Assembly: GCA_022565155.1 (NCBI GenBank)
Contig: JADFKB010000006.1
Coordinates: forward strand, 53-64,052
DNA length: 64,000 bases
Source of the DNA: Chloroflexota bacterium
GTDB taxonomy: Bacteria > Chloroflexota > Dehalococcoidia > DSTF01 > RBG-16-68-14
Direction of reading: 5' to 3'
Below are positions 1-64,000 of this stretch, piece after piece. Positions within the stretch are counted from its first letter, which is position 1, and every line of letters starts with the position of its first letter. Both the position numbers and the translations under genes were made by a program. Below the pieces are notes generated by a model. The model was not told the DNA's origin. It saw only the letters and a program-made list of their open reading frames with translations, and did no database searches.

Positions 1-808
1 CCGGACGATGCTCTTTCAGGTGCTCGATCAGGGAGTCGAAGCTTCTTCCGAGCGCGCTCGTCGGCGCCAGCGCCACCCGCTCATGATCCAGCGCGTGCGT
101 GACGATGTACCAGCCGCGGTTCTCTTCGCCGACGAGGGCATCGCTCGGCACCCGCACGTCATCGTAGAAGGTTTGGTTGGTGCGCAGACCCGACATCATC
201 CACATGGGGGTAATGGTAATCCCGGGCGTATCGGTGGGGACGATGAACATCGAAATCCCGCGATGCTTGGGGGCATCCGGGTCCGTCCTGGCCGCGAGCC
301 AGATGTGCGTCGCAGTATGGGCCCCGGAGGTGAAGATCTTCTGTCCGTTGATCACCCAGTCGTCGCCGTCTCGCACGGCCCGGGTTTCCAACGACGCTAG
401 GTCGGTGCCGGCGTTCGGCTCTGAATAGCCGATTGCGAAGCTCGTCGTTCCATCCCAGATACCCGGCAGATACTTCTTCTTCTGATCATCCGTACCAAAC
501 GCCATAATCGAGGGCGCGACCGAACTGACGCTCAGTAGGCCGAAGGGTATCCCCCAGTACTCCAGCTCTTCGATGAGAATGAACTGGTACCAGGGAGACT
601 TCCCTTCGCCGCCGTACTCTTCGGCCCAGCACATGCGAAGCCAGCCCTTCTTGTCCAGCTCCTTCTTGAAGTTCTGGACCAACCGGCCTCCGCGTTCGTC
701 ACGGACCTCCTCTTGTTCTCGCAGCATCGCTGGGGTGCGGTGCTTGCGGATGAGCGCACGCACCTCCTCGCGAAAGTCTTGGTACTCCTGTTCCCAGCCG
801 AAATCCAT
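1..808 (-). CDS. Acyl-CoA dehydrogenase, 3' end runs off the window start
   Basis: Manual minus-strand translation from the ATG at 808: MDFGWEQEYQDFREEVRAL...WAEEYGGEG...FGTDDQKKKYLPGI...FAIGYSEPNAGTDLASLETRAVRDGDDWVINGQKIFTS (ACAD motifs). Missing from the ORF track because no stop lies inside the window. Confidence 0.9.
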   Translation of the reverse strand, partial: MDFGWEQEYQDFREEVRALIRKHRTPAMLREQEEVRDERGGRLVQNFKKELDKKGWLRMCWAEEYGGEGKSPWYQFILIEELEYWGIPFGLLSVSSVAPSIMAFGTDDQKKKYLPGIWDGTTSFAIGYSEPNAGTDLASLETRAVRDGDDWVINGQKIFTSGAHTATHIWLAARTDPDAPKHRGISMFIVPTDTPGITITPMWMMSGLRTNQTFYDDVRVPSDALVGEENRGWYIVTHALDHERVALAPTSALGRSFDSLIEHLKEHRP

Positions 809-824
809 AGACGTCCTCCGCTCG

Positions 825-2081
825 CTACTCCGCCTTCGTCCCCGTCTCCTCGGGCACCTCAAGGACGCCCTCTGCGACGAGCCGCTCCACCTCGTCCTCC
901 GGCATGTTGAGGAGACCGGTGCAGACCTCGCGCGTGTGCTGGCCGAGGGCCGGCGCCGGCCGAATGATCGTCTCGGGTAGTCGTGTGCCGTGAAAGGCGG
1001 GCCCTTCCAGGAGCAGGCGACCCAAAGGTGGCTGGTTTATGGGGCGCAGGTAGCCGCGCTTCGCCAGATGCGGATCCTCCGCCTGGTCGCGCGGATGCTG
1101 CACCATCCCAGCCGGGATCTTGTGCTCTTGGAGCACGGTCATCACCTCTCGGGAAGTGCGCGCCGATGTCCACCGGCCGAGCCGCCTATCGAGTTCAGCT
1201 CGGTGTTCTAGGCGGCCCCTGGTCGAACGGTAGGCCGCGCGGCGCGCCCAGGATGGGTCTCCCATAGCGGTCCGAAGTCGCTGCCACTGATCGTCGCTGC
1301 CGACGTTGATCACACACCACTCGTCCTCCCCCTGGCACGGATAGGCTCCCCAGGGAGCGCCTCTCACGCTGTGGTTGCCCTGAGGAAGCGCCGAGCCGGC
1401 GTGCAGGCTCTCCTGCAGGAAGATGTCGCCCAGCAGCCCGATCGGTACCTCGAACTGCGCGATCTCCCCGTGCGCACCTATGCCCGTCTTCTCCCGCTGT
1501 ATCAGGCTCGCCACAGCGAGGAGCGCGCCCAGACGCCCGATGAGATGATCGGGGTAGATGTTCTGCGTGCCACCTGGGTGGTCTGCGTCTGCATCGTTCC
1601 AGAGGTAGCTCAGGCCGGTCACCATATGAGAGCTGGGCCCGTAGCCCACCCAGTTGCTCCACTCCCCTGTGGAACCGAGAAGCTGACTGCTCATCATCAC
1701 CACGCGTGGATTGATCTTCCGAACGACTTCGTACGCCAGACCTAATCGCTCCATCACGCCCGAGGCGCTATTCTCGACAATGACGTCCGCTTCTTGAACA
1801 AGACGTCGCACCAGCTTCCAGCCCTGTTTCGTCTTCAAGTTTACGCCGAAGCTACGCTTGCTCCGATTAGACGAGGCGAAGGGAGGACCCATCCCACCCG
1901 GCTGGATTGTCCGTATGAAGTCCGGATTTGCTGTACTCTCGACCTTTATGACATCAGCGCCGTACTCCGCGAAGAGCCGACTTATCTCCACGCCCACGGC
2001 ACCGATGCCGAAGTCGAGAACGCGCAGTCCCTGGAAAGGATATGCCTTCGTTCGCTTCGTCTGTTGTTTGCGCCCCATCAT
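825..2081 (-). CDS. CoA-transferase family III (CaiB/BaiF)
   Basis: LRVLDF...AEYGADVIKVE, NRSKRSFGVNLK, ADVIVEN, C-terminal PAPALGQHT. Confidence 0.9.
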   Translation of the reverse strand: MMGRKQQTKRTKAYPFQGLRVLDFGIGAVGVEISRLFAEYGADVIKVESTANPDFIRTIQPGGMGPPFASSNRSKRSFGVNLKTKQGWKLVRRLVQEADVIVENSASGVMERLGLAYEVVRKINPRVVMMSSQLLGSTGEWSNWVGYGPSSHMVTGLSYLWNDADADHPGGTQNIYPDHLIGRLGALLAVASLIQREKTGIGAHGEIAQFEVPIGLLGDIFLQESLHAGSALPQGNHSVRGAPWGAYPCQGEDEWCVINVGSDDQWQRLRTAMGDPSWARRAAYRSTRGRLEHRAELDRRLGRWTSARTSREVMTVLQEHKIPAGMVQHPRDQAEDPHLAKRGYLRPINQPPLGRLLLEGPAFHGTRLPETIIRPAPALGQHTREVCTGLLNMPEDEVERLVAEGVLEVPEETGTKAE

Positions 2082-2103
2082 CGCATCCCCGCCTGACAGC
2101 GCG

Positions 2104-3291
2104 TCAGACGACGCCCTCTGCCCGGAGGCTGGCTAAGCTGTGCGCTTCGAGGCCCAGCTCGTCGACGTACACCTCGGCGTTATGCTCGCCCAGTGTGGGG
2201 GCCCGCTTCCGGAAGCCAAACCTTCGGCCGTCTATCTGGAGGAACCCCGCTGGCACCGTGCCCTCAACGCCAGGAGCCACCTCGGTCTTCACAAACGTGC
2301 CCCGCGACGCGGTATGCTCATTGGTCATCACCTCATCGGGCGTCAATCCGGGCGTTACTGCGATGCCCCGGCTCTGTGCTTCGCGGGCCAGCTCCATCTT
2401 CGTCTTGTCACGGAACAGGGCGTTGATTAGGGGGTCGAGAACATCTCGGTTCACGATGCGAAAGATGAACTCCTCCCACGCCTCATCCTTGACGATATCG
2501 GGCTCCCCAAGCCAGGCGCGGAAGGCGCGCCATTCGCGCGGACTCAGCACGACCAGTCGCACGTGGCCGTCGGCACAGGGATAGATTGGATACACGATTC
2601 CGGATCCCGCCCGGTGCTGATAGCCGCCAGAATGGCTGTACGATGGCAGTGTCCAGTCTGACATGTTGGCTACCGACTCCATCACTGATACATCGAGATG
2701 CTGGCCACGTCCTGACCGAAGCCGCTGGAAGTACGCCATGAGCACAGCAAAGCCGGCGGTGATGGCGGTGCTATCATACGCTAGGGCACCCGGGGCAACC
2801 AGGGGCGGGCGCTCAGGGACCCCCGATCGATACATCATCCCGCCCATGGCGAAACCTATCATATCGCTGCCCAGGAAATCCCGGTATGGACCGGTCTGGC
2901 CGAAATCGGTGACCGAGGTGATGATCAAACGAGGGTACCTACGCAAGACCTTCGCCGGATCGAGGCCCAGGGATGCCAAATGGCCGGGCGGAAAGGACTC
3001 GATCCACACGTCCGAGTCCTCCAGCAGGCTGTGCAAGAGTTCCTGGCCCGACTGCTTGGCGATGTCCAGCGTGACGCCGCGCTTGTTGGCATTGCGGTAG
3101 GCGAAGTAGAGGCTGGTATGGCCGTCGGGGGCGAGAGGCGGCAGGCGTCGGGAGGGTGAGCCTTCAGGTGGCTCGACACGGATCACGTCTGCGCCTAGGT
3201 CCGCCAGGACGCGGCCGCAGAGTTCCCCTTTCTCGTCGGCCATGTCGACCACGCGGACTCCGGCTAACGGCCCAGTGGAATCGTCCGTCAT
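2104..3291 (-). CDS. CoA-transferase family III (CaiB/BaiF)
   Basis: PLAGVRVVDM...LADLGADVIRVEPPEG, NANKRGVTLD, APTLGEHN; start trimmed to MTDDSTG. Confidence 0.9.
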   Translation of the reverse strand: MTDDSTGPLAGVRVVDMADEKGELCGRVLADLGADVIRVEPPEGSPSRRLPPLAPDGHTSLYFAYRNANKRGVTLDIAKQSGQELLHSLLEDSDVWIESFPPGHLASLGLDPAKVLRRYPRLIITSVTDFGQTGPYRDFLGSDMIGFAMGGMMYRSGVPERPPLVAPGALAYDSTAITAGFAVLMAYFQRLRSGRGQHLDVSVMESVANMSDWTLPSYSHSGGYQHRAGSGIVYPIYPCADGHVRLVVLSPREWRAFRAWLGEPDIVKDEAWEEFIFRIVNRDVLDPLINALFRDKTKMELAREAQSRGIAVTPGLTPDEVMTNEHTASRGTFVKTEVAPGVEGTVPAGFLQIDGRRFGFRKRAPTLGEHNAEVYVDELGLEAHSLASLRAEGVV

Positions 3292-3491
3292 TCCCCCACC
3301 TGATGCTGTTCGCTCTCTATGGGCATTCGTACGTGCTGCCACTGGATCAAGAAGCCCGCCTCGCAGAAGCTACGTGTCCAGGCAAGCGGCTCGTCCTACA
3401 GCCGTCCAGACTCAGAGAGATCGGCTGTGAAGCAATGACAAGACGATTCCCCCTCTGCCGGCCGTCGCTCGATTCGTGTGTGCGCTCGTCT

Positions 3492-4628
3492 CTACTTCGC
3501 TTTTTCCTCAGCGGGGGTCAACTCAGACACCCGAGTCGTAGTTTCGATGTACTCGTTCACCATGTCGTAGATGAGATCGCGGCAGGAGGGGATAGTATTC
3601 ATCCTCCCGACGATCTGCCCTACGGGTGTACCACTGAGATTCTTAGGGTCGGCGCCTTCGACTTGGATGGAGCGACCGATGCGTCTCTGCGCTTCTGCCG
3701 TCAGCATGTACTGGAGCGGCATTGGCAGCGTCCCTGGTGAGTCCGGGCTCTCCCACGCATCGGTCCACGCGGTGCGTAGCTGGCGCGCGGGCTTCCCGCT
3801 TAGCGCCCGCGACCGCACGGTGTCCTTAGAGGATGCCTTCATCAGCTTCTCCATCAGGATCTCGCCAGTATTGCTCTCCTTAACGGTGAGCCAGATCGAG
3901 CCTGTCCAGACGCCATCTGCGCCCAGGGCCAGCGCGGCGGCCATCTGACGGCCGCTGCCAATACCGCCTGCGGCGAGGACCGGCGTCGGGTGGACTGCAT
4001 CAACCACCTCGGGCACGAGCACCATCGTGGTTATCTCACCGGTATGGCCGCCCGCCTCCCAGCCCGATGCGACGATAATGTCGGTTCCGGCATCCAACTG
4101 CTTCTGCGCCTGGTGCACGTTGCCCACGAGGGCGGCGACAAGGGCATCCTTCGCGTGCACTGTTTCGACGACATCCCTAGGGGGAGGGCCCAACGCACTG
4201 GCGAGCAGCTTGATGGGGTGCGAGAGCGCAATGTCGACCTGGGATCTCGCCCCCTCGTCGGTCCAGCCCAGAAGTCCGACTGGCGCTGGTTCGTCATCCG
4301 GCATCGGGGGAAGTTCAAAGCGCTCCATGAGTTCGTCAACGAACTTGCGATGTTGCTCAGGGATCATCTTCTTCAGGGCGCCCGCGTCCGCGCCGAGATC
4401 GCCGCCGACGGAGGAGGCCGGCATCACAACATCGACGCCATAGGGCTTGCCATCGACGTGCTCGTCGATCCAGGCTAATTCAAGCTCGAGCTGCTCGGTA
4501 GGGAACGCCAAGGCCCCGAGGACGCCCATCCCTCCCGCCTTGCTGACTGCGGCGACGACATCGCGACAGTGACTAAAGGCAAAGATCGGGAACTCGATGT
4601 CGAACATCTCGCAGATACGAGTGCGCAT
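3492..4628 (-). CDS. Nitronate monooxygenase / 2-nitropropane dioxygenase family FMN oxidoreductase
   Basis: IEFPIFAFSHCRDVVAAVSKAGG, GWEAGGHTG, PVLAAGGIGSG, LGADGVWTGS. Confidence 0.88.
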   Translation of the reverse strand: MRTRICEMFDIEFPIFAFSHCRDVVAAVSKAGGMGVLGALAFPTEQLELELAWIDEHVDGKPYGVDVVMPASSVGGDLGADAGALKKMIPEQHRKFVDELMERFELPPMPDDEPAPVGLLGWTDEGARSQVDIALSHPIKLLASALGPPPRDVVETVHAKDALVAALVGNVHQAQKQLDAGTDIIVASGWEAGGHTGEITTMVLVPEVVDAVHPTPVLAAGGIGSGRQMAAALALGADGVWTGSIWLTVKESNTGEILMEKLMKASSKDTVRSRALSGKPARQLRTAWTDAWESPDSPGTLPMPLQYMLTAEAQRRIGRSIQVEGADPKNLSGTPVGQIVGRMNTIPSCRDLIYDMVNEYIETTTRVSELTPAEEKAK

Positions 4629-4665
4629 GGTACCTTCCTCACCCCTCGCAGGGATGGTGGCCCCG

Positions 4666-4983
4666 CTACGGGGCAGCTAGCTGGATCTCTCCTCCGTCGT
4701 TCACCTGAACGCGATAGGTCGTCAGCTTCTCCGTTGGCGGCTCGGTCACCGCCTCTCCGCTCGTGATATCGAACTGGCCGCCGTGAGAGGGACAGGTGAC
4801 GATCTGTTCTTCCAGCAAACCCTGGGAGAGGCGACCGGCCATGTGCGTACACGAGTCGCTGAAGGCGTAGATCGTGCCGTTCATGTTGGCCAGCGCTACC
4901 TCACCGCCCTGGAAATCTACCAGCGTCACCTCGCCTTGCGGCACATCTGCCAGGTCAGCTACTTTCACGAAGTCGGCCATCAC
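4666..4983 (-). CDS. Rieske [2Fe-2S] ferredoxin
   Basis: CTH...CPSH Rieske ligand pair, FDITSG, 105 aa. Confidence 0.9.
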   Translation of the reverse strand: MMADFVKVADLADVPQGEVTLVDFQGGEVALANMNGTIYAFSDSCTHMAGRLSQGLLEEQIVTCPSHGGQFDITSGEAVTEPPTEKLTTYRVQVNDGGEIQLAAP

Positions 4984-4992
4984 CGTCTCCTC

Positions 4993-6303
4993 TTAGGAAG
5001 CGGTCTGCGGCGCTGCGCGAACCGTTTGCCCCTCGACTTTAGCAGGTGTGAACTTCACGGGCAGGTGCTTGATGCCGCTGATGAAGTTCGAGCGAAGGCG
5101 TTGGGCGGGGCCCGCCTGCTGGATGTCAGGCATCCGGCGGATCAGCTCCTCGAACATCACCCGGATCTCCAGCCGGGCCAGGTTGAGACCAAGACAGTTG
5201 TGCGGGCCGCCGGCGCCGAAGGTGAGATGCATGTTGGGCGTGCGCCCGACGTCGAAGCGATAGGGATCTGGGAAGACCTCCTCATCCCGATTGGCCGAGA
5301 TGTACCAGAGCGTCACCTTGTCATCCTTCTTGATCTGCTGGCCCCGGATCTCCTCGTCCTGCGTCGCGTTGCGCCGGAAGTACATCACCGGTGTCACAAA
5401 GCGCAGCATCTCCTCCACCGCACTGTTCATGAGCGAAGGATCATCCCGGAGCCGTGTCCACTCGTCCGGGAATTCAAAGAAGGTGAGCATACCTCCAGCG
5501 ATTAGATTTCGGGTCGTCTCGTTGCCGGCCACAGACAGCAGGAGGAAGAAGACATTGATCTCAAGTTGAGTCAGCTCATCGCCGTCGACCTCCGCGTCGA
5601 TGAGGACGCTTATCAGATCATCCTTCGGGTCCTTGCGTCGTTCAGCGGACAGTTTTTCAGCATAGGCATACATCTCGATGCCGGCGTTCATGGTGGCGTC
5701 CGGAGAGACTTGGTATTCGGGATCCGCGCTGCCGATCATCCTGTTGCTCCACTCGAAGATCTTGTGCCGGTCCTCGTGGGGGATGCCGATCAGTTCGTCG
5801 ACGACCTGAAGAGGCAATTCAGCGGCCACCTCAGTCACAAAGTCGCATTCACCCTTGCTGGCGACCGTGTCGAGGACATCTTTGGTCACCTTACGGATGG
5901 CGGCCTCCATCCGGTTGATCCTGGCCATGGTGAACCCGGTGTTGACCAGCTTGCGCAGTTTGGTGTGATGGGGTGGGTCCATATTGAGCATCATGAGCTC
6001 TTGGCCCGCGCCAACGCCTTGAGCCTGCGAGTCGCCTCCGTCTTGCGAACCGCCCTCAGCCTGTCCGGCGCCCCCATACTCAGACTCGCTCATGCCGACG
6101 ACACCGTGGGCGGACGAGAACGTAGAGAAGTCCTGAGAGGCCTTCTCGATGTCGTGGTATTTGGTCAGCACCCAGAACCCCGGGCCGTTCGGCTCAGGGT
6201 GCAGGTAAACCGGCGCCTCCTTGCGTAGGAGCTTGAACGCCTCGTGGGGGACACCCTCGACGAAGATATCCATGTTGAGCAGATCGATGTCCGCTAGCTT
6301 CAT
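4993..6303 (-). CDS. Cytochrome P450, CYP125/124/142-like (putative steroid/branched-lipid terminal hydroxylase)
   Basis: AGNETT I-helix, EMLR ExxR, FGAGGPHNCLG heme motif; GGAG RBS before MKLADIDL; steroid-cluster context. Confidence 0.85.
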   Translation of the reverse strand: MKLADIDLLNMDIFVEGVPHEAFKLLRKEAPVYLHPEPNGPGFWVLTKYHDIEKASQDFSTFSSAHGVVGMSESEYGGAGQAEGGSQDGGDSQAQGVGAGQELMMLNMDPPHHTKLRKLVNTGFTMARINRMEAAIRKVTKDVLDTVASKGECDFVTEVAAELPLQVVDELIGIPHEDRHKIFEWSNRMIGSADPEYQVSPDATMNAGIEMYAYAEKLSAERRKDPKDDLISVLIDAEVDGDELTQLEINVFFLLLSVAGNETTRNLIAGGMLTFFEFPDEWTRLRDDPSLMNSAVEEMLRFVTPVMYFRRNATQDEEIRGQQIKKDDKVTLWYISANRDEEVFPDPYRFDVGRTPNMHLTFGAGGPHNCLGLNLARLEIRVMFEELIRRMPDIQQAGPAQRLRSNFISGIKHLPVKFTPAKVEGQTVRAAPQTAS

Positions 6304-6500
6304 AGTCGAAACTCCTCCGTGTAAGCCTGCCCTTACGCCATGCTGGGAATCCCCGCCTGCGTGACGCTGCCGCCAGCAATCTTGACCCACCACACATTCC
6401 CCGATGGGCATTCCAAGGGATCCGTTAGGCCTCTCGGGGAGTCGCGCGCTAATAGTAGTCTTTAGCTCCTGGCCTGTCAACCAGCCTGCTCGCTTATTCC

Positions 6501-7779
<1,279 letters not shown>

Positions 7780-7805
7780 CGGAACCGGAAGCCGAAGGAG
7801 GCCAG

Positions 7806-8714
7806 ATGCTTGAAGGGAAGGTAGCGATCGTTACCGGCGCCGGCCGAGGCCTCGGCCGGGCGGAGGCGCTTCAGCTGGCGAAGATGGGCGCCCGCGTCGT
7901 GGTCAATGACCTCGGTGTCGAACTGGACGGCAGCGGCGGCAGCCAAAGCCCCGCCCAACAAGTGGTCGACGAGATCGCAGCGGCCGGCGGCGAAGCGATC
8001 GCCCATCCTGGCGACGTGGCGAATTGGGACGATGCCCAAGGCCTGATCAACAAAGCGCTGGAGACGTTCGGCGGCCTGGACATCCTCGTCAACAACGCCG
8101 GCTTCTTGCGGGACCGGATGGTCTTCAACATGTCGGAAGAAGAATGGGACGCCGTCATCCGGGTCCACCTGAAAGGCCACTTCTGCACAACGAAATGGGC
8201 GACCGTGCACTGGCGCGAGCTTTCGAAAGAGAAGGGCGGACCCGTGTACGGCCGCATCATCAACACCGCTTCCGAAGCATTCCTTTTCGGCGCGCCTGGC
8301 CAGCCGAACTACGCGGCAGCTAAGGCAGGCATCGCAGCGCTCACCATGGCGACGGCCCAAGCGTGCCAGCGGTACGGTGTGACCGCCAACGCGATCTGTC
8401 CCCGGGCCCGTACACGCATGACCGAAGGCGTCGCCGGAGGCATGTTTGAGAAACCAGAGGAAGGGTTTGACGCGTTCGCGCCCGAAAACGTGGTACCGCT
8501 GGTGGGATACCTGGCGTCGCCGGCCGCGGAGAAGGTTTCAGGCCAGGTCTTCATTATCTACGGAAACAGGGCCTCGGTGCTGACGTCACCGCAGATCGCG
8601 AAGAGCTTCGACACGGAAGGCACCTGGACCGTAGAGGGCCTGGTCGATGCGATGGGGCCTTACTTCGAGAAGCGCGAGCCGATCACGGACGGCTTCGCCA
8701 TGCTGCGCCAGTAG
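7806..8714 (+). CDS. Short-chain dehydrogenase/reductase (hydroxyacyl-CoA/hydroxysteroid dehydrogenase-like)
   Basis: TGAGRGLG, VVVNDLG, NNAG, YAAAK catalytic motif. Confidence 0.88.
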   Translation: MLEGKVAIVTGAGRGLGRAEALQLAKMGARVVVNDLGVELDGSGGSQSPAQQVVDEIAAAGGEAIAHPGDVANWDDAQGLINKALETFGGLDILVNNAGFLRDRMVFNMSEEEWDAVIRVHLKGHFCTTKWATVHWRELSKEKGGPVYGRIINTASEAFLFGAPGQPNYAAAKAGIAALTMATAQACQRYGVTANAICPRARTRMTEGVAGGMFEKPEEGFDAFAPENVVPLVGYLASPAAEKVSGQVFIIYGNRASVLTSPQIAKSFDTEGTWTVEGLVDAMGPYFEKREPITDGFAMLRQ

Positions 8715-8723
8715 TCAACCCCC

Positions 8724-9848
8724 ATGCCTGCCAAGGGGAACTCGCCAGCCAGCGACCAGATACGGTCGCAAGAGCGCGACCTCGAGACCACCCACGCCAG
8801 GTTGACGGAGTGGGTCAGCGAGAAGATGCCCTCGGCCGAAGAGCTCCGCCTGTCTCCCTTCATCAAACCGGGCCTCGGTTTCTCCAACGAGACGTTGCTC
8901 AGCGAGCTGTCATGGCGAGAGGATGGCGAGGACCGATCCGAGGGTCTGGTGTTCCGGCTGGAGCCCCAGAGCTTTCGCGTGTTCCCCGAATATGACCTCC
9001 CCAAGCAGGCGCGAGTGATGCGATGCCTCCGCGAAACTGACGTCCCCGTTCCCGTGGTTCGCTGGCTTGAGGAGGACCAGCGTCTGCTCGGCTGCCCGTT
9101 CTACGTCATGGGGAGGATCGAAGGGGAGATTCCACCGGATGTACCCTTCTATCACACGTCCGGCCCCTGCTTCGACGCTACGCCTGAGCGGAGGGCGACA
9201 ATGTGGTGGAGCGGCGTGGAGACTCTGGCTGGCATCCACACCCTGGACTGGGAAGCCCTCGGCCTCGGCTTCCTCGGCGTGCCTAAGGGCGGTACCGGGC
9301 CTCTGGACCAGCAACTCGATTACTATGAACAGTTCCTCCGCTGGGCGCAGGGCGAGGAGCCCCAGCCCATCCTGGAGGCCGCCTTAGGATGGCTCAAGGA
9401 GAACCGCTACGTCCCGAAGAGGGTGAGCCTCTGCTGGGGTGACGCCCGTCTACCTAACCTCATCTATCGCGATGACAGGGTAACGGGAGTGCTAGACTGG
9501 GAGATGGCCTTCCTGGGCGACCCAGAGGCGGACTTGGGCTGGTGGCTCTTCCTCGACTGGCATCACAGCGAGGGGAACGGCACCCCGCGCCTGGAGGGAT
9601 TTCCGGAGAGGGAAGAAACCGTCCGGCGCTACGAAGAGCTGACCGGGTGGCAGGCGGAGAACCTCTTCTACAACGAGGTGATGGCTGCCTTCCGATTCGG
9701 GGTGATCATGGTCAGTCTCTACCGAAACTTGAGCGAACGTGGCGTCGCGTTCGGGACGACGAACACCCCCACGACCAGGAGGCTCGCCGGCCTCCTGGAT
9801 CTCCCTCTCCCCGAAGAGCAGCAATCGACGCGAGCACCGACGGAATAA
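8724..9848 (+). CDS. APH-like phosphotransferase family protein
   Basis: PFYVMGRIEG, LCWGDARLPNLIY, VLDWEMAFLGDPEADLGW. Confidence 0.85.
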   Translation: MPAKGNSPASDQIRSQERDLETTHARLTEWVSEKMPSAEELRLSPFIKPGLGFSNETLLSELSWREDGEDRSEGLVFRLEPQSFRVFPEYDLPKQARVMRCLRETDVPVPVVRWLEEDQRLLGCPFYVMGRIEGEIPPDVPFYHTSGPCFDATPERRATMWWSGVETLAGIHTLDWEALGLGFLGVPKGGTGPLDQQLDYYEQFLRWAQGEEPQPILEAALGWLKENRYVPKRVSLCWGDARLPNLIYRDDRVTGVLDWEMAFLGDPEADLGWWLFLDWHHSEGNGTPRLEGFPEREETVRRYEELTGWQAENLFYNEVMAAFRFGVIMVSLYRNLSERGVAFGTTNTPTTRRLAGLLDLPLPEEQQSTRAPTE

Positions 9849-9894
9849 GGAGTGAAGCGAGAGAGGCTGCACACTACCTCAAAAGGAGACTCTG

Positions 9895-10803
9895 ATGGCA
9901 AGCACCGTTCACATGGCGACGATCGAGGACGACCAGCGGCACGTTCCGGGATCTGATTCACTTCCGCTGTGGAATGAGAGCTTCTGGTTCGCCTTCTACG
10001 ATCCGCGCACCGAGGTCGGTGTGACGGTACGTCTGGGGATCTTCGCCAATCAGGAGGAGGCGAACATCTACCTCTTCCTCGTCCACGGCGGGGAGGTTGC
10101 TCACAGCCTGATCGATCTTCGTGCTCCCGTGCCGCCCCAGGAGGTCAACCGTTTAGCCATCGGCGGGATGGAGATCGAATGGAAAGAGTCGCTGGAGAGC
10201 TTCCGCCTGCGATACCAGCACGAGGCCCACAGCATAGACGTGATGTGGAAGGGCTACAGCCCCACATACCTATATCCTTCACGAAATGGCGCGGCCAATG
10301 AGCCGAGGCAAACAGGGCACATCGAGCACGGGGGCGTGGTGACCGGCACGATCACGCTCGCGGGTACGCCGTACTCTGTGGACTGTCTCGGGCATCGCGA
10401 CCACTCTTGGGGGGGAGAGCGGGACTGGACGAAGCTGCACCATTGGGATTATCTCAGCGGCGAGATCGGTAAGGACTTCTGGTTCAACGCAGTGCGAGTC
10501 GTCATGGGCGAAGGTGCACCGGAGATCTTTATCGGCGGCCTCTGGGATGGCAAGGAGCTGCTCAACCTGGACGAGATCCGGATGGACGTCCGAACGGCCG
10601 ACGACGGAGCACGCCAGTTGGGTGTCGACCTACACTTGGTCGACGAGCGCAAGCGAGAGCATCACATCGTTGGGGAGGAGGTTCTCGTCATCGCGCCCAC
10701 GCAATTCGGCCGGACGTGGTGCAAGGACGGGTTTGCCCGCTATCGGTATGGTGACCGCGTCGGCTATGGGATCATCGAGCTGGGGTATGTCGAGCGACCC
10801 TGA
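9895..10803 (+). CDS. Conserved beta-rich protein (tocopherol cyclase/AttH-like fold likely)
   Basis: WNESFWFAFYD, GHIEHGG, GHRDHSWG motifs; follows the APH gene. Confidence 0.6.
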   Translation: MASTVHMATIEDDQRHVPGSDSLPLWNESFWFAFYDPRTEVGVTVRLGIFANQEEANIYLFLVHGGEVAHSLIDLRAPVPPQEVNRLAIGGMEIEWKESLESFRLRYQHEAHSIDVMWKGYSPTYLYPSRNGAANEPRQTGHIEHGGVVTGTITLAGTPYSVDCLGHRDHSWGGERDWTKLHHWDYLSGEIGKDFWFNAVRVVMGEGAPEIFIGGLWDGKELLNLDEIRMDVRTADDGARQLGVDLHLVDERKREHHIVGEEVLVIAPTQFGRTWCKDGFARYRYGDRVGYGIIELGYVERP

Positions 10804-10923
10804 GCGGGCGGCATCCCGTCATCGCGGCAAGCGCACGCGCCCTTGCGAAGATCGGCCACGGCGCGTAGAATCAGACGGCCCAGCTACGAGCCGTGCCATT
10901 TGGATCTCTCGTGGGGGTGGACG

Positions 10924-11433
10924 ATGCCTGTACTCACCGATGAACAGCGCGCGCTCATTGGACAGGAGAGCGCGCCCAGGGACCTGCCGCAGCCGATCGA
11001 CAGGATCATGGCCTTGCGCTGGTGCGAAATGGTCGAAGACGCGAACCCGATCTACTTCGACGAGGCTTACGCCCGCACCACCTGGCTGCAGGGCGCCATT
11101 GCCCCGCCCACGATGCTGAACACCTGGGGCATGACGCCCGTGTGGCCGGAGGCTAGAGGAGAGAGGCCGAGGCCGCGTCTGGAGCTGGAAGGCTGTACCA
11201 CCACCATCGCGACGAACGCGGTTGAGGAGTACTTCGTGCCGCTGCGTTACGGCGACACCATCACGGCGACGAGTCACATCAGCGAGATCAGCGACGAAAA
11301 GACCACGCGCCTGGGTGTGGGTCACTTCTACACTTCGGTAGACACGTATCGCAATCAACTGGGGCAAGTGGTGGGGACGCACAGCTTCACGTTGTTCACG
11401 TATCGTCCGCATCCGACAGGAGACGGCGCATGA
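10924..11433 (+). CDS. MaoC/FAS1-like dehydratase subunit (ChsH2 MaoC-domain-like)
   Basis: WCEMVEDANPIYFDEAYA, IAPPTML, EYFVPLRYGD, EKTTRLGVGHF. Confidence 0.82.
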   Translation: MPVLTDEQRALIGQESAPRDLPQPIDRIMALRWCEMVEDANPIYFDEAYARTTWLQGAIAPPTMLNTWGMTPVWPEARGERPRPRLELEGCTTTIATNAVEEYFVPLRYGDTITATSHISEISDEKTTRLGVGHFYTSVDTYRNQLGQVVGTHSFTLFTYRPHPTGDGA

Positions 11434-11849
11434 CCAAAGAGTGGAAGGCAGGCGATGCGCTGGAACCGATCAGCCTTGAGCTCACGCTCAGAAGGGCGAT
11501 CCAGGCGGTGGCAGGCACGCGAGACTACTACCCGTTCCATCACGATGAGCAGTTCGCCAGGGAGAACGGCGCCGAGGGCATCTTCTTCAACACAATGTTC
11601 CTCCAAGGCTTCGTCGGGAGGGCGGCGGCTGAGTGGTTTGGCAACGACGCGTTCCTTCGTAGGCTGGAGATCGCGATGCACGCCTCGAACTACGTCGGTC
11701 GCACGCTTACCGCGGAGGGCACCGTCGCGGCGACGCGCGAGTCCAACGGCTGCAAGCTCGTCGACGCGGACGTTACCCTCGCTACTGAGGATGGCCCCAC
11801 CACGAGCATCAAGCTTACCGTCCAGCTCCCCGTCTCAACGACGCCGTGA
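11430..11849 (+). CDS. MaoC hydratase catalytic subunit (ChsH1-like)
   Basis: TRDYYPFHHD (D-x4-H hydratase motif), IFFNT; ATGA overlap with the upstream gene. Confidence 0.82.
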   Translation: MTKEWKAGDALEPISLELTLRRAIQAVAGTRDYYPFHHDEQFARENGAEGIFFNTMFLQGFVGRAAAEWFGNDAFLRRLEIAMHASNYVGRTLTAEGTVAATRESNGCKLVDADVTLATEDGPTTSIKLTVQLPVSTTP

Positions 11850-11871
11850 GCCTTTAGCAGGACCAAGGTAG

Positions 11872-13035
11872 ATGACGATCCGGAACAAGGCAGCGATCGT
11901 GGGCATCGGCCAGACGGAGTTCTCCAAGGATTCCGGCCGGAGCACCTTGCGCATGGCGCTGGAGGCGATCTTGCAGGCGCTCGATGACGCCGGGCTGAAA
12001 CCTCAGGATGTCGACGGCGTGGTGAAGATGAGCGCCAATAACGACATCTTCGAGATCGATCTCCTGCGCTCTCTCAACCTGTCCAATCTGCGTTTCTTCC
12101 ATGAGATCCCGCACGGCGGTGGCGCGGCGTGCGGGACGATCGCAGGCGCTGTGGCCGCAATCGCATCAGGCATGGCAGACGTGGTCGTAACCTTCCGCTC
12201 GCTGAACGAGCGCTCTGAGCGCCGGTTTGGACAATCCACCGTCGGTGGCGGTGTGGGAGGATGGGGCCAGGATAAGATACCACACGGTTTGGTGACGCCG
12301 GCGCAGTGGATCGCCATCTTCGGTCAGCGTTACCTGCATGAGTACGGGCACACAACCGAGGAGTTCGGCCGCGTCTCCGTCCTGTGTCGCAAACACGCGG
12401 CCACCAATCCTCACGCCATGATGTACGAACGCCCGATCACCCTGGAGGACCACCAGAACTCCCGCTGGATCACAGAGCCGCTGCGCCTGTTCGACTGCTG
12501 CCTCGACACGGACGGCGCGTGTGCGGCGATCGTCGTCTCCGCGGAGAAGGCGAAGCAGCTCAAGGGGACCCCTGCATACATCGCCGCGGCGGCCCAGGGC
12601 ACGGGCAGCCGCACGGAGATGATGACCAGCTATCAGCGCAAGAGCCTCGCTCGATTGGAGGAGGCTGAGGCCACGGCCGCGGAGCTGTACCGGACAGCGG
12701 AGCTGGAGCCTCAGCAGATCGACGTTGCCGAGATCTACGACCACTTCACGCCGATGGTGTTGATGGCCCTCGAGGCGTACGGGTTCGCCGAGCCCGGCCA
12801 GTCTCCGCATCTGTTCCGTGAGGGCCGTTTGGAGCTCGACGGCGATCTGCCGCTAAACACGCACGGCGGCCACCTGGGCGAGGGCTACCTCCACGGCTTC
12901 GGGCACATTGTTGAGGGGGTGCGTCAGATCCGCGGCTCCGCCGTAAACCAAGTCGAGGACGCCAAGACCTGCCTCGTGACGAGCGGCACGGGCGTCCCCA
13001 CGAGCGCGATCATCCTGTCCAAGGAGGCGTACTGA
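11872..13035 (+). CDS. ltp2: Ltp2-like thiolase-fold aldolase ('lipid-transfer protein')
   Basis: AAIVGIGQTEFSKDSGRS, EPLRLFDCC, IYDHFTP, NTHGGHLGEGYLHG. Confidence 0.78.
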   Translation: MTIRNKAAIVGIGQTEFSKDSGRSTLRMALEAILQALDDAGLKPQDVDGVVKMSANNDIFEIDLLRSLNLSNLRFFHEIPHGGGAACGTIAGAVAAIASGMADVVVTFRSLNERSERRFGQSTVGGGVGGWGQDKIPHGLVTPAQWIAIFGQRYLHEYGHTTEEFGRVSVLCRKHAATNPHAMMYERPITLEDHQNSRWITEPLRLFDCCLDTDGACAAIVVSAEKAKQLKGTPAYIAAAAQGTGSRTEMMTSYQRKSLARLEEAEATAAELYRTAELEPQQIDVAEIYDHFTPMVLMALEAYGFAEPGQSPHLFREGRLELDGDLPLNTHGGHLGEGYLHGFGHIVEGVRQIRGSAVNQVEDAKTCLVTSGTGVPTSAIILSKEAY

Positions 13036-13436
13036 TGGCGGAGTTCCCCCGGCCTTCGCCCCTGCCAGACCGCGACACGGCGCCGTTCTGGGAGGCCCAG
13101 AATAACCACGAATTGAAGTTCCAGAGGTGCACCGGTTGCGAGACGGTGCGCTACCCCGTGGGGCCCCTCTGCCCCGAGTGCCACTCCTTCGACTTCGAAT
13201 GGATCACGTCGAGCGGCCGAGGAACGATCTACAGCTACACCATAGTGCGGCACCAGACACACCCGGCCTTCGCGCCGCCCTACACCGTGTTGCTGGTGGA
13301 GATGGAAGAGGGGCCGCGCATCATCGCCCAGTTGCAGGCATCCGAAGACGCCCGGTTCGCGATCGACACTCCGGTGCACATCGAGTGGGAGGATCACCCA
13401 GGCCAGGCGCTCCCGGTCTTCGTACTCGACTCGTAG
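13035..13436 (+). CDS. DUF35 Zn-ribbon/OB-fold protein
   Basis: PFWEA, CxxC...CxxC, SGRGTIYSYT, VEMEEGPR. Confidence 0.88.
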   Translation: MAEFPRPSPLPDRDTAPFWEAQNNHELKFQRCTGCETVRYPVGPLCPECHSFDFEWITSSGRGTIYSYTIVRHQTHPAFAPPYTVLLVEMEEGPRIIAQLQASEDARFAIDTPVHIEWEDHPGQALPVFVLDS

Positions 13437-13515
13437 GAACGCGCTTGGCGCCTGCCGCCATCGCGGCCGCAGCGCCTGTGGTCATCTAAAGGCAGCGTAG
13501 GAGGAGGAAGACAAC

Positions 13516-14544
13516 ATGAAGCTTGGGCTCACCGTTGGATACTGGAGTTCTGGCCCGCCGCCCGACATCGGGCAGCGCATCGCCGAAGCCGAGGAGCTTG
13601 GCTTCGATTCCATGTGGACGGCGGAGGCGTACGGCTCGGACTGCCTCACGCCGCTCGCCTGGTGGGGCGCCAAGACGACGCGCATCAAGCTCGGCACGGC
13701 GATCGCCCAGGTGTCGGCCCGCACGCCCGCGGCGATGGCGATGGCTGCGATGACGCTGGACCACCTGTCAGGCGGCCGCTTCATCCTCGGCCTCGGCGTC
13801 TCCGGCCCCCAGGTAGTGGAGGGCTGGTACGGTCAACCGTTCCCCAGACCTCTGGAGCGCACACGGGAATACATCGAGATTATACGAACCATCCTCGCAC
13901 GAGAGCAGCCCCTGAATTTCGCCGGGCGACAGTACCAGATTCCATATCAGGGTGGGACCGGCCTCGGCAAGCCGTTGAAACCTATCGTCCACCCGCTCCG
14001 CGCTGACCTGCCCATCTACCTCGGCGCCGAGGGGCCGAAGAATGTCGCGCTCGCGGCGGAGATCGCTGACGGTTGGTTCCCGATCTTCTTCTCGCCGAAG
14101 ATGGACAAGTTCTACCGGGAGGCGCTGGCCGAAGGCTTCGCCCGCCCCGGCGCCCGCCGCAAGCCGGAGGACTTTGAGGTCGCGTCCAACGTGTCCATCA
14201 TCATCAATGACGATATCGAAGCTGCGGTGGACAGTATGAAACCGGGCCTGGCGCTCTACATCGGCGGGATGGGCGCGCGCGATATGAACTTTCACTTCGA
14301 TGTGTTCTGCCGGATGGGATACGAGGGGGAATGCCGTCAGATCCAAGATCTGTACCTGGACGGGAAGAGGGGCGAGGCTGCCGCCGCCGTTACGACCCAG
14401 ATGGTGCAGGACACCGCCCTCATAGGGCCGCTGGGCAAAATCAAAGACGAGCTTCAGGAGTGGAAGCGCACGGCGCTCACGACGATGCTGGTGGGAGGGT
14501 CGACGCAAACGCTACGGACGATCAGCGAACTCGTGTTGGCCTGA
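13516..14544 (+). CDS. LLM-class F420-dependent oxidoreductase
   Basis: WTAEAYGSD, LDHLSGGRFILGLGVSGPQVVEGWYG, GAEGPKN. Confidence 0.88.
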   Translation: MKLGLTVGYWSSGPPPDIGQRIAEAEELGFDSMWTAEAYGSDCLTPLAWWGAKTTRIKLGTAIAQVSARTPAAMAMAAMTLDHLSGGRFILGLGVSGPQVVEGWYGQPFPRPLERTREYIEIIRTILAREQPLNFAGRQYQIPYQGGTGLGKPLKPIVHPLRADLPIYLGAEGPKNVALAAEIADGWFPIFFSPKMDKFYREALAEGFARPGARRKPEDFEVASNVSIIINDDIEAAVDSMKPGLALYIGGMGARDMNFHFDVFCRMGYEGECRQIQDLYLDGKRGEAAAAVTTQMVQDTALIGPLGKIKDELQEWKRTALTTMLVGGSTQTLRTISELVLA

Positions 14545-14830
14545 CGGGCGCTACCGTCGACTCGACCGGCAGGCCCGCCTCCGAAACCTGGGCGGCGAGG
14601 CTGGCGGCTTTGTCAAGGCCCGGCTGTGGGCTCACCGTATCATCGGCCTCTCCCGTGGCGCTGAGGATACCCAGTGTACGCTCTATATCGGTGAGCGCTG
14701 GCGGCCCGGCCAATTCGCTGGGAGCGAGTGACTCGCGGGCCAGTTCGGGCTTGGACTCGAGAACTCGCTACGCGCCCCCTGCCTGGATCACGACAAGGTT
14801 GAGCGCGTGGCCCACCACGTCGTGCAACGC
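14545..14830 (-). pseudogene. Remnant of a HisKA_3 sensor kinase
   Basis: In-frame ALHDVVGHALNLVVIQAGGA*RVLESKPELARESL...LTDIERTLGIL...PQPGLD; H-box present, internal TAG at 14768-14770, both ends missing. Confidence 0.75.
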
Positions 14831-14916
14831 TCGGCTAGTAGTGGCGCCAAGCAGTCTAGAGGCCGCCAGCCCTATCGTCTGTTCGATTGGGTGGAAATCC
14901 GGCGCTGTGGACATTC

Positions 14917-14976
14917 TGGTGGAGCATCTGCCTCCCAGGCAGAGGGTCGCGAGTTCAAATCTCGTCTTCCGCTCCA
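14917..14976 (+). pseudogene. Degenerate tRNA-Gly(CCC) 3' portion
   Basis: Anticodon arm TCTGC-CTCCCAG-GCAGA, T-arm GCGAGTTCAAATCTCGT, end CTTCCGCTCCA; the 5' acceptor strand GCGGAAG is absent. Confidence 0.75.
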
Positions 14977-15322
14977 GAACTGCCATTGGGCGCACGGTTC
15001 GTATCTAGATCTGGCCGATTAGGCGATTCGAGCTTTGCCTCTTCCGAGGAAGAATAAGTCTGCCCTTGAGACTCGGTTTCCTCGTCTAAGGGGGTTAGGC
15101 GAAGAACTGGGCACTAGGCGCTCAGTGGCGGCACTCAAAAGACCACAAGCCCCCCGGGGTGCGTCGGCATTAAGAGAAGAAGTGTATGGCTAGGAGACTA
15201 GCCTTGATCCTTTCACTCCTGAGTATCTGGCATGCGCGCGTGCGCGACAGGTGCCATAGGGCCTAGGCAACCAGCCAATCGTCCTATCAATATCGCCGCC
15301 CCGCTATACTTGCTGCTGAACG

Positions 15323-16666
15323 ATGCAGCAGAGTACGCGACGCTGGCGTCAGGTGGGTGTGTGGCTGCCCGCCGCATTCATTGCGGCGACGGCAGCCGTG
15401 GCCGTGCTCGGCCTTGGCCGGGTCATCTCGGACGTCGCGGTGGTCGCCGTGATCGCCGGGCTTGGCGCAGTCGGTGCGGCGGTGTTCTCACGCTGGATCT
15501 TCCAGACGCTGGGCCATGCCCAACAGGAGACCGATGAGCGCGCTCGTGAACTGGCCGCGATCAACGAGGCCAGTCTCGCACTATCATCAGACCTGGACTT
15601 GCCATCGCTGCTTCAACGCGTAGTTGACCTGAGCCGGGACGTGACACATGCAAGGTATGGCGCGCTCGCGATGCTGGGAGAAGATGATGAGATCGCCCAG
15701 TTCATCACATCGGGCTTGGGTCAGGCTGAACGCGATCGAATCGGCCCGTTGCCGAAAGGACGAGGCCTGTTGGGAGCGGTGATTCAGTCGGGTGAGACCC
15801 TTCGCGTAGACGACATCGCCTCCCATCCGCAGGCGTTCGGTTTCCCGGAACACCATCCGCGCATGACGAGCTTCATCGGCCTACCGATCCGCTATGAGGG
15901 ACGCATCGTCGGCGATCTCTACCTCACGGACAAGGACGGCGGATCGCCGTTTTCGGAACGAGACGAGGAGATGCTTCGAGCCTTCGCGGCTCACGCCGCG
16001 GCCGCGATCGAGAATGCGCGACTCTACAGACAGGTACAGGACTTGGCCGTCGTGGAAGAGCGTGACCGGATCGGCATGGACATGCATGACGGCGTTATCC
16101 AGTCGCTGTACGCGACCGGCCTCAAGGTCGAGAACTGCCTGGAAGACCTTAAGGATGATCCGTCTCAAGTCGAACCGCAGCTCCACAACGTGCTCGATCA
16201 ACTCAACCAGAGTATCGCCGACCTGCGTGGGTACATCTTCAACCTTCGGCCGAACGAGCTTGCTGACAGCGATCTGGCGGGCGCCGTCGGCAGCCTGCTG
16301 CAGGAGTTGAAGGTGAACGCGCTGTTAGACGTGCAGCTCATCGAGGGGCCTCAGGCCTGCGAAGGCCTGTCGGCGGAACAGACGAAGGCTCTGTTCCATG
16401 TCGCGCGTGAGTCATTGGCAAACGTAAGGAAGCACGCGAAGGCGCACTCGGTTACCGCCAGTCTCGAGCATAGGGGCGGCAGCTTCCGCATGACGATCGT
16501 CGATGATGGCGGTGGGTTTGATCCCAACCAGCCCAGCAGTGGGCTAGGACTCCGGAACATCCGCGAGCGAGTCTCCGCCCTGGGCGGACAGATCGACATC
16601 AAGGCGGCTGTTGGCCAAGGCACCCAAGTCACGGTTGATATACTATTGGAGCGGAAGGGGTCTTAG
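15323..16666 (+). CDS. GAF-domain sensor histidine kinase, DosS/DosT-like, with two N-terminal hydrophobic helices
   Basis: PKGRGLLG, GFPEHHPRMTSFIGLP...LYLTDK (heme-binding GAF of the DosS type), ERDRIGMDMHDGVIQSL H-box, DDGGGF/GLGL ATPase motifs. Confidence 0.88.
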   Translation: MQQSTRRWRQVGVWLPAAFIAATAAVAVLGLGRVISDVAVVAVIAGLGAVGAAVFSRWIFQTLGHAQQETDERARELAAINEASLALSSDLDLPSLLQRVVDLSRDVTHARYGALAMLGEDDEIAQFITSGLGQAERDRIGPLPKGRGLLGAVIQSGETLRVDDIASHPQAFGFPEHHPRMTSFIGLPIRYEGRIVGDLYLTDKDGGSPFSERDEEMLRAFAAHAAAAIENARLYRQVQDLAVVEERDRIGMDMHDGVIQSLYATGLKVENCLEDLKDDPSQVEPQLHNVLDQLNQSIADLRGYIFNLRPNELADSDLAGAVGSLLQELKVNALLDVQLIEGPQACEGLSAEQTKALFHVARESLANVRKHAKAHSVTASLEHRGGSFRMTIVDDGGGFDPNQPSSGLGLRNIRERVSALGGQIDIKAAVGQGTQVTVDILLERKGS

Positions 16667-16668
16667 AC

Positions 16669-17331
16669 ATGGCCGGCAAGACACGCGTGATGATTGTGGA
16701 CGATCACGAGGTCGTCCGTGAAGGGCTGCGCTCACTGCTGCGCCGGCGCGAGGAGCTGGCCGTCGTTGGGGAGGCGGATTCGGTGGCATCCGCTATCGAA
16801 GAGGCGCGCAAGACCGAGCCGGACGTCGTGATCATGGATGTCCGCCTACCGGACGGCAGCGGCGTCGAGGCCTGTCGCGAGATCAGGTCTGAGCGTCCTG
16901 ACACTAAGGTGCTAATGCTTACGTCGTACGCCGACGAAGAGGCCGTGTTCGCCTCAATCATGGCGGGTGCGGTCGGCTACCTCCTGAAGCAGACGAGTAC
17001 GAGAACGCTGATCGAAGCGATCGAGCGGGCGATGAGGGGCGAATCACTTCTCGATCCCGCTGTTACGCAGCGCGTACTGGAGCGCGTGAGGAGTGGCAAG
17101 CAGGACGAGGACGAGGAGCTCGCGCTCCTTTCAGAACGGGAGCGCAAGATCCTCGACCTGATCGCGGAAGGCAAGACCAACAAGGAGATAGCGAAAGAGA
17201 TCTTTCTTAGCGACAAGACGGTGAAGAACTACGTCAGCAGCATCCTCAGCAAACTGAACATGCGCCGGCGCTCAGAGGCAGCCGCATTCATCGCCCGCCG
17301 GAGCCCGCGCACCGAGGAATCCCGAGACTAG
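16669..17331 (+). CDS. NarL-family response regulator, DosR/DevR-like
   Basis: VDDHEVVREG, MDVRLPDGSG, GKTNKEIAKEIFLSDKTVKNYVSSILSKL. Confidence 0.9.
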   Translation: MAGKTRVMIVDDHEVVREGLRSLLRRREELAVVGEADSVASAIEEARKTEPDVVIMDVRLPDGSGVEACREIRSERPDTKVLMLTSYADEEAVFASIMAGAVGYLLKQTSTRTLIEAIERAMRGESLLDPAVTQRVLERVRSGKQDEDEELALLSERERKILDLIAEGKTNKEIAKEIFLSDKTVKNYVSSILSKLNMRRRSEAAAFIARRSPRTEESRD

Positions 17332-17401
17332 CGCCAGCCTCTCGCCACGAGAGGTGTCTCTACTTTAGGCCCACGCGAAGTCTATCGAGCCTCGGGAACA
17401 T

Positions 17402-17437
17402 GGGCCGTTTGGCCAAGCCGAACGGGCGCTTTGGGCC
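17402..17437. promoter_or_regulatory. Tandem DosR-box-like palindromes upstream of the USP/mob operon
   Basis: GGGCCGTTTGGCCA (17402) and GGGCGCTTTGGGCC (17424), starts 22 bp apart. Confidence 0.6.
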
Positions 17438-17527
17438 TAGGAGTCCGCTCCCCTGACCATCTACGCTCATAGCAGGTCACGCTGCTTCGCCTTAACGAGT
17501 TGCGTGCGACGTGGAAAGGGGAACGCC

Positions 17528-18067
17528 ATGTTCAAGAAGATACTAGTTCCCGTGGATGGATCGAGCTTCTCCGAGCAAGCCATCCCTGCCGCGAGGGAGC
17601 TCCTGACGGGAGGTACTGAGGAAGTTACCCTCCTCACGATCAGTGAAGCGCCTAAGGCAACCCGGCGGCGGCGCAAGGGATTGCGGCGTCCCGTCCCATT
17701 GGCCGCAATGTCGGGATTCGCGCCCGCTGGCGTGCTTCCGGCTGAGCTTCCCGTGTACGTCGAGACGAAGGGCCAGGCCGTAGAACGCCGAGAACAAGAG
17801 CTGCTTGAGTACGTGAACCGGGCCGGGCGGCCGCTGGCAGAGACGGGCCGCAGCATCCATGCGGCGGTCCACTTTGGTAACCCCGCGATCGAGATCATCG
17901 ACTTCGCACAGAGGGGCCAGTTCGATCTGATCGTTATGGCCACGCACGGCCGCTCCGGCCTGTGCAAGACGATGCAAGGGAGCGTGACGGCGGAAGTGAT
18001 TCGCAGCGGGGTTACTCCGGTGCTCGTCGTGCGGCCGAAGAAGCGGCTGTCGAAGGCGCGCCGATGA
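17528..18067 (+). CDS. Universal stress protein
   Basis: MFKKILVPVDGS, DLIVMATHGRSG...GSVTAEVIR...PVLVV. Confidence 0.92.
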   Translation: MFKKILVPVDGSSFSEQAIPAARELLTGGTEEVTLLTISEAPKATRRRRKGLRRPVPLAAMSGFAPAGVLPAELPVYVETKGQAVERREQELLEYVNRAGRPLAETGRSIHAAVHFGNPAIEIIDFAQRGQFDLIVMATHGRSGLCKTMQGSVTAEVIRSGVTPVLVVRPKKRLSKARR

Positions 18068-18450
18068 TCGTACGCGTCCTTCTTGTGGATGCTCACGAAG
18101 AAGCCAGGCAATCGCTCGTCCGCAGGCTAGAGAGCGACGGCCGTGTGATGGTCGCTGCCCAGGCGCCAACGGTCGCGGAGGCTGGCGTCGTTGTTCGGGG
18201 CGCACAGTGTGACCTCGCGCTCATGAACGTCCAGAGCCACGACAACGAGTCGATTGCTCGGTGTCAGGAATTGCGCAGGCTGACCGAAATCCCGCTGGTC
18301 GTGCTCGCTTCCTTCATGACCATCGAGCAATGGCGGGCCCTGAGACAGGCCGGCGCCGCTGACTACCTGCTCAAACACGCGAACAGCCAGCGCCTCTGTA
18401 GCGCGATCGTGCGGTTGGCTGACCGGCATCGGTCGGATGAAGGGAGTTGA
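18064..18450 (+). CDS. Stand-alone receiver-like domain (atypical, Asp to Asn)
   Basis: VRVLLVDAHEE, DLALMNV, PLVVLASF, AGAADYLLK. Confidence 0.7.
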   Translation: MIVRVLLVDAHEEARQSLVRRLESDGRVMVAAQAPTVAEAGVVVRGAQCDLALMNVQSHDNESIARCQELRRLTEIPLVVLASFMTIEQWRALRQAGAADYLLKHANSQRLCSAIVRLADRHRSDEGS

Positions 18451-18453
18451 ACG

Positions 18454-18963
18454 ATGACGGTTGCTATCGGTATCATCGGCTGTAAGAATGCGGGCAAGAC
18501 GACTCTGATAGAGGGCCTGCTCAAGGAATTCGCATCCCGAGGACTGCGTGCGGCGACGATTAAGCACGATGCGCACGATTTCGAGATCGACATCCCTGGC
18601 AAGGACACCTGGCGACATCGCGCAGCCGGAAGCAAGCTGACGATCATCGCGTCGGCGTCGAAGATCGCGCTGGTGCGTGAGAACGAGCGCGAGGCTGAGC
18701 TGCACGAACTGCTTCAGTTCGTCGACGACTCGTTCGATCTGGTGCTCGTGGAGGGTATGCGGAACAGTCCGTTGCCGAAGATCCTGGTCCGGCGTTCCGG
18801 CGCGGGCGACGACCCTCCCGGTATTCAGGGAGAGATCCTCGCAGTCGTTTCAGGAGACGCCGAGGCTGCTTCGCGGACAGGCCTCTTCCGGCCAGACGAC
18901 GCGGCGGCGCTCGCGGACCTCATTCAGGAGCGGCTGCTCAACAAAGAGGCGATGACGGCTTGA
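18454..18963 (+). CDS. mobB: Molybdopterin-guanine dinucleotide biosynthesis protein B
   Basis: GCKNAGKTTL P-loop, TIKHDAHDFEIDIPGKDTWRH, DLVLVEG. Confidence 0.9.
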   Translation: MTVAIGIIGCKNAGKTTLIEGLLKEFASRGLRAATIKHDAHDFEIDIPGKDTWRHRAAGSKLTIIASASKIALVRENEREAELHELLQFVDDSFDLVLVEGMRNSPLPKILVRRSGAGDDPPGIQGEILAVVSGDAEAASRTGLFRPDDAAALADLIQERLLNKEAMTA

Positions 18964-19568
18964 CAAAGGACAACGTCATCGGAGCAGTTCTCGCCGGCGG
19001 TTACGGCCGTCGCATCGGCTGCGACAAGGCGACCGTCGAGCTCGACGGCAGACCGCTGATCAGCTACCCGGTTGGCGCACTGAGGTCGGCGGGCCTCGAC
19101 GTTGTTCTGGCACTGCGCAGTGGCCAGGAGATGCTAGCTGGCCTCGATGACGTGAGCTTCGTCCACGACGAATTCGAAGGCGCCGGGCCGCTGGGAGGCC
19201 TCCACGCACTACTCAAGTGGATGCCGGGCGAATGGGCGCTCGTGGTCTCCTGTGACCAGCCGTTCGTCCGAGTGAACCTGCTGCACGGCATCATGTCCCA
19301 CAGCGATTGTACGGCCGACGCCGTCGTCGCGCGGATGTCGGAGTGCCTGCAGCCAATGCCCGGCCTTTTTCGAAAGACGTGCCTGCCGTTCGTTGAAGAG
19401 GCCTTGGCCAAGGGCGAGATGGGCCTCCGGAACCTGCTGCACCACATCCGCCTCTACGAACTGGAGGGCGAAGAGATCGACCGCCTCGACTTTGAGCGCT
19501 CTTCCTTCATCAACATCAACACACCAGAGGATCTCGCCAACGCTCGTCGTCTCGCGGTCGCGCTCTAG
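18960..19568 (+). CDS. mobA: Molybdenum cofactor guanylyltransferase
   Basis: VLAGGYGRRIGCDKA, GPLGG, SCDQPF, FININTPEDL. Confidence 0.9.
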   Translation: MTKDNVIGAVLAGGYGRRIGCDKATVELDGRPLISYPVGALRSAGLDVVLALRSGQEMLAGLDDVSFVHDEFEGAGPLGGLHALLKWMPGEWALVVSCDQPFVRVNLLHGIMSHSDCTADAVVARMSECLQPMPGLFRKTCLPFVEEALAKGEMGLRNLLHHIRLYELEGEEIDRLDFERSSFININTPEDLANARRLAVAL

Positions 19569-19673
19569 TTGGACGGCTTCAGCACAGAAGGGGACGCACT
19601 GAGCACAGCCATTGCAGTGCTGGTGCCGGGCGGCGATCGTTTTGGCTCCCGAATCGCGCCGATTGGCCCCTTG

Positions 19674-19929
19674 GTGGTTCCGGCGCCTACGTTCAGCGCG
19701 GGCTGTGGACGGAGATTGGCGCGGGAGTCCGCTCCGAAGCTTCTTCGCCGATGTTAAAGGCGCCGGCCAGGAGCCCGACTCCGAGGATGATGAGCAACTG
19801 ATGGTAGGTTGCTTCCGGCATATAACCAGCTACCAATAGAAGAAGCAGGCCTGTTCCAAACCAGAAGGCGTCCTTGTCACGAAAGCAGGCCACGACCGTC
19901 ACGAGATAGAGAGCCTGTGACAGGAGATA
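19674..19929. repeat. Direct repeat copy 1 (about 255 bp): duplicated 3' end of the membrane-protein gene at 21909-22943
   Basis: Near-identical to about 21891-22145; encodes TVVACFRDKDAFWFGTGLLLLLVAGYMPEATYHQLL versus ...FWLGTGLLLLLVAGYMPEATYHHLL. Confidence 0.9.
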
Positions 19930-20137
19930 GAGTTGGAGGCCGGGGGGCCTCGCCAGTCTGCCGGCGGCCGTACTTGCTCACCGTATCGAGCCGGAATGCA
20001 GTTCGTTATGGGCCGCTTCGGGGCCCCTCCTCGACTACGTAAGCTAGGACACGGACAGCTCTCTTCGCAGCCCGGAGAATAGTAGTGGCTACTGGTGTGA
20101 GGGCAGCCGTTGGTTGCTTACCGTCACCTTGTGCGCA

Positions 20138-21028
20138 ATGGAGCGACGCGTGTCTCACCACGACTTTCGGTACGAGAGCAAGTTCGCCACTATCGACGGC
20201 ATGCGGATCCACTATGTGGAGGAGGGTGCGGGCCGGCCGGTGCTGTTTGTCCACGGCAATCCGACGTGGTCATACTTGTGGCGTAACATCATCCCCAAAG
20301 TGGCGGAGACTGAGCGGGCGCTCGCGATCGACCTGCTTGGCTTTGGAAAGTCCGACAAGCCGGTCGATGCCGACTACAGCTTCGACCAGCACTGCGCGAT
20401 CGTCAGCGAGTTCATTCAGTCGATGGGCCTGAAGGACGTCGCGCTCGTGCTCCACGACTGGGGCGGGCTGATCGGGATGAACTATGCCATCGATCACGTG
20501 AAGAACGTGCGCAGGGTCGTCTTGCTGTCGACGTTCGTAGCGCCGGTCGCGCTGCCGTTCGCCTCCGTTCTCCGGCTGATCCGGGATTCTGCCCTTACGC
20601 CACTCTTCGTCCAGCGGCTGAACTTGTTCATGCCTCTCGTATTACGGTTGGGCGTCGCGAGACGCTCGAGCATGAGCGACGGCGTGCTAGAGCAGTATTA
20701 CGCTCCGTTTCCTGACTACGCCTCTCGCCGTTCAGTCCGGCGATGGCCGGAGCAGATTCCGCTCGTCCCTTCGGACATCACCTACCAGGCGCTGGATCGT
20801 ATCGGTCGAGCCTTGCCATCGTTCGATAGGCAGGTGCTCGTGCTGAAGGCGGACCGCGATCCGATCCTCACGATGAAGCGTGCAGAGTGGCTCGTGCAGA
20901 CGCTGCCGCGGGGGCGTCTGGTAGTGATCGAACAGGCCGGCCACTTTGCCCAGGAGGACCAGCCGAACAAGGTCGCGACAGCCATCAGCGCATTCTTGCG
21001 CGAAGAGGGTCAAGGAGACAGCACATGA
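20138..21028 (+). CDS. Alpha/beta hydrolase, haloalkane dehalogenase-like
   Basis: HGNPTWSYLWR, DLLGFGKSDKP, LHDWGG (nucleophile Asp), AGHFAQED. Confidence 0.85.
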   Translation: MERRVSHHDFRYESKFATIDGMRIHYVEEGAGRPVLFVHGNPTWSYLWRNIIPKVAETERALAIDLLGFGKSDKPVDADYSFDQHCAIVSEFIQSMGLKDVALVLHDWGGLIGMNYAIDHVKNVRRVVLLSTFVAPVALPFASVLRLIRDSALTPLFVQRLNLFMPLVLRLGVARRSSMSDGVLEQYYAPFPDYASRRSVRRWPEQIPLVPSDITYQALDRIGRALPSFDRQVLVLKADRDPILTMKRAEWLVQTLPRGRLVVIEQAGHFAQEDQPNKVATAISAFLREEGQGDST

Positions 21029-21750
21029 GCACCATAACCCAGCATAGCGCTATCAGGCGATGGCTCATTCGCTTCAACGCGGGCGATAGCAGGCTGAAGC
21101 GGTTTACCCTCAAGCTCTCTTACTATGTCTTCATCGTGCTCCCGTACCCACTGCGGCGGGTCGCGGCCGCCGCGTTCATCCTCGCGACGTTGGGCGTGAA
21201 GAAGCTCGCTGGGGTCGAGCGCCAGAACGAGCTGACGCCGCTGGACGAGGTGGGGACGCTGTCGTTCTGGGGGGTGCCCGGCGTCGATACGGTCGCGGCT
21301 ACGCTGACCATCGGCGGCGAGGTCGAGCGCGATGTTGAGCTGCGGATCGACGAACTCATCGCGATGCCGACCGTCGAGCGAACAGTTCGGATGGATTGCG
21401 TGGGCGGCTTTCGCAACAACACCGTGATGACCGGGGTCAGCGTCGCCCACCTCTTCGATCTGGTTGGGGTACGCGATTCCGCCGTTCGGGCCGTCTTCTA
21501 CTGTGCGGATGGCTACTACGAAAGCATGTCGATCTCTGAGCTAGTCGAGGGCGAGGCGTTCTTGGCCTACCTGGTGAACGGCGAGCGCGTCGACAAACTC
21601 GGCAACCCGCTGCGATTGGCCATCCCGGGTAAGTACGGCTACAAGTGGGCGAAGTGGATCCAGCGGATCGAGCTCGTCGACGATGAGCGCAAGGGCTATT
21701 GGGAGAGCCGGGGACTGCCGGACCGGGCGAACCTTGGGGATGTTTGGTAG
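21025..21750 (+). CDS. Sulfite-oxidase-family molybdopterin-binding oxidoreductase with an N-terminal hydrophobic segment
   Basis: LTIGGEV, MDCVGG (Mo-ligand Cys), CADGY, GNPLRLAIPGKYGYKWAKWI, GYWESRG. Confidence 0.85.
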   Translation: MSTITQHSAIRRWLIRFNAGDSRLKRFTLKLSYYVFIVLPYPLRRVAAAAFILATLGVKKLAGVERQNELTPLDEVGTLSFWGVPGVDTVAATLTIGGEVERDVELRIDELIAMPTVERTVRMDCVGGFRNNTVMTGVSVAHLFDLVGVRDSAVRAVFYCADGYYESMSISELVEGEAFLAYLVNGERVDKLGNPLRLAIPGKYGYKWAKWIQRIELVDDERKGYWESRGLPDRANLGDVW

Positions 21751-21908
21751 GGCCGTAAAGGAAGGGGGCACCCGTTTGTCCCTTCTCCTATTCCAACCCC
21801 ATGGCTAATGACAATGGCCGCCATTCTGGCGGCCACCTGTCTGTGTCAGACCTCGACCATCTGCTTGCTGATCTCTTTCCTGGCATTTGATGGTTCCGCC
21901 GCCTACGT

Positions 21909-22943
21909 TCAGTTTGGGGCGTGGACGGAGATTGGCGCGGGAGTCCGCTCCGAAGCTTCTTCGACGATGTTAAAGGTGCCTGCCAGGAACCCGACTCCGA
22001 GGATGATGAGCAAGTGATGGTAGGTTGCTTCCGGCATATAACCAGCTACCAATAGAAGAAGCAGGCCTGTCCCGAGCCAGAAAGCGTCCTTGTCACGAAA
22101 GCAGGCCACGACCGTCACGAGATAGAGAGCCAGTGACAGAAGATACACCGGGGACGGCAGGAAGAAGCTCATGCCTGTCGTCCAGAGGGCGAGGATCGAT
22201 GTGGTGGAGGACGGGGTCATGGTGCTAAGCCCTACGACGGCCACGAACCCAACCACTAGCGCAATTCCGACACGCCCGGCAAGCCGCCAGCGTGGTCTTC
22301 CCCACGCCCAGAAGACAGCCGCGCCCGCGAGCACGACCAGCACCTCTCCCCACCGAAGTACGTCGATGCCCAATGGCGGCAACGCGGCGTAGTCGAGCAG
22401 CCGATACGCAATGTGAGACAGGGAGTAGTACTGATAGCAGAGATATGCTCCAACAACGAGGGCGACAGCCACGCGCGGACTGGTTCTGACGTCCTTCCTG
22501 GCCATCAGCGTGACGCCGAGCATCAGGACTGCCAGCGTGGCGGCTAACCCAAACGCCCCGTCCCAGGCGGCCCCTCCTGTGACCAGGCTCATCGCGAGGC
22601 TGATCATCAGTGCTCCTGAGATCGCGGCGAGAACGAAGCGAGCGACACGGTCTCGTACCTGCGTCGTCATTACGAGGAGCAGCAGCACGGTCAGCACGAT
22701 CGCCAGGATCGATGCGGAGTTGAACGCGAACGAACCGACGAACGATGCAGCCTGTAGACCGTCGCCGGCTAGCTCGCTGCGAGGAACGTGCACGCCTATC
22801 CGTGTCGTCAGGCGAAGGAGAACGATCTCCAGCAGCGCAGCTACGACCAGACCGAGAACGACCTGTCGCAAGAGAGTCTCGCTGACCGACAGCCGAGGGA
22901 GCTGCCACTTGTAGGACATACGCGAGACCGTTGGGCTAAGCAT
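21909..22943 (-). CDS. Polytopic membrane protein, last gene of the nxr-like operon
   Basis: Roughly ten hydrophobic segments; co-oriented and tightly spaced after the gamma subunit. Confidence 0.75.
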   Translation of the reverse strand: MLSPTVSRMSYKWQLPRLSVSETLLRQVVLGLVVAALLEIVLLRLTTRIGVHVPRSELAGDGLQAASFVGSFAFNSASILAIVLTVLLLLVMTTQVRDRVARFVLAAISGALMISLAMSLVTGGAAWDGAFGLAATLAVLMLGVTLMARKDVRTSPRVAVALVVGAYLCYQYYSLSHIAYRLLDYAALPPLGIDVLRWGEVLVVLAGAAVFWAWGRPRWRLAGRVGIALVVGFVAVVGLSTMTPSSTTSILALWTTGMSFFLPSPVYLLSLALYLVTVVACFRDKDAFWLGTGLLLLLVAGYMPEATYHHLLIILGVGFLAGTFNIVEEASERTPAPISVHAPN

Positions 22944-22954
22944 CTTCCGCTGCC

Positions 22955-23950
22955 TCAGGCCGTCTGGCGCCGCGTGTATAGAAGGTAGCTTCCTGCGGCG
23001 GCCAGACCGACGATTACGACGAGACCTACGACTACGAAGAGCCCTACTGCCTCGCCTGACAGACCACCGCCGCCACCTGTTGCGATCTCCGGCGAGATCT
23101 CCAGAGTCATGAACTGGGACACGGATTTGATGCCGTCCCGTTCGGCCCTGGCTCCATCCCAAACGGCGAACGCTACGTTCGTGCTGTCTCCCTCGCTGAA
23201 CTGCGCGTACTCGCCGGCGACCTCTAAGTCGCGCGAGAAGACGACTCGCCACTTCCCGTCATCCCAACTCCCCATTCCATTCACCATCTGGTCTTCGGCC
23301 GCCCTAAGGGTGCCGAAGCTCCCGGCTAGCAGGTTGTCGGCCGCGCTCGTGCGGTCTGCCCGCGCGACAATATTGCCGGAAGCGCTTGCCGGATAGAACT
23401 CAGCTTCGTCTTCGAATGGGTACAGGTCCACGTCCACGTTCGGGTACACGTCCTGCACGTCGAGAACGGAGGCGCCCGTTCCGGTCTGCCAGGACGCTTT
23501 CCACTGCCAGATGTTGACCGGCGCCTCCGGGTTGCCCATGCAGAACGCCGGTACGCTCTCGCCATGTTCGACCGGGAACTGAACGGCGGCCGCATCGGTG
23601 AAGTCATTCTGACGGCCGGTTGATGCGTCCTCCGACTCATCGTTCCACTCCAAGCGGATGTAGAGTTTCCCGTCATGGTGTAGCGCGCGTGCGGTGACGG
23701 TCCCCTGGTCCCCGCCTTTGGGCGCCACGACATTCTGCCCACTCAGAGGCACCTGTATTGGCGCGCCTTTGTCCCAGACGTCGGCTGACGGGTCATCGAG
23801 CGGTATTGCGTTTTCGCTGCGCTTGGCGACGAGCGTGATCGTCTGCGAGGATGCCAGCCGCAGGTCGAGCAGGGTCAGTACCGCGGCACCGACGAGCACG
23901 AGCGCGAGAATGCCGGTCGAGAGTCTCCTAGAGCTGGATAAGGTTCCCAT
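22955..23950 (-). CDS. Heme b-binding gamma subunit (EbdC/NxrC-like) with signal segment and C-terminal membrane anchor
   Basis: LYIRLEWND, FTDAAAVQFP, FCMGNPEAPVNIWQWKA, WRVVFSRDL, VAFAVWDGARAERDGIK (Met/Lys heme ligands as in EbdC). Confidence 0.85.
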   Translation of the reverse strand: MGTLSSSRRLSTGILALVLVGAAVLTLLDLRLASSQTITLVAKRSENAIPLDDPSADVWDKGAPIQVPLSGQNVVAPKGGDQGTVTARALHHDGKLYIRLEWNDESEDASTGRQNDFTDAAAVQFPVEHGESVPAFCMGNPEAPVNIWQWKASWQTGTGASVLDVQDVYPNVDVDLYPFEDEAEFYPASASGNIVARADRTSAADNLLAGSFGTLRAAEDQMVNGMGSWDDGKWRVVFSRDLEVAGEYAQFSEGDSTNVAFAVWDGARAERDGIKSVSQFMTLEISPEIATGGGGGLSGEAVGLFVVVGLVVIVGLAAAGSYLLYTRRQTA

Positions 23951-24707
23951 TGCCGTCTCCTGACTGCACGAGCGGACACTCAGCCGTCGAACAACCCTCT
24001 TCGCTGACGTTCGTTCGCCAATCCGTATTGACCTCGAGGACTTCTGGCTGCGCACGAAGATAGGCGATCTCATCAGCGAGGAAGGCATCGAGCAGCGCGG
24101 CAGTAGCCGCGAACAATCCTTCCGGGGCTCTACCGGCCAGTTGCTGGGCGAACTGGCGACCCCAACGTCCAAGATGGTCTTGGACAAACTTCCGTTGCAC
24201 CACGCGGCACAATCGGGCCTTCGCGGAGCCGTGATGGAGCTGGGCGACCGCCTCTTTAGACGTGAGCAGGTGCATGAACTCCAACTCGACGGTGATGTGA
24301 TCCGGGCGCTCACGCTCGGCGAGCTCCATGCCGAAGGCGCGGAAGAACCCGGCGATGTCACTCAACTGGGCCGTCTCTTCGAAAATCTCCCGAGCCGTGT
24401 AGACTGTCTCGCACGGCGGGCAGTCCAGCGACAGCAGGTGGCTGAAGATGCGCCCATGTTCGCTCTGCAGTGCGTCAGGGGAGGAGTTTTGCAGCTCCTT
24501 GGCGAAGGCGGCGAGTGGTTCCGAGAACGTCTCGTCCAGAATCTCGGCGGCGGCCTGGGCCTGGGGCAGGTCTTCCTCGCGTAACGCCGCAATGACGTTC
24601 GCGCTGGGGTACATGGTGGCCTGGCAGAGCAGCCGGTAGGCGGCGCTGCGCGCGAAATGACGCGCCGCCGCTTGCTCCTTTCTGGTTTCGATCATCTGTA
24701 CTGTCAT
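23928..24707 (-). CDS. TorD/DmsD-family maturation chaperone
   Basis: CPPCETVY, DIAGFFRAFG, ERPDHITVELEFM, HLGRW. Confidence 0.88.
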   Translation of the reverse strand: MTVQMIETRKEQAAARHFARSAAYRLLCQATMYPSANVIAALREEDLPQAQAAAEILDETFSEPLAAFAKELQNSSPDALQSEHGRIFSHLLSLDCPPCETVYTAREIFEETAQLSDIAGFFRAFGMELAERERPDHITVELEFMHLLTSKEAVAQLHHGSAKARLCRVVQRKFVQDHLGRWGRQFAQQLAGRAPEGLFAATAALLDAFLADEIAYLRAQPEVLEVNTDWRTNVSEEGCSTAECPLVQSGDGNGNLIQL

Positions 24708-24722
24708 GTGTCGTCCTCCGAC

Positions 24723-25988
24723 CTAAATGGAGTTCTGGAACTGACCAGCGAAGTCTCCATTTCGAATGTGGAACGGCTCTTCGACGGAGATGCGCGCCGC
24801 TTCGTTGCCAGATCCATCGAATCCGATGATCGTGTCGTTGAAGAGCTGCACTCTGCGGCCGTTGATCTCCGTATCGAGGATCTCCTCGCCTTCCTCGATC
24901 TCGTATCGGAAGATGATCTTCTGCGTCGCGCGGAAGAGTTGAAGCACTGCCTGCAGCTCTCGTGATGGGTTGGTGTAACGCTCGATCGCGGCGTCGACGC
25001 CCGGGCCGAAGAGCTGACGCAGGTACTGACGCGGCACCCATCGCGGCGGGATGTAGTACACGTTCGGCTCGGTACCAAACTGCGGATAGAGCGGAAGCGC
25101 CACCTGCTCCTTCCGCACCAGGAAGTACAGCGGGTTGGTCGGCGCCTCGGCCCAATGGCCGTCCTCGATGTCCACCAGCCCTTGGAGCCGGATCTTGCCG
25201 ACGCACGTCGCGACGCAGCGCGGCTCCATCGGGATGCCGTTCGTTAGTGGGTCCGTCCCCTCGACTCGCGGGTAGCAGCCAATGCACTTCTCGCTGACCT
25301 GCTGGTTCGGCCTGTACATCGACTTCTTGTAGGGGCACTGTTCAACGCACTTCCGATACCCACGACAGCGTTCCTGGTCGATGAGGACGATGCCGTCTTC
25401 CGGCCGCTTGTAGATCGCGCTCCTCGGGCAAGCCGACACACAGCCCGGATAGGTGCAGTGATTGCAGATGCGCTGCAGGTAGAAGAACCACGTGTTGTGC
25501 TCCGGAAGCTGTGCGCCCTCCGGATGGTACTCGCCTGGCACCCCCGGCTTGCCCTTCGCGGTGTCTTCGTAAAGGTTCGGAGATGTCCATTCCTCATCGG
25601 TCGGGATATAGCCGATAGCGTTGTCTTTGCCCTCCTTCTTGGCGGCCTCGAAGATCGTCATCCCCTTGAACTCGCCGTACGGCGCATCATCGCTCTGCGA
25701 CGATGTGTCCCACGTCTGGCCGCCGGGGTTGGCGTCGTTCAGCATCTGGAGGAGCTTGATATCCCAATGGTGCGGGTAGCCGCCGTACGGCTTGGTCTCC
25801 ACGTTGTTCCACCACATGTACTCCTGTCCGCGGCTGAACGTCCAGGTGGACTTGCAGGCGAAGGTGCAGGTCTGGCAGGCGATGCAGCGGTTAGTGTTGA
25901 AGACAGCGACGAACTGCCGGTTCGGATGGACCTCCGGGAAGCGGTACTCCATCTCCCGCCCTAGCTGCCAGTTGTGAACCTTAGCCAT
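24723..25988 (-). CDS. nxrB: Nitrite oxidoreductase/nitrate reductase beta subunit, Nitrospira/anammox type
   Basis: [79 protein letters not shown]; co-linear with Nitrospira and Kuenenia NxrB as recalled. Confidence 0.88.
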
Positions 25989-26014
25989 CGTTACGACCTC
26001 CAGCCTTCCGGGAG

Positions 26015-29000
26015 CTAGCTTCCACGCGTCTGAATGAAGCCACCGGCCAAGTACTTGTTCATGTCATCGTCCTCTGCCGCCGGGGTCTTGCCGCTCAGAG
26101 CCGGCTTCCAGATGCCTTTCCCACCGAGCCCGCCCGCCTCAGCCTTCGTTACACGCACCAACGTCTCCTTCGGAACGGTGTTGATCGCGTGGTTGTCCGC
26201 CTCGCCGCCGAAGATGAAGGCAGTGGCCACCTTGGCCTTGTGGAACAGGGTGTCCGTCTGGTGCATCGGCATCGCCCAGTCACGTGTGAGGCTCTGCTGG
26301 GAACCGTAGCGCAGGTTGGACTGGTAACCTGTGCCCTCGGATAACGCTCGACCATCAGGACGCGTCTCATGCGCCAGTACGGATCTCTCGGTGGCCATCA
26401 TCGGAGAGTGCTTCATCATGATGATGTTGTACGGGTAAGAAGGGTTGTATCTGGCGCGCAGCATAAGCCGCGCGACCTTGTAGAAAGGATCGTCCGGTGT
26501 CCAGTTCAAATAGGGTCGGTCAGCGGGGTTGGCGTCGATGTAGACGTAGTCACCGTCCTCGATGCCAAGGTCCTTCGCGGCCTGGGGATTGATGTGGACC
26601 TGGTGCTCGCCCACCCCCGGCATCCGCGTGTCCCGCCGATACGGGTCCGCGAAGTTGGAGTCCCAGATCTGGTGCCAGTCGACCATGCCCCACTGAGAGT
26701 GCACGCGGTGTCGGGTTTTGGGTGTCAGGCAGTAGAAGCTGAAGCCGTTTTCCCAGAGCGGGTTCGTCGTCTTCTTGACCTCCGCCCAGGACATCTTGTT
26801 GTTCGCGATCGTTCGCAGGTCCGCATCGAGCACTTCGCTCTGGAGCATCTCAGGCGTAATCCCGTAGTTTTCCGGGCGGATGTACGGGTTGGTGCTGACG
26901 ATGACGTTCGGAAGATAAGGCGTGGCTTCTGGCCCTTCACGATGGACGATCAAGTTCTCTCCATACTCGATGGCCTCCGGGATGTCGCAGTATGAGTTGA
27001 GTCTGCCAGTGTCCGTGAAGAAGGGAACGTTGTCCTCCATCTGCTCGTAAAACGGGACGCGCGGGTACGTGCGGAACATCATCAAGGCGGCACCCGGCTC
27101 TCCGTACTTGCCAGCCATGATGTCATCGACCTTGTAGCCGGTGGTGGTCGTTGACGCGTCCAACAGCCGCTGCAGGTAGACCTCCGGCCGTCCCTCCAGG
27201 GCGAACTTCCAGTAGTCCCTGATGCGCTGGTCGTCCAGCAACTCTGCGAGCTTGGCCGCCATGTTGGCGATGATCGTGATGTCATCTTCCGTGTCGTAGA
27301 GCGGCTTGATCCCTTCCTTGCCCCAGATCTGGAGGAAGGGATTCGAGCAGGAGGCCGTCACCTCGAGCTGTTGGAACTCCATCCAGGAGTTTGCCGGGAG
27401 GATGAGGTCGGAGTACTCGCCAGTGGCCGTCATCTCGATGTCCTGATTGATGATCAGGTCGACCTTGGGATTGACGTTCTTGATGATGCCATAGGCCCAC
27501 TTTGCGTTGTTGATGATGTTCACGTTGTTGAACCACATCACCTTGGTGGGCGTCGGCATGTGGGTCTGGCCGGTGAAGTTCTTGCGACCATGGGTGGGTG
27601 TCTCCACGATCAGCGCCTGGTCGCCGTGGTCCCAGTAGGCCGGCTCCTCATCCTTGGCGTGGCCCTTCACCACGATGTCCGAACCCGACGCGTTCGGGTC
27701 CAGGTTCGGCCGGAGCGGGTCTTCAGCGACCCAGCCCTTGAAGCCCGGCCCCGTCCACGGAGAAGCCTGGAAGAGCGCGGCCTTGTAGTTCCCTGCCCAC
27801 TGGTGGCAGCCGGCCCCCTTTTGGCCGATGTTGCCTGTCAGGATCAACGGCAGGTAGGTCGCGCGGTTGTGCAGTGTGGCGTGGAACCAGTGTTGAATTC
27901 CCTCGCCGACGTGAATCGCGACAGGCTTGATCGTGGCGATGTCCTTAGCGAGCCGCTCGATGAGGTCTTTGGGGGCGCCGCAGATCTCATGCACCGTATC
28001 AAGGTCGTAGTCCTGCAGGTTGATCTTGTACATCTCCCAGACGGTCATCACCGCGACCTCGCTGCCGTCCGCGAGCGTGATCGTGTCCTTGTACTCCAAC
28101 GTCGGGTCGATGCCCTTCTGCACCATGCGATCGCCCAGGTCGTCGCGCGTTATCGCCTTGAGGCTGTTGCTGTTCTGGTCGAACACCACGAAGTCGCCGA
28201 GCTGCTCGTGCTGCTCCTGCGTCAGGCCCTGGAGCGCGAAGCTGGGACCGTCCTGAGATAGGCTCGACCGATAGTTCGGGAAGACTTCGCCGGCCCGCAG
28301 GCGCTTCAGGTTGTCCGTCCGCACGAGGAGCGGGAAGTCGGAGAACTTCTTGACATAATCCTCATCGTGCCAGCCGTTGTCCATGATGATCTTGGAAACG
28401 CCCAGGAAAATGGCGGTGTCGGAGATGCCCGGCCGGACGGAGAGCCAGTAGTCGGCCTTTGTCGCCTGGGGGCTGTACTCCGGCGAGATGATCACGATCT
28501 TCCCGCCGCGCTCCATGGTGTTGTAGAAGAAGTGCGTGTCGGGCATCTTGTTCTCGATCATGTTGACGCCGGCATGGATGTGGAGCTTGGTGTAGATCAT
28601 GTCGTTGAAGTCGCAGTCGGACGTCTGCAGCCCGTGCACAAACGGCTGGCCGGGCGCCTGGTCGCCGTGCCAGGTGTAGTTCGACCAGTTGCGACCGCCC
28701 AGCGCGTCGTCGACATCGATGCCGCGGATGTGGCTGTCGAGGAAAGCCAGCGTATTGGAAAATCGGTACATGCCGTACTTGCCGATTACGCCTAGCAGGC
28801 CCATGCCGCCACGCAGCTTGATCGTGCGTGTGCCGGCGCCATGCATCTCCTCGATCATTTCCGGCTGGTAGCCTTCGGCCGCTAGCCGGCGCGCGCCCTC
28901 TTCGCCACTGTAGGCCCTGGCGATGGCGATCATGCCTCGGGCGGCGTAGTCATGCGCATCGTCCCAAGAGAGTCGTACGAAGATGTCGTGACCCCGGTCG

Positions 29001-29491
29001 GTGAACAGATACTTGTCGCGGTTTTCGGCGGTCAGCTCCGGGAAGCCGTCGTCCGCCCACTGCTTCCATCCCTGGCGAATCATCGGGTGCTGGAGGCGAT
29101 ACGGTCCGTAGACCCGCCGGTGCATGGAGAGGCCTTTCGGACAGCCGCGGGGGTTCCAGTGCTCAGTTGCCTTGTTGCCGAAGAGGTCCTTGATGTTGCC
29201 GCTGTCGTAGTTCTGCTCAATTCGCGTCACGACGCCGTTTCGCGTGAATGCTCGCAGCCGGCACGCGTGGGTGTCGTTGGGCGAGCAAACGAACGTGAAG
29301 CTGTCGTCATAGGCGTACTGGTCGCGATACACGCGTTCCCAGTCGCGATTCGGATAGTTCTCCAGCGGGTTGCCGATGGCGACGGGCTGGAAACGGCGCA
29401 GGGCCAACACGGTGGGGCTGGTAAGAGCCACTCCCGTCGCGGCGGCGGCGCCGGCGAGCTTCAAGAACGCGCGTCGGCTGACTGGCCTCAT
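26015..29491 (-). CDS. nxrA: Nitrite oxidoreductase/nitrate reductase alpha subunit (Mo-bisMGD, Tat-exported), Nitrospira/anammox type
   Basis: Tat motif SRRAFLK, YPNRDWERVYRDQY, CSPNDTHAC...WNPRGCPKG (C-x3-D-x3-C FS0 motif), NYTWHGDQ (Asp Mo ligand); start trimmed to MRPVSRR. Confidence 0.88.
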   Translation of the reverse strand: MRPVSRRAFLKLAGAAAATGVALTSPTVLALRRFQPVAIGNPLENYPNRDWERVYRDQYAYDDSFTFVCSPNDTHACRLRAFTRNGVVTRIEQNYDSGNIKDLFGNKATEHWNPRGCPKGLSMHRRVYGPYRLQHPMIRQGWKQWADDGFPELTAENRDKYLFTDRGHDIFVRLSWDDAHDYAARGMIAIARAYSGEEGARRLAAEGYQPEMIEEMHGAGTRTIKLRGGMGLLGVIGKYGMYRFSNTLAFLDSHIRGIDVDDALGGRNWSNYTWHGDQAPGQPFVHGLQTSDCDFNDMIYTKLHIHAGVNMIENKMPDTHFFYNTMERGGKIVIISPEYSPQATKADYWLSVRPGISDTAIFLGVSKIIMDNGWHDEDYVKKFSDFPLLVRTDNLKRLRAGEVFPNYRSSLSQDGPSFALQGLTQEQHEQLGDFVVFDQNSNSLKAITRDDLGDRMVQKGIDPTLEYKDTITLADGSEVAVMTVWEMYKINLQDYDLDTVHEICGAPKDLIERLAKDIATIKPVAIHVGEGIQHWFHATLHNRATYLPLILTGNIGQKGAGCHQWAGNYKAALFQASPWTGPGFKGWVAEDPLRPNLDPNASGSDIVVKGHAKDEEPAYWDHGDQALIVETPTHGRKNFTGQTHMPTPTKVMWFNNVNIINNAKWAYGIIKNVNPKVDLIINQDIEMTATGEYSDLILPANSWMEFQQLEVTASCSNPFLQIWGKEGIKPLYDTEDDITIIANMAAKLAELLDDQRIRDYWKFALEGRPEVYLQRLLDASTTTTGYKVDDIMAGKYGEPGAALMMFRTYPRVPFYEQMEDNVPFFTDTGRLNSYCDIPEAIEYGENLIVHREGPEATPYLPNVIVSTNPYIRPENYGITPEMLQSEVLDADLRTIANNKMSWAEVKKTTNPLWENGFSFYCLTPKTRHRVHSQWGMVDWHQIWDSNFADPYRRDTRMPGVGEHQVHINPQAAKDLGIEDGDYVYIDANPADRPYLNWTPDDPFYKVARLMLRARYNPSYPYNIIMMKHSPMMATERSVLAHETRPDGRALSEGTGYQSNLRYGSQQSLTRDWAMPMHQTDTLFHKAKVATAFIFGGEADNHAINTVPKETLVRVTKAEAGGLGGKGIWKPALSGKTPAAEDDDMNKYLAGGFIQTRGS

Positions 29492-29814
29492 AACGAATCC
29501 TTCACCTTCCTGGCGAGCTCCCCACGCACCCGATCGACAGAGTCGACCAAGCCTCGAACGTAGGACTCGCCCCTTTGCTGCAAGATGTTGTGGGTCAGTT
29601 TGAATGCCGGATTGTGGAAGAGGCGTAGGATGTTCTCTCCCGTCCATCCTATGCGCATGTACTCTTCAACGATTGAGCACGCCATCTCATCGAGAGCCTC
29701 CTCGTCGGGCTCTTGCTCGAAGCTGACGCCAACAAGCTCCATTGGGTCTTCAGGTTCGAAGGTCTTCTTGTTGACTCTCGGTTCTCTACCTTGTCCCATC
29801 GTGAGCGCTCCCAT
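29488..29814 (-). CDS. Small acidic hypothetical protein, first gene of the nxr-like operon
   Basis: PEDPMELVGV...MACSIVEEYMRIGW...ILRLFHNP; its stop overlaps the nxrA start. Confidence 0.7.
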   Translation of the reverse strand: MGALTMGQGREPRVNKKTFEPEDPMELVGVSFEQEPDEEALDEMACSIVEEYMRIGWTGENILRLFHNPAFKLTHNILQQRGESYVRGLVDSVDRVRGELARKVKDSL

Positions 29815-29858
29815 CTGTGCGTCATTTCACTATCCCAGAGGTGTGCGCAGGATGGGGA

Positions 29859-29872
29859 GAGCCATGTGGCCC
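29859..29872. promoter_or_regulatory. DosR-box-like palindrome upstream of the nxr-like operon
   Basis: GAGCCATGTGGCCC (1 mismatch to GGGNCNNNNGNCCC). Confidence 0.55.
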
Positions 29873-30236
29873 TATGGCCACAGGCCGTAGGCAACATTGT
29901 GGGCCGGTTCTTCGCCAAGCGGCCTAGGCAGCTACAGTTGGTGGAGACTACTACCGATCAGCAGCAGCGGTTAGAGACGCAAGCGCAAGTCGTTGTCCCA
30001 GAAATCGAGCGCGATGTCTGCCCCCTGATCACTGTCAGTGACGCTTGCGAGCTTCAGCAGAGCTGGGCTGAGTTCACGGCTCCGCGCTGGGCTACGAGCG
30101 AATACTCTCTCGCGGCCATACAACCGCTGCAACAAGGGCCGTTTGACCTTCGGATGAGGGCGTCCTGGCACTAGGTAGCTTTCGACGATAAGCGTAGGCT
30201 GCACTCTAACGGACCCTGTTCTCGCCGAGGAGGCCA

Positions 30237-31436
30237 GTGATGGTAGATTTTGCCCTTACCGAGGAAGTTGAGAAGATCCGCGACATGACACGTGAGTTCG
30301 CGAAAAAGGAGTTGCGTCCAGCAGCGGCGGAGCTCGATCTGATCCAAGACCCTGAGGAGGCCTACACCAGCGACACCATGCGGCGCGTGCTGTCCCGAGC
30401 ATATGAGATCGGCTTCCACAAGATGACACTCGGTACCGATGTAGGCGGTCTGGGAGCGCCCGCCATGACGAGCACGATCGTGCAGGAGGAGCTGGCGGTG
30501 GGCGATGCCGGGCTGGCCAGCCATCTGCTGGTTGCTCCCATGATTGCGGGCAGCGCCGTGGCGGGCAGGGACAGACACCCGTTCTATGGGGAGTACTTGG
30601 ATGCGTTCGTGAACGATACGAAGGGGGAACACGGTGGCGCGTGGGCGATCACCGAGCCGCAGCACGGCTCCGACCTCTTCCAGTTCGGCCAGCCCGCGAT
30701 CCACATGGAGGCGAAAGCCATCAGGGACGGCGACGACTACGTGATCAGCGGCCAGAAGTCGGCGTTCGTGAGCAACGGCTGGATGGCGGACGCCTTCCTG
30801 CTGATGGTGAAGCTGGACGGCGGGGATGGCATGGAAGGCACGGCGACGTTTGCAATCCCAGGCGACCTACCCGGCATGTCGCGAGGCAAGCCGCTCGACA
30901 AGCTTGGCTTGCGCACGCTCAACCAGGCCGAGGTGTTCTTCGACGACGTCCGTATCCCCCGGGAGTTCCTCGTGATGCCCGGTGGTCCCGCCTACAAGCT
31001 GCTGATCGAGCGCATCGTCACGGCCGGCAACACGGCCGTGGGCACGCTCGCCGTCGGCGTAGCGAGGGCGGCGTATGAAGAGGCCCTGGCCTACGCCAAG
31101 GAGCGGGTGCAGGGCGACAAGGTGATCTTCGAGCATCAGGTGATCAAGATGAAGCTGTTCAACGCTTTCCGGCAGATCGAGGCCTCGAGGGCATTGCTCT
31201 GGAAGTCTTCTTGGCTGCTGAACACTGGCAAGCCGCACCTGCCCACCGCGATGGCGGCACGCACGCTCGCCAGCGATATGGCGATGCAGGTAACAGCGGA
31301 TATGGTGCAAGTGTTCGGCGGCTACGGCATCTCCAAGGAGAACCCGGTAGAGAAATTCTACCGAGACGCAAAGCTCCTGCAGATCATGGACGGCACCAAC
31401 GAAGTGGTGTCGCTCCGCGCGGCTGAGGAGCTCTAG
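30237..31436 (+). CDS. Acyl-CoA dehydrogenase
   Basis: WAITEPQHGSD, ISGQKSAFVSNG, KLGLR, VQVFGGYG, YRDAKLLQIMDGTNE. Confidence 0.9.
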   Translation: MMVDFALTEEVEKIRDMTREFAKKELRPAAAELDLIQDPEEAYTSDTMRRVLSRAYEIGFHKMTLGTDVGGLGAPAMTSTIVQEELAVGDAGLASHLLVAPMIAGSAVAGRDRHPFYGEYLDAFVNDTKGEHGGAWAITEPQHGSDLFQFGQPAIHMEAKAIRDGDDYVISGQKSAFVSNGWMADAFLLMVKLDGGDGMEGTATFAIPGDLPGMSRGKPLDKLGLRTLNQAEVFFDDVRIPREFLVMPGGPAYKLLIERIVTAGNTAVGTLAVGVARAAYEEALAYAKERVQGDKVIFEHQVIKMKLFNAFRQIEASRALLWKSSWLLNTGKPHLPTAMAARTLASDMAMQVTADMVQVFGGYGISKENPVEKFYRDAKLLQIMDGTNEVVSLRAAEEL

Positions 31437-31439
31437 GAA

Positions 31440-34400
31440 TCAGTTTCGACTGGCCCGCCGCCTGCGGAGGCCCACTGGGGCCGCCAACAGCACCAGCGTA
31501 GCGACAAGCAAGGCGATCGGCCCGGCCAGCGAGACCCCGCCATACGGCTGGCCGGGCCGGCCTGTCTCCGGCAACGCAACGGGTGGCGTCTCATCGTCTG
31601 GCGCGTCGCCTGGCGTATCGACCGATGCCACGGACTCCGCGCAGGGCACAGCGCCGCCGCAGGCCACGCGCCGCACTCGATGGTCAAACGTATCGGCGAT
31701 GAAGAGATGTCCATCGCTGTTCAGCGCGATGCTGTATGGGAAGTACAGGCCCGCTTCGTCAGCCGGGCCGCCATCGCCGAGATAACTAGGTGCCGGTACC
31801 GGCAGGCTGTGTATCGAGCAGAAGAATCCGTTCGTGGGGTCAGTTCCACCGTTGTCGATCGGACGGGAGATGCCGACGCCGGCGACAGTGGTGATGATCC
31901 CCTGCGCGTCCACCTTACGGATGGTGAAACCCCGCAGATCAGAAACGTAGAGGTTGCCCGCGCGGTCCAGCACCACATCATAGGGTCGCAGCAGGCGCGC
32001 CTCGGTGGCCGGGCCGCCATCACCCTCGTTCACATCGCAGAATTCGTTGCCCCCGGCCACGGTGGTGACAAGCCCCTCCGCGCCAACCCGTCGCACCCTG
32101 CCGTTACCCGAATCGGCCAGATAGAGTGCTCCGTCCGGCCCGACCGCCACGCCCCACGGCTCCACCCCGGCTTCCAACGCCGGCACATCCTCACCGTTGT
32201 AGCGGCAGGACCCGTCGCCGACGACGGTGTCGATCAGCCCGGTTGCTAGGTCGATTCGGCGCACCCGGCAGTTGAACGGGCCAGCCAGGTAGAGACCACC
32301 ATCTCCGTCCAGCGCAACATCGAATACCAGATCGAGACTCGCCTCAGTGGCCGGGCCGCCATCGCCGGAGAAGCCGCAGACCCCGTTGCCGGCGATGGTC
32401 TCGATGCGCTGATCGGGAGTGATTCGCCGGACGCGGCAGTTGAATCCCTCTGCGATAAAGAGGGAGCCGTCGTCAGCAAGGGCGAGACCGCCCAGAAAAT
32501 CACCTAGTCGCGCCTCGGTGGCGGGTCCGCCGTCGCCCGAATGGCCGCAGATGCCAATCCCTGCATACGTGGTGACGACGCCGCTGGCGTCGACCCGGCG
32601 TACTTTGCACGTGTCCAGCTCTGAGAAGAACCACTCGCCCTGCTTCCCAAACGCCATGCCCATTGGGTGCCAGGCGCCGCCGCTGGTGGCGGCACCGCCG
32701 TCGCCGCCGGACGCGCAAACGCCGCTGCCAACCACGGTATTGATGACGCCGCCCCCGTCGACGCTTCGTATCCGGCAATTGCCCGTGTCGGCGATGTAGA
32801 CTGAGCCGTCACGGCCTAGCGTGATGTCGCTCGGCCAGTACAGCGAGGCCTGCGTCGCCGGTCCTCCATCTCCCGCCGAGCCGCAGCGTTCAGACCCGGC
32901 GATCGATATGATCGCGCCGCCCACCGAGAAGCGTCGGATGCGACAGTTCTCGCGGTCCGCTACGAGAATGTCTCCGCCAACGTCGACGGCGAGGGCCCAG
33001 GGATGTATCCCTGCCTCGGTGGCAAGGCCGTCCCGGAACGTGCAAGTGCCGTCTCCGGCAACGGTGTCGATAGTGCCAGATGACGGATCGACGCGTCGGA
33101 CGCGGCAGTTTTCGCTGTCGGCGATGTAGAGCGCACCGTCCGGGCCCGCTGCCACATCGCGAGGGAAGAATAGCCTCGCCTCCGTCGCGGCCCCGCCGTC
33201 TCCGGAGAAGCCACAGGATCCGGCACCAGCCACGGTTGTGATGATGCCCAACCCATCTACCTTGCGAATTCGGCAGTTGAACACGTCCGCGATGTAGAGG
33301 TTCCCCTCGGTGTTCAGGGCTAGTCCCCACGGTGCGAGGCCGGCTTCCACTGCGGGTCCTCCGTCACCACTGGCACGACAGGAGCCGTTGCCGGCAACGG
33401 TGGCAACTCTCCCGCTCTCGTCCACGATGCGTACCCGACAGTTGATCGTGTCCGCCACGTACAGAGCACCATCGGCACGCAGAGCGACGCCCCGAGGGTG
33501 GTTCGCGTGCAACCAGGGTCCTATGTCGGCGTCAGCTCCCATGCTGAAGCCGCACGATTCGTGCCCTAAGATGCTGACCACGGCGTCTGTGGGCTGGACA
33601 CGGCGTACCTGACAGTTCCCGGTATCCGCGACGTACAACCGTCCGGCCGCATCGATCGCAACGCCTTCCGGTAGATAGAGACTGGCATTCGCCGCTGGGC
33701 CGCCCGCACCGCCTCCCCCGGCCACTGTGGCGATCGTGTCTGGTGTGTCCGGCGCAAGCGGCTCGGCCGGGGGAGAGGGGGCGTCTAGCAGCGGGTCGGG
33801 CAGCGGCAGCGGGTCGGGGAGGGGTGCCCCGGCGGGCAAGACCACCACGACGCCCTGCATGCCGTCGAACACATGGGGAGTGCAGAAGTAGCCATAGGTA
33901 CCCACTTCGTCAAACGTGTGGACATACGTGTCGCCCAACAGCATCCTGTCGGATGAGAATTCACCTTCGTAGCTCTGCACGTCATGCCACCCGGCACCGG
34001 CGGTTTCGTTCACCCACACGACCGTATCTCCCTCGTGGATAACGACGACGGGCGAGTCGAAGAACTTGTTGCGCTGGCCGACCACCACGAAGTTACCGTC
34101 TTCCGGCGCAGCTTCCTGAACCGCAGCTTGGATAGCTTCGAGCGATACGGTTCGCGCGGCGCCATCGCCGCGCTCCGGCGCGGATTCGCTGGCCTGAGCC
34201 CACGGTGACAACGCGGAGGTATCCGTCAACCCGCCTTCGGGCGACGCGACTCGCTCACCGCCCGCGCCTTCCTGCGCTATGGCCTGGATCAGTGACAGAG
34301 GAAGGCGTAGTAGAGGCGGCGCCGCCGCCGGCGAAAGCAGGCCCACCGCGACGAGGAGGGCAAGAGCAAGGATAAGGCCGAATGGTCGAGACCGGCGCAT
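31440..34400 (-). CDS. Secreted cupredoxin + 12 NHL-repeat protein with LPETG sorting signal
   Basis: Signal peptide; GDTVVWVN...WHDV...YFCTPHVFDGM type-1 Cu site; 12 repeats of P-x-G-x-A...G-x-LY-x-AD; C-terminal LPETG + hydrophobic helix + RRRR. Confidence 0.85.
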   Translation of the reverse strand: MRRSRPFGLILALALLVAVGLLSPAAAPPLLRLPLSLIQAIAQEGAGGERVASPEGGLTDTSALSPWAQASESAPERGDGAARTVSLEAIQAAVQEAAPEDGNFVVVGQRNKFFDSPVVVIHEGDTVVWVNETAGAGWHDVQSYEGEFSSDRMLLGDTYVHTFDEVGTYGYFCTPHVFDGMQGVVVVLPAGAPLPDPLPLPDPLLDAPSPPAEPLAPDTPDTIATVAGGGGAGGPAANASLYLPEGVAIDAAGRLYVADTGNCQVRRVQPTDAVVSILGHESCGFSMGADADIGPWLHANHPRGVALRADGALYVADTINCRVRIVDESGRVATVAGNGSCRASGDGGPAVEAGLAPWGLALNTEGNLYIADVFNCRIRKVDGLGIITTVAGAGSCGFSGDGGAATEARLFFPRDVAAGPDGALYIADSENCRVRRVDPSSGTIDTVAGDGTCTFRDGLATEAGIHPWALAVDVGGDILVADRENCRIRRFSVGGAIISIAGSERCGSAGDGGPATQASLYWPSDITLGRDGSVYIADTGNCRIRSVDGGGVINTVVGSGVCASGGDGGAATSGGAWHPMGMAFGKQGEWFFSELDTCKVRRVDASGVVTTYAGIGICGHSGDGGPATEARLGDFLGGLALADDGSLFIAEGFNCRVRRITPDQRIETIAGNGVCGFSGDGGPATEASLDLVFDVALDGDGGLYLAGPFNCRVRRIDLATGLIDTVVGDGSCRYNGEDVPALEAGVEPWGVAVGPDGALYLADSGNGRVRRVGAEGLVTTVAGGNEFCDVNEGDGGPATEARLLRPYDVVLDRAGNLYVSDLRGFTIRKVDAQGIITTVAGVGISRPIDNGGTDPTNGFFCSIHSLPVPAPSYLGDGGPADEAGLYFPYSIALNSDGHLFIADTFDHRVRRVACGGAVPCAESVASVDTPGDAPDDETPPVALPETGRPGQPYGGVSLAGPIALLVATLVLLAAPVGLRRRRASRN

Positions 34401-34636
34401 CCACTTCCTCCCACACCGGCAGAGAACCGGTACTCGCGACCGGCGGGCGCATCAAGCACTCCTCGCCGGCTGGTACAAGGCACTGCAAGAAGTCGAGCCC
34501 TGGCGACAGCCTGACGATGCTTCTTCCGCAGCTACTCTAGTGCCGCGCTCACGAGCCAGATGTAACTTCGCTCACGGCCGGATGGCCGCTTCTGAGCGTC
34601 CATTCGGTCCTACCAGCCACTCGCGCCTTCTCGACG

Positions 34637-35500
34637 CTATGCCCCCTCGGCTGGGGCCTCCTGCTCCACCAGGCGCGCGCTGTCGCCCTCCAGCTCGACG
34701 GTGATCCAGCGGCCGCGGATGGTGCGCCCCGTTGGGTCGACCTCGGCGCGTAGCACAGCCAGCTCCTCCTCGCTCGGAACGTCGATGTTCTCCAACGTTG
34801 GCGCAACAAGCGGCTCGAACTCCATCTCGGCTACCACGTCGTCGACCGTGGCCCACGGCGCGAGCGCCTGTAATCGGATCTTGCGCGTCCCTTCGTCGAA
34901 GTCGAACACGGCCGTCTCGGTCACCACGCGCCAGGGTCCGGTGTCGGGAGGGAGACCGGCTCGTTCGCGCGCGCTGGGGCTGCCATCCAGATAGCCAGGC
35001 GAAGACATGAAGTCCAGCTTCTTGACGAACTTGCGGCCCTGCTGGCGCGTCATGAGGATCGTCCTCCAGCACAGCGAGGCGATCTCGTTGGCGCCGCCGG
35101 GCCCGCCGAAGCGGCGCGCCGGCCGTTCGTACGCCGGCCCGACGAACGTCGAGTTGAAGTTGCCGTACTGGTCGACCTGCACCGCCGCCAGCACGCCGTA
35201 GTCGATGTAGCCCAGGCCGGCGTGGAAGCTGACGGTGTTCATGTCCGTCCACGACGCGGCCCGGTAGCTGGCGCCGCTCGCCGCGATCAGAAACGGCGGC
35301 GCCGGCAGGGAGACCTGCGGGGCGATGGTCCCATCTTCCACAATGTAGGCGAGCGCCGGGGCGTGCAGGCGTTTCGCGAGCAGCACCGCCACCAGCGGCG
35401 GCCCGCCGATGGCCGTGAAGTAGAGCTTGTCTCCGTTCATCAGCCGCGAGCTGGTGCAGATGATCTGCTCCATGTCGGTGAAGGTGCGCGTCTCCGTCAT
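34637..35500 (-). CDS. Family I CoA-transferase beta subunit (GctB-like)
   Basis: YIVEDG, QVDQYGNFNST, GPGGANEIAS, FMSSPGYL, GPWRVVT. Confidence 0.85.
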   Translation of the reverse strand: MTETRTFTDMEQIICTSSRLMNGDKLYFTAIGGPPLVAVLLAKRLHAPALAYIVEDGTIAPQVSLPAPPFLIAASGASYRAASWTDMNTVSFHAGLGYIDYGVLAAVQVDQYGNFNSTFVGPAYERPARRFGGPGGANEIASLCWRTILMTRQQGRKFVKKLDFMSSPGYLDGSPSARERAGLPPDTGPWRVVTETAVFDFDEGTRKIRLQALAPWATVDDVVAEMEFEPLVAPTLENIDVPSEEELAVLRAEVDPTGRTIRGRWITVELEGDSARLVEQEAPAEGA

Positions 35501-36468
35501 TCGTAGTAGCCTTCCTTGATCGTCTCCTCGGCCTTCAGCGTGTCGAGCTTCTCCTGGCCCACGCGCTGCTCCAGCATCTCTTGGTGCGATGAAACGCTGA
35601 ACACCCACTTCTCCAGGTACTCGTCCATCTTGCCCTGCATCTGCGCGACGCCAGACTCCATCAGGTGCTCGACATCCGCCTTGTAGAGGCCCGGCACGGT
35701 ACCCGGGTAGCCGCCGAATGGAGCGTGGACAACAGCATCGACCGCGTAGTATGGAATCCTCGTCTGCTGGGGGTGCCTGCGGATTTCATCGCTGTCGACG
35801 ATCTCCTCCGTCGACAAGATCAGCTTCTTCGAAGCCATCGCCGTCTCAACGGGCGAGATGACGGCGCCGAAGATGCGCGCGTTGCCGAACTCGTCGCACT
35901 GGTTGACGTGCACCAGCGCGACGTCCGGGGTGAGGGCCGGAACGAGGCAGATCGACTGTCCGGTGTACGGATCTTCGATCAGCTTGGCGCCGGAGAATTT
36001 GAACACGTCTGTACCGCCCAGGTAGCGGAGCGGCAGGAAGGGCACGCCGAGAGAGCCCGCTAAGAGGCGATAGGCCAGCGCGCCGTTGCTCCACTCGAAG
36101 AGCTGCACATCGCCCGCGGCCTGAGCCTCCGTGATCACGCGGCCCACTTCCATCCAGCCCACGTCGATGCGATTCACGCATCCGGCCGCGACGAGCATCG
36201 TCGCGTCATGGGCCGTGAACTTGGCGGCGATCCATAGCTCCCGCTTCTTCTGGCGGATGATCTCGCGCATGAGCGAGGCCGGCCCGCGCACCCAGAGGTT
36301 GCAGTCGTAGGCAACGTAGTCGCCATCATCGACGAAGCGCTCGATCGCCTCGTGTTCGGACATCACCTTCGAGACGAGGCCCTTCTCCTTGTGGTCGCGG
36401 ATGTAGCGCCGGTGAGCGTCCGGGTCGGGCGCCAGGAACACGCCCGTGCCCTCCGCGACGATGGTCAC
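35497..36468 (-). CDS. Family I CoA-transferase alpha subunit (GctA-like)
   Basis: EAIERFVDDGD, EWSNGAL, GVPFLP, PDVALVHVNQCDEFGN, VVHAPFGGYP; GTG start inferred. Confidence 0.85.
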   Translation of the reverse strand: MTIVAEGTGVFLAPDPDAHRRYIRDHKEKGLVSKVMSEHEAIERFVDDGDYVAYDCNLWVRGPASLMREIIRQKKRELWIAAKFTAHDATMLVAAGCVNRIDVGWMEVGRVITEAQAAGDVQLFEWSNGALAYRLLAGSLGVPFLPLRYLGGTDVFKFSGAKLIEDPYTGQSICLVPALTPDVALVHVNQCDEFGNARIFGAVISPVETAMASKKLILSTEEIVDSDEIRRHPQQTRIPYYAVDAVVHAPFGGYPGTVPGLYKADVEHLMESGVAQMQGKMDEYLEKWVFSVSSHQEMLEQRVGQEKLDTLKAEETIKEGYYE

Positions 36469-37298
36469 TATGAGCCGTCCTCGCTCGCCTGGCCGGCGCC
36501 TGGGATCGCGAGCTGGAACTCGAGGTTGAGCGCATGCGCCACGTACTTCAGCTCTTCCCCGCGCCACGGCAGAGGCGCGGGCGTCTGGATCAGGCCGTCC
36601 CGCTTCAGCTCCTCAACGACCGCAGGGTCCGACTTGAACGGCTTGCCGTGCTTCATCTCGAAGAAGAGGTCCTCCAGCGGCGGGCGGCTCGTCTGGCCGC
36701 CGGCTTCCCACGACTCCGCCGGGTAGCCGACCGACATCAGACAGACCGGGATGGCCGTCTCCGGCAGGTTGAGCAGCCCTCCGATCTGCTCGATACGCGG
36801 ACTGCTCATGAGGCACGTGCCGAGGCCCTCGTCCCACGCGACCATGGTGGCCTGAGCGACCACCTGGCCAACATCCATGAACGCGAGCGGCGCGACGGCC
36901 ATCTGCTCCCATGTGGCGCCGAACGCGGGACGGAGCGCCTTCTCGATGATCGCGTGCGTCTTCTCAACGTCCTCGCCGATGCGGCGCTGGGTCGCGAGGT
37001 TCTTCATGTCGTTGATCCACTTGTTCCCCTCGTAGGACATCTTGTCGTGGTACCAGAGGATGAACACGGGGGCGGTCTGCATCTGTTGATAGCCGATGGG
37101 CGGCGTGATCGCTTTCATCACCTCCTCGGATGCCTGTTCCCGCCAGATGACAATAGCCCGCGCGACGGTGACGTTGCCCACGCACGATGCGCGGCGGCCA
37201 GCCTCTAGCATCTTCTGGATCTTTTCGCGCTCTACTGGCCGGAACGGGAGGTAGTATCGAATGCTACGCCTGTTGCCGAGAACCCGCTTGACTTCCAT
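36468..37298 (-). CDS. Nitroreductase family protein
   Basis: RRSIRYY, EGLGTC, SVGYP. Confidence 0.8.
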   Translation of the reverse strand: MEVKRVLGNRRSIRYYLPFRPVEREKIQKMLEAGRRASCVGNVTVARAIVIWREQASEEVMKAITPPIGYQQMQTAPVFILWYHDKMSYEGNKWINDMKNLATQRRIGEDVEKTHAIIEKALRPAFGATWEQMAVAPLAFMDVGQVVAQATMVAWDEGLGTCLMSSPRIEQIGGLLNLPETAIPVCLMSVGYPAESWEAGGQTSRPPLEDLFFEMKHGKPFKSDPAVVEELKRDGLIQTPAPLPWRGEELKYVAHALNLEFQLAIPGAGQASEDGS

Positions 37299-37327
37299 GA
37301 GGAGCCTCCTCTCGCTGATGTCTGCCG

Positions 37328-38548
37328 TTACCTGGCGAGGATGTGCACTGTCGTCGCGGCGGCCTCGCCGCGCACCATGCCGCCGCCGTTCTCGGTCAGG
37401 CCTACCTTCGCGCCGTCCACCTGGCGATCGCCGGCTTCGCCACGGAGCTGCAGCCAGATCTCGTAGATCTGCGCGATGCCCGTCGCGCCCACGGGGTGGC
37501 CCTTTGCCAGCAGCCCGCCGCTGGTGTTGACGGGCAGGCGCCCGCCGATCTCGGTGACGCCTTCGTCGATCAGCTTGCCGCCCTCCCCTTCCTCACAGAG
37601 GCCCAACTCTTCGTAGATGAAGAGCTCCGCGGGCGCGGTGGCGTCATGGACCTCTATCACGTCGACGTCCTTTGGTGTCATCCCGGCCATCTCGAACGCC
37701 CGCTGCGCCGCGCGCGCCGTTGCGCCGCCGACCTTCCCGCGGTCGTCGGCGCCGGAAACGATCGCCGAGCCCCGCACCCACACGGGATCGGTCGTCATCT
37801 GTCTGGCCTTCTCCTCGCTCACCAGGATCGCGGCGGCCGCTCCATCGCCGATGGGCGAGCACATGAGGCGCGTCAGCGGCTCGGACACCATCGGCGAGGC
37901 GAGGATCTCTTCAAGGGTGTAGCGCTCCCGATACTGGGCGAGCGGGTTGAGGCTGCCGTTGTTGTGGTTCTTCACGGCGATGCGGGCATACTGCTCCTTT
38001 GTCGTCCCGTAGCGCTCCATGTGCGCCCGCGCGGCAGCTCCGTAGATGTCCATGAAGAGGCTGCGCTTGGTGCCGGCGCCGCTCTCCTCGCCAGACTTCT
38101 TCTCGGAAGGCGGCTTCAGATTGCTCATGATCTCACGAAGCTGCTCGACATCGACGGCCCCGCTGAACGCCGCCATCGACTTCGCCTTGTCCGCGACGAA
38201 CATCTTCTCCACGCCGACGGCCAGCGCAACATCGTAGAGGCCGGACGCGACGTAGAGCCACGCGACCTGGAACGCAGTCGACGAGCTGGCACACGCGTTC
38301 TCGGTGTTGACCATCGGGATCTTGTCGATCCCCATCTCGCGCAGAACCACCTGGGCGCGGACACACTCCTGTCCTGTGATCAACCCGGCCGCGGCGTTAC
38401 CCACGACCGCGACCTGCAATCCTGACTTGTCGATTCCGGAGGACTCCAGAGCTGCGCTAACGGCTTCGTCCGTCAACTGCTTGAGCCCGCGATCCTGATA
38501 CTTGGCGAAACGTGTCATACCAGCGCCGGCTATCGCGACGTTTCTCAT
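37328..38548 (-). CDS. SCP2-type thiolase family protein
   Basis: [47 protein letters not shown]. Confidence 0.88.
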   Translation of the reverse strand: MRNVAIAGAGMTRFAKYQDRGLKQLTDEAVSAALESSGIDKSGLQVAVVGNAAAGLITGQECVRAQVVLREMGIDKIPMVNTENACASSSTAFQVAWLYVASGLYDVALAVGVEKMFVADKAKSMAAFSGAVDVEQLREIMSNLKPPSEKKSGEESGAGTKRSLFMDIYGAAARAHMERYGTTKEQYARIAVKNHNNGSLNPLAQYRERYTLEEILASPMVSEPLTRLMCSPIGDGAAAAILVSEEKARQMTTDPVWVRGSAIVSGADDRGKVGGATARAAQRAFEMAGMTPKDVDVIEVHDATAPAELFIYEELGLCEEGEGGKLIDEGVTEIGGRLPVNTSGGLLAKGHPVGATGIAQIYEIWLQLRGEAGDRQVDGAKVGLTENGGGMVRGEAAATTVHILAR

Positions 38549-38627
38549 AGCAGCCTCCTCATGCACTCAAGAGCGACACTACGTGTTGGGCTTCAGGCTA
38601 CCCAGTGCCACTCTGCTCGTTTCACCT

Positions 38628-38641
38628 GGGCCGTTCGGCAC
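38628..38641. promoter_or_regulatory. DosR-box-like palindrome upstream of ahbC
   Basis: GGGCCGTTCGGCAC, 1 mismatch to consensus, intergenic. Confidence 0.55.
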
Positions 38642-38795
38642 TTACCTGAGACTGAGGCGAGGTCTACATTGAACTGACAGACGATGCTTAGGATCTTGCA
38701 CTTCGCCGATCTGCACCTTGACGGTTCGGTTCCCGCGAGCGTCAAGCCTCTGGCACGTATGCTCCCGGTGAGGACGCGACACATGTGGAAGCGGC

Positions 38796-40052
38796 ATGCT
38801 CGGTGTTAGCAGACTGCTGAACGGAACCGTCCGACCGGAGGACGCGTTGCGTTACGGCCGACGCTCCGGCAGCGGTCCGGCTCACCTTCTTCACTACTCC
38901 AGTGACAAGAAGCCGGTTGTGGTTTGGAACGCGACGCGGCGCTGCAACTTGTCGTGCATGCACTGCTACTCCGACTCGCATGATCGCGAGTACCCCGGCG
39001 AGCTGACCACCGAGGAGGGCCGGCGCCTGCTGGACGACCTCGCGGCGTTTGGGGCGCCGACGGTGATCTTCTCGGGTGGCGAACCGCTGGTGCGGCCCGA
39101 CCTCTTCGAGCTGGCAGCCTACGCCGGAGAGCTTGGACTGCGCTGCGTTCTCTCTACCAACGGCACGCTGATCACTCAGGAGATCGCGCGCAGGATCAAG
39201 GAAGCTGCCTTCTCTTATGTGGGTATCAGCCTCGACGGTATCGGGGCGGCCCATGACAAGGTGAGGGGCCGGAAAGGCGCCTACGATGAAGCGCTGAGTG
39301 GGCTGCGCTACTGCCGCGATGAGGGGACTCGAGTAGGGCTGCGTTTCACGGTTCACCGGCAGAACTTCGACCAGCTTCCCGGGATCTTCGATCTCTTGGA
39401 GACTGAGGACATCCCTAGGTGTTGCGTCTATCACCTGGCCTATGCCGGCCGCGGCGACAAGATCAGGGCCTACGACCTAGAGCCGCGAGACACGCGCGCA
39501 GTCTTGGATCATGTGTTCCAGCGAGCGCGTGACTTCCACGAACGAGGCTTGGAGAAGGATATCCTGACCGTCGACAACCACACCGATGGCGTCTACCTCT
39601 ACATGAAGCTGCGTGAGGAGGAACCGGACCGCGCCGAAGATGTCCATCAACTGCTTGCTTGGAACGGTGGCAATCAGTCAGGTATCGCTATCGCCTCCGT
39701 CGATCCGCTAGGCGACGTCCATCCAGACCAGTTCTCCTGGCACTACTCGCTCGGGAACGTTCGCGAACGGCCGTTCGGCGAGATCTGGACTGACACAAGC
39801 GACCCGAGGATGGCCGTGCTCAAGGACAGAAAGGGTTCACTGAAGGGGCGCTGCCATTCATGCCGCTTCCTTGACATCTGCAATGGCAACCTCAGGGTGC
39901 GGGCGGAGCGCTACTTCGACGACTTCATGGCGCCAGATCCTGCTTGCTACCTCACCGACGATGAGATCGGTATCGAACCCGGCACCGCAGAGGCCGAAGA
40001 GGCCGCAAGGTGGCCGGTACCGGTACAGCAGAACGGCCACGATCAGCGATGA
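38796..40052 (+). CDS. ahbC: Radical SAM/SPASM 12,18-didecarboxysiroheme deacetylase (AhbC/NirJ1)
   Basis: DALRYGR...SSDKKPVVVWNATRRCNLSCMHCY, LTVDNHTDG, WNGGNQSG, CNGNLRVRA...DPACY. Confidence 0.82.
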   Translation: MLGVSRLLNGTVRPEDALRYGRRSGSGPAHLLHYSSDKKPVVVWNATRRCNLSCMHCYSDSHDREYPGELTTEEGRRLLDDLAAFGAPTVIFSGGEPLVRPDLFELAAYAGELGLRCVLSTNGTLITQEIARRIKEAAFSYVGISLDGIGAAHDKVRGRKGAYDEALSGLRYCRDEGTRVGLRFTVHRQNFDQLPGIFDLLETEDIPRCCVYHLAYAGRGDKIRAYDLEPRDTRAVLDHVFQRARDFHERGLEKDILTVDNHTDGVYLYMKLREEEPDRAEDVHQLLAWNGGNQSGIAIASVDPLGDVHPDQFSWHYSLGNVRERPFGEIWTDTSDPRMAVLKDRKGSLKGRCHSCRFLDICNGNLRVRAERYFDDFMAPDPACYLTDDEIGIEPGTAEAEEAARWPVPVQQNGHDQR

Positions 40053-41227
40053 GCGGCAACGGCTCGCTGCCGGACACCTCACGGCTGGCCGTGACGGAGC
40101 GACGAGCCTTCGACGCTCGCCTCGTCGAGGCGAACTTTGACCTGGCCCCTTTCACTATCGCGTGGGAGATCACGCGCGCCTGCGCGTTCGCTTGCCGCCA
40201 TTGCCGGGCTGAAGCTCAGCCGCAGCGGGATCCGAACGAGCTCACCACGGAAGAGGCGTTTGGTCTCATCGACCAGATCCGCGAGTTCGGCGATCCGATC
40301 CTGGTCATCACCGGCGGCGATCCGATGATGCGCCGCGACCTCTACGATATCCTTGGATACGCGGTCGAGAAAGGCCTTCGCACGTCGCTTACGCCTACGA
40401 CGACGCGACTGGTCACGCGCGAGGCGCTCGCCCGCGTGCAGGACGTCGGAGTGCGCCGTGTCGCCGTTAGCCTGGACGGGCCGACGGCTGAGATCCACGA
40501 CTCGTTCCGCGGCTTCACTGGCTCCTTTAAGATAGCCAGGGGCATCATCAAGCAGGTCGCGGACGTTGGACTCTCTCTCCAGATCAACACGACGGTGAGC
40601 CGCTATAACGTCCACCTGCTCGACCAGATGGCCGACCTCGTTGGGCGCTCGAACGTTGTCCAGTGGAGCCTCTTCTTCCTCGTACCGACGGGGCGGGCGA
40701 ACGCCGCCGACATGATCTCGCCTGAAGAGCACGAGCAGGTGTTCCACTGGCTCTGCGATCTCAGCCAGCGTGCGTCGTTCGACATCAAGAGCACGGCGGC
40801 TCCGGCTTACCGGCGCGTCGTCATTCAGCGGCGGCGCGCCGCCCAGGGATCGTCAGCAAGCAAGGCGTCAGCACCAGCACTAGCCGGCGCGGGCTATCGC
40901 TACGCGGATGGGTTGGGGCGTCCGGCCAAGGGCGTGAACGACGGAAACGGCTTCTGCTTCATTTCGCACACCGGCGACGTCTATCCGTCCGGCTTCCTAC
41001 CGCTATCCGCCGGCAACGTGCGACAGCAATCACTGGTGGACCTGTATCGCACGGCCCCCCTCTTCCGTCGCCTACGCGACCCGAGCGCGCTGAAGGGCAA
41101 ATGCGGCCGTTGCGACTTCCGCGACGTGTGCGGCGGCAGCAGAGCGAGGGCGTACGCCATCAACAACGACCCACTAGCAGAGGACCCCTCCTGCGTCTAC
41201 CAGCCAAGGGTGTCTGTGAGTGCTTAG
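40049..41227 (+). CDS. Radical SAM/SPASM protein, AhbD/NirJ2-like (putative heme synthase)
   Basis: WEITRACAFACRHCRAEA, GVNDGNGFCFISHTGDVYPSGFLP, CGRCDFRDVCGGSRARA, EDPSC; overlaps the ahbC stop. Confidence 0.75.
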   Translation: MSGNGSLPDTSRLAVTERRAFDARLVEANFDLAPFTIAWEITRACAFACRHCRAEAQPQRDPNELTTEEAFGLIDQIREFGDPILVITGGDPMMRRDLYDILGYAVEKGLRTSLTPTTTRLVTREALARVQDVGVRRVAVSLDGPTAEIHDSFRGFTGSFKIARGIIKQVADVGLSLQINTTVSRYNVHLLDQMADLVGRSNVVQWSLFFLVPTGRANAADMISPEEHEQVFHWLCDLSQRASFDIKSTAAPAYRRVVIQRRRAAQGSSASKASAPALAGAGYRYADGLGRPAKGVNDGNGFCFISHTGDVYPSGFLPLSAGNVRQQSLVDLYRTAPLFRRLRDPSALKGKCGRCDFRDVCGGSRARAYAINNDPLAEDPSCVYQPRVSVSA

Positions 41228-41527
41228 TTGGGACAGGGGGCACGGAATCGGAGCAAGACCTCGTCTCCGGCGGATATGAGCCGCGTTCAAGTCGCCTTGG
41301 AGCCCGTAGGCGCAACTGGACATCTACGAGCTACCGGCGAAACCCCACTATCTCATTCTCATCACCCCCCTGATTCGCACCGGCGACCTCATGCATGGAG
41401 GCTACAACGTGTATGGGAGGTTCCGTTCAGCTGGCTGGGCGAATCGTGGTGGCGGCCTCTTTCTGGAACTCGGAGTCCCTTCGGATGTAGCGACCATCTG
41501 GCTGTCGGTAGCCTCCTGTTCGCGCGA

Positions 41528-41564
41528 AGGCCATCTGGCCCCCGTCTTTCAGTAGCAATGTCCC
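41528..41564. promoter_or_regulatory. Tandem DosR-box-like sites upstream of the cupredoxin lipoprotein
   Basis: AGGCCATCTGGCCC (41528) and AGTAGCAATGTCCC (41551; GGGAC half-site on the reverse strand), 23 bp apart. Confidence 0.55.
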
Positions 41565-41634
41565 TACAGTACCCTTCAAGAACAGCCTACGCTGCAGAGA
41601 GAACGATCGAATCTACAAAGGAGGCCTCTGGGAA

Positions 41635-42135
41635 ATGAAAGCAAAACGAATGTCCTTCGGTGCCGCTGGGGCGCTGTTTGCTCTGCTGTCGCTCCTCCTG
41701 TTCGTCGCTGCCTGTAACGGCGACGACGGCGATGCGGATCCGACGGCCACGGAGCCAGCGGTCGCGGACCCGATCGCCACAGAGCCGGCGGCTTCGGAGA
41801 CGACGATCGATGTGTCGTTGTCGGAGTTCGTTATCGACCCGTCGATCGACACGGCCCAGGCTGGCACCATCACGTTCAACGTGAGCAGTGACGGCGCCAT
41901 TTTCCACAACTTCAAGGTCGTCGCGACGGACCTCGCTCCAGACGCCTTGCCCGTTGACGAAGCTCTCTTCGCGGCGGACGAGGAGCAAGTGGACGTCGTA
42001 GCGAGCACGGCAGACCTCGATCCCGGCGAGCAGGAAACGCTCACCGTCGAACTGGCTGCCGGCAGCTACGTGCTCATCTGCAACATTCCAACGCACTACC
42101 AAGCGGGCATGACGGTCGCATTCACCGTCGAGTAG
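41635..42135 (+). CDS. Blue copper lipoprotein (auracyanin/sulfocyanin-like cupredoxin)
   Basis: Lipobox VAAC, acidic Pro/Ala linker, FHNF...YVLICNIPTHYQAGM (H/C/H/M). Confidence 0.88.
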   Translation: MKAKRMSFGAAGALFALLSLLLFVAACNGDDGDADPTATEPAVADPIATEPAASETTIDVSLSEFVIDPSIDTAQAGTITFNVSSDGAIFHNFKVVATDLAPDALPVDEALFAADEEQVDVVASTADLDPGEQETLTVELAAGSYVLICNIPTHYQAGMTVAFTVE

Positions 42136-42154
42136 GGGCAGAGGTAGGTAGAAC

Positions 42155-42184
42155 GGAGCGGCCGGGTCCATCCCCGGCCGCTCC
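42155..42184. terminator. GC-rich hairpin downstream of the cupredoxin gene
   Basis: GGAGCGGCCGGG / CCCGGCCGCTCC perfect 12-bp stem; no clear U-tract. Confidence 0.55.
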
Positions 42185-42205
42185 TGCGCGTGTTCGAGGA
42201 GAGGG

Positions 42206-42352
42206 CTACCAGCCGACGAGGTACAGGATGGGGTAGAAGAACACCCAGACGACGTCGACGAAGTGCCAGTACTTGATCGTCGCTTCGACTCCCCAATGTT
42301 TCTCGGCTGAGAAGTGTCCACGCAGCCCGAGCCAGTAGACCATAGCGAGCAT
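42206..42352 (-). pseudogene. C-terminal remnant of heme-copper oxidase subunit III
   Basis: Manual translation MLAMVYWLGLRGHFSAEKHWGVEATIKYWHFVDVVWVFFYPILYLVGW*; YWHFVDVVW is the COX3 signature. Confidence 0.82.
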
Positions 42353-42438
42353 CCTCTGGTGGGAGCGCCAGAACGGGGATACGGCTGACGGCGAGCAGGT
42401 AAACCGATTCAGTCTGACCGCCTAGAGGGAGACAGAAC

Positions 42439-43962
42439 GTGCATTACGATGTAATCGTTGTCGGCGCGGGGGCGGCTGGCGCTGTCGCCGCAACGCGAAT
42501 CTCGGAAGACCCAATGCGCTCGGTGCTGCTACTGGAGGCTGGCCCGCACTATCCAACGGCTTCGCAGATGCCCGCTGACCTCTTGAACGGCAACGATAAC
42601 TCCTACTTCGCTCATGACTGGGGCTACGAGGCGACGGCAAACGTAGCGGGCCGCGTGGTGCCACTGCCCGCCGGCCAGGTGGTGGGCGGCTCGTCAGCGG
42701 TGAACACGGCGATCGCGCTCCGCGGCGTGCCCGAGGACTACGACGAATGGGCCGCGTTGGGCAACGACGAGTGGTCGTGGGAGAAGGTTTTACCGTATTT
42801 CCGCCGCCTGGAGAACGACCTCGATTTCGACGATGAATTCCACGGGCGCGACGGTCCGATCCCGATCCGGCGGCATCGTGAGGAGGAGCTTGCGCCGGTG
42901 CAGGCGGCCTTTCTCCGCGCGATGCGTGCGCTCGGTTACGAGGAGGCGGCGGACAACAACCATCCCCAATCGACTGGCCTTGGGCTGCACCCGATGAACA
43001 AGATCGAGGGCCGGAGGATGAGCGTGGCCATCTGTTACGTGGAGCCGGCGCGAAAGCGGCCGAACTTCACCATTAAGGGAGACTGCCGGGTCCGGAGGAT
43101 CATCTTCGACGGCGAACGGGCGACAGGACTGGAGGTGGAGGCAGGCGCTGGCACAGAGACGATCACGGGCGACCGCATCGTGATCTCCAGCGGCGCTATT
43201 GGCACGCCCGCGATCCTGATGCGCTCCGGCGTCGGGCCGGCGGACCACCTGCGCGAACTCCACATCGACGTGGTGCGGGACCTACCGGGTGTCGGTGAGA
43301 ACCTGGACGACCATCCGATGCTCGGCGTGACGTTCATCGCTAAGCAGGGGATGCTGGAGAGGTCCGATCCCGTGGTCCAAGTCACATATCGATACACATC
43401 TAGCGGTGGCGAGGAGCGGAATGACATGCAGCTCATGCCGGTGTCGCAGATCCCGACGCGCTCGGGTTCACTCCTGTTCGCTATCGGCGCCGTCATCTAC
43501 CGCCAGAAGACCAGAGGCCGTCTTACGCTGAAGTCGGCGGACCCCCGGGTCGCACCGCACATCGACGAGCGCTTCCTGGAGGCCGACGAGGACGTCCGGC
43601 GCCTGGTGGAAGGCGTGCGCATGGCGTTGGACGTTGGCTCTCATCCAGAGTTCGACGAGCTGGCAGACGGAGTGAGGTCTCCGGACACCGCGGTCGTGCT
43701 GGACGACGAGGCGCTAGCGGAGTGGTGCAAGAGGGTCGCCTCGAGCGGGTTCCATCCGAGCTGCACCGCGAAGATGGCGCCCGCTGGCGACCCCATGGGC
43801 GTCGTCGACCAGCATCTGCGCGTGCGCGGGTTCGACAACCTGTTCGTGGCTGATGCCTCGGTGATGCCAAGATGCCCGCGCGCAAACATCCACCTCACGT
43901 CGGTCATGATCGGCGAGCGCGCCGGGGAGTGGCTGCGCGAGGGCCCCAGCACCACCCAATGA
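42439..43962 (+). CDS. GMC-family FAD oxidoreductase
   Basis: [51 protein letters not shown]. Confidence 0.9.
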
Positions 43963-43987
43963 ACCTGCACGGGCAAACCAGTCTAGC

Positions 43988-44220
43988 GTGATAGACAAGA
44001 AGGTCTGGGAGGTGCTCCAGGCTTGGGAGAAGCCGTTCCTGACGACGTTCAGCGACTCTGACCCAATCACCAGGGGCGGCGAGAGCGTCCTCCAAGCTCG
44101 CGTGCTGGGAGCAAACGACAGCCGTACGCGACTATCGAGAATGCGGGCCACTTCCTACAGGAGGACAAGGGAGCAGAGCTTGTCCGTATTGTTGTAGACT
44201 TCATCGCGCAGACCGGCTAA
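43988..44220 (+). pseudogene. Frameshifted C-terminal remnant of a haloalkane dehalogenase
   Basis: [26 protein letters not shown]..., then in another frame [29 protein letters not shown]. Confidence 0.75.
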
Positions 44221-44244
44221 TGGCAACGCTAAAGGAGGTTCGAT

Positions 44245-45498
44245 ATGAAGATGAATGTAAAGCCGATCCCCACCGTCTCTGACCGGATCAATGAAATCCG
44301 CAGCCTCACAGCGACGATCGTCAACAAGGAGATACTGCCCAACGAGAACACGCTCTGGGCGTGGCGTGGCGACGGACGCTACACGCAAGCGGACGTCAAG
44401 GAGGCCAAGGAGCTTCGGAAGCGCATCCAGGCCAAGGTGAAAGAGGCCGGACTTTGGGCGCCGCACCTCCCCGAGGAGTACGGCGGCTCCGGCCTCGACT
44501 TCCTGGAGCACGCCTACATGAACGAGGTGCTGGCCTACGCGCAGGGAGCTGCGTCGCTCTTCGGCGTCGTCGCGCCGAACTCCGGCAACCAGACGATCCT
44601 GCTCAAGTACGGCACAGAAGAGCAGAAGAAGAAGTGGCTGATTCCGCTGATCGAGGGGAAGATGCAGTCCGGCTTCTCGATGACCGAGCCTGACTCGGCC
44701 GGCTCCGACCCGCGCTCGATCAAGACAACCGCCCGCCGCGACGGCGATGAGTGGGTAATCGACGGCCACAAATGGTTCACGTCCAACGGGAAGGCGGCCG
44801 ACTTTTTCATCGTCATGTGCCGAACGGAGGACCCGGACGGTCCGGCAGAGCGCAACGGCAAGATGACGCAAATTATCGTGCCGAAGGACACGCCGGGCGT
44901 GAACGTCATCCGAGGCATCCCCATTTGGAGTGCCCATGACAGCGATCATTGCGAGATCATCTACGACAACGTGCGCGTACCAGTCACAAACCAGCTCGGA
45001 CAGACCGGTTCCGGCCATGCGGCCGCGCAAGACCGGCTGGGCGCGGGGCGCATCTTTCACTGCATGAACTCCGTCGGCCAGATGTGGCGAGCTTTCGATT
45101 TAATGATCGAGCGAACGATGACGCGCGAGGTGCACGGCGGCCTGCTGGAGACCAAGCAGTTCATCCAAGGCTTCATCGCCGACTCCTACATCGACATCCA
45201 GGCTGCGCGCCTGATGACGATCCACACGGCCGAAAAGATCGAGAGCGGCGACGATCCGCGGACGGATATCTCCGCGATCAAGGTCTTCGTACCTGCCGCC
45301 TACGAGCGCGTCGTCGACCGCGCGATCCAGGTTTGGGGCGCTGCCGGTATCACCGGCGACCTGCCGCTCGCGGCCATGTACCAGGGCGCGCGCACACTGC
45401 GCCTGGCCGATGGGCCGGACGAGGTACATCGCATCCTGATCGCCAAGAACGTGCTGAAGCGGTACCACGACGGCATGGGCTGGGACTTCGGCAACTAG
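44245..45498 (+). CDS. Acyl-CoA dehydrogenase
   Basis: APNSGN, FSMTEPDSAGSD, GHKWFTSNG, RLGAGRIFHCM, LADGPDEVH. Confidence 0.9.
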   Translation: MKMNVKPIPTVSDRINEIRSLTATIVNKEILPNENTLWAWRGDGRYTQADVKEAKELRKRIQAKVKEAGLWAPHLPEEYGGSGLDFLEHAYMNEVLAYAQGAASLFGVVAPNSGNQTILLKYGTEEQKKKWLIPLIEGKMQSGFSMTEPDSAGSDPRSIKTTARRDGDEWVIDGHKWFTSNGKAADFFIVMCRTEDPDGPAERNGKMTQIIVPKDTPGVNVIRGIPIWSAHDSDHCEIIYDNVRVPVTNQLGQTGSGHAAAQDRLGAGRIFHCMNSVGQMWRAFDLMIERTMTREVHGGLLETKQFIQGFIADSYIDIQAARLMTIHTAEKIESGDDPRTDISAIKVFVPAAYERVVDRAIQVWGAAGITGDLPLAAMYQGARTLRLADGPDEVHRILIAKNVLKRYHDGMGWDFGN

Positions 45499-45513
45499 AA
45501 GGGAGCATCCGCT

Positions 45514-46311
45514 GTGGCAGTTCTTGAGATCACCAACAGCGGCCACGTCCGCAAGCTGCGGCTGAACAGGCCGGAGAAGAAGAATGCGCTCTCCGACGAA
45601 CTCGCCTGGGGCATTATTAGCGCGGTCGAAGAAGCCGCCAAGGACGATACCGTCTGGATCATCGCGATCACGGGCACGGACGACGCGTTCTGCTCGGGCC
45701 TCGACCTGACGCCATCGGCGAACGGCACGCACCCCTACCTATCAACGCAGGATGCGCTGCTCGACGACCTCGGCTGGGTGAGCCGCTTCCCCCTTGTGCT
45801 GCGTGAGCAGTGCGACAAGCCAATCGTCGCGGGCATTAACGGTGTGGACGTGGGCGCCGGCTTTTCGCTCGCCATGGCGTCCGACATTCGTCTCGCCGCC
45901 GAAAGTGTCCGCCTGATCGCAGGCTATCCTCGCATCGGCGGTTCGCCGGACGGTGGCCTCTCATGGACACTCTCGCAGGCCATCGGCTACGAACAGGCGA
46001 TGCGATTCCTGCTGGAGAACCGTACCGTCGGCGCGGAAGAAGCGCTGACGCTTGGCCTTGTGGGCGAGGTAGTGCCCAACGATACGTTCTTCGAGCGCTT
46101 CGACGAGTACTGCCAATCGCTCACGAATCTCTCGCCGATCACCGCGCGCCTGACGAAGCGCGTTGTGCGTCGCGCGACGGCCCTGGTCGATCCCGAAGGT
46201 CACTTCCGCTACGAGTTGCAGAACATCCGCCGCGCCTTCACTAGCCAGGACGGCCAGGAGGCGCAGAAGGCGTTCCGGGAGAAGCGCGCACCGGAGTTCA
46301 AGGGCCGCTAG
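45514..46311 (+). CDS. Enoyl-CoA hydratase/isomerase family
   Basis: LNRPEKKNAL, FCSGLDL, KPIVAGING, PDGG, FREKRAPEFKGR. Confidence 0.9.
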   Translation: MAVLEITNSGHVRKLRLNRPEKKNALSDELAWGIISAVEEAAKDDTVWIIAITGTDDAFCSGLDLTPSANGTHPYLSTQDALLDDLGWVSRFPLVLREQCDKPIVAGINGVDVGAGFSLAMASDIRLAAESVRLIAGYPRIGGSPDGGLSWTLSQAIGYEQAMRFLLENRTVGAEEALTLGLVGEVVPNDTFFERFDEYCQSLTNLSPITARLTKRVVRRATALVDPEGHFRYELQNIRRAFTSQDGQEAQKAFREKRAPEFKGR

Positions 46312-48158
46312 CGCACGACAAGCGTTCCCTTCATCTGCGCCGGGTGGACATCGCAAACAAACGGGTACGTTCCTGGCGTATTGATGGTTAGGACTAGCGT
46401 CTGAGTAACCGGTCCGGGCGTAATCTCTGTTCGAAAGTCGCCCTCTGGGCCAGCCTGCACATGCAGGTTGTGTGGGATGTCTGCATCTCTGTTATCAAAG
46501 GTCAGCGTGATCTCCTCGCCGACGGAGGCGGTCACTAGCTCGTGGTCGAAAGAGATGTTCTCGCCGGTGATCGTAGTCGCAGTTGATGCCGAAGGATCAT
46601 CCTGAGTAAGGTCATCGGACGTGGATAGCGGGAAGGGAACCGATCCTAGGTGTGGTCCCAGCCAGTTCAGTTCGTTCGCCAGGTGCATCGCACCAGCAGG
46701 TACGAATCGGTCATCTGTCACCTGCCACTGTGCTCCGTCCCACGTGATCTCCTGGGCGGGGATTGTTAGCTTGCCGACTAAAGGCGGAGGCGGCGTGTCC
46801 GCCGGGTGGTAGTAGACAACGCTCGGTAAGTCCATCTCGAACGCACTGGCCATCGCTCCGCTCTTTCCGGGAGGTGCAGAGAGCTGCATACCGCCGAGGC
46901 TGATCGTGCTTTCATAGAACCCGAGCAGCATTCGAGCAGCTTCTGGCTTTGAGGTATCGTTCCCTTCCTGGACCAAGAAGTTCAATGCCCCGATGATCCA
47001 GCCGACGTCGTCACTCGTGTATGTGTCCTTTGTCTTGAAGATGCCGCGGGTCTCGTCATAGTCTTCTGTGAGTCGACCGAAGAGCGCGTCCGCTTCGTCG
47101 AGGAAGTCGCCATCGAGGCCGGCGGCGCCTGCCGAGATCGCGCCTGTAATGGCTGCGGCGACCTCGACCACGCCGGCGGAGGTATTGCCACCAAGCAGCC
47201 TGTTCCCGATCGAACCTGCGGTAGCCAGGGCGTCGTCGCGAACCCCGGCATCGACCGTCGTGGATGCGAGGTAGACGAGAGCGCGGATGGCGGCAGCTGC
47301 CTCCGTAGCTAACGAAGGTTCGCGAGCCTCAAGCGCCCGGAAGAGCTGGGTCGCTGCACCTTCGAACAGGGGATGTGCGTCTGGATTGGCGTAGCGGCCG
47401 CCGTCCTCGCCCGTAAGGCCGGCGATGTCCGCCAACGTATGGAGCATGACCCAGTTGCCCACGTAGTCGATCTCGCCGTCCGAATCGTAATAGAGGCCGT
47501 CCTCGCCCAGCAGGTTCTGCATGGCATACATGCCCTGCATCTGGGCGAGGAGCGACACCATGACACCGATAAAGCGCTGTTGCGCCCCGAACTCACTCAG
47601 TGGGTCGCCGAAGTGGGCGTCGGCGAAGTTGTGGGCCCACTGGCTCTCTTTGAGCATCGTCTCCGCCTGCCCACGCACGGTCACCCGCTCGTCGAAGGTG
47701 CTCGGGTCCAAGCGAAACGCCTCGAAGTCCGGAGGCTCGAAGTCGCGCGGATCATTCACGAGGTCTGAGCTTGCTGATGCAAAGACCGCCTGTAGCGGTA
47801 GCATATTCTGAGGGATGACTACCGGGTCGTCAGGGTTCTGTGCGATCATGCCTATCGCCGCCATCAGCATGTCCATCGGCGGCTCAAAAGGGATGCCCAT
47901 CCCTGACCCCATTACGAAGGGGCCGAAGTGATCGCGGGATAGCCAGTAGCCTTGCCAGACCAAGGCCGAGAGATTGAATTCAGGGTCTCCGCCAATGATC
48001 CCGCTTGACGATACGAAGTCGATGCCATCTGCATCGACTTGAATTGAAACGGTCGGACTAGGCTTCGGGATTTCATCCTCGCCGCCATTGTCGCTACAGG
48101 CTGCGGCGAGAGCGAGCGCAGGCACAACTACTAGCGCGATCAACCAACGTCTGTCCAT
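46308..48158 (-). CDS. Large lipoprotein: uncharacterised N-terminal domain + C-terminal cupredoxin
   Basis: Lipobox-like AAAC; C-terminal IPHNLH...YPFVCDVHPAQMKG type-1 Cu motif; start trimmed to MDRRW after GGAGG. Confidence 0.8.
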   Translation of the reverse strand: MDRRWLIALVVVPALALAAACSDNGGEDEIPKPSPTVSIQVDADGIDFVSSSGIIGGDPEFNLSALVWQGYWLSRDHFGPFVMGSGMGIPFEPPMDMLMAAIGMIAQNPDDPVVIPQNMLPLQAVFASASSDLVNDPRDFEPPDFEAFRLDPSTFDERVTVRGQAETMLKESQWAHNFADAHFGDPLSEFGAQQRFIGVMVSLLAQMQGMYAMQNLLGEDGLYYDSDGEIDYVGNWVMLHTLADIAGLTGEDGGRYANPDAHPLFEGAATQLFRALEAREPSLATEAAAAIRALVYLASTTVDAGVRDDALATAGSIGNRLLGGNTSAGVVEVAAAITGAISAGAAGLDGDFLDEADALFGRLTEDYDETRGIFKTKDTYTSDDVGWIIGALNFLVQEGNDTSKPEAARMLLGFYESTISLGGMQLSAPPGKSGAMASAFEMDLPSVVYYHPADTPPPPLVGKLTIPAQEITWDGAQWQVTDDRFVPAGAMHLANELNWLGPHLGSVPFPLSTSDDLTQDDPSASTATTITGENISFDHELVTASVGEEITLTFDNRDADIPHNLHVQAGPEGDFRTEITPGPVTQTLVLTINTPGTYPFVCDVHPAQMKGTLVVR

Positions 48159-48276
48159 GGTAAACCTCCCCTTGTCGTCACGTAGTATACCCTCATGCAT
48201 TCGCCGACAGCATCCTATGGGGACTGCAAGCGTTGCGTGATCCGCGTCACGCGAACACCGGCCGGTGCCGGACATC

Positions 48277-48313
48277 AGGACTTGTGGCCTGAGATCAGCG
48301 GGCCGTTCGGCCC
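48277..48313. promoter_or_regulatory. Tandem DosR-box-like sites upstream of the large cupredoxin lipoprotein
   Basis: AGGACTTGTGGCCT (48277) and perfect GGGCCGTTCGGCCC (48300), 23 bp apart. Confidence 0.65.
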
Positions 48314-48388
48314 CCGTACGCCTGGTTCACCGGTGGACAACGCATGGAGGCAAGTTAGAGGCAGGACGCCATCATGTCGTGACGCCTT

Positions 48389-48457
48389 GCCAATCCCTTC
48401 ACGTTCTTGATGATCGGTGAGCGCGCCGATGAGTGGCTGCGCGAGGGCGCCCTCTAG
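48389..48457 (+). repeat. Degenerate copy of the GMC oxidoreductase 3' end
   Basis: ATGATCGGTGAGCGCGCCGATGAGTGGCTGCGCGAGGGC versus ATGATCGGCGAGCGCGCCGGGGAGTGGCTGCGCGAGGGC at about 43906-43944. Confidence 0.75.
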
Positions 48458-48518
48458 AGCAGGCTGCGAGGCCTTTCCCCATGCGACCCCGGAAGCCTGT
48501 TTCCTGTATCCGTTGTCA

Positions 48519-48555
48519 GGGCCACTTGGCCCCATGAGCCAAGACCGAACGGCAG
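48519..48555. promoter_or_regulatory. Tandem DosR-box-like sites upstream of the LLM/diiron operon
   Basis: Perfect GGGCCACTTGGCCC (48519) and weaker AGACCGAACGGCAG (48542), 23 bp apart. Confidence 0.6.
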
Positions 48556-48650
48556 ATGTTATCTTAGCGAGCGCTAAGTAGTATTTAGTTAGAGCCAGTT
48601 GCCCGGGTGGGCCAGATCCCCGCGCGGAACGGTTCCGGAGGACGGTCGCA

Positions 48651-49736
48651 ATGAAATTCGGTCAGCTTCATCTCTTTGAAAACCCGATGGGGCGTAGTGA
48701 GAAACAGATCGTCGACGAGCAGTTCGACATCATGGCGCGAGCCGAGGAGTTCGGCTTCGATTCTATCTGGCCAGCCGAGCACCACTTCAGCGAGTATGGC
48801 TACTGCGCCTCTCCAGCAGTGACCCTTGCGGCGCTGGCTTCCCGTACGCAGAACATCCGCCTCGGGACTGGCATCGTGGTTTTGCCGCTCAACCATCCGG
48901 TACGGGTAGCGGAGGACTTTGCTATTCTCGATCTCCTCTCCGGAGGTCGAGTCGATCTTGGCGTTGGGCGCGGCTACCAGCCGCACGAGTTCGCTGGCTA
49001 TGGCGTCGACCAGACGCGCAGCCGTGACATCTTCCACGAGTCTGTCGAGATCATCCAGAAGGCCTGGACCAACGAGAAGTTCGACTATGATGGGGAGTTC
49101 TACAAGTTCCAGAATCTGTCGGTCCGGCCGAAACCCCTCCAGCAGCCCCATCCACCCATCTGGATGGCGTCGCTTTCGCCTACCACGTTCCAGCTTTGCG
49201 GCCAGTACGGATTCAACCTGATGTGCGCCCCGGTGTTTGGCTTCGATGTCAACCAAGGCGCCGCTCAGATCGAGGAGTATCGCCAGGCCTTGCGCGAGCA
49301 CGACCGCGACCCTGACGATTACGAGGTCGCTGGCCTGATCATGACCTACGTTGCAGAGACGAAAGAACAGGCGCTGGCGGACTTCCAGGATGCCGTGATG
49401 TGGTACTTCCACACGTTCGCCAAGTACATCGCTCCGCCGAAGGGCCAGCCTGCGATAAAAAGCTACGAGATGTACACGGCGGCCCGCGATTGGCTTCAGA
49501 CGCTGGAGTGGGACGCGGTCGTGGAGAGCGGCGCCGTCGTCTGCGGTACGCCGGACGAGGTTGCCGACCGCATAGCCGAGATTCATGAGCTCTGCGGCAT
49601 CACCCACTATCTGGCGTGGACGCGCATCGGCGGGCTGGCCCATAAGAAGGTTCTGCGCAGTATGGAGCTCATGCGCGACAAGGTTATGCCCCAGGTCAGG
49701 CACCTGGGCGAGGGGGCGGCTGCGGTAGCAAGGTAA
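48651..49736 (+). CDS. LLM-class flavin-dependent oxidoreductase
   Basis: SIWPAEHHF, IRLGTG, HPVRVAEDFAILDLLSGGRVDLGVGRGY, PKPLQQPHPPIW. Confidence 0.9.
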   Translation: MKFGQLHLFENPMGRSEKQIVDEQFDIMARAEEFGFDSIWPAEHHFSEYGYCASPAVTLAALASRTQNIRLGTGIVVLPLNHPVRVAEDFAILDLLSGGRVDLGVGRGYQPHEFAGYGVDQTRSRDIFHESVEIIQKAWTNEKFDYDGEFYKFQNLSVRPKPLQQPHPPIWMASLSPTTFQLCGQYGFNLMCAPVFGFDVNQGAAQIEEYRQALREHDRDPDDYEVAGLIMTYVAETKEQALADFQDAVMWYFHTFAKYIAPPKGQPAIKSYEMYTAARDWLQTLEWDAVVESGAVVCGTPDEVADRIAEIHELCGITHYLAWTRIGGLAHKKVLRSMELMRDKVMPQVRHLGEGAAAVAR

Positions 49737-49788
49737 GGGTCTGCCTGCCAACGGCAGGCCCGGGCAGATTCAGGAAAGGAGGCAACCT

Positions 49789-50865
49789 ATGGCAATAGAT
49801 CAGAAGGTGATCGACAAGCTGCGAAAAGAGCCGGGCATGCCGGATATCGATCTGAGCTGGCTAAGAGAGGAAGACGCGCCGGGCATCGTCGCCAAGATGG
49901 GAAAGCGAGGCCTGACGCTCGACGAAATCAACGTGGGCGTGTACGGCGAGGTTCCCGAGCTGGCAGGGCACGGTACGACCCGAGGACGGGGGTCGGCTCC
50001 CAGGGCCAGCGTGGCTCGCACCGCTTACTTCGTCCCGGAGAAGAGCGACATCTGGGCCGACAACGCCACGCTGATTTACGAAGAGGCGGTGCAGCGCCAG
50101 TGGAGTTCCGCCACTGACATTCCGTGGGAGACGATCGAACCGCTCCCGGATGTGGTGGAAGAGGCGATCTGCCAAATCTGCACCTTCCTCACGGAGGTCG
50201 AGTTCATCGCCGGCGACGCGCCGGGGCAGTGGCTCAAGCAGATCAGTCCGGACCACTACGAGGTGGCCCTCTATCTGATCTCACAAGTAATGGACGAGGC
50301 GCGACACCTGGACGTCTTCCGCAAGCGGGCGCTCGTCAACGGATGCGGCCTCCTGGAGGCGCAAGGCGCGACCCGCGGCCTGCGCAACATCCTGGACGCG
50401 AAAGACTTCACGGAGATGTCCGCGCTCATGCACGTTCTCGCGGAAGGCTTCGTGCAGACGATGTTCCGCACGGGCGAGTTCATCGCCCAGAACGAGGCGG
50501 AGAAGACGATCTTCCGGCTCTGCGCTCAGGACGAATCCCGCCACGTCGGGTTCGGTGTGATGCACCTGCGCTACGTCCTCGAGCACGCGCCGGAGCGACG
50601 TGAGGAGATCCACCACTACCTGGACCGGGCCGAGCAGCTCTTCGGCCACCCGACGGACGGTATCAACTCCGGACTTCAGGAAGCGCTCCTCATCACCATG
50701 AGCGGCGGCATGAAAAACCTGGACAAGGGCGCGGAACTCGCACTTGCCCTGAACAAGAAACAGGCGAACGAGTACATGCACCGGCTGGAAGTGGCCGGGC
50801 TGGGCGACCGGAGGGAGCGCATGAATCCCGCGTTTGGCATGCTTCTCGACCCGCCTAAGAATTAG
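49789..50865 (+). CDS. Ferritin-like diiron-carboxylate protein (intact ligand set)
   Basis: TEVE...DEARH...LAEG...DESRH, i.e. the E/ExxH/E/ExxH pattern. Confidence 0.78.
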   Translation: MAIDQKVIDKLRKEPGMPDIDLSWLREEDAPGIVAKMGKRGLTLDEINVGVYGEVPELAGHGTTRGRGSAPRASVARTAYFVPEKSDIWADNATLIYEEAVQRQWSSATDIPWETIEPLPDVVEEAICQICTFLTEVEFIAGDAPGQWLKQISPDHYEVALYLISQVMDEARHLDVFRKRALVNGCGLLEAQGATRGLRNILDAKDFTEMSALMHVLAEGFVQTMFRTGEFIAQNEAEKTIFRLCAQDESRHVGFGVMHLRYVLEHAPERREEIHHYLDRAEQLFGHPTDGINSGLQEALLITMSGGMKNLDKGAELALALNKKQANEYMHRLEVAGLGDRRERMNPAFGMLLDPPKN

Positions 50866-50911
50866 GCCGATTGGCGCCAAGAGAACAGTTCCGATCTGAA
50901 GGAGGGAAGGA

Positions 50912-52150
50912 ATGGTTCAGAAGACCGAGAAGAAATCGGCGGCGACCAGCGCGACGAATGGGATATCCGACGCTCTACGCCGAAAGGCCATATCCAAGAA
51001 TTGGCCGCTCGTCGTCGTCGAGCGGGCGCTAAGGGGCGGAGTCAAGGAGGAGCTCCTCCATCAGGCCCTCGACGCTGGCATGACTCCCCTGCAAGCAAGG
51101 GAGATGATGGTCGGCGGCGATCACGGGGAGATCAAGCTCAGCATGGCCTGGGCAAAGGTCGATACCGAACGAGGAATTCGGGCAGAGATCGGCAAGAAGG
51201 GCCTGACGATCGATGCCATCAACGTCGGCTCGTATGCAGACGTGCCAGACCTCTGGCCAGACCAGACGATGCGCCCTCGCGGAGCCTATGTCAAGCCCGG
51301 CGCCGTCAGCATGGGGTACACGATCTACTCGAAGGCGGAGGTGTGGGCGGACAACCTCGGCGAGCTCTACGAGGAGGCGATCCAGCGGCGCTGGCGGCCG
51401 GCGACGGATATTCCCTGGGACACGATCGAGACTCTGCCCAAGGATCGGGAGCGAGCGATCGGACAGATCTGCACGGAGCTCTGCGAGTACAACTACGCCG
51501 TGATTCTCGCGCTTGGAAAGTGGGTACGAGAGGTCAGCTACGGTTTTCACGAGGTGAAATTGTTCCTCTCCACGGTTCTGTTCGACGCGGGCCGCCACTA
51601 TGAGGCGTTTCGCAAGCGCGCCCTCGCCAACGGCTCCGGCCTTGGCGTGCAGGCAACCGGTGACAGGCTTATGCCCATCCGGGAAGCCATGTGTTACTCC
51701 GAGATGGCGACAATGGTGTTCATGGTGAACGACAGCTTCGTGCTATCGCTCTATCAGCTGCTTGCCGCGCTGGCCCAGAACGATGCCGAGGTAAAGCTCT
51801 TTACGCTCGCGGCTCAGGACAAAGCCCGGCATCTGGCCTACGGAGTCGAACACACCCGATTCCTGATTGAGCATCAGCCTGAACGGCGGGACGAAATCCG
51901 CCGGTATCTGTTGAAGGGCGAGGAGTACATCGCGAAGGACCGTGTGGCGGACACTCCGATGAGAGAGGCGCTTGCCATCCATCTCGGTGGTGGAGTCAAG
52001 CAGATCGGGGAGGGCTTCCGCCGGCTGGATGACTTCCACCGGCGCCAGCTCCAGGCATATCTGGGCCGCGTCGAGGCAGCAGGCCTAGAGAACCACCAAG
52101 ACGTTCTGTGGCCGGAGCTAGCGGCAGACCTACAACCGGCACAGGCTTGA
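50912..52150 (+). CDS. Ferritin-like paralog with degenerate metal ligands
   Basis: Co-linear with the upstream gene (GKKGLTIDAINVG, LYEEAIQRRW..ATDIPW) but DAGRH and DKARH replace the ExxH motifs. Confidence 0.75.
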   Translation: MVQKTEKKSAATSATNGISDALRRKAISKNWPLVVVERALRGGVKEELLHQALDAGMTPLQAREMMVGGDHGEIKLSMAWAKVDTERGIRAEIGKKGLTIDAINVGSYADVPDLWPDQTMRPRGAYVKPGAVSMGYTIYSKAEVWADNLGELYEEAIQRRWRPATDIPWDTIETLPKDRERAIGQICTELCEYNYAVILALGKWVREVSYGFHEVKLFLSTVLFDAGRHYEAFRKRALANGSGLGVQATGDRLMPIREAMCYSEMATMVFMVNDSFVLSLYQLLAALAQNDAEVKLFTLAAQDKARHLAYGVEHTRFLIEHQPERRDEIRRYLLKGEEYIAKDRVADTPMREALAIHLGGGVKQIGEGFRRLDDFHRRQLQAYLGRVEAAGLENHQDVLWPELAADLQPAQA

Positions 52151-52186
52151 AATTGAAACACGGTCTAGAGATAAAGGAGAAGTATC

Positions 52187-52624
52187 ATGGCCAAATTTCC
52201 TTCTATCGAATGGTTCAAAGCGATTCAGGACGTGGCGAACGGAGATGATCGGCTCCGCAAGCTTGGCACCTGCGATGCCGTCATGGGCGTGAAGGTTCGG
52301 GACAAGGCCTATGAAATCACCTTCGAAGCGTTCGACTGCACGGGTGTTCGCGAAATCTCAGAAGCCGACCTTGCCAATACGGACTTCTACCTGGACATGC
52401 CCTACGAGACGTGGCGAGAGATGCTGGAGAACATCAAGCAGAACGGCAAGCCGGACCGCCAATATACGCTCAACACGATCGACTTCCTCGCCCCGGAGGG
52501 CTTCGCGAAGTCGGACGACCAGAGCAAGAAGGATAGCTTCTATCGGTACGGCCAGACGTTCCAGCAGTTCTTCAACGCCTCAGCCGAGATCGACACTGAG
52601 TTCGCCGCTCCCGCAACGGCGTAG
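52187..52624 (+). CDS. SCP2-like sterol-carrier-fold hypothetical protein
   Basis: N-terminal FPSIEWF, size and DFYLDMPYETW pattern typical of SCP2-like proteins; co-oriented with the diiron pair. Confidence 0.55.
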   Translation: MAKFPSIEWFKAIQDVANGDDRLRKLGTCDAVMGVKVRDKAYEITFEAFDCTGVREISEADLANTDFYLDMPYETWREMLENIKQNGKPDRQYTLNTIDFLAPEGFAKSDDQSKKDSFYRYGQTFQQFFNASAEIDTEFAAPATA

Positions 52625-52868
52625 CGAGGGGGAGGGGGAGCCACGAGATCTAGCAGCTCGCGAGCGAAGCATGAATGCCGCGCGTATAGCACCCTCGCCG
52701 CTCGGAGGCGGCTGGCCCAACATGTTGGGCCAGCCGCCTCAACACGAAGTGCCACACCCGAACATCTATTGACCGGCATCATGCTCGTGCTGTTCGGCGC
52801 GTACCTGTTGATCGCGCTGTAGATTTCGTAAGCGTAGGAGCGTCGAAGTAGCAGTTGGAGGGTTGAGC

Positions 52869-54083
52869 ATGGTTACTCTACAGTACGATCCTGCATTACC
52901 GGAGGCCCGGTCTGATCCATTCCCGCTCTACAAACGGCTGAGAGAAGAGGACCCCGTCCACTGGAGCGAGGCTCTCGATGCGTGGGTGCTCACGCGCTAC
53001 GACGACGTCGTGGCAGTCTTGCGCGACCCGCGTTTCTCAGCGGACCGCAGCCGGGCCCGCAACCGCCTTGCGCAAGAGGCGATGGCGGCGGCTGAAGAGT
53101 ACGGCAGGCCTGGCCGCGGAAACACGATGCTTACGTCGGACCCGCCCGAGCACACGCGCCTGCGGCTCCTGATTAGCAAGGCGTTTCTGCCCCACGCCGT
53201 CGAGAAGCTGCGACCGCACATCCAGGAGATCGCCGACCAACTGTTAGATGAAGCACCAGAACCGGGCCGGCTTGATGTCCTCATGGACTACGCGTACCCG
53301 CTTCCCCTGATCGTGATCGCCGAACTCATGGGCGTGCCGGCGGAGGACCGGGCACAGTTCAAGCGCTGGTCCGACGACATCGTAGCGACGCTGGGCGGTT
53401 CGTTCAGTTCGCCCGGCCTCGTGGAGCGGGCTGCGAAGAGCGGACATGAGATCTCTGAGTACTTCCGTGAAGTCATTGCACAACGTCGGAAGCAGCCGAA
53501 GGAAGATCTGGTCAGCGTCCTCGTCGCCGCTGCTGACGAGGGTGATGACCTGAGCGAGGGGCAGCTCTTGGCCACGTGTATAGTCGCGCTGATCGCCGGC
53601 AGCGAGACGACGCGAAACCTGATCGCTAACGGGATGCTGGCGCTACTGCGGAATCCGGACCAGCTTGAGAAGCTGTGGAGCGACTCGTCGCTTGTGGAGC
53701 CAGCGGTGGAGGAGCTGCTGCGGTACGCCGGCCCCGTCCAGTGCACGGCACGGGTGGCGATGGAAGACCTGGAGATCGACGGTCATGCGGTCGAGGCTGG
53801 TCAGGTAGTTTTTACCATGGTCGCCGCGGCCAACCGCGATCCGGCACACTTTGCCGATCCGGAGAGGCTCGACATCACTCGCGAACACAACTACCATGTG
53901 GCGTTCGGGTCAGGCATCCACTCCTGCCTTGGCCAGCCTCTAGCCCGGCTCGAGGCTCACATCGCGTTCAGCACGCTGGCCAGGCGCATCCCGAACCCTC
54001 GGCTGGCCACCGAAGCGTTGGAGTGGGGCCCGTCGTTCATCCTACGTGGTGTGAAGAGCCTCCCGATCACGTTCTCAGCGTGA
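52869..54083 (+). CDS. Cytochrome P450
   Basis: DPPEHTRLR, AGSETT, EELLR, FGSGIHSCLG. Confidence 0.92.
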   Translation: MVTLQYDPALPEARSDPFPLYKRLREEDPVHWSEALDAWVLTRYDDVVAVLRDPRFSADRSRARNRLAQEAMAAAEEYGRPGRGNTMLTSDPPEHTRLRLLISKAFLPHAVEKLRPHIQEIADQLLDEAPEPGRLDVLMDYAYPLPLIVIAELMGVPAEDRAQFKRWSDDIVATLGGSFSSPGLVERAAKSGHEISEYFREVIAQRRKQPKEDLVSVLVAAADEGDDLSEGQLLATCIVALIAGSETTRNLIANGMLALLRNPDQLEKLWSDSSLVEPAVEELLRYAGPVQCTARVAMEDLEIDGHAVEAGQVVFTMVAAANRDPAHFADPERLDITREHNYHVAFGSGIHSCLGQPLARLEAHIAFSTLARRIPNPRLATEALEWGPSFILRGVKSLPITFSA

Positions 54084-54138
54084 GCAGCCGCAGAGGGGGC
54101 TGCCCCTCAAGTGGCGAAGCAAAGATAGGAGGGCTATC

Positions 54139-54465
54139 ATGGTCGAATTCAGAGCCGTCGCGAAGGTGTCCGAGCTACCGCCGGGACAGCTACGGCGAGT
54201 GGAAGTGGACGGCACTCCGATATGTCTTGCTAACGTTGACGGCGCGATCTACGCGGTCGCCGCGAGATGCTCGCATGCCGGCGGCCCGCTGGCCGACGGA
54301 GCGTTAGATCGCAGCATCATCACCTGTCCCTGGCATGGCGCGATGTTCGACGTTACATCAGGCGAGGTGGCAGGGCCGCCGGCAGCTGAATCTGTGGAAG
54401 CCTACGACGTGGAGGTGGAGGGCGATGTGGTGTGTGTGGCGGTGGAGCCCATGTCACGCGTCTAG
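54139..54465 (+). CDS. Rieske [2Fe-2S] ferredoxin
   Basis: CSH...CPWHGAMFDVTSG. Confidence 0.9.
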   Translation: MVEFRAVAKVSELPPGQLRRVEVDGTPICLANVDGAIYAVAARCSHAGGPLADGALDRSIITCPWHGAMFDVTSGEVAGPPAAESVEAYDVEVEGDVVCVAVEPMSRV

Positions 54466-54800
54466 CTCCGCGTTGTGCTTCAGAACTGAGAAAAAGCAAA
54501 GTACGGTTCGGTCTCAGTTCAAGAAGGCAACTAAGGAATTAGCAGCGCCGAGGGTGTCGTGATTGACACGAAGGCAGAGGTCTGCGCTACGCTCAATCAG
54601 GCCGTCTCGCTCCTTCGGGCACACAAAAACTAGAAGTTTCTCTCCGGGGGCGGCTTCATAAAGTGGCCGTTCCCCGGAGCTGGGAATCGCCTAAGCTAAT
54701 GGGCCGACCTCCTAATTGATCCGCGCGGCGACCCCCTAATTGTTAACAGCTTGTATCGCAGATCGAGGAGGCGTATAGTCGGTAGCAGCTTGCAGAGTCG

Positions 54801-54852
54801 TGAGCTCATTGCCAAGGAGGGGGCGCGGGTTCGAATCTCGTCTTGCGCTCCA
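54801..54852 (+). pseudogene. Degenerate tRNA-Gly(GCC) 3' portion
   Basis: CTCA-TTGCCAA-GGAG anticodon arm, GCGGGTTCGAATCTCGT T-arm, TCTTGCGCTCCA end; no D-arm or 5' acceptor strand. Confidence 0.65.
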
Positions 54853-55041
54853 GCTACGAACACGAACGGGGTTGCTGCGTGTGCGGCGACCCGTGTAATT
54901 TGCCACATCGTCCTATGGCTCGCCCGGCGGTAGTAGCCATAACGGTCTGTCCCTAGCTTGATCTCAAGGCTGAGGGCGCGTACGCTAATGCGCAGTTCCG
55001 GCAAACAGATCGCCGGCTTGTAGTACGAAGGGAGATTGGCT

Positions 55042-56460
55042 ATGAAAGCCTGGATTTCTCGCCATCGATGGATGTTCCTGGTGGTGGCGGGTCTGACTGC
55101 GCTGCTGGTGCTGGCGGCATGCGGCGACGACGATGAAGACGAGGTGCCTGCAGCAACGGAACCGCCGGCGGCGACGGACGTAACCGTGGAAGCGCCGTGT
55201 GAAGGTGGCCCCGGGGTTACCAACGTCGGCAGCGGCGGTGTTTCGGCCTCGAGGCTGCAGGACGGAGAGGATCTCAAGATCGGTGTGCTGGTACCGAGCA
55301 CCGGCGCGCTCGCCACATTTGGCCCCGACTACATCAACGCAGCCAATCTCGCCGCCAAGTGCATCAATAATGCCGGCGGGGTGAACGGCGGCAGCGTTGT
55401 GATCGTTACGGGCGACACGGGCACAGCGGCGGAGCAGGGCGTCACGGAAGCGCAGCGGCTGGTGGACATCGAGGGTGTCGTCGCGATCATGGGCGCGGCG
55501 TCGAGCGCCGTTACGCTCGCGGTTGCGGAGACGGTAACGATTCCTGCCGGCATCATCCAGATTTCGCCGGCTTCGACATCACCGGCGCTGACGGACGTCG
55601 AAGACAACGACTTCCTCTTCCGCACGCCGATCTCAGACGCGGCCCAGGGAGTGGTGCTGGCTCAGCTCATCTTTGAGGACCTGGGGCTGACGAGCGTCTG
55701 CGATTTGTTCGTGAACAACGCCTATGGCCAGGGGCTCTCCGCACAGTTCGGCGAAACGTTTGCTGAGCTGGGCGGCACGGTGACGGCCTCCGTTCCGCAC
55801 GACGACGCAGAGGCGATCAGCTACAGCGCGGAGCTGGGCGAGTGCACGGCTGGTGACCCGGAGGCGCTGGTTGCGATTAGCTATCCGACGGGCCAGGCGA
55901 CGGTCTACCTGCGCGAGGCGCTGGAAGGTGGCCTGATCGATAACTTCGTGTTCGTGGACGGAACCAAAGAGCCCTCTATCTTTGACGACCTGGGCTGGGA
56001 GTTATTCGACGGCATGCAAGGAACGGCGCCGGGCGCGCTCGACAGCGAGTTTGGTGACGCATTTGACGATGCGTTCGTCGCCGAGTACGGCGCGCTCTAC
56101 GAGACGCCGTTCGTCCGCGAGGCCTTCGATGCGGTGATCGCCGTCGCATTCGGCGCGCAGCAGGCCGGGACGAACACGGATTCCGCCGCGATTCGCGACA
56201 GCCTGCGCGACGCCTCCAACGCTCCGGGTACCGTCTACGGCCCGGGTGAGGATGACATCGCGGCCGCGCTGGCAGCGATCGCTGCTGGCGAGGACATCGA
56301 CTACCAGGGCGCGTCCGGTTCGGTCGACTTCGATGACGCCGGCGACATCGCGTTCGGCGCAATCGAGATCTGGCAGGTGGATGCAGAAACGGAGACGCTG
56401 GTGACGATCCGGCGTGTATCCGTGGACCTGGTGACCGGCGAGATAAAGGACCTACCGTAA
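55042..56460 (+). CDS. Liv-type ABC transporter substrate-binding lipoprotein
   Basis: Lipobox LAAC, INNAGGVNG, GAASS, QISPASTSPALT, FRTPISDAAQG, IDYQGASG. Confidence 0.9.
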   Translation: MKAWISRHRWMFLVVAGLTALLVLAACGDDDEDEVPAATEPPAATDVTVEAPCEGGPGVTNVGSGGVSASRLQDGEDLKIGVLVPSTGALATFGPDYINAANLAAKCINNAGGVNGGSVVIVTGDTGTAAEQGVTEAQRLVDIEGVVAIMGAASSAVTLAVAETVTIPAGIIQISPASTSPALTDVEDNDFLFRTPISDAAQGVVLAQLIFEDLGLTSVCDLFVNNAYGQGLSAQFGETFAELGGTVTASVPHDDAEAISYSAELGECTAGDPEALVAISYPTGQATVYLREALEGGLIDNFVFVDGTKEPSIFDDLGWELFDGMQGTAPGALDSEFGDAFDDAFVAEYGALYETPFVREAFDAVIAVAFGAQQAGTNTDSAAIRDSLRDASNAPGTVYGPGEDDIAAALAAIAAGEDIDYQGASGSVDFDDAGDIAFGAIEIWQVDAETETLVTIRRVSVDLVTGEIKDLP

Positions 56461-56484
56461 CGGCGGCGGCGAGGCGTAAGTAGT

Positions 56485-56514
56485 ACAGAGGCCCGGCTTA
56501 TGCCGGGCCTCTGT
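56485..56514. terminator. Hairpin terminator between convergent genes
   Basis: ACAGAGGCCCGGC-TTAT-GCCGGGCCTCTGT perfect 13-bp stem followed by a T-rich tail. Confidence 0.8.
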
Positions 56515-56519
56515 TGTTC

Positions 56520-57674
56520 TCACGATTCCGGTGCCGCGGCGGGTTCGGGCGGTTTCTTGCGCTGATGGCGCATCTGCCTGTCGAGCCAGCTCGAAACGCG
56601 GCGCTCCTCCGGCACCAGGCCTTGCGGCCGTAGGAGCAGCACGATGACAATCAGCGCGCCGACCAGGAAATCGCGCATGAAGAAGATGCGGCTACGAAGG
56701 ATGTCGGGCAGATCGTAGCCGTTGAGCTGCAGCGTCGTCGTCCAGAGGCCCCAGACGACGTAGGCGCCGGCGATCGCTCCCCAGTTGTTGCCGCTGCCGC
56801 CGACGATGAGCATCGCCCAGATGAGGAACGTGGCGAAAAAGTGCTCGAACGTCGTCGGGCCGATCGACCCGCGATTGAACGCGAAGATCGCGCCGCCCAT
56901 GCCCATGATCACCGCGCCCATGACGAAGCCCTGCATCTTGAACGAGAACACGTTCTTGCCGCTGGCGGCGACGGCGACCTCGTCCTCCTTCAGCCCCCGC
57001 AGCACGCGGCCCCAAGGTGAGCGGATGCTGCGCTCCACGACGAGGAAGACGATGGCGACAAGGACGACGACGATCGCCAGGTCGACGAAGCGCTGGGTAT
57101 CGGCCGAGAAGTAGCCGCTGAGCGGGCTGGGGATGCCGATCATGCTGCGGCTGCCGTTCACCAGACCGTCTTCCTGAATGACGACGCGTCGCAGCAGCTC
57201 TGCGACGCCGAGCGTGGTGATGGCGAGATAGTCCTCGCGCAGGCGTAGCGTCGGCAGCGCGAGGAGCAATGCGAGCAGGCCGGAGGCGATGCCGGCGGCG
57301 AGCGTGGCGACGATGAACGGCAGCCACTGCTCGCTATCGAGAAACGGCGGCGAGAAGACGTCGCCGAAGCCGCCGACGTAGCGCAGCGACGAGTCGGGAT
57401 CTGCCGGCCCGACAGAGAAGATCGCGCCGGTGTAGGCGCCGACCATGAAGAAGGCGGCGACGCCGAAGTTGAAGACGCCGGTGTAGCCCCACTGGACGTT
57501 TAGGGCGAGCGTAAAGATAGAGTAGATTCCAACGGTTGTGAGGAAGGCAGCTAGGAAGGGGATGACGCCGGTGTCCAGGCTGAGTTTCCAGCCCGAACGT
57601 TCCGCCGGGATGATGACAATGAGCAGCGTGACTGCGAGGAGCGTTACGGGCGTGATCAGCCGGCCGGTGCGCAT
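56520..57674 (-). CDS. livM: Branched-chain amino acid-type ABC permease
   Basis: LNVQWGYTGVFNFG, LRLREDYLAITTLG, SPWGRVL, IVGGSGN, RPQGL. Confidence 0.85.
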   Translation of the reverse strand: MRTGRLITPVTLLAVTLLIVIIPAERSGWKLSLDTGVIPFLAAFLTTVGIYSIFTLALNVQWGYTGVFNFGVAAFFMVGAYTGAIFSVGPADPDSSLRYVGGFGDVFSPPFLDSEQWLPFIVATLAAGIASGLLALLLALPTLRLREDYLAITTLGVAELLRRVVIQEDGLVNGSRSMIGIPSPLSGYFSADTQRFVDLAIVVVLVAIVFLVVERSIRSPWGRVLRGLKEDEVAVAASGKNVFSFKMQGFVMGAVIMGMGGAIFAFNRGSIGPTTFEHFFATFLIWAMLIVGGSGNNWGAIAGAYVVWGLWTTTLQLNGYDLPDILRSRIFFMRDFLVGALIVIVLLLRPQGLVPEERRVSSWLDRQMRHQRKKPPEPAAAPES

Positions 57675-58762
57675 CAGCTCGTCGTCCCGAAGAGGCCGCG
57701 CGGCCGCAGCAGCAGGATCAGGATGAGGATGACGAAGGCCACCGCCGGTTTGTAGCCGGCGGAGAAGAACTCGACGGAGACCTCCTGCGTGACGCCCACG
57801 ACCATCGCGCCGATAAAGGCGCCTTGCGGCTTGCCGATGCCGCCAAGGATCGTTGCGGCGAAGAGCGGCAGGATCAGGCCGAAGCCCAGGTCAGGCTTCA
57901 GCGACGCTTGAATTGCAAGCAGGCCACCCGCGATCGCCATCAGGCCGCCGCCTATCGCCCAGGTCCAGATGATGATCCGGTCCGTGTTGATGCCGCTCAC
58001 CAGGGCCAGATCAGCGTTATCGGCCATGGCGCGCATGGCTTTGCCCAACTTCATGTGGAAGAGGAGGATGTAGAGCAGCAGAGCGAGCGCGAGCGCGACA
58101 ACGAAGATGAAAATCTGGTCCGTCTTGAGCACGATGTCGAGCGGGTAGTGCTGGGCGAGGTGGATGCCGGAGACGTAACGTCGCGGGTCCGGGCCCCAGA
58201 TGATCATCATCAGCGCCCTCGTCGAGAAGGCGACGCCGAGCGCCGCCATGGCGAAGATGACGATGCTGCTGTTGCGGCGTCGCAGCCTCCTATAGACGAG
58301 TCGATCGAGGGCGATCGAGAACAGGGCCATCGCCACTCCGGCGAGGACGATCGCTATCAGCAGACCGTAGCCGAAGCTGAGGTCGCCAAGCTTGCTGGTG
58401 GCGCCCGGGAGCTGATCGAGGCTAATGCCGATATCGGTGTCGATGTTCGCTTGGCTGCCGACGACGGTACCGGTGAAGAGCAGGTAGGCGATGTAGCTGC
58501 CCAGCATCATCGTGTCGCCGTGGGCGAAGTTGGCGAAGCGCAGGATGCCGAAGACCAACGTCAGTCCCATCGCGCCTAGAGCGAGGACGCTGCCGACGAT
58601 CATGCCGACGACGAAGAGTTGCGTCTGGAAGATTGCCGCCCAAAGAAAGAGCGCGGCGATCAGCGCCCAGAGGCCGATCGCGCCCGGCCGGTCGCCGAGG
58701 CGGCGGTAGCGGTCGCGCGCGTCCGCGAGCCGGGCGGCGTATCGATCGGGCAGGATCGTCAT
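57674..58762 (-). CDS. livH: Branched-chain amino acid-type ABC permease
   Basis: GLTLVFGILRFANFAHG, GKAMRA, ILGGIG, RPRGLFG. Confidence 0.85.
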   Translation of the reverse strand: MTILPDRYAARLADARDRYRRLGDRPGAIGLWALIAALFLWAAIFQTQLFVVGMIVGSVLALGAMGLTLVFGILRFANFAHGDTMMLGSYIAYLLFTGTVVGSQANIDTDIGISLDQLPGATSKLGDLSFGYGLLIAIVLAGVAMALFSIALDRLVYRRLRRRNSSIVIFAMAALGVAFSTRALMMIIWGPDPRRYVSGIHLAQHYPLDIVLKTDQIFIFVVALALALLLYILLFHMKLGKAMRAMADNADLALVSGINTDRIIIWTWAIGGGLMAIAGGLLAIQASLKPDLGFGLILPLFAATILGGIGKPQGAFIGAMVVGVTQEVSVEFFSAGYKPAVAFVILILILLLRPRGLFGTTS

Positions 58763-58767
58763 CTACT

Positions 58768-59475
58768 TTATTCTCCCAGATAGAGCCTGGCCATGTCTTC
58801 GCTCTCCAGCATGCCTTTTGCGTCGCCGTCCAAGCGATTCTCGCCGGTCGCGAGCACGTAGGCGCGGTCGCTGAGGGAGAGCGCTTCTTTGGCGTTCTGC
58901 TCCACGAGCAGGATAGCGGTGCCGCTGCTGTTGATCTCGCCGATCTTCTCGAAGAGCGATTCGACCATTTTCGGGGAGAGGCTGGCGGAGGGCTCGTCGA
59001 GCAGCAGCACGTCCGGGTCGAGCATCAGCGCCCGCGCCAGCGCGAGCATCTGGCGCTGGCCACCGGAGAGCTTGCCGGCGCTGTCCCCGCGGCGATTGGT
59101 GAGGTCTGGAAAGAGCGTGTAGACGCGCTCCAGGCGGTCGCTCAGGCCGTCGCTGCGGGTGAAACCGCCCATCTCCAGGTTCTCGTTGATGCTGAGGCTG
59201 GGGAAGACGTTCTCCGTCTGGGGGACGTACGACATGCCGCGCGCCACGATGCGGTCCGGCGGCTGGTTGGTGATGTCCGTGCCGTTTAGCTGCACGCGGC
59301 CGCTTGAAGTTGGGATGAGGCCGAACATCGCCTTGAGCAGCGTCGATTTGCCGGCGCCGTTCGGGCCGATGACGGCGACCATCTCGCCCTGGCCGATCGA
59401 GACCGAGACGCCGTGTAAGATTTCGACTTCGCCGTAGCCGGCGACGATGCCGGTGGCCTCCAGCACGGCGGTCAT
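58768..59475 (-). CDS. livF: ABC ATP-binding protein
   Basis: GPNGAGKST, LSGGQRQM, LLLDEPS, LLVEQNA. Confidence 0.88.
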   Translation of the reverse strand: MTAVLEATGIVAGYGEVEILHGVSVSIGQGEMVAVIGPNGAGKSTLLKAMFGLIPTSSGRVQLNGTDITNQPPDRIVARGMSYVPQTENVFPSLSINENLEMGGFTRSDGLSDRLERVYTLFPDLTNRRGDSAGKLSGGQRQMLALARALMLDPDVLLLDEPSASLSPKMVESLFEKIGEINSSGTAILLVEQNAKEALSLSDRAYVLATGENRLDGDAKGMLESEDMARLYLGE

Positions 59476-60266
59476 CGATACTGTCCGCCGAGGTAGGCGT
59501 CCAGCACGCGCTGGTCCTTCTTCACCTCGTCGGGCGTGCCTTCGGCGAGGTAGCGGCCTTCGCTCATGACGATGACGGGATTGCAGAGGCGGGTGACGAG
59601 GTCCATATCGTGCTCGATGAGGAAGATGGTGATGCCTAACTCCTGGCAGAGGACTTCGATCTTGCCGACCAGCTTCTGCATCAGGACGCGGTTGACGCCG
59701 GCGCCGGGTTCGTCGAGAAGGATGAGCTTGGGGTCGCACATCAGGGTGCGGGCCAGCTCCAGCAGCTTCTTCTGGCCGCCGGAGAGGTTGGAGGCGAACT
59801 CGTCGCGCAGGTGGGAGAGCTCGACGAACTCGAGCACTTCCATCGCCTTATCGAAGTGCAGACGCTCCTGGCGGGAGACGCGGCCAGAGAAGAGCAGCGG
59901 GTTCCAGATCCGCTCGCCAACCTGGTTGGCTGGCACGAGCATGAGGTTCTCCAGCAGCGTCATCGTCTTCAGCTCTCTCGGGATCTGGAACGTGCGTACG
60001 ATCCCCTCATGGAAGACGCGGTGGGGAGGGAGGCCATCGATGCGGCGGCCGTGGAAGAGGATGCGGCCGGCGGTCGGTTTTTCGGCGCCGGTGATCAGGT
60101 TAAAGAGGGTCGTCTTGCCCGCGCCGTTGGGGCCGATCAGGCCGGTAATCGTCCCTTCGCGGATTGATAAGTTGCAGTTGTTGACGGCAAGAACGCCGCC
60201 GAACGATTTGGAGAGGGCGGCGACCTGAAGAATCGGAGTCTTCGTCGGCATATCGATATCGTTCAC
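59472..60266 (-). CDS. livG: ABC ATP-binding protein
   Basis: KSFGGV, GPNGAGKTT, RTFQ, LLDEPGAG, IEHDM, AYLG. Confidence 0.88.
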   Translation of the reverse strand: MNDIDMPTKTPILQVAALSKSFGGVLAVNNCNLSIREGTITGLIGPNGAGKTTLFNLITGAEKPTAGRILFHGRRIDGLPPHRVFHEGIVRTFQIPRELKTMTLLENLMLVPANQVGERIWNPLLFSGRVSRQERLHFDKAMEVLEFVELSHLRDEFASNLSGGQKKLLELARTLMCDPKLILLDEPGAGVNRVLMQKLVGKIEVLCQELGITIFLIEHDMDLVTRLCNPVIVMSEGRYLAEGTPDEVKKDQRVLDAYLGGQYR

Positions 60267-60398
60267 TGTGGCGTTGCTGCTGGCATACTCGCCTCAGTAT
60301 AGTGGCCGTTCGGGACACCGGCCACCGCATAGCTCTTGCCTATGGTACAATCCGCCCGCTGACCGGAACGATACGTGCTGGAAGTGAGGAGAGAGACG

Positions 60399-61595
60399 AT
60401 GGTCGACTTCGCGATCTCGCCGGAGATCAGAGAGCTGCGTAAGAAGGTGGCTGCCTTCATGGAAGAGGAGATCTATCCCAACGAGGGGATCTTTCACGAA
60501 GGCGGTTCACCTGCGGATACGCTGATGAAGGAGCTACAGGCGAAGACGAAAGCGCTGGGCATGTGGGCGTTGTTCATCGGGCCTGAGGCTGGGGGCACGG
60601 GTACGGGCTTCCTGCCCTACGCCTACGTGAACGAGATACTGGGCCGCAGCCCGGTGGCCCCTCGTGCCTTTGGCTGCGCGGCGCCCGATACGGGCAACGC
60701 GGAGATTCTGCATCAGTTCGGCACGACGGAGCAGAAGGAGCGCTGGCTGAAACCGCTCGTCGCGGGCGAGATCCGCTCCTGCTTCTCGATGACGGAGCCG
60801 AACGTCTCCGGCGCCGATCCGACGGGGCTGGAGACGGCCGCGGTGCGCGACGGCGACGATTGGGTGATCAACGGCCATAAGTGGTTCACCAGCGGGGCTA
60901 TCGGGGCGGCGTTCGCGATCGTCATGTGCGTGACGGAGCCGGACGCGGAGCCGCACGGGCGGATGAGCCAGATCATCGTGCCGACGGATACGCCTGGCTT
61001 CAATATCATCCGGCCGGTGCCGGTGATGGGCGAGACGCGCGGCGCGCACTGTGAGATTCGCTACGAGGACTGCCGCGTGCCCGTGACGAGCACGCTGGGC
61101 GAGTCCGGCGATGGTTTCCGCATCGCGCAGAAGCGGCTGGGGCCGGGCCGGATCCACCACTGCATGCGCTGGCTGGGGCAGATGCAGCGGGCATTCGAGA
61201 TGATGTGCAGGCGGGCGTTGTCACGCAAGGCTTTCGGCGAACTGCTGGCGGAGAAGCAGACGATCCAGAACTGGATCGCGGATTCCGCAGCGGAGATCCA
61301 GGCCTCTCGTCTGCTGACGCTCCATGCCGCCCACAAGATCGACCAGGGAGACGAGGCGCGCGTGGAGATCTCGATCATCAAGTTCTGGGGGGCGAAGGTG
61401 CTGCACGATGTCATCGATCGGGCGATACAAGTCCACGGGGCGCTGGGCGTCTCCGGCGATACGCCGCTCGAATCGATGTACCGCGACGCGCGCGCCGCGC
61501 GCATCTACGACGGCCCGGACGAGGTGCACCGGATGGTCGTCGCGCGGCGGATTCTGCGCACGTTCAAGGACGGCCCGGGTTGGCAGTTTGAGTAG
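60399..61595 (+). CDS. Acyl-CoA dehydrogenase
   Basis: APDTGNAE, FSMTEP, GHKWFTSG, RLGPGRIHHCM, IYDGPDEVH. Confidence 0.92.
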   Translation: MVDFAISPEIRELRKKVAAFMEEEIYPNEGIFHEGGSPADTLMKELQAKTKALGMWALFIGPEAGGTGTGFLPYAYVNEILGRSPVAPRAFGCAAPDTGNAEILHQFGTTEQKERWLKPLVAGEIRSCFSMTEPNVSGADPTGLETAAVRDGDDWVINGHKWFTSGAIGAAFAIVMCVTEPDAEPHGRMSQIIVPTDTPGFNIIRPVPVMGETRGAHCEIRYEDCRVPVTSTLGESGDGFRIAQKRLGPGRIHHCMRWLGQMQRAFEMMCRRALSRKAFGELLAEKQTIQNWIADSAAEIQASRLLTLHAAHKIDQGDEARVEISIIKFWGAKVLHDVIDRAIQVHGALGVSGDTPLESMYRDARAARIYDGPDEVHRMVVARRILRTFKDGPGWQFE

Positions 61596-61648
61596 CGTTG
61601 GCTGCGGCGTGATCTGAAACATGGCTGGTAGCGTAGGATAGAGCAGAT

Positions 61649-62986
61649 ATGGAGCCGCAAGTCCGCTTCTGTACGAGCGCCGACGGCACCAGCATCGCCT
61701 ACGCCACCCTGGGCGAAGGGCCGCCGCTTGTTCACCTCGCGCCGTGGACCTCAGACATGGAGTGGGACTGGGAGCGGCCCGAAGGTCGCACCTTCATGGA
61801 AGGTCTCGCGGAAGGCCGCATGCTCGTCTTGCCGATGCGAAGGGGTGTCGGCGCGTCACAGCGGGATGTGGAAGACGTTTCACTGGAAGCGCAACTCGCC
61901 GATCTGAGCGCCGTGATTGATGGCCTGAAGCTGGAGCGCTTCGACCTGATGGGACGAGAGGACGGAGGAGCGCTCTGCATTGCGTACGCCGCCGATCACC
62001 CCGAGCAGGTAGGGCGGCTCGTGCTCTGGGCGCCATTCGTACATGGTACAGACGTCGTCGGGCCGGAGGCGGGCCGCAGCCTGGTTGAGCTGGTTCGGGC
62101 AAACTGGCCGTTAGCTCGCAGAGCTATGGCAGATATCATCTTCCCTAACGGGCCGATCGAGTGGCAAAAATGGATGTCGAGTTACTTCCGTGAAGCTGTG
62201 TCGAATAAAGTTGTGGCGAAGCATTTGGAGTTCACCATGCGCCTGGACGTGAGAGCGTTCGCCAGCCGATTAGAGGCGCCGACACTGGTGCTGCACCGGC
62301 GCCTCCAGCGCACCGTGCCTATCGCAGCGGGTCGGGCCGCCGCCGCACTGATCCCGGACGCTCGGTTCATCACGCTAGAAGGCGATGTAGCCTATGCCTA
62401 CTTTCAGCCGGAGCAGGCGCTGAAGCCGATCAGAGACTTCCTGGACGAAGGCCGCGAGGCGGCAGCCGGAGAATCGGCTCTCCCCGAAGGCATGACTGCC
62501 ATCCTGTTCCTCGACATCGCCGATTCTACTGCGCTCACCACCAAGCTCGGCGACGCGGCGTATCGCGAGAAGGAGCGCGAACTGGACGCCTCGCTGCGGG
62601 CGGCGATCACAGAGGCGAGCGGTACGCCCGTCGAAGGTAAGGTGTTAGGCGACGGCGTGATGGCCGTGTTTACGTCGGCGCGGCAGGCGATCGATGCGGC
62701 GCAGCGCTGCCGCGACCTCGGCAACGAGGCGGGCCTGCCGCTCCACCTCGGCATCCACGCGGGCGACGTCGTGCGAGAGGGCAACAACGTTCACGGCGGC
62801 GCCGTGCAGGTGGCATCGCGGGTACAGGGTGTCGCTGCGCCTGGGGAGATTCTGGTGTCGGCCACGGTGCGCGACCTAGCACGCACCTCGGCGGGCGTAG
62901 CGTTCGAGGACCGGGGCGAGCACGAGCTGAAGGGCATCGCGGAGCCGCAGCGGCTCTTCGCGGTTCGGCCGGGAGAAGTAGGGTAG
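61649..62986 (+). CDS. Alpha/beta hydrolase fused to a class III adenylate/guanylate cyclase domain (LipJ-like architecture)
   Basis: IAYATLGEGPPLV N-terminal domain; ILFLDIADST, GDGVMA, GIHAG, GEILVS, LKG cyclase motifs. Confidence 0.85.
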   Translation: MEPQVRFCTSADGTSIAYATLGEGPPLVHLAPWTSDMEWDWERPEGRTFMEGLAEGRMLVLPMRRGVGASQRDVEDVSLEAQLADLSAVIDGLKLERFDLMGREDGGALCIAYAADHPEQVGRLVLWAPFVHGTDVVGPEAGRSLVELVRANWPLARRAMADIIFPNGPIEWQKWMSSYFREAVSNKVVAKHLEFTMRLDVRAFASRLEAPTLVLHRRLQRTVPIAAGRAAAALIPDARFITLEGDVAYAYFQPEQALKPIRDFLDEGREAAAGESALPEGMTAILFLDIADSTALTTKLGDAAYREKERELDASLRAAITEASGTPVEGKVLGDGVMAVFTSARQAIDAAQRCRDLGNEAGLPLHLGIHAGDVVREGNNVHGGAVQVASRVQGVAAPGEILVSATVRDLARTSAGVAFEDRGEHELKGIAEPQRLFAVRPGEVG

Positions 62987-63022
62987 TCCCCGGTCAGCCG
63001 GAAGCACCATAGGAGGTAGCGC

Positions 63023-63394
63023 ATGATCAAGATGGTCTACTGTCTGCGAAGGCGTCCTGAGCTATCCCGGGAGGAGTTTCAGCGCTACTGGCGCGAAACG
63101 CACGCCCCACTCGTGCAGAAGTATGCCCAGGCCCTGAACCTACGTCGCTACGTCCAGGTACACACCTCGGAACACCCGGTCAACGACGCGCTGCGAGAAA
63201 GCCGAGGGGCGATGGAGCCGTACGACGGCGTCGCCGAGCTCTGGTGGGACAGCGCCGATAGCATGGCCACTGCCATGGCCTCTGCCGAAGGACGGAAGGC
63301 AGGGCAGGCGCTGCTCGAAGACGAGAAGCGCTTCATCGACGTGGAGCGCAGCGCCCTGTGGATCGGGCAGGAGCACGCGTTCGTTGAGCGGTAA
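63023..63394 (+). CDS. EthD-domain protein
   Basis: LSREEFQRYWRETHAPL, YVQVH, YDGVAELW, EDEKRFID. Confidence 0.88.
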   Translation: MIKMVYCLRRRPELSREEFQRYWRETHAPLVQKYAQALNLRRYVQVHTSEHPVNDALRESRGAMEPYDGVAELWWDSADSMATAMASAEGRKAGQALLEDEKRFIDVERSALWIGQEHAFVER

Positions 63395-63477
63395 TCCCTG
63401 ATCCAGCGCTCGGGCCGCAGCGCCTCTTCGCAGTGCGGAAGCAGGACTGATGGAGCGATTGAGGGACTGGTGAATAG

Positions 63478-64000
63478 ATGACAACAGGAAGAGGCGGAGA
63501 ACGGGAAGCGCTATCGTGGCAGGCTGGCGTCTGGGATCGCATGGCGAACGTCTACCTACGTGAAGTAGACAGAAGGTTCACCCCGGTCGTTCGGCAGGTC
63601 ATGAAGCGCGCTGCTCTGGCGTCGGGACACGATGTCCTGGATCTTGGAACGGGCACCGGCGCTGTGGCCCTGGAAGCGGCGCCGGTGGTGGCTTCCGGCG
63701 GCCGGGTAGTGGGCGCTGATATAAGCACGGAAATGCTGGATATAGCTCGCCAACGTGCGGGTAGGGCAGGCCATGCTAACCTAGATTTCAAAGAAGGAGG
63801 CGCGGAAGCGATACCGGCGGAGGACGCGAGCTTCGATGCCGTTCTGGCCTGCCTGAGTATGATGTACGTAATCGACCGTGCGGCTGCAGCCGGCGAGTGT
63901 GCCCGGGTTCTCCGCCCTGGTGGTCGATTCGTCGCTGCGGTGTGGGCCCGACCTGAGGAGTGCGATATCGTGCTGTTCCAGCAGACCGCTGGTCGCTTCG
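63478..64000 (+). CDS. Class I SAM-dependent methyltransferase, truncated at the window end
   Basis: Manual translation MTTGRG...VLDLGTGTG...GADISTEML...DASFDAV...RVLRPGGRF. Confidence 0.85.
   Translation, partial: MTTGRGGEREALSWQAGVWDRMANVYLREVDRRFTPVVRQVMKRAALASGHDVLDLGTGTGAVALEAAPVVASGGRVVGADISTEMLDIARQRAGRAGHANLDFKEGGAEAIPAEDASFDAVLACLSMMYVIDRAAAAGECARVLRPGGRFVAAVWARPEECDIVLFQQTAGRF

Follow-up and report, generated by a model that had tools for sequence, protein, structure and literature searches.

From sequence comparisons, we describe a predicted DosR-type regulon, supported by several lines of evidence, around an NXR operon in the genome of an uncultured marine-sediment Chloroflexota bacterium (2.8 Mb, 92.8% complete). 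The palindrome GGGCC-N4-GGCCC, which recurs within the window (the whole stretch of 64,000 nt that was analysed), is probably the operator of a DosR/DevR-type response regulator, whose partner would be a DosS/DosT-type heme-GAF kinase (Table 1). This assignment builds on the demonstrated sequence families of both proteins, on where the sites lie and how they fare statistically, and on their conservation among relatives. The checkable parts of the original prediction, namely the DosS/DosR-like gene pair, the NXR clade, the boxes in promoter positions and their tandem layout, were all upheld in silico. Its authors were not aware of any NXR-clade enzyme under DosR control, and our literature search likewise found no publication joining "DosR" with "nitrite oxidoreductase".

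The regulator has M. tuberculosis DevR as its top PDB match (3c3w, E 2.6e-54, residues 6-210), with E. coli NarL in fifth place (E 8.9e-34), and consists of a Response_reg (E 1.3e-30) and a GerE domain (E 7.6e-20). The alignment to 3c3w shows an equivalent of the phospho-acceptor D54. The recognition helix KTVKNY (positions 179-184) is identical to that of DevR and keeps the equivalents of K179, K182 and N183, which are base-contacting according to the available part of PMC4082495; DevR residue roles are also given in an excerpt of PMC3029386. This helix was not found in any other regulator of the 92.8%-complete genome. The one other full-length NarL-type regulator found there, on contig C164, is 39% identical and carries the helix VKTVEAHKAH.

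The kinase GAF domain is most similar to DosT (2vzw, E 8.8e-39) and to DevS GAF-A (2y79/2w3d, approximately 1e-36), supporting the proposed DosS/DosT-DosR likeness of the pair at 15323-17331. The His of its "HHP" motif aligns with His149 and the Tyr of "LYLTDK" with Tyr171, the proximal heme ligand and the distal residue, respectively, of the DosS/DosT GAF-A (PMC4082495, in part). HisKA_3 (E 2.3e-14, from residue 246) and HATPase_c (E 1.1e-11) form the kinase core. DosS and DosT carry two GAF domains according to the same excerpt, whereas Pfam detected a single one (residues 91-230) in the 447 aa of the Chloroflexota protein; the GAF-B that would separate GAF-A from the kinase core is absent. 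The position of DosS Glu87 is occupied by Ala. NarQ and NarX models matched only the kinase core (residues ~211-443), far below their cut-offs.

All 15 palindromic sites were located where they had been reported, with 0-4 mismatches to GGGNCNNNNGNCCC. Two are indeed perfect (48300 and 48519), five have one mismatch (17402, 19656, 29859, 38628 and 41528) and four have two (15251, 17424, 34575 and 48277). Several partner sites are weak, as had been noted, with three mismatches at 15272 and 41551 and four at 34598 and 48542. Comparison with shuffled sequences gave a divided result. The loose pattern as originally written shows no enrichment in the window (four exact matches versus 2.55 expected; at least four in 26 of 100 shuffles), has two of these four matches in coding DNA, and genome-wide mostly represents an unrelated REP-like hairpin. 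The GGCC-N4-GGCC core (GGCCNNNNGGCC), in contrast, is enriched, with 14 matches in the window versus 3.59 expected, a number reached in none of 100 shuffles; GGGCCNNNNGGCCC with at most one mismatch matched 13 times versus 7.03 expected (2 of 100 shuffles). The real core of the palindrome is GGGCC-N4-GGCCC. Each half-site keeps G3 G4 G5 and C7, the DevR-critical bases according to the available part of PMC3177182, and has C at position 6, where M. tuberculosis has A.

The sites also favour intergenic DNA. By crude gene calls, which count the nxr site as coding only on account of a doubtful ORF call, the window is 9.3% intergenic; six of the 13 GGGCCNNNNGGCCC matches fall in this fraction (p=6e-4), as do six of the 14 GGCCNNNNGGCC matches (p=1e-3). 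Exact GGGCC-N4-GGCCC occurs 12 times genome-wide, four times between genes (p=0.055), and is too rare for a test. We built a PWM from eight window sites; its in-window scores are therefore circular, and only matches outside the window and in other genomes are independent. Outside the window's contig, five of eight matches scoring at least 14 and all three scoring at least 16 are intergenic, at an intergenic share of the genome of 12.6%. Only seven boxes in the entire 2.8-Mb genome score at least 16. One out-of-window match, on contig C155, resembles a terminator hairpin between convergent genes.

The tandem arrangement, in which a strong box is followed or preceded by a weak one at a spacing of 21-23 bp, agrees with the DevR architecture published in PMC3177182, as far as its available text goes. 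As a set, the weak partner sites exceed chance: the best sites at ±20-24 bp reach a mean 14-position PWM score of 0.56 versus a background of -8.39 (sd 4.93; 20,000 intergenic positions), a value not attained once when means of nine were resampled 20,000 times. Of 41 site-orientations, 14 have a -10-like TANNNT at a distance of 52-54 bp from the centre of the strong box (5 of 18 within the home genome; background probability 0.025), with the distance window picked after viewing the histogram and non-independent orthologous promoters among the 41 cases. A second TANNNT cluster lies 30-31 bp from the box centre. These putative -10 elements were assigned as TANNNT matches; their 52-54 bp spacing would place the boxes at about -64 and -43. 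The arrangement resembles that of mycobacteria, for which the PMC3177182 excerpt centres the DevR boxes on -63.5 and -42.5 and describes P-S and S-P promoter classes.

Table 1 Features of the predicted regulon, in positions of the 64,000-nt window.
Feature	Coordinates	Strand	Evidence or details
Weak box pair 5' of kinase gene	15251-15264, 15272-15285	+	2 and 3 mismatches
Sensor histidine kinase	15323-16666	+	one GAF, HisKA_3, HATPase_c; Pfam, PDB
DosR/DevR-like response regulator	16669-17331	+	REC, GerE/LuxR HTH; Pfam, PDB
USP-operon promoter	17402-17467	+	strong box 17402-17415, weak box 17424-17437, TACGCT 17462-17467
USP-REC-mobB-mobA operon	17504-19568	+	Pfam
USP	17504-18067	+	Pfam
Stand-alone receiver domain	18064-18450	+	Pfam
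MobB	18454-18963	+	Pfam
MobA	18960-19568	+	Pfam
Isolated palindrome GCGCCGATTGGCCC 3' of mobA	19656-19669	.	1 mismatch; PWM 16.4
nxr operon	21909-29799	-	Pfam, NCBIfam, PDB
Small conserved ORF, 103 aa, first in operon	29799-29488	-	conserved, coding-like pattern
nxrA, Tat signal	29491-26015	-	PDB 7b04_B
nxrB	25988-24723	-	Fer4_11 (Fe-S beta subunit)
NarJ-like chaperone	24707-23928	-	Nitrate_red_del
Heme-b gamma subunit	~23899-22955	-	EB_dh; longest ORF from 24361
344-aa gene of nxr operon, no family given	22943-21909	-	
nxr promoter region	29829-29894	-	box matches, PWM, conservation
nxr proximal strong box	29859-29872	-	
nxr weak conserved upstream element	~29881-29894	-	
nxr -10-like GATAGT	29834-29829	-	conserved in relatives
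Cupredoxin-NHL-repeat protein, 986 aa	31440-34400	-	Pfam
Tandem boxes 5' of cupredoxin-NHL gene	34575-34588, 34597-34610	-	PWM 13.6
Thiolase, nitroreductase-family and two CoA-transferase subunit genes, one operon	34637-38566	-	Pfam
Divergent control region	38576-38670	.	strong box 38628-38641, weak box 38605-38618
Two radical-SAM/SPASM genes	38796-41227	+	Pfam, NCBIfam
Cupredoxin gene (41635-42135) with boxes	41528-42135	+	strong box 41528-41541, weak box 41551-41564, TACGCT 41588-41593
630-655 aa protein, C-terminal cupredoxin domain	46308-48313	-	perfect box 48300-48313, weak box 48277-48290
LLM operon with promoter	48519-52150	+	perfect box 48519-48532, weak box 48542-48555, TAGTAT 48579-48584
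LLM gene	48651-49736	+	
Two genes downstream of LLM	49789-50865, 50912-52150	+	faint R2-like oxidase, E 2e-6 and 3e-7, far below cut-off

Judged by its sequence, the alpha subunit is in the NXR clade, a placement compatible with nitrite oxidation as well as nitrate reduction in vivo. In line with the NXR-type designation made earlier, it aligns with Kuenenia NxrA (7b04_B) from residue 56 to residue 1206 of a 1210-aa ORF at 1783.7 bits, and the PDB runner-up reaches 190.5 bits only. With the start corrected, the protein begins MRPVSRRAFLK and so contains the Tat motif SRRAFLK. On TIGR03477 the gamma subunit reaches 164.7 bits, slightly below the cut-off of 169.85. The gene order of the operon is shared with the relatives G001 and G013, and the nxr box is kept in G001, G013, G004, G010 and G015, together with an invariant TGnGATAGTG 24 nt downstream; in G010 and G015 the second box, 22 bp further upstream, is a better one (GGGACGAATAGCCC). 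An assembled RNA-library contig (X17 record 24, 29049-29906) extends ~84 nt beyond the predicted nxr start; as contigs cannot show RNA ends, this is compatible with an upstream start as well as with the predicted one.

L031, L032, L033, L047 and L062, relatives with 80-84% identical NxrA, lack the nxr box. L031 and L062 have a CRP/FNR-like TGTGC-N6-TCAC(A/G) box in its place, and in L047 an Rrf2-family regulator gene abuts the small ORF of nxr, suggesting that the regulators at the nxr promoter change over time. The nxr upstream sequences of L032 and L033 are similar.

Among the other candidate targets, the genes of the USP-REC-mobB-mobA operon are tightly packed, with neighbouring ends overlapping by 4 bases or lying 3 bases apart. 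In the divergent control region, TACATT (38665-38670) faces the radical-SAM genes and TAGTGT (38581-38576), at a distance of 53 bp from the centre of the strong box, faces the thiolase operon. The label "ahbC" given to the gene next to the 38628 site is only approximate: AhbC is the top model for 38796-40052, but its 569.8 bits are under the equivalog cut-off of 650 (NirJ1: 531.1), and we call this protein AhbC/NirJ1-like. The following gene (40049-41227) is AhbD-related, with 483.9 bits on TIGR04053 (cut-off 395) and 361 on AhbD (cut-off 500). For the cupredoxin-NHL gene, TAGAGT lies 42 bp from the proximal box centre, about one helical turn beyond the other loci.

Confidence is lower for the sites at 15251/15272, 19656 and 48300. 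Upstream of the home kinase gene (L072) there is no PWM match of at least 11, and autoregulation through the box pair there is possible. On neither side of the 19656 box is there a TANNNT at the usual spacing, and no box scoring at least 11 was found in the ~400 nt after mobA of G013 (L074). The 48300 box has no -10 at the usual distance; the start codon of this large cupredoxin gene is uncertain (48275 or near 48200).

We compared the 3.6-kb regulator loci of 24 relatives and found a box scoring at least 16 in nine and at least 13 in 12 of them, mostly between the regulator gene and the next USP/REC gene or 5' of the kinase gene. Boxes accompany the DosR-like gene pair also in relatives in which no NxrA was found. 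A strong box, a weak box and TAC..T follow the regulator gene in L075, L077, L078, L079, L080, L081 and L083, and the kinase gene and a divergent cupredoxin gene flank two strong boxes in G011 and G013. The box positions are kept across relatives while their flanks diverge. Besides nxr, boxes in promoter positions precede the LLM, radical-SAM and cupredoxin orthologs. The LLM promoter is conserved in its entirety in G011 (L073, score 19.8) and its box in G013 (18.3); the ortholog of the first radical-SAM gene in G010 has a box scoring 17.8 at ~38 nt upstream. Orthologs of the cupredoxin at 41635-42135 have strong 5' boxes in G011 and G013 (20.6/16.0 and 19.3/14.7), and none was found upstream of the G001 ortholog. 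G013 further keeps the tandem pair of the cupredoxin-NHL gene (16.5 and 12.4, 22 bp apart) and has two boxes 24 bp apart at the large cupredoxin ortholog (18.0 and 14.7).

These data bear on three other explanations. That the palindromes are chance GC-rich matches, RNA hairpins or terminators, devoid of any regulatory role, is hardly credible. The chance-level frequency of the loose pattern in the window, the folding potential of a 5-bp GC stem closed by 4 nt of loop, and the terminator-like C155 match would fit such a view, but it is already contradicted by the enrichment of the core, the conservation of box position despite diverging flanks and the fixed spacing to -10-like elements. Moreover, the sites lie upstream of genes or between divergent genes, and no T run follows the box in the site sequences with flanks. 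It also appears unlikely that a real operator is bound by another protein, be it the C164 regulator or a member of an unrelated palindrome-binding family, and that the DosR-like pair adjoins the targets by coincidence. The existence of a second full-length NarL-type regulator and the different control of nxr in the sister lineages speak for it. However, the recognition helix of that regulator differs, the box retains the DevR-critical bases and the tandem 21-23 bp layout that is a DevR hallmark (both by the accessible portion of PMC3177182), and 9-12 of 24 relatives, some of them without NxrA found, have the box together with the DosR-like pair.

Improbable, too, is that the DosR-like regulator binds but represses some or all of the promoters, or that the signal is something other than hypoxia, NO or CO. 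The lack of a second GAF domain and the Ala at the Glu87 position could point in this direction, as could the unusual distances of the 48300 and cupredoxin-NHL boxes from -10-like elements. The genome also encodes one heme-copper oxidase (cytochrome bd was not found in the 92.8%-complete genome), so NXR could serve aerobic nitrite oxidation, for which switching on at low oxygen would not be obviously useful. Against this, the heme His and distal Tyr are kept, and most boxes are centred near -43/-64, the activator layout described for DevR in the excerpt of PMC3177182, and not over the -10 element or transcription start.

We return to activation by a DosR-type system and its closest counterpart, DosS/DosT-DosR of M. 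tuberculosis. Common to both are a heme GAF-A with the same His and Tyr, a HisKA_3 kinase core and a NarL-family regulator with D54, K179, K182 and N183 equivalents. Set against the available text of PMC3177182, the two systems further agree in the GGG.C half-sites of their palindrome, in the 21-23 bp spacing between a strong and a weak box near -64/-43, in the occurrence of both P-S and S-P orders, and in the use of one box pair for divergent promoters, as at tgs1-Rv3131. This text lists USP and nitroreductase-family genes and the nitrate-linked narK2 in the regulon, so that USP and nitroreductase-family targets and a nitrate/nitrite link are common themes. It reports no single-box promoter for M. 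tuberculosis, whereas some promoters of the present system may have a single clear box. The present system differs in its host (Chloroflexota, not Actinomycetota), its 447-aa kinase with one GAF and no GAF-B, and its half-site (GGGCC versus GGGAC). The predicted targets also differ: Tat-exported NXR, mobBA, AhbC/AhbD-like radical-SAM proteins, cupredoxins and LLM.

In enterobacteria, NarX/NarL and NarQ/NarP control nitrate reductase operons, so that there a NarL/LuxR-family regulator controls a type II DMSO-reductase-family nitrogen-oxide enzyme, as predicted here. The sensors differ, being periplasmic nitrate/nitrite sensors in NarX/NarQ and a cytoplasmic heme-GAF kinase here. NarL sites are heptamers, unlike the DevR-like box and tandem layout found here. 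The sister Chloroflexota nxr loci share the operon layout, which starts with the small ORF, and likewise have a regulatory site or a regulator gene immediately 5' of it, but this is the CRP/FNR-like box or the Rrf2 gene; we found no account of such regulators in the literature searched.

Proposed by analogy are the binding of the box by the regulator, the nature of the signal and activation as the mode of regulation. As in mycobacteria, the kinase heme would sense O2, NO or CO, and a change in signal would lead the kinase to phosphorylate the regulator. A regulator dimer on the strong box would help a second dimer onto the weak box 21-23 bp away, and the box centred near -43 would contact RNA polymerase and turn the promoter on. 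The predicted targets are the USP-REC-mobB-mobA operon (molybdenum cofactor finishing), the Tat-exported NXR operon, the AhbC/AhbD-like radical-SAM pair (heme) and the divergent thiolase/nitroreductase/CoA-transferase operon with their common control region, the three cupredoxin-domain proteins and the LLM operon, with a few further predicted targets elsewhere in the genome.

Taken together, a known type of system, DosR/DevR, would be extended to a new phylum and to new targets. More tentatively, and with considerable doubt, the single-GAF heme kinase and its DosR-type partner may be an O2/NO switch for a complete, self-sufficient periplasmic NXR module in marine-sediment Chloroflexota, with NXR a low-oxygen enzyme and one operon coupled to differing redox sensors from lineage to lineage. 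If so, the module would comprise the enzyme, Mo-bisMGD finishing and heme-maturation genes, and cupredoxins acting as electron wires that replace cytochromes c. The NXR would then most likely be a periplasmic nitrate reductase, or a micro-oxic nitrite oxidase, and the nxr operon would be tied to DosR, CRP/FNR or Rrf2 depending on the Chloroflexota lineage.

The proposed DosS/DosR-like pair was borne out by Pfam and NCBIfam, which assign a GAF-HisKA_3-HATPase architecture to the kinase and a REC-GerE architecture to the regulator. The best solved relative of the regulator is M. tuberculosis DevR (E-value 2.6e-54). The equivalent of D54 is kept and the K179-T-V-K182-N183-Y helix is identical, in which K179, K182 and N183 are the base-contacting residues of DevR according to excerpts of PMC4082495. 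In a tblastn search of the home genome (2.80 Mb, 185 contigs, 64.5% GC, completeness 92.8%), no second protein with the KTVKNY helix was found, and one other full NarL-type regulator was detected with 39% identity. The kinase GAF domain is similar to the heme-binding GAF-A domains of DosT (E-value 8.8e-39) and of DevS. The equivalents of the proximal His149 and the distal Tyr171 are conserved and an Ala is in place of DosS Glu87, positions whose roles are described in the same excerpts (PMC4082495). Unlike DosS and DosT, the kinase possesses a single GAF domain according to Pfam.

Coordinates of the features in the window, on other contigs of the home genome (C) and in loci from relatives (L)
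Feature	Location	Strand	Remark
Window in the home genome	G000:C94:53-64052
Sites 5' of the kinase gene	15251/15272		weak
Kinase gene	15323-16666	+	DosS/DosT-like
Regulator gene	16669-17331	+	DosR/DevR-like
Stand-alone receiver-domain gene	18064-18450	+	inside the USP-mobBA operon
Palindrome without promoter geometry	19656		good palindrome
Alpha/beta hydrolase gene	20114-21028	+
Oxidored_molyb gene	21025-21750	+	sulfite-oxidase fold; overlaps the end of the hydrolase gene by 4 bases
nxr operon	21909-29799	-
103-aa ORF	29488-29799	-	conserved; directly 5' of nxrA, 4-base overlap (29488-29491)
nxrA start	29491	-	gives the Tat motif MRPVSRRAFLK (SRRAFLK core)
RNA-library contig (run X17, record 24)	29049-29906		12 differing letters; extends past the predicted nxr start
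Doubtful ORF	29866-30174
Tandem pair between divergent genes	38605/38628		shared by the thiolase operon and the radical-SAM genes
Perfect box	48300		start codon of its gene uncertain
Other predicted boxes	17402, 29859, 41528, 48519
Second copy of the nxr promoter together with its 5' leader and start codon	C61 ~22440-22545 (L005 ~4440-4545)		~105 bp, near-identical; window counterpart 29796-29900
High-scoring match inside a longer GC-rich hairpin	C155:7822-7841		between convergent genes
REP-like hairpins (examples)	C29:17674, C43:29510, C133:16247, C167:2738
CRP/FNR-like sites	L031 ~5520-5560; L062 ~2830-2870
Rrf2-family regulator gene	L047 5111-5719		abuts the small ORF

All 15 palindromic sites of the original prediction were recovered at their coordinates, with 0–4 mismatches to GGGNCNNNNGNCCC. 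The loose pattern by which they had been described is not enriched in the window above chance (4 exact matches versus 2.55 expected) and was dropped as evidence. Genome-wide it yields 66 matches, 29 of them intergenic, mostly belonging to an unrelated REP-like hairpin, GTAGG..GGGTCTNNAGACCC..CCTAC. In its fuller form, GTAGG(Y)(S)GGGGTCTNNAGACCCC..CCTAC, this hairpin lies on many contigs, frequently as pairs spaced by ~30 bp and often flanked by convergent genes.

The tighter core common to the strong sites is GGGCC-N4-GGCCC, the centre often being A/T-rich. The pattern GGCCNNNNGGCC matches 14 times in the window versus 3.59 expected, a number reached by none of 100 shuffles, and the 14-mer with at most one mismatch 13 times versus 7.03 expected. 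The comparison of intergenic with coding density proposed as a check came out in favor of the motif: about half of the core or 14-mer matches fall within the 9.3% of the window that is intergenic (p ~1e-3), a share that depends on crude gene calls from GC3-based and codon-usage callers, which include at least one doubtful ORF.

A position weight matrix (PWM) trained on eight window sites was scanned across the whole genome. Outside the contig of the window, five of eight matches scoring at least 14 and all three scoring at least 16 are intergenic, whereas intergenic DNA makes up 12.6% of the genome. Only seven boxes in the 2.8-Mb genome score at least 16. Because nine of the 21 intergenic matches with a score of at least 11.5 fall within the window, it is a hot spot for the box. 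An unbiased genome-wide enumeration of every gapped 5-mer palindrome (gap 0–8 bases; 2,183 patterns) did not place GGGCC-N4-GGCCC among the top 25, which other elements dominate; the exact core, with 12 matches of which 4 are intergenic, is too rare for testing. The case rests therefore on PWM matches, position and conservation. The palindromes most enriched in intergenic DNA of this genome were CTGCC-N4-GGCAG (37 of 43 matches) and CCTGC-N6-GCAGG (33 of 38). The box retains G3, G4, G5 and C7, reported as critical for DevR in excerpts of PMC3177182, and position 6 is the sole difference from the DevR box.

The weak partner sites (2–4 mismatches) predicted beside the strong boxes are singly unconvincing, but as a set they stand above chance: the best partner at a distance of ±20–24 bp has a mean score of 0.56 on the 14-position PWM, versus −8.39 (s.d. 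4.93) for 20,000 random intergenic positions. The alternative that these sites are mere −10 regions was abandoned, as −10-like elements were found beyond them. With boxes oriented toward the gene, 14 of 41 site-orientations have TANNNT 52–54 bp away from the centre of the strong box (background probability 0.025); the range was picked after viewing the histogram, and the cases include non-independent orthologous promoters. In the home genome this applies to 5 of 18, namely to the USP, thiolase, radical-SAM pair, 166-aa cupredoxin and LLM promoters. A smaller TANNNT cluster lies at 30–31 bp, and the nxr promoter has GATAGT at 31 bp. Judged from these putative −10 elements, the boxes are therefore centred near −64 and −43. 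Transcription is predicted to start near 29822 on the − strand (nxr) and near 17474, 41600 and 48591 on the + strand.

According to excerpts of PMC3177182, DevR promoters carry two or more boxes in tandem, a primary box that is conserved plus a degenerate secondary one, and exist in both orders (P-S and S-P); in the tgs1-Rv3131 region, a single pair with centres at −42.5 and −63.5 drives divergent genes. The layout of strong and weak boxes here matches these rules as excerpted, with strong-then-weak order at the USP, 166-aa cupredoxin, LLM and thiolase promoters and the reverse order at the nxr and radical-SAM promoters. The 38605/38628 pair looks like the tgs1-Rv3131 arrangement, one pair of boxes apparently serving both the thiolase operon and the divergent radical-SAM genes. 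The cupredoxin-NHL boxes lie about one helical turn further out, and no −10 element was found at the standard distance from the perfect box at 48300. Together with the weak sites at 15251/15272 and the palindrome at 19656, these boxes are the less secure members of the set.

Boxes also recur in related genomes. Upstream of nxr, the box lies ~60–80 nt 5' of the small ORF in five relatives (G001, G013, G004, where it is present in two copies, G010 and G015), and in all five an invariant TGnGATAGTG follows 24 nt 3' of it while the flanks diverge. The LLM box is kept in G013 and G011, the box of the first radical-SAM gene in G010, and the cupredoxin-NHL tandem pair and the boxes of the large cupredoxin in G013. 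In G011 and G013, the 166-aa cupredoxin gene is divergent from the genes for kinase and regulator, and the DNA between holds two strong boxes; no box was found at its ortholog in G001. Among 61 related genomes, regulator orthologs were matched in 52 (E-value ≤1e-45), many with 63–94% identity, and NxrA was found in only 10. In 24 regulator loci from relatives (3.6 kb each), a box scoring at least 16 was present in 9 and one scoring at least 13 in 12, usually either 5' of the kinase gene or directly 3' of the regulator gene and ahead of a USP or REC gene.

Most gene labels of the original prediction agree with Pfam and NCBIfam. A compact operon encodes USP, a single receiver domain, MobB and MobA. 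The type II DMSO-reductase operon provides the alpha subunit, the Fe-S beta subunit, a NarJ-like subunit and a heme-b gamma subunit, and an LLM gene is present as well. The cupredoxins comprise the cupredoxin-NHL protein, one of 166 aa and one of ~640 aa whose cupredoxin domain is C-terminal. The alpha subunit belongs to the NXR clade, as had been proposed, scoring 1783.7 bits against Kuenenia NxrA 7b04_B, with the next match at 190.5 bits. The 103-aa ORF has no Pfam or NCBIfam family match; its homologs (32–83% identity) are found with nxr operons across many phyla, where they mostly sit between nxrA and nxrB. The assignment of ahbC held in part: a radical-SAM/SPASM pair is present, but the AhbC/NirJ1-like gene scores under the cut-off, and the other gene belongs to family TIGR04053. 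Homologs of this pair (28–61% identity) lie a few kb 3' of nxr operons in nine loci (L035, L038, L040, L042, L046, L051, L052, L057 and L062), and loci with the pair downstream of nxrC come from Hyphomicrobiales, Gammaproteobacteria, SAR202 and other MAGs. Sequence context hints that the pair may be an NXR maturation factor rather than serve general heme synthesis.

Two further observations concern the neighborhood of mobBA. The stand-alone receiver protein, with similar REC genes after the regulator in many relatives, may be a phosphate sink or a pathway branch. The Oxidored_molyb gene represents a second molybdenum enzyme beside mobBA.

Outside the window, intergenic boxes were found near genes for an NHL/TSP3 protein (C6), a GDT1 transporter (C65), an SBP-dockerin protein and TrpRS (C48), an FG-GAP protein (C106), another cupredoxin (C89) and an HlyD-like protein (C61). 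The copy of the nxr promoter on C61 precedes the HlyD-like gene (841 aa), and the similarity ends just past the ATG. On C155, the high-scoring GGCGGGCCATATGGCCCGCC lies within a longer GC-rich hairpin, and this match is probably a terminator, not an operator.

Relatives with NxrA 80–84% identical carry nxr without a DosR-type box. In two such loci, L031 and L062, a CRP/FNR-like TGTGC-N6-TCAC(A/G) occupies the place of the DosR box before a −10-like element, and the upstream sequences of L032 and L033 look similar, the CRP/FNR-like box having been scanned for in L031 and L062. In L047, an Rrf2-family regulator gene is adjacent to the small ORF. To judge from these upstream regions, the nxr promoter seems to be wired to different redox/NO regulators in different lineages, that is, to have undergone regulator turnover.

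The public records that come closest for this NxrA are titled as Chloroflexota, Dehalococcoidia or SAR202 MAGs. Sixteen runs with the label marine sediment or marine metagenome contain DNA near-identical to window positions 22000–31999 (at least half of the sampled words in each), and the 20 matching rows belong to nine studies. The small ORF and the 5' part of nxrA are matched at high identity by contigs of RNA libraries from two studies (X16 and X19; X17); all four runs examined consist of contigs, which hold no information on RNA ends, strand or level and are no proof of transcription. The alpha/beta hydrolase gene is also covered by such contigs. The home genome encodes one heme-copper oxidase, and cytochrome bd was not found in this 92.8%-complete assembly. 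If the kinase behaves like DosT/DosS, falling oxygen or the appearance of NO or CO would induce the module. Such induction would fit an NXR that reduces nitrate in the periplasm or works at micro-oxic interfaces, and the cupredoxins would then be the electron carriers.

The box is a genuine and conserved regulatory motif and, as far as sequence comparison can tell, very likely the operator recognized by the DosR-type system next to it. The proposed DosR regulon is supported in silico. The original prediction had known of no NXR-clade enzyme under DosR control, and a literature search likewise found no record pairing 'DosR' with 'nitrite oxidoreductase'. Among titles and abstracts, none was found on a DosR regulon in Chloroflexota, and none of those combining nxrA with promoter, regulator and binding site dealt with Chloroflexota or with a regulator of the DosR type. 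The DosRST mechanism itself is known and has, to our knowledge, been studied almost only in mycobacteria; new are its occurrence in this phylum, a kinase with one GAF domain, GGGCC as half-site and the set of targets. Mycobacterial detail appears to recur in a distant phylum, from the box chemistry and the tandem strong and weak boxes to the shared divergent promoter.

In metagenomes, NXR genes of non-canonical phyla are usually scored as 'nitrite oxidation', which does not indicate the conditions of their use. A sensor-regulator-operator set that is readable from sequence gives a testable prediction of when abundant sediment Chloroflexota make NXR, and it suggests as co-workers of this enzyme three cupredoxins, the conserved 103-aa protein, MobAB and the radical-SAM pair.

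What the first reader, a model, noticed from the sequence alone, without database searches (positions are those of the whole stretch)
21909..29814. Complete Nitrospira/anammox-type periplasmic NXR operon in an apparently heterotrophic, steroid-degrading host
Seen: a six-gene operon of small protein, Tat-signalled alpha (CSPNDTHAC, NYTWHGDQ), beta ([23 protein letters not shown]), TorD chaperone, heme-b gamma and a polytopic membrane protein. Established: these motifs mark the periplasmic NXR clade of Nitrospira, Nitrospina and anammox bacteria rather than NarGH/Nitrobacter-type enzymes, and NXR is reversible. The beta subunit keeps Cys in 'FACKST', where Nitrospira NxrB has Asp as I recall. 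Inference: the host is not a canonical nitrifier, so this is either an overlooked mixotrophic nitrite oxidiser or an extracytoplasmic nitrate reductase used under low O2. The hypoxia-type regulation favours the reductase role.
Basis: partly seen in the sequence, partly recalled or inferred. Interest (0 to 1): 0.9.

Follow-up and report, generated by a model that had tools for sequence, protein, structure and literature searches.

The report
Anammox-type NXR operon in Chloroflexota
A marine-sediment Chloroflexota bacterium that lives on organic matter carries a complete, intact gene set for the outward-facing enzyme that interconverts nitrite and nitrate; such genes are already known from many uncultured genomes, and sequence alone cannot tell which way the enzyme runs.

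Summary
Window 21909-29814 (minus strand) is a tight six-gene operon: small protein, Tat-signalled NxrA, NxrB, TorD-type chaperone, heme-b NxrC with a C-terminal membrane helix, and a polytopic membrane protein. NxrA scores 1784 bits over its full length against the solved Kuenenia NXR-A (7B04), against at most 190 bits for PcrA, EbdA or NarG. All cofactor ligands described for 7B04 are present. The host is a Chloroflexota from marine sediment. It has an aa3 oxidase, a bc complex and many cupredoxins. RuBisCO, CODH/ACS, ATP-citrate lyase, cytochrome bd, NirK, NarG and NapA were not found. The operon is patchy among relatives (8 of 61 genomes) and sits at a different site in a same-genus genome. 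A DevS/DosT-type heme-GAF kinase with a NarL-type regulator lies 4.6 kb away, beside MobBA; AhbCD-like heme genes lie 9 kb away. 'Steroid-degrading' is not shown. Direction is unresolved. I lean to nitrate respiration when oxygen runs out, with nitrite oxidation as the main rival. NXR-like genes in Chloroflexota and other non-nitrifier genomes are already in print, so this is a new member of a known kind.

The parts
29488..29814 (-). Small cytoplasmic protein (108 aa, no signal peptide, four predicted helices) of an uncharacterised family that travels with NxrA; function unknown, possibly an assembly or escort factor
   Evidence: No Pfam or NCBIfam family. Its stop overlaps the alpha start in ATGA. 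Homologues lie next to alpha in 31 of 42 related loci from several phyla, either upstream of alpha or between alpha and beta. A profile of 26 sequences finds 277 proteins at E<=0.001, all unnamed or 'hypothetical'. Model pLDDT is 87 with no convincing solved fold.
26015..29494 (-). nxrA: Tat-exported Mo-bisMGD catalytic subunit with an FS0 cluster
   Evidence: 7B04_B scores 1784 bits over query 5-1155. C-S-P-N-D-T-H-A-C aligns to Kuenenia Cys67/Asn70/Asp71/Cys75, and WHGDQ aligns to the Mo ligand Asp275 (with residue roles). The twin-arginine motif SRRAFLK is at the N-terminus. It scores below the cut-offs of narG, EbdA and the generic type II model.
24723..25988 (-). nxrB: iron-sulfur subunit (FS1-FS4), no signal peptide, presumably exported together with NxrA
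   Evidence: 7B04_A scores 611 bits over residues 2-410. All 15 Cys in the five Cys motifs align to Cys of Kuenenia NxrB in that alignment. Fer4_11.
23928..24707 (-). TorD/NarJ-family maturation chaperone (NxrD-like)
   Evidence: PF02613, E 5.6e-20. TIGR03482 type II DMSO reductase chaperone, 72 bits, below its cut-off. Found after beta in most related loci.
22955..23953 (-). nxrC: heme-b subunit with an N-terminal signal-like hydrophobic stretch and one C-terminal membrane helix
   Evidence: PF09459 EB_dh, 132 bits. 7B04_C scores 92 bits, and the heme ligands Met155 and Lys305 align to Met and Lys here (with roles). The hydrophobic C-terminal tail scores 2.85 on the Kyte-Doolittle scale. 24 of 34 related NxrC have such a tail.
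21909..22943 (-). Polytopic membrane protein (344 aa, about 10 helices), an accessory specific to Chloroflexota operons; role unknown, perhaps a membrane partner of NxrC. It is not a NarI-type di-heme cytochrome b, because only one His is invariant.
   Evidence: No family. Homologues directly follow nxrC in 9 of 42 loci, all Chloroflexota-labelled or unlabelled. Invariant residues are listed. Model pLDDT is 69, with no solved match.
18454..19568 (+). mobB (18454-18960) and mobA (18960-19568): they make the guanine dinucleotide form of the molybdenum cofactor that NxrA needs
   Evidence: PF03205 MobB, E 1.9e-40. MobA: PF12804 and TIGR02665, 106 bits. Homologues lie beside the operon in L034, L007 and L027.
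15323..17331 (+). DevS/DosT-like heme-GAF sensor kinase (15323-16666) and NarL/DosR-family response regulator (16669-17331); a candidate regulator of the operon, inferred from proximity only
   Evidence: GAF + HisKA_3 + HATPase, and Response_reg + GerE. The GAF domain scores 137-140 bits against DosT 2VZW and 128-133 bits against DevS, with the heme His and the distal Tyr aligned. Homologous pairs lie within about 3-5 kb of the operon in L003, L019 and L008.
38796..41227 (+). Two radical-SAM genes of the siroheme-dependent heme b pathway (AhbC-like and AhbD-like); a possible supply of heme for NxrC
   Evidence: TIGR04546, 570 bits (cut-off 650). TIGR04053, 484 bits (over its cut-off of 395), and heme b synthase, 361 bits. 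The pair lies beside the operon in L003, L026, L034 and L007 and in L058.
19671..22145 (.). 259-nt direct repeat (19671-19929 and 21887-22145, 93% identical). The second copy is the 3' end of the membrane-protein gene. The repeat brackets an alpha/beta hydrolase gene and a sulfite-oxidase-like Mo-domain gene, which marks a rearrangement at the operon's end.
   Evidence: The same duplicate match appears. Genes between the copies.

Best explanation
This is a complete and apparently functional operon for a membrane-tethered, outward-facing nitrite:nitrate oxidoreductase of the anammox/Nitrospira-type (periplasmic NXR) clade. It is carried as a movable accessory module by an aerobic, organic-matter-oxidising Chloroflexota of marine sediments. 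How it works: NxrA, with NxrB riding along, is exported folded through the Tat pathway after a TorD-type chaperone, MobAB-made Mo-bisMGD and probably the small co-translated protein have matured it. Nitrite and nitrate interconvert at the molybdenum (Asp ligand, Asn substrate contact). Electrons run through FS0 (3Cys/1Asp) and FS1-FS4 to a Met/Lys-ligated heme b in NxrC, which one C-terminal helix holds at the membrane, perhaps docked on the sixth gene's polytopic protein. From that heme, electrons are exchanged with high-potential carriers outside the membrane, most likely cupredoxins or the cytochrome c of the bc complex. The bc complex and the aa3 oxidase use the same carriers. The same wire therefore works in both directions, and redox conditions set the direction. 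I judge the main use in this host to be nitrate respiration (quinol to bc complex to carrier to NxrC to nitrate) when oxygen runs out. Nitrite oxidation to oxygen is a possible second use. Shown: gene content, clade membership, ligand conservation, export signals, host inventory, patchy distribution. Inferred: the carriers, the regulator link, the roles of the two unknown proteins, and the direction.
For: Identity of the enzyme: alpha, beta and gamma are best matched by 7B04 chains B, A and C at 1784, 611 and 92 bits. The next solved relatives of alpha score at most 190 bits. The ligands Cys67/Asn70/Asp71/Cys75, Asp275, Met155C and Lys305C are all conserved (read). The window alpha scores as high against Kuenenia NxrA as do the NXR-like alphas of three other MAGs tested (1775, 1571 and 1493 bits). 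In a 51-row tree it lies in a 46-row clade (SH-aLRT 100), apart from haloarchaeal pNarG and NarG.

Reversibility: purified Kuenenia NXR both oxidises nitrite and reduces nitrate in vitro (main text).

For a reductase role or use at low oxygen: a DevS/DosT-type heme-GAF kinase plus a NarL-type regulator lies 4.6 kb away and recurs near the operon in L003, L019 and L008. The own genome (92.8% complete) shows one A-type oxidase only and no cytochrome bd. No NarG or NapA scored over the cut-off in any of 61 related genomes, so this would be the lineage's only respiratory nitrate reductase. RuBisCO, CODH/ACS and ATP-citrate lyase were not found. The operon is an accessory trait: alpha of 65% identity or more is in 8 of 61 relatives including the own genome, and in same-genus G001 it sits between DNA that is contiguous in the own contig C14. 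The wider clade holds known nitrate reducers, Thermogutta and Ca. Methanoperedens, according to PMC10732223 (passages).

Wiring: split cytochrome b + Rieske + a weak cytochrome c candidate; COX1/2/3 + CtaG; 11 Copper-bind matches; a cytochrome c assembly gene.
Against: Nothing in the sequence fixes the direction. The operon lacks the Rieske/cytochrome b module that the haloarchaeal periplasmic nitrate reductase operon carries next to narG. In that respect it looks like the NXR of nitrite oxidisers rather than a dedicated reductase.

The host is equipped for oxic life (aa3 oxidase, many cupredoxins) and lives where ammonia oxidisers supply nitrite. A Met/Lys heme b is described as high-potential, which suits accepting electrons from nitrite.

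No nitrite-consuming enzyme was found: NirK gave only 19 bits, and no ORF has more than one CXXCH. Nitrate respiration would therefore end at nitrite.

The DevS-like pair is absent within 10 kb of the operon in the two closest loci, L002 and L026. No DosR-box-like palindrome lies upstream.

Whether RNA-labelled libraries that hold the operon reflect transcription could not be told.

Confidence: 0.5

Rival explanations
1. Lithoheterotrophic nitrite oxidation is the main role. The cell grows on organic carbon but harvests extra energy, or removes nitrite, by passing electrons from nitrite through NxrC to cupredoxins or cytochrome c and on to the aa3 oxidase. These Chloroflexota would then be overlooked nitrite oxidisers of marine sediments.
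For: The closest characterised relative is a nitrite oxidoreductase, and all its ligands are kept. There is no quinol-oxidising module in the operon, unlike haloarchaeal pNar. An oxidase, a bc complex and 11 cupredoxin matches could supply the high-potential carriers that PMC6050957 names as the extra requirement (passages). The operon occurs near-identically in marine-sediment metagenomes of 9 studies. The nearest relatives carry isolate names of the same pattern as a genome named in the study that sought missing nitrite oxidisers in oxic oligotrophic sediments (PMC11009272 passages); that they come from that study is my guess from the names.
Against: No CO2-fixation marker was found, so this is not a classical nitrifier. 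The trait is patchy in the family. A hypoxia/NO-type sensor lies next door. Only a low-affinity oxidase was found. The energy gain from nitrite is small for a cell with organic electron donors (general bioenergetics, not computed here).
Confidence: 0.3
2. The host is an overlooked chemolithoautotrophic nitrite oxidiser that fixes CO2 by a route I did not detect, for example a reversed oxidative TCA cycle without ATP-citrate lyase.
For: One 2-oxoacid:ferredoxin oxidoreductase alpha gene is present. PMC11009272 notes that nitrite-oxidising Chloroflexota and Ca. Nitrosediminicola also lack ATP-citrate lyase and may reverse citrate synthase (passages).
Against: Only one POR_N match in the own genome, where the reductive cycle needs both pyruvate and 2-oxoglutarate synthases. 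No RuBisCO, CODH/ACS or ATP-citrate lyase. The window is dense in catabolic acyl-CoA genes and has an ABC uptake system. NXR is missing from most relatives.
Confidence: 0.05
3. The enzyme acts on another oxyanion or substrate (chlorate, perchlorate, selenate, or an organic substrate as in EbdA-type hydroxylases) rather than nitrite/nitrate.
For: [quoted passage not shown] Relatives of the host carry many other paralogues of this family.
Against: About 1784 bits to Kuenenia NxrA, with the substrate-contact Asn and the Mo-ligand Asp conserved. Only 190 bits to PcrA and 128 bits to EbdA. The EbdA model scores 140 bits against a cut-off of 2000.
Confidence: 0.05
4. Artefact: the operon was mis-binned or the contig is chimeric, and it belongs to a canonical nitrifier or an anammox bacterium.
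For: The operon's tetranucleotide make-up is in the outer 3.6% of 249 eight-kb pieces of the genome.
Against: The whole contig is ordinary for the bin: rank 88 of 114 in tetranucleotide distance, GC 0.630 against 0.645 +/- 0.014. Independent assemblies of relatives hold the same operon next to genes homologous to other parts of this contig (L058, L003). The nearest 10 tree neighbours are Chloroflexota-labelled or unlabelled. A DNA-run contig bridges the operon's 3' end into the flanking genes (X1 record 3, 19886-22019), though that run may be the source sample.
Confidence: 0.02

Closest known systems
Kuenenia stuttgartiensis NXR-ABC (PDB 7B04; Chicano et al. 2021, PMC8387239, main text read)
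   Same: Full-length similarity of all three subunits (1784, 611 and 92 bits). Same FS0 3Cys/1Asp motif, Mo-ligand Asp, substrate Asn and Met/Lys heme b. Tat signal on the alpha subunit. The solved enzyme is bidirectional in vitro.
   Different: Kuenenia NXR-C is soluble and the complex forms tubules with the cytochrome c NXR-T inside the anammoxosome. Here NxrC ends in a membrane helix, no NXR-T-like or other cytochrome c gene is in the operon, and there is an extra polytopic membrane protein. The Kuenenia cluster has 15 genes; this one has six. The host is an aerobic heterotroph, not an anammox bacterium.
Periplasmic NXR of Nitrospira and Nitrospina (as described in the papers read; no sequence of theirs was available to me)
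   Same: According to PMC8387239 and PMC12758564 (passages), anammox, Nitrospira and Nitrospina NXR form one periplasmically oriented clade. The window enzyme is as near to the anammox member as are the other NXR-like alphas I tested.
   Different: Those hosts are autotrophic nitrite oxidisers in which NXR is a lineage-wide core trait. Here no CO2-fixation marker was found and only 8 of 61 relatives have the enzyme. Direct comparison was not tested.
NXR-like operons of uncultured non-nitrifier lineages: Planctomycetota (PMC10732223), Chloroflexota and Marinisomatota in oxygen-deficient zones (PMC10359470), Chloroflexi JG30-KF-CM66 (PMC6824324)
   Same: Same clade of 'molybdopterin oxidoreductase' genes with strong matches to Kuenenia NxrA, found in genomes with oxygen reductases, with the direction left open by the authors (passages). 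One of the nearest relatives here, L002 at 91%, carries an OFTM isolate name of the same pattern as the MAGs named in PMC10732223.
   Different: In the Planctomycetota loci, nxrC lies upstream of alpha and lacks the C-terminal helix. In the Chloroflexota, Pseudomonadota and Actinomycetota loci it follows the chaperone and has the helix. The sixth membrane gene is confined to Chloroflexota loci.
Haloarchaeal periplasmic nitrate reductase pNarGH (Haloferax mediterranei pHME322, locus L048)
   Same: Outward-facing type II DMSO reductase enzyme with NarH, an EB_dh-type subunit and a TorD chaperone in one operon.
   Different: Alpha is only 27% identical and falls outside the clade in the tree. The haloarchaeal operon carries its own Rieske and cytochrome b genes in front of narG; none is present here.
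Mycobacterial DevS/DosT-DosR hypoxia, NO and CO sensing system
   Same: The kinase's GAF domain scores 137-140 bits against DosT GAF-A, with the heme His and the distal Tyr aligned. HisKA_3 kinase core. NarL-family regulator encoded immediately after it.
   Different: Pfam finds only one GAF domain here; DevS and DosT have two (recalled). The target genes and the ligand are untested.

Membership tests
[quoted passage not shown] | Alpha subunit nearest to known NxrA of this clade rather than to NarG, PcrA, EbdA or SerA | tested here: met
   7B04_B scores 1784 bits over the full length, against PcrA-type 4YDD at 190, EbdA 2IVF at 128 and NarG at 121. In the tree the clade has support 100, apart from pNarG and NarG.
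[quoted passage not shown] | FS0 cluster motif with 3 Cys + 1 Asp, plus the substrate-contact Asn (Kuenenia Cys67, Asn70, Asp71, Cys75) | tested here: met
   CSPNDTHAC aligns residue for residue. Roles are from PMC8387239.
[quoted passage not shown] | Asp ligand of molybdenum (Kuenenia Asp275) | tested here: met
   The D of WHGDQ aligns to chain position 275.
[quoted passage not shown] | Export to the outer face of the membrane: twin-arginine signal on alpha | tested here: met
   N-terminus MRPVSRRAFLKLAGAAAATG. Precomputed PF10518 (the Tat signal family, name recalled) is listed on several close homologues. No dedicated signal-peptide predictor was run.
[quoted passage not shown] | Beta subunit with all-Cys ligands for three [4Fe-4S] clusters and one [3Fe-4S] cluster | tested here: met
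   15 Cys in five motifs, each aligned to a Cys in 7B04_A. The paper states that these clusters are all-Cys.
[quoted passage not shown] | Gamma subunit of the EB_dh family with Met/Lys-ligated heme b | tested here: met
   PF09459, 132 bits. Met155 and Lys305 of 7B04_C align to Met and Lys. The Lys is kept in all 34 related NxrC tails printed.
[quoted passage not shown] | Nitrite-oxidising activity of the enzyme | not testable with these tools
   Needs biochemistry or tracer experiments.
Nitrite-oxidising bacterium (lifestyle) | CO2 fixation pathway (Calvin cycle or reductive TCA cycle in known nitrite oxidisers) | tested here: not met
   RuBisCO large subunit 0 matches, CdhC 0 matches, Citrate_bind 22.7 bits below the cut-off of 26.8, one POR_N gene. 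The genome is 92.8% complete, so absence is not proven.
Nitrite-oxidising bacterium (lifestyle) | Terminal oxidase and high-potential periplasmic electron carriers that accept electrons from NXR | tested here: inconclusive
   aa3-type oxidase and bc complex are present. There are 11 cupredoxin matches and few CXXCH ORFs. No carrier is linked to the operon, and potentials are unknown.
Nitrite-oxidising bacterium (lifestyle) | NXR as a lineage-wide core trait | tested here: not met
   Alpha of 65% identity or more in 8 of 61 related genomes including the own one; 5 of 15 in the same family.
Respiratory nitrate reductase NarGHI | NarG equivalog score, NarI membrane subunit, cytoplasmic active site | tested here: not met
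   TIGR01580 scores 152 bits against a cut-off of 1084. A Tat signal is present. The membrane protein has only one invariant His.
Haloarchaeal-type periplasmic nitrate reductase (pNar) | Alpha groups with pNarG; Rieske/cytochrome b genes in the operon | tested here: not met
   27% identity to Haloferax mediterranei NarG, which falls outside the clade. No Rieske or cytochrome b gene lies within the operon, unlike L048.
Ethylbenzene dehydrogenase / steroid C25 dehydrogenase / perchlorate and selenate reductases | Score over the family cut-offs | tested here: not met
   NF042978 EbdA scores 140 bits against a cut-off of 2000. TIGR03479 scores 339 against 984.
DevS/DosT-type heme sensor kinase with DosR-type regulator | Heme-binding GAF-A domain with proximal His and distal Tyr; HisKA_3 core; NarL-family partner | tested here: met
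   2VZW scores 140 bits. HHP and LYLTDK align to the His and Tyr positions of DevS. The residue numbers His149 and Tyr171 are recalled, and the offset to the chain index is inferred. Domains.
DevS/DosT-type heme sensor kinase with DosR-type regulator | Two tandem GAF domains; control of the neighbouring operon | tested here: inconclusive
   Pfam finds one GAF domain (residues 91-230). No DosR-box-like palindrome lies upstream of the operon, but the consensus used is mycobacterial and recalled.

The most novel reading that the evidence does not exclude
These Chloroflexota, and the many other heterotroph lineages that carry the same operon type (membrane-anchored NxrC plus the conserved small protein), are lithoheterotrophic nitrite oxidisers that pass electrons from nitrite through cupredoxins to an aa3 oxidase. 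They would form a large, unrecognised guild producing nitrate in marine sediments. That guild could account for the shortfall of canonical nitrite oxidisers relative to ammonia oxidisers reported for oligotrophic sediments (PMC11009272, abstract and passages). In this reading the small protein and the polytopic membrane protein are new, dedicated NXR assembly and anchoring subunits.
Probability: 0.25. Interest if true: 0.8.

Novelty: new member of a known kind. Interest (0 to 1): 0.45.

Why it matters
Nitrite oxidation is the only major biological source of nitrate. Whether the many NXR-like genes in uncultured, non-nitrifier genomes make nitrate or consume it is an open question that changes nitrogen budgets for sediments and oxygen-poor waters. 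This locus is a clean, complete and widely distributed example: it is near-identical in marine-sediment metagenomes of nine studies. It also has a candidate oxygen/NO sensor beside it, so it is a good target for expression profiling along sediment redox gradients and for tracer work. It also points to two uncharacterised proteins that travel with the enzyme. On its own it does not settle the direction, and the occurrence of such genes in Chloroflexota is already in print.

Tried and rejected
1. Canonical references in the tree. No stored sequence of Nitrospira, Nitrospina, Nitrotoga or anammox NxrA could be obtained. I used bit scores against 7B04_B as a proxy, with named outgroups from plasmids.

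2. Folds of the two unknown proteins. Foldseek against the PDB gave no match at E<=0.001 for either. VIA-align wide for the small protein gave a best Z of 7.7 (FF domains), within the range the tool calls a common helical arrangement. The Atlas gave only unnamed clusters from Chloroflexota and Planctomycetota. Relaxed Pfam gave nothing useful.

3. Binding of the membrane protein to the NxrC tail. The complex-prediction request did not complete four times, so there is no result.

4. Promoter and terminator scan of the operon. Counts were at or below the shuffled expectation.

5. DosR-box-like palindrome. None lies upstream of the operon. There are 2 window matches with 1 mismatch against 3.7 expected, neither near the operon.

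6. Expression. RNA-labelled libraries X16 and X17 cover all 30 bins of window 15001-35000, and X19 covers 21 of 30. But these are contigs, the flanks are covered too, and DNA carry-over cannot be excluded, so I draw no conclusion on transcription or level.

7. NarI-like role for the sixth gene. Rejected, because only one His is invariant among 8 homologues.

8. Literature. Searches found no paper describing this six-gene Chloroflexota operon, the small protein or the sixth gene. They did find reports of nxr-like genes in Chloroflexota MAGs.

Full report
**What is there.** The minus strand of window 21909-29814 holds six closely packed ORFs:
- A 108-aa protein (29488-29814).
- A 1159-aa molybdopterin subunit, counted from the Met of its twin-arginine signal MRPVSRRAFLK (26015-29494; the mechanical ORF starts further upstream at 29647).
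- A 421-aa iron-sulfur subunit (24723-25988).
- A 259-aa TorD/NarJ-family chaperone (23928-24707).
- A 332-aa EB_dh-family heme-b subunit (22955-23953).
- A 344-aa polytopic membrane protein (21909-22943; start fixed by homologues).

The small ORF's stop overlaps the alpha start in ATGA. The remaining junctions are 11-26 nt gaps or a 26-nt overlap. [quoted passage not shown] They score below the cut-offs of the generic type II models and far below those of NarG and EbdA. The small protein and the membrane protein match no family.

**Which enzyme.** The best solved relatives of alpha, beta and gamma are the three chains of PDB 7B04, the nitrite oxidoreductase of the anammox bacterium Kuenenia stuttgartiensis, at 1784, 611 and 92 bits. 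Alpha and beta align over their full length. The next solved relatives of alpha score much lower: perchlorate reductase-type 4YDD 190, ethylbenzene dehydrogenase 128, NarG 121.

I read the main text of the structure paper (PMC8387239) and counted positions in the printed alignments. The results are:
- CSPNDTHAC is Cys67-x2-Asn70-Asp71-x3-Cys75, the unusual 3Cys/1Asp FS0 site with the substrate-contact Asn.
- The D of WHGDQ is the molybdenum ligand Asp275.
- The gamma subunit keeps the heme ligands Met155 and Lys305.
- All 15 Cys of the beta subunit's five Cys motifs align to Cys in Kuenenia NxrB.

The Asp is in NxrA and is present here. The paper states that the other clusters are all-Cys.

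**Placement.** One scan of species-representative genomes returned 42 loci encoding relatives of alpha. The nearest are Chloroflexota or Dehalococcoidia MAGs (94% over a partial match, 91, 91, 84, 83, 80, 80%) and SAR202 MAGs (72%). NXR-like alphas of 56-67% identity occur in Hyphomicrobiales, Gammaproteobacteria, Pirellulales and other Planctomycetota, Acidimicrobiia, Omnitrophica and others.

I built a 51-row tree (quick IQ-TREE, LG+G4, SH-aLRT only). It used:
- loci with alpha of at least 900 aa;
- eight named or long-contig proteins;
- four regions from related genomes;
- three plasmid-borne outgroups.

I dropped the shorter, truncated alphas.

The tree puts the window alpha in an 11-row Chloroflexota or unlabelled subclade (99). 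This sits inside a 46-row clade (100). The sister group is a three-row clade of about 40% identity, and Haloferax pNarG (27% identity) and Moraxella NarG lie outside.

I could not add Nitrospira, Nitrospina, Nitrotoga or anammox sequences, because none was available as a stored sequence. As a proxy, the window alpha scores 1784 bits against Kuenenia NxrA. That is as high as or higher than three other members of the 46-row clade (1775, 1571 and 1493 bits). The anammox enzyme therefore lies within or next to this clade.

**The operon type.** The small protein is not a local oddity. Homologues lie directly beside alpha in 31 of 42 loci, upstream of it in the close Chloroflexota and between alpha and beta elsewhere. 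A profile of 26 of them finds 277 proteins at E<=0.001, all unnamed or 'hypothetical' and without a Pfam domain. Its model (pLDDT 87) is a four-helix domain with no convincing solved relative.

NxrC comes in two forms. In 24 of 34 loci it follows the chaperone and ends in a hydrophobic helix, as here. In 10 of 34, mostly Planctomycetota, it lies upstream of alpha and has no such tail.

The sixth gene occurs only in 9 of 42 loci, all Chloroflexota-labelled or unlabelled. It has one invariant His, so it is not a NarI-type di-heme cytochrome b. Its model (pLDDT 69) matches nothing solved. A complex prediction with the NxrC tail did not complete.

**Surroundings.** These genes lie near the operon:
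- mobB and mobA, 2.3 kb from the operon's end.
- A kinase-regulator pair, 4.6 kb from the operon's end. The kinase's GAF domain scores 137-140 bits against the heme-binding GAF-A of M. tuberculosis DosT and 128-133 bits against DevS. The heme His and the distal Tyr align (residue numbers recalled). The partner is a NarL-family regulator.
- Two radical-SAM genes of the siroheme-dependent heme b pathway, 9 kb on the other side.

Homologues of the regulator pair, of MobAB and of the Ahb pair recur beside the operon in some related loci: L003, L019 and L008; L034, L007 and L027; L003, L026, L034 and L007. They are not near it in all, and the regulator pair is absent near the two closest loci.

The rest of the window is dense in acyl-CoA dehydrogenases, thiolases, CoA-transferases, two P450s, luciferase-like monooxygenases and an ABC uptake system. 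That fits a heterotroph using lipid-like or alicyclic compounds. I found no steroid-specific marker and did not search for one.

**The host.** The window is part of a 64.8-kb contig of a 2.80-Mb, 185-contig genome, 92.8% complete and 2.1% contaminated. It has a single alpha copy.

Found in the genome:
- One A-type heme-copper oxidase with subunits II and III and CtaG.
- A split cytochrome b with a Rieske protein and a 692-aa membrane protein with a weak cytochrome c domain.
- A cytochrome c assembly gene.
- One 2-oxoacid:ferredoxin oxidoreductase.
- 11 cupredoxin matches.

Not found: cytochrome bd, RuBisCO, CODH/ACS, ATP-citrate lyase over the cut-off, and NirK over the cut-off. No ORF passing my coding filter has more than one CXXCH.

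Among 61 related genomes, the own one included, none has NarG or NapA over the family cut-off. An alpha of 65% identity or more occurs in 8 of them, and in 5 of 15 in the same family. Two further genomes have a 41-44% relative.

The contig is compositionally ordinary. The operon itself is somewhat deviant, in the outer 3.6% of 249 pieces. In the same-genus genome G001 the 7.9-kb operon lies between DNA that is contiguous, about 0.8 kb apart, on another contig of the own genome. In G013 and L003 it lies beside homologues of other genes of this contig. The operon therefore moves as a unit, and the contig is not a chimera.

The stretch occurs near-identically in marine (mostly sediment) metagenomes of nine studies and also in RNA-labelled libraries. 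The latter cover the flanks too and prove no transcription.

**How it most likely works, and which way.** Cofactor ligands and signals are shown; the rest is inferred by homology to 7B04. NxrAB is matured in the cytoplasm and exported by the Tat pathway. Nitrite and nitrate interconvert at the molybdenum. Electrons pass through five iron-sulfur clusters to the heme b of NxrC, which is tethered to the membrane. From there they are exchanged with high-potential carriers that also serve the bc complex and the oxidase. Kuenenia NXR runs both ways in vitro.

For nitrate respiration in this host speak:
- the hypoxia/NO-type sensor next door;
- the lack of any other nitrate reductase or high-affinity oxidase;
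- the lack of CO2-fixation markers;
- the accessory, movable nature of the operon;
- nitrate reducers within the wider clade (PMC10732223).

For nitrite oxidation speak:
- the absence of the Rieske/cytochrome b module that the haloarchaeal periplasmic nitrate reductase operon carries;
- the high-potential heme;
- the oxic equipment of the cell with many cupredoxins;
- a habitat in which ammonia oxidisers supply nitrite;
- the lack of any enzyme to consume nitrite.

I put nitrate respiration with facultative reversal at 0.5, lithoheterotrophic nitrite oxidation at 0.3, and the rest on minor rivals.

**What is known already.** Passages read in PMC10732223 (Planctomycetota MAGs, direction explicitly left open), PMC10359470 (nxrA in Chloroflexota and other MAGs of oxygen-deficient zones), PMC6824324 (nxrAB in a Chloroflexi bin), PMC6050957 (uncharacterised relatives may be nitrite oxidisers if they have high-potential carriers), PMC11265455, PMC13335318 and PMC12766754 show that NXR-like genes in non-nitrifier lineages, Chloroflexota included, are a recognised and unresolved theme.

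My four literature searches found no description of three things:
- the six-gene Chloroflexota operon with its small protein and sixth membrane gene;
- its DevS-like neighbour;
- its relocation between genomes of one genus.

**Verdict.** The finding is real, well described, and a new member of a known kind. It is of moderate interest, mainly as a clean target for deciding the direction question experimentally.

Noticed in passing
window 19671-19929 and 21887-22145: A 259-nt direct repeat (93% identical). The second copy is the 3' end of the membrane-protein gene. The repeat brackets an alpha/beta hydrolase gene (20114-21028) and a membrane-anchored sulfite-oxidase/MsrP-like molybdenum-domain gene (about 21030-21750). 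It looks like the scar of an insertion or recombination at the operon's end.
   Followed up: partly
related genomes G001 (contig C9, about 100-168 kb), G043, G011, G013, G041 and others: Many relatives carry 5-11 matched stretches of further type II DMSO reductase alpha-like genes, with open frames of about 930-1060 aa and 75-127 bits to the narG model. In G001 several are clustered on one contig. The own genome shows none at E<=1e-20. They could be EbdA- or C25-dehydrogenase-like anaerobic hydroxylases.
   Followed up: no
window 31440-34400 (-) and 46308-48275 (-): Two large proteins with cupredoxin domains. One (986 aa) has a plastocyanin/halocyanin-like domain followed by many NHL repeats. 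The other (655 aa) has a C-terminal cupredoxin domain. The genome has 11 Copper-bind matches in all, some in open frames of 160-270 aa that could be mobile electron carriers.
   Followed up: partly
L049 (Natronococcus occultus SP4 plasmid 2) 5001-8198: A 37%-identical NXR/NAR-like alpha lies in a stretch with no annotated feature in the gene table held here for this record (a table the tool describes as incomplete). It is followed by annotated iron-sulfur and TorD genes and, about 3 kb further on, a cbb3-type oxidase subunit I gene.
   Followed up: no
window 3492-4628 (-) and 36468-37298 (-): A nitronate monooxygenase-family gene and a nitroreductase-family gene lie on the same contig as the operon. 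If they act on nitro compounds they could release nitrite inside the cell. There is no evidence of a link.
   Followed up: no
L048 (Haloferax mediterranei pHME322) 1551-10379: The haloarchaeal pNar operon is annotated with Rieske and cytochrome b genes and a small hypothetical gene directly in front of narG. It also has an EB_dh-related gene and a TorD gene after narH. This is a useful contrast in architecture.
   Followed up: partly
window 61649-62986 (+): An ORF combining an alpha/beta hydrolase fold with an adenylate/guanylate cyclase catalytic domain.
   Followed up: no
G004:C92:40796-41365 and contig-end hits in G004, G015 and G053: In several related genomes the alpha gene is split over contig ends, and one fragment carries an in-frame TGA. 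These are probably assembly breaks at a conserved, multi-strain gene rather than pseudogenes.
   Followed up: no
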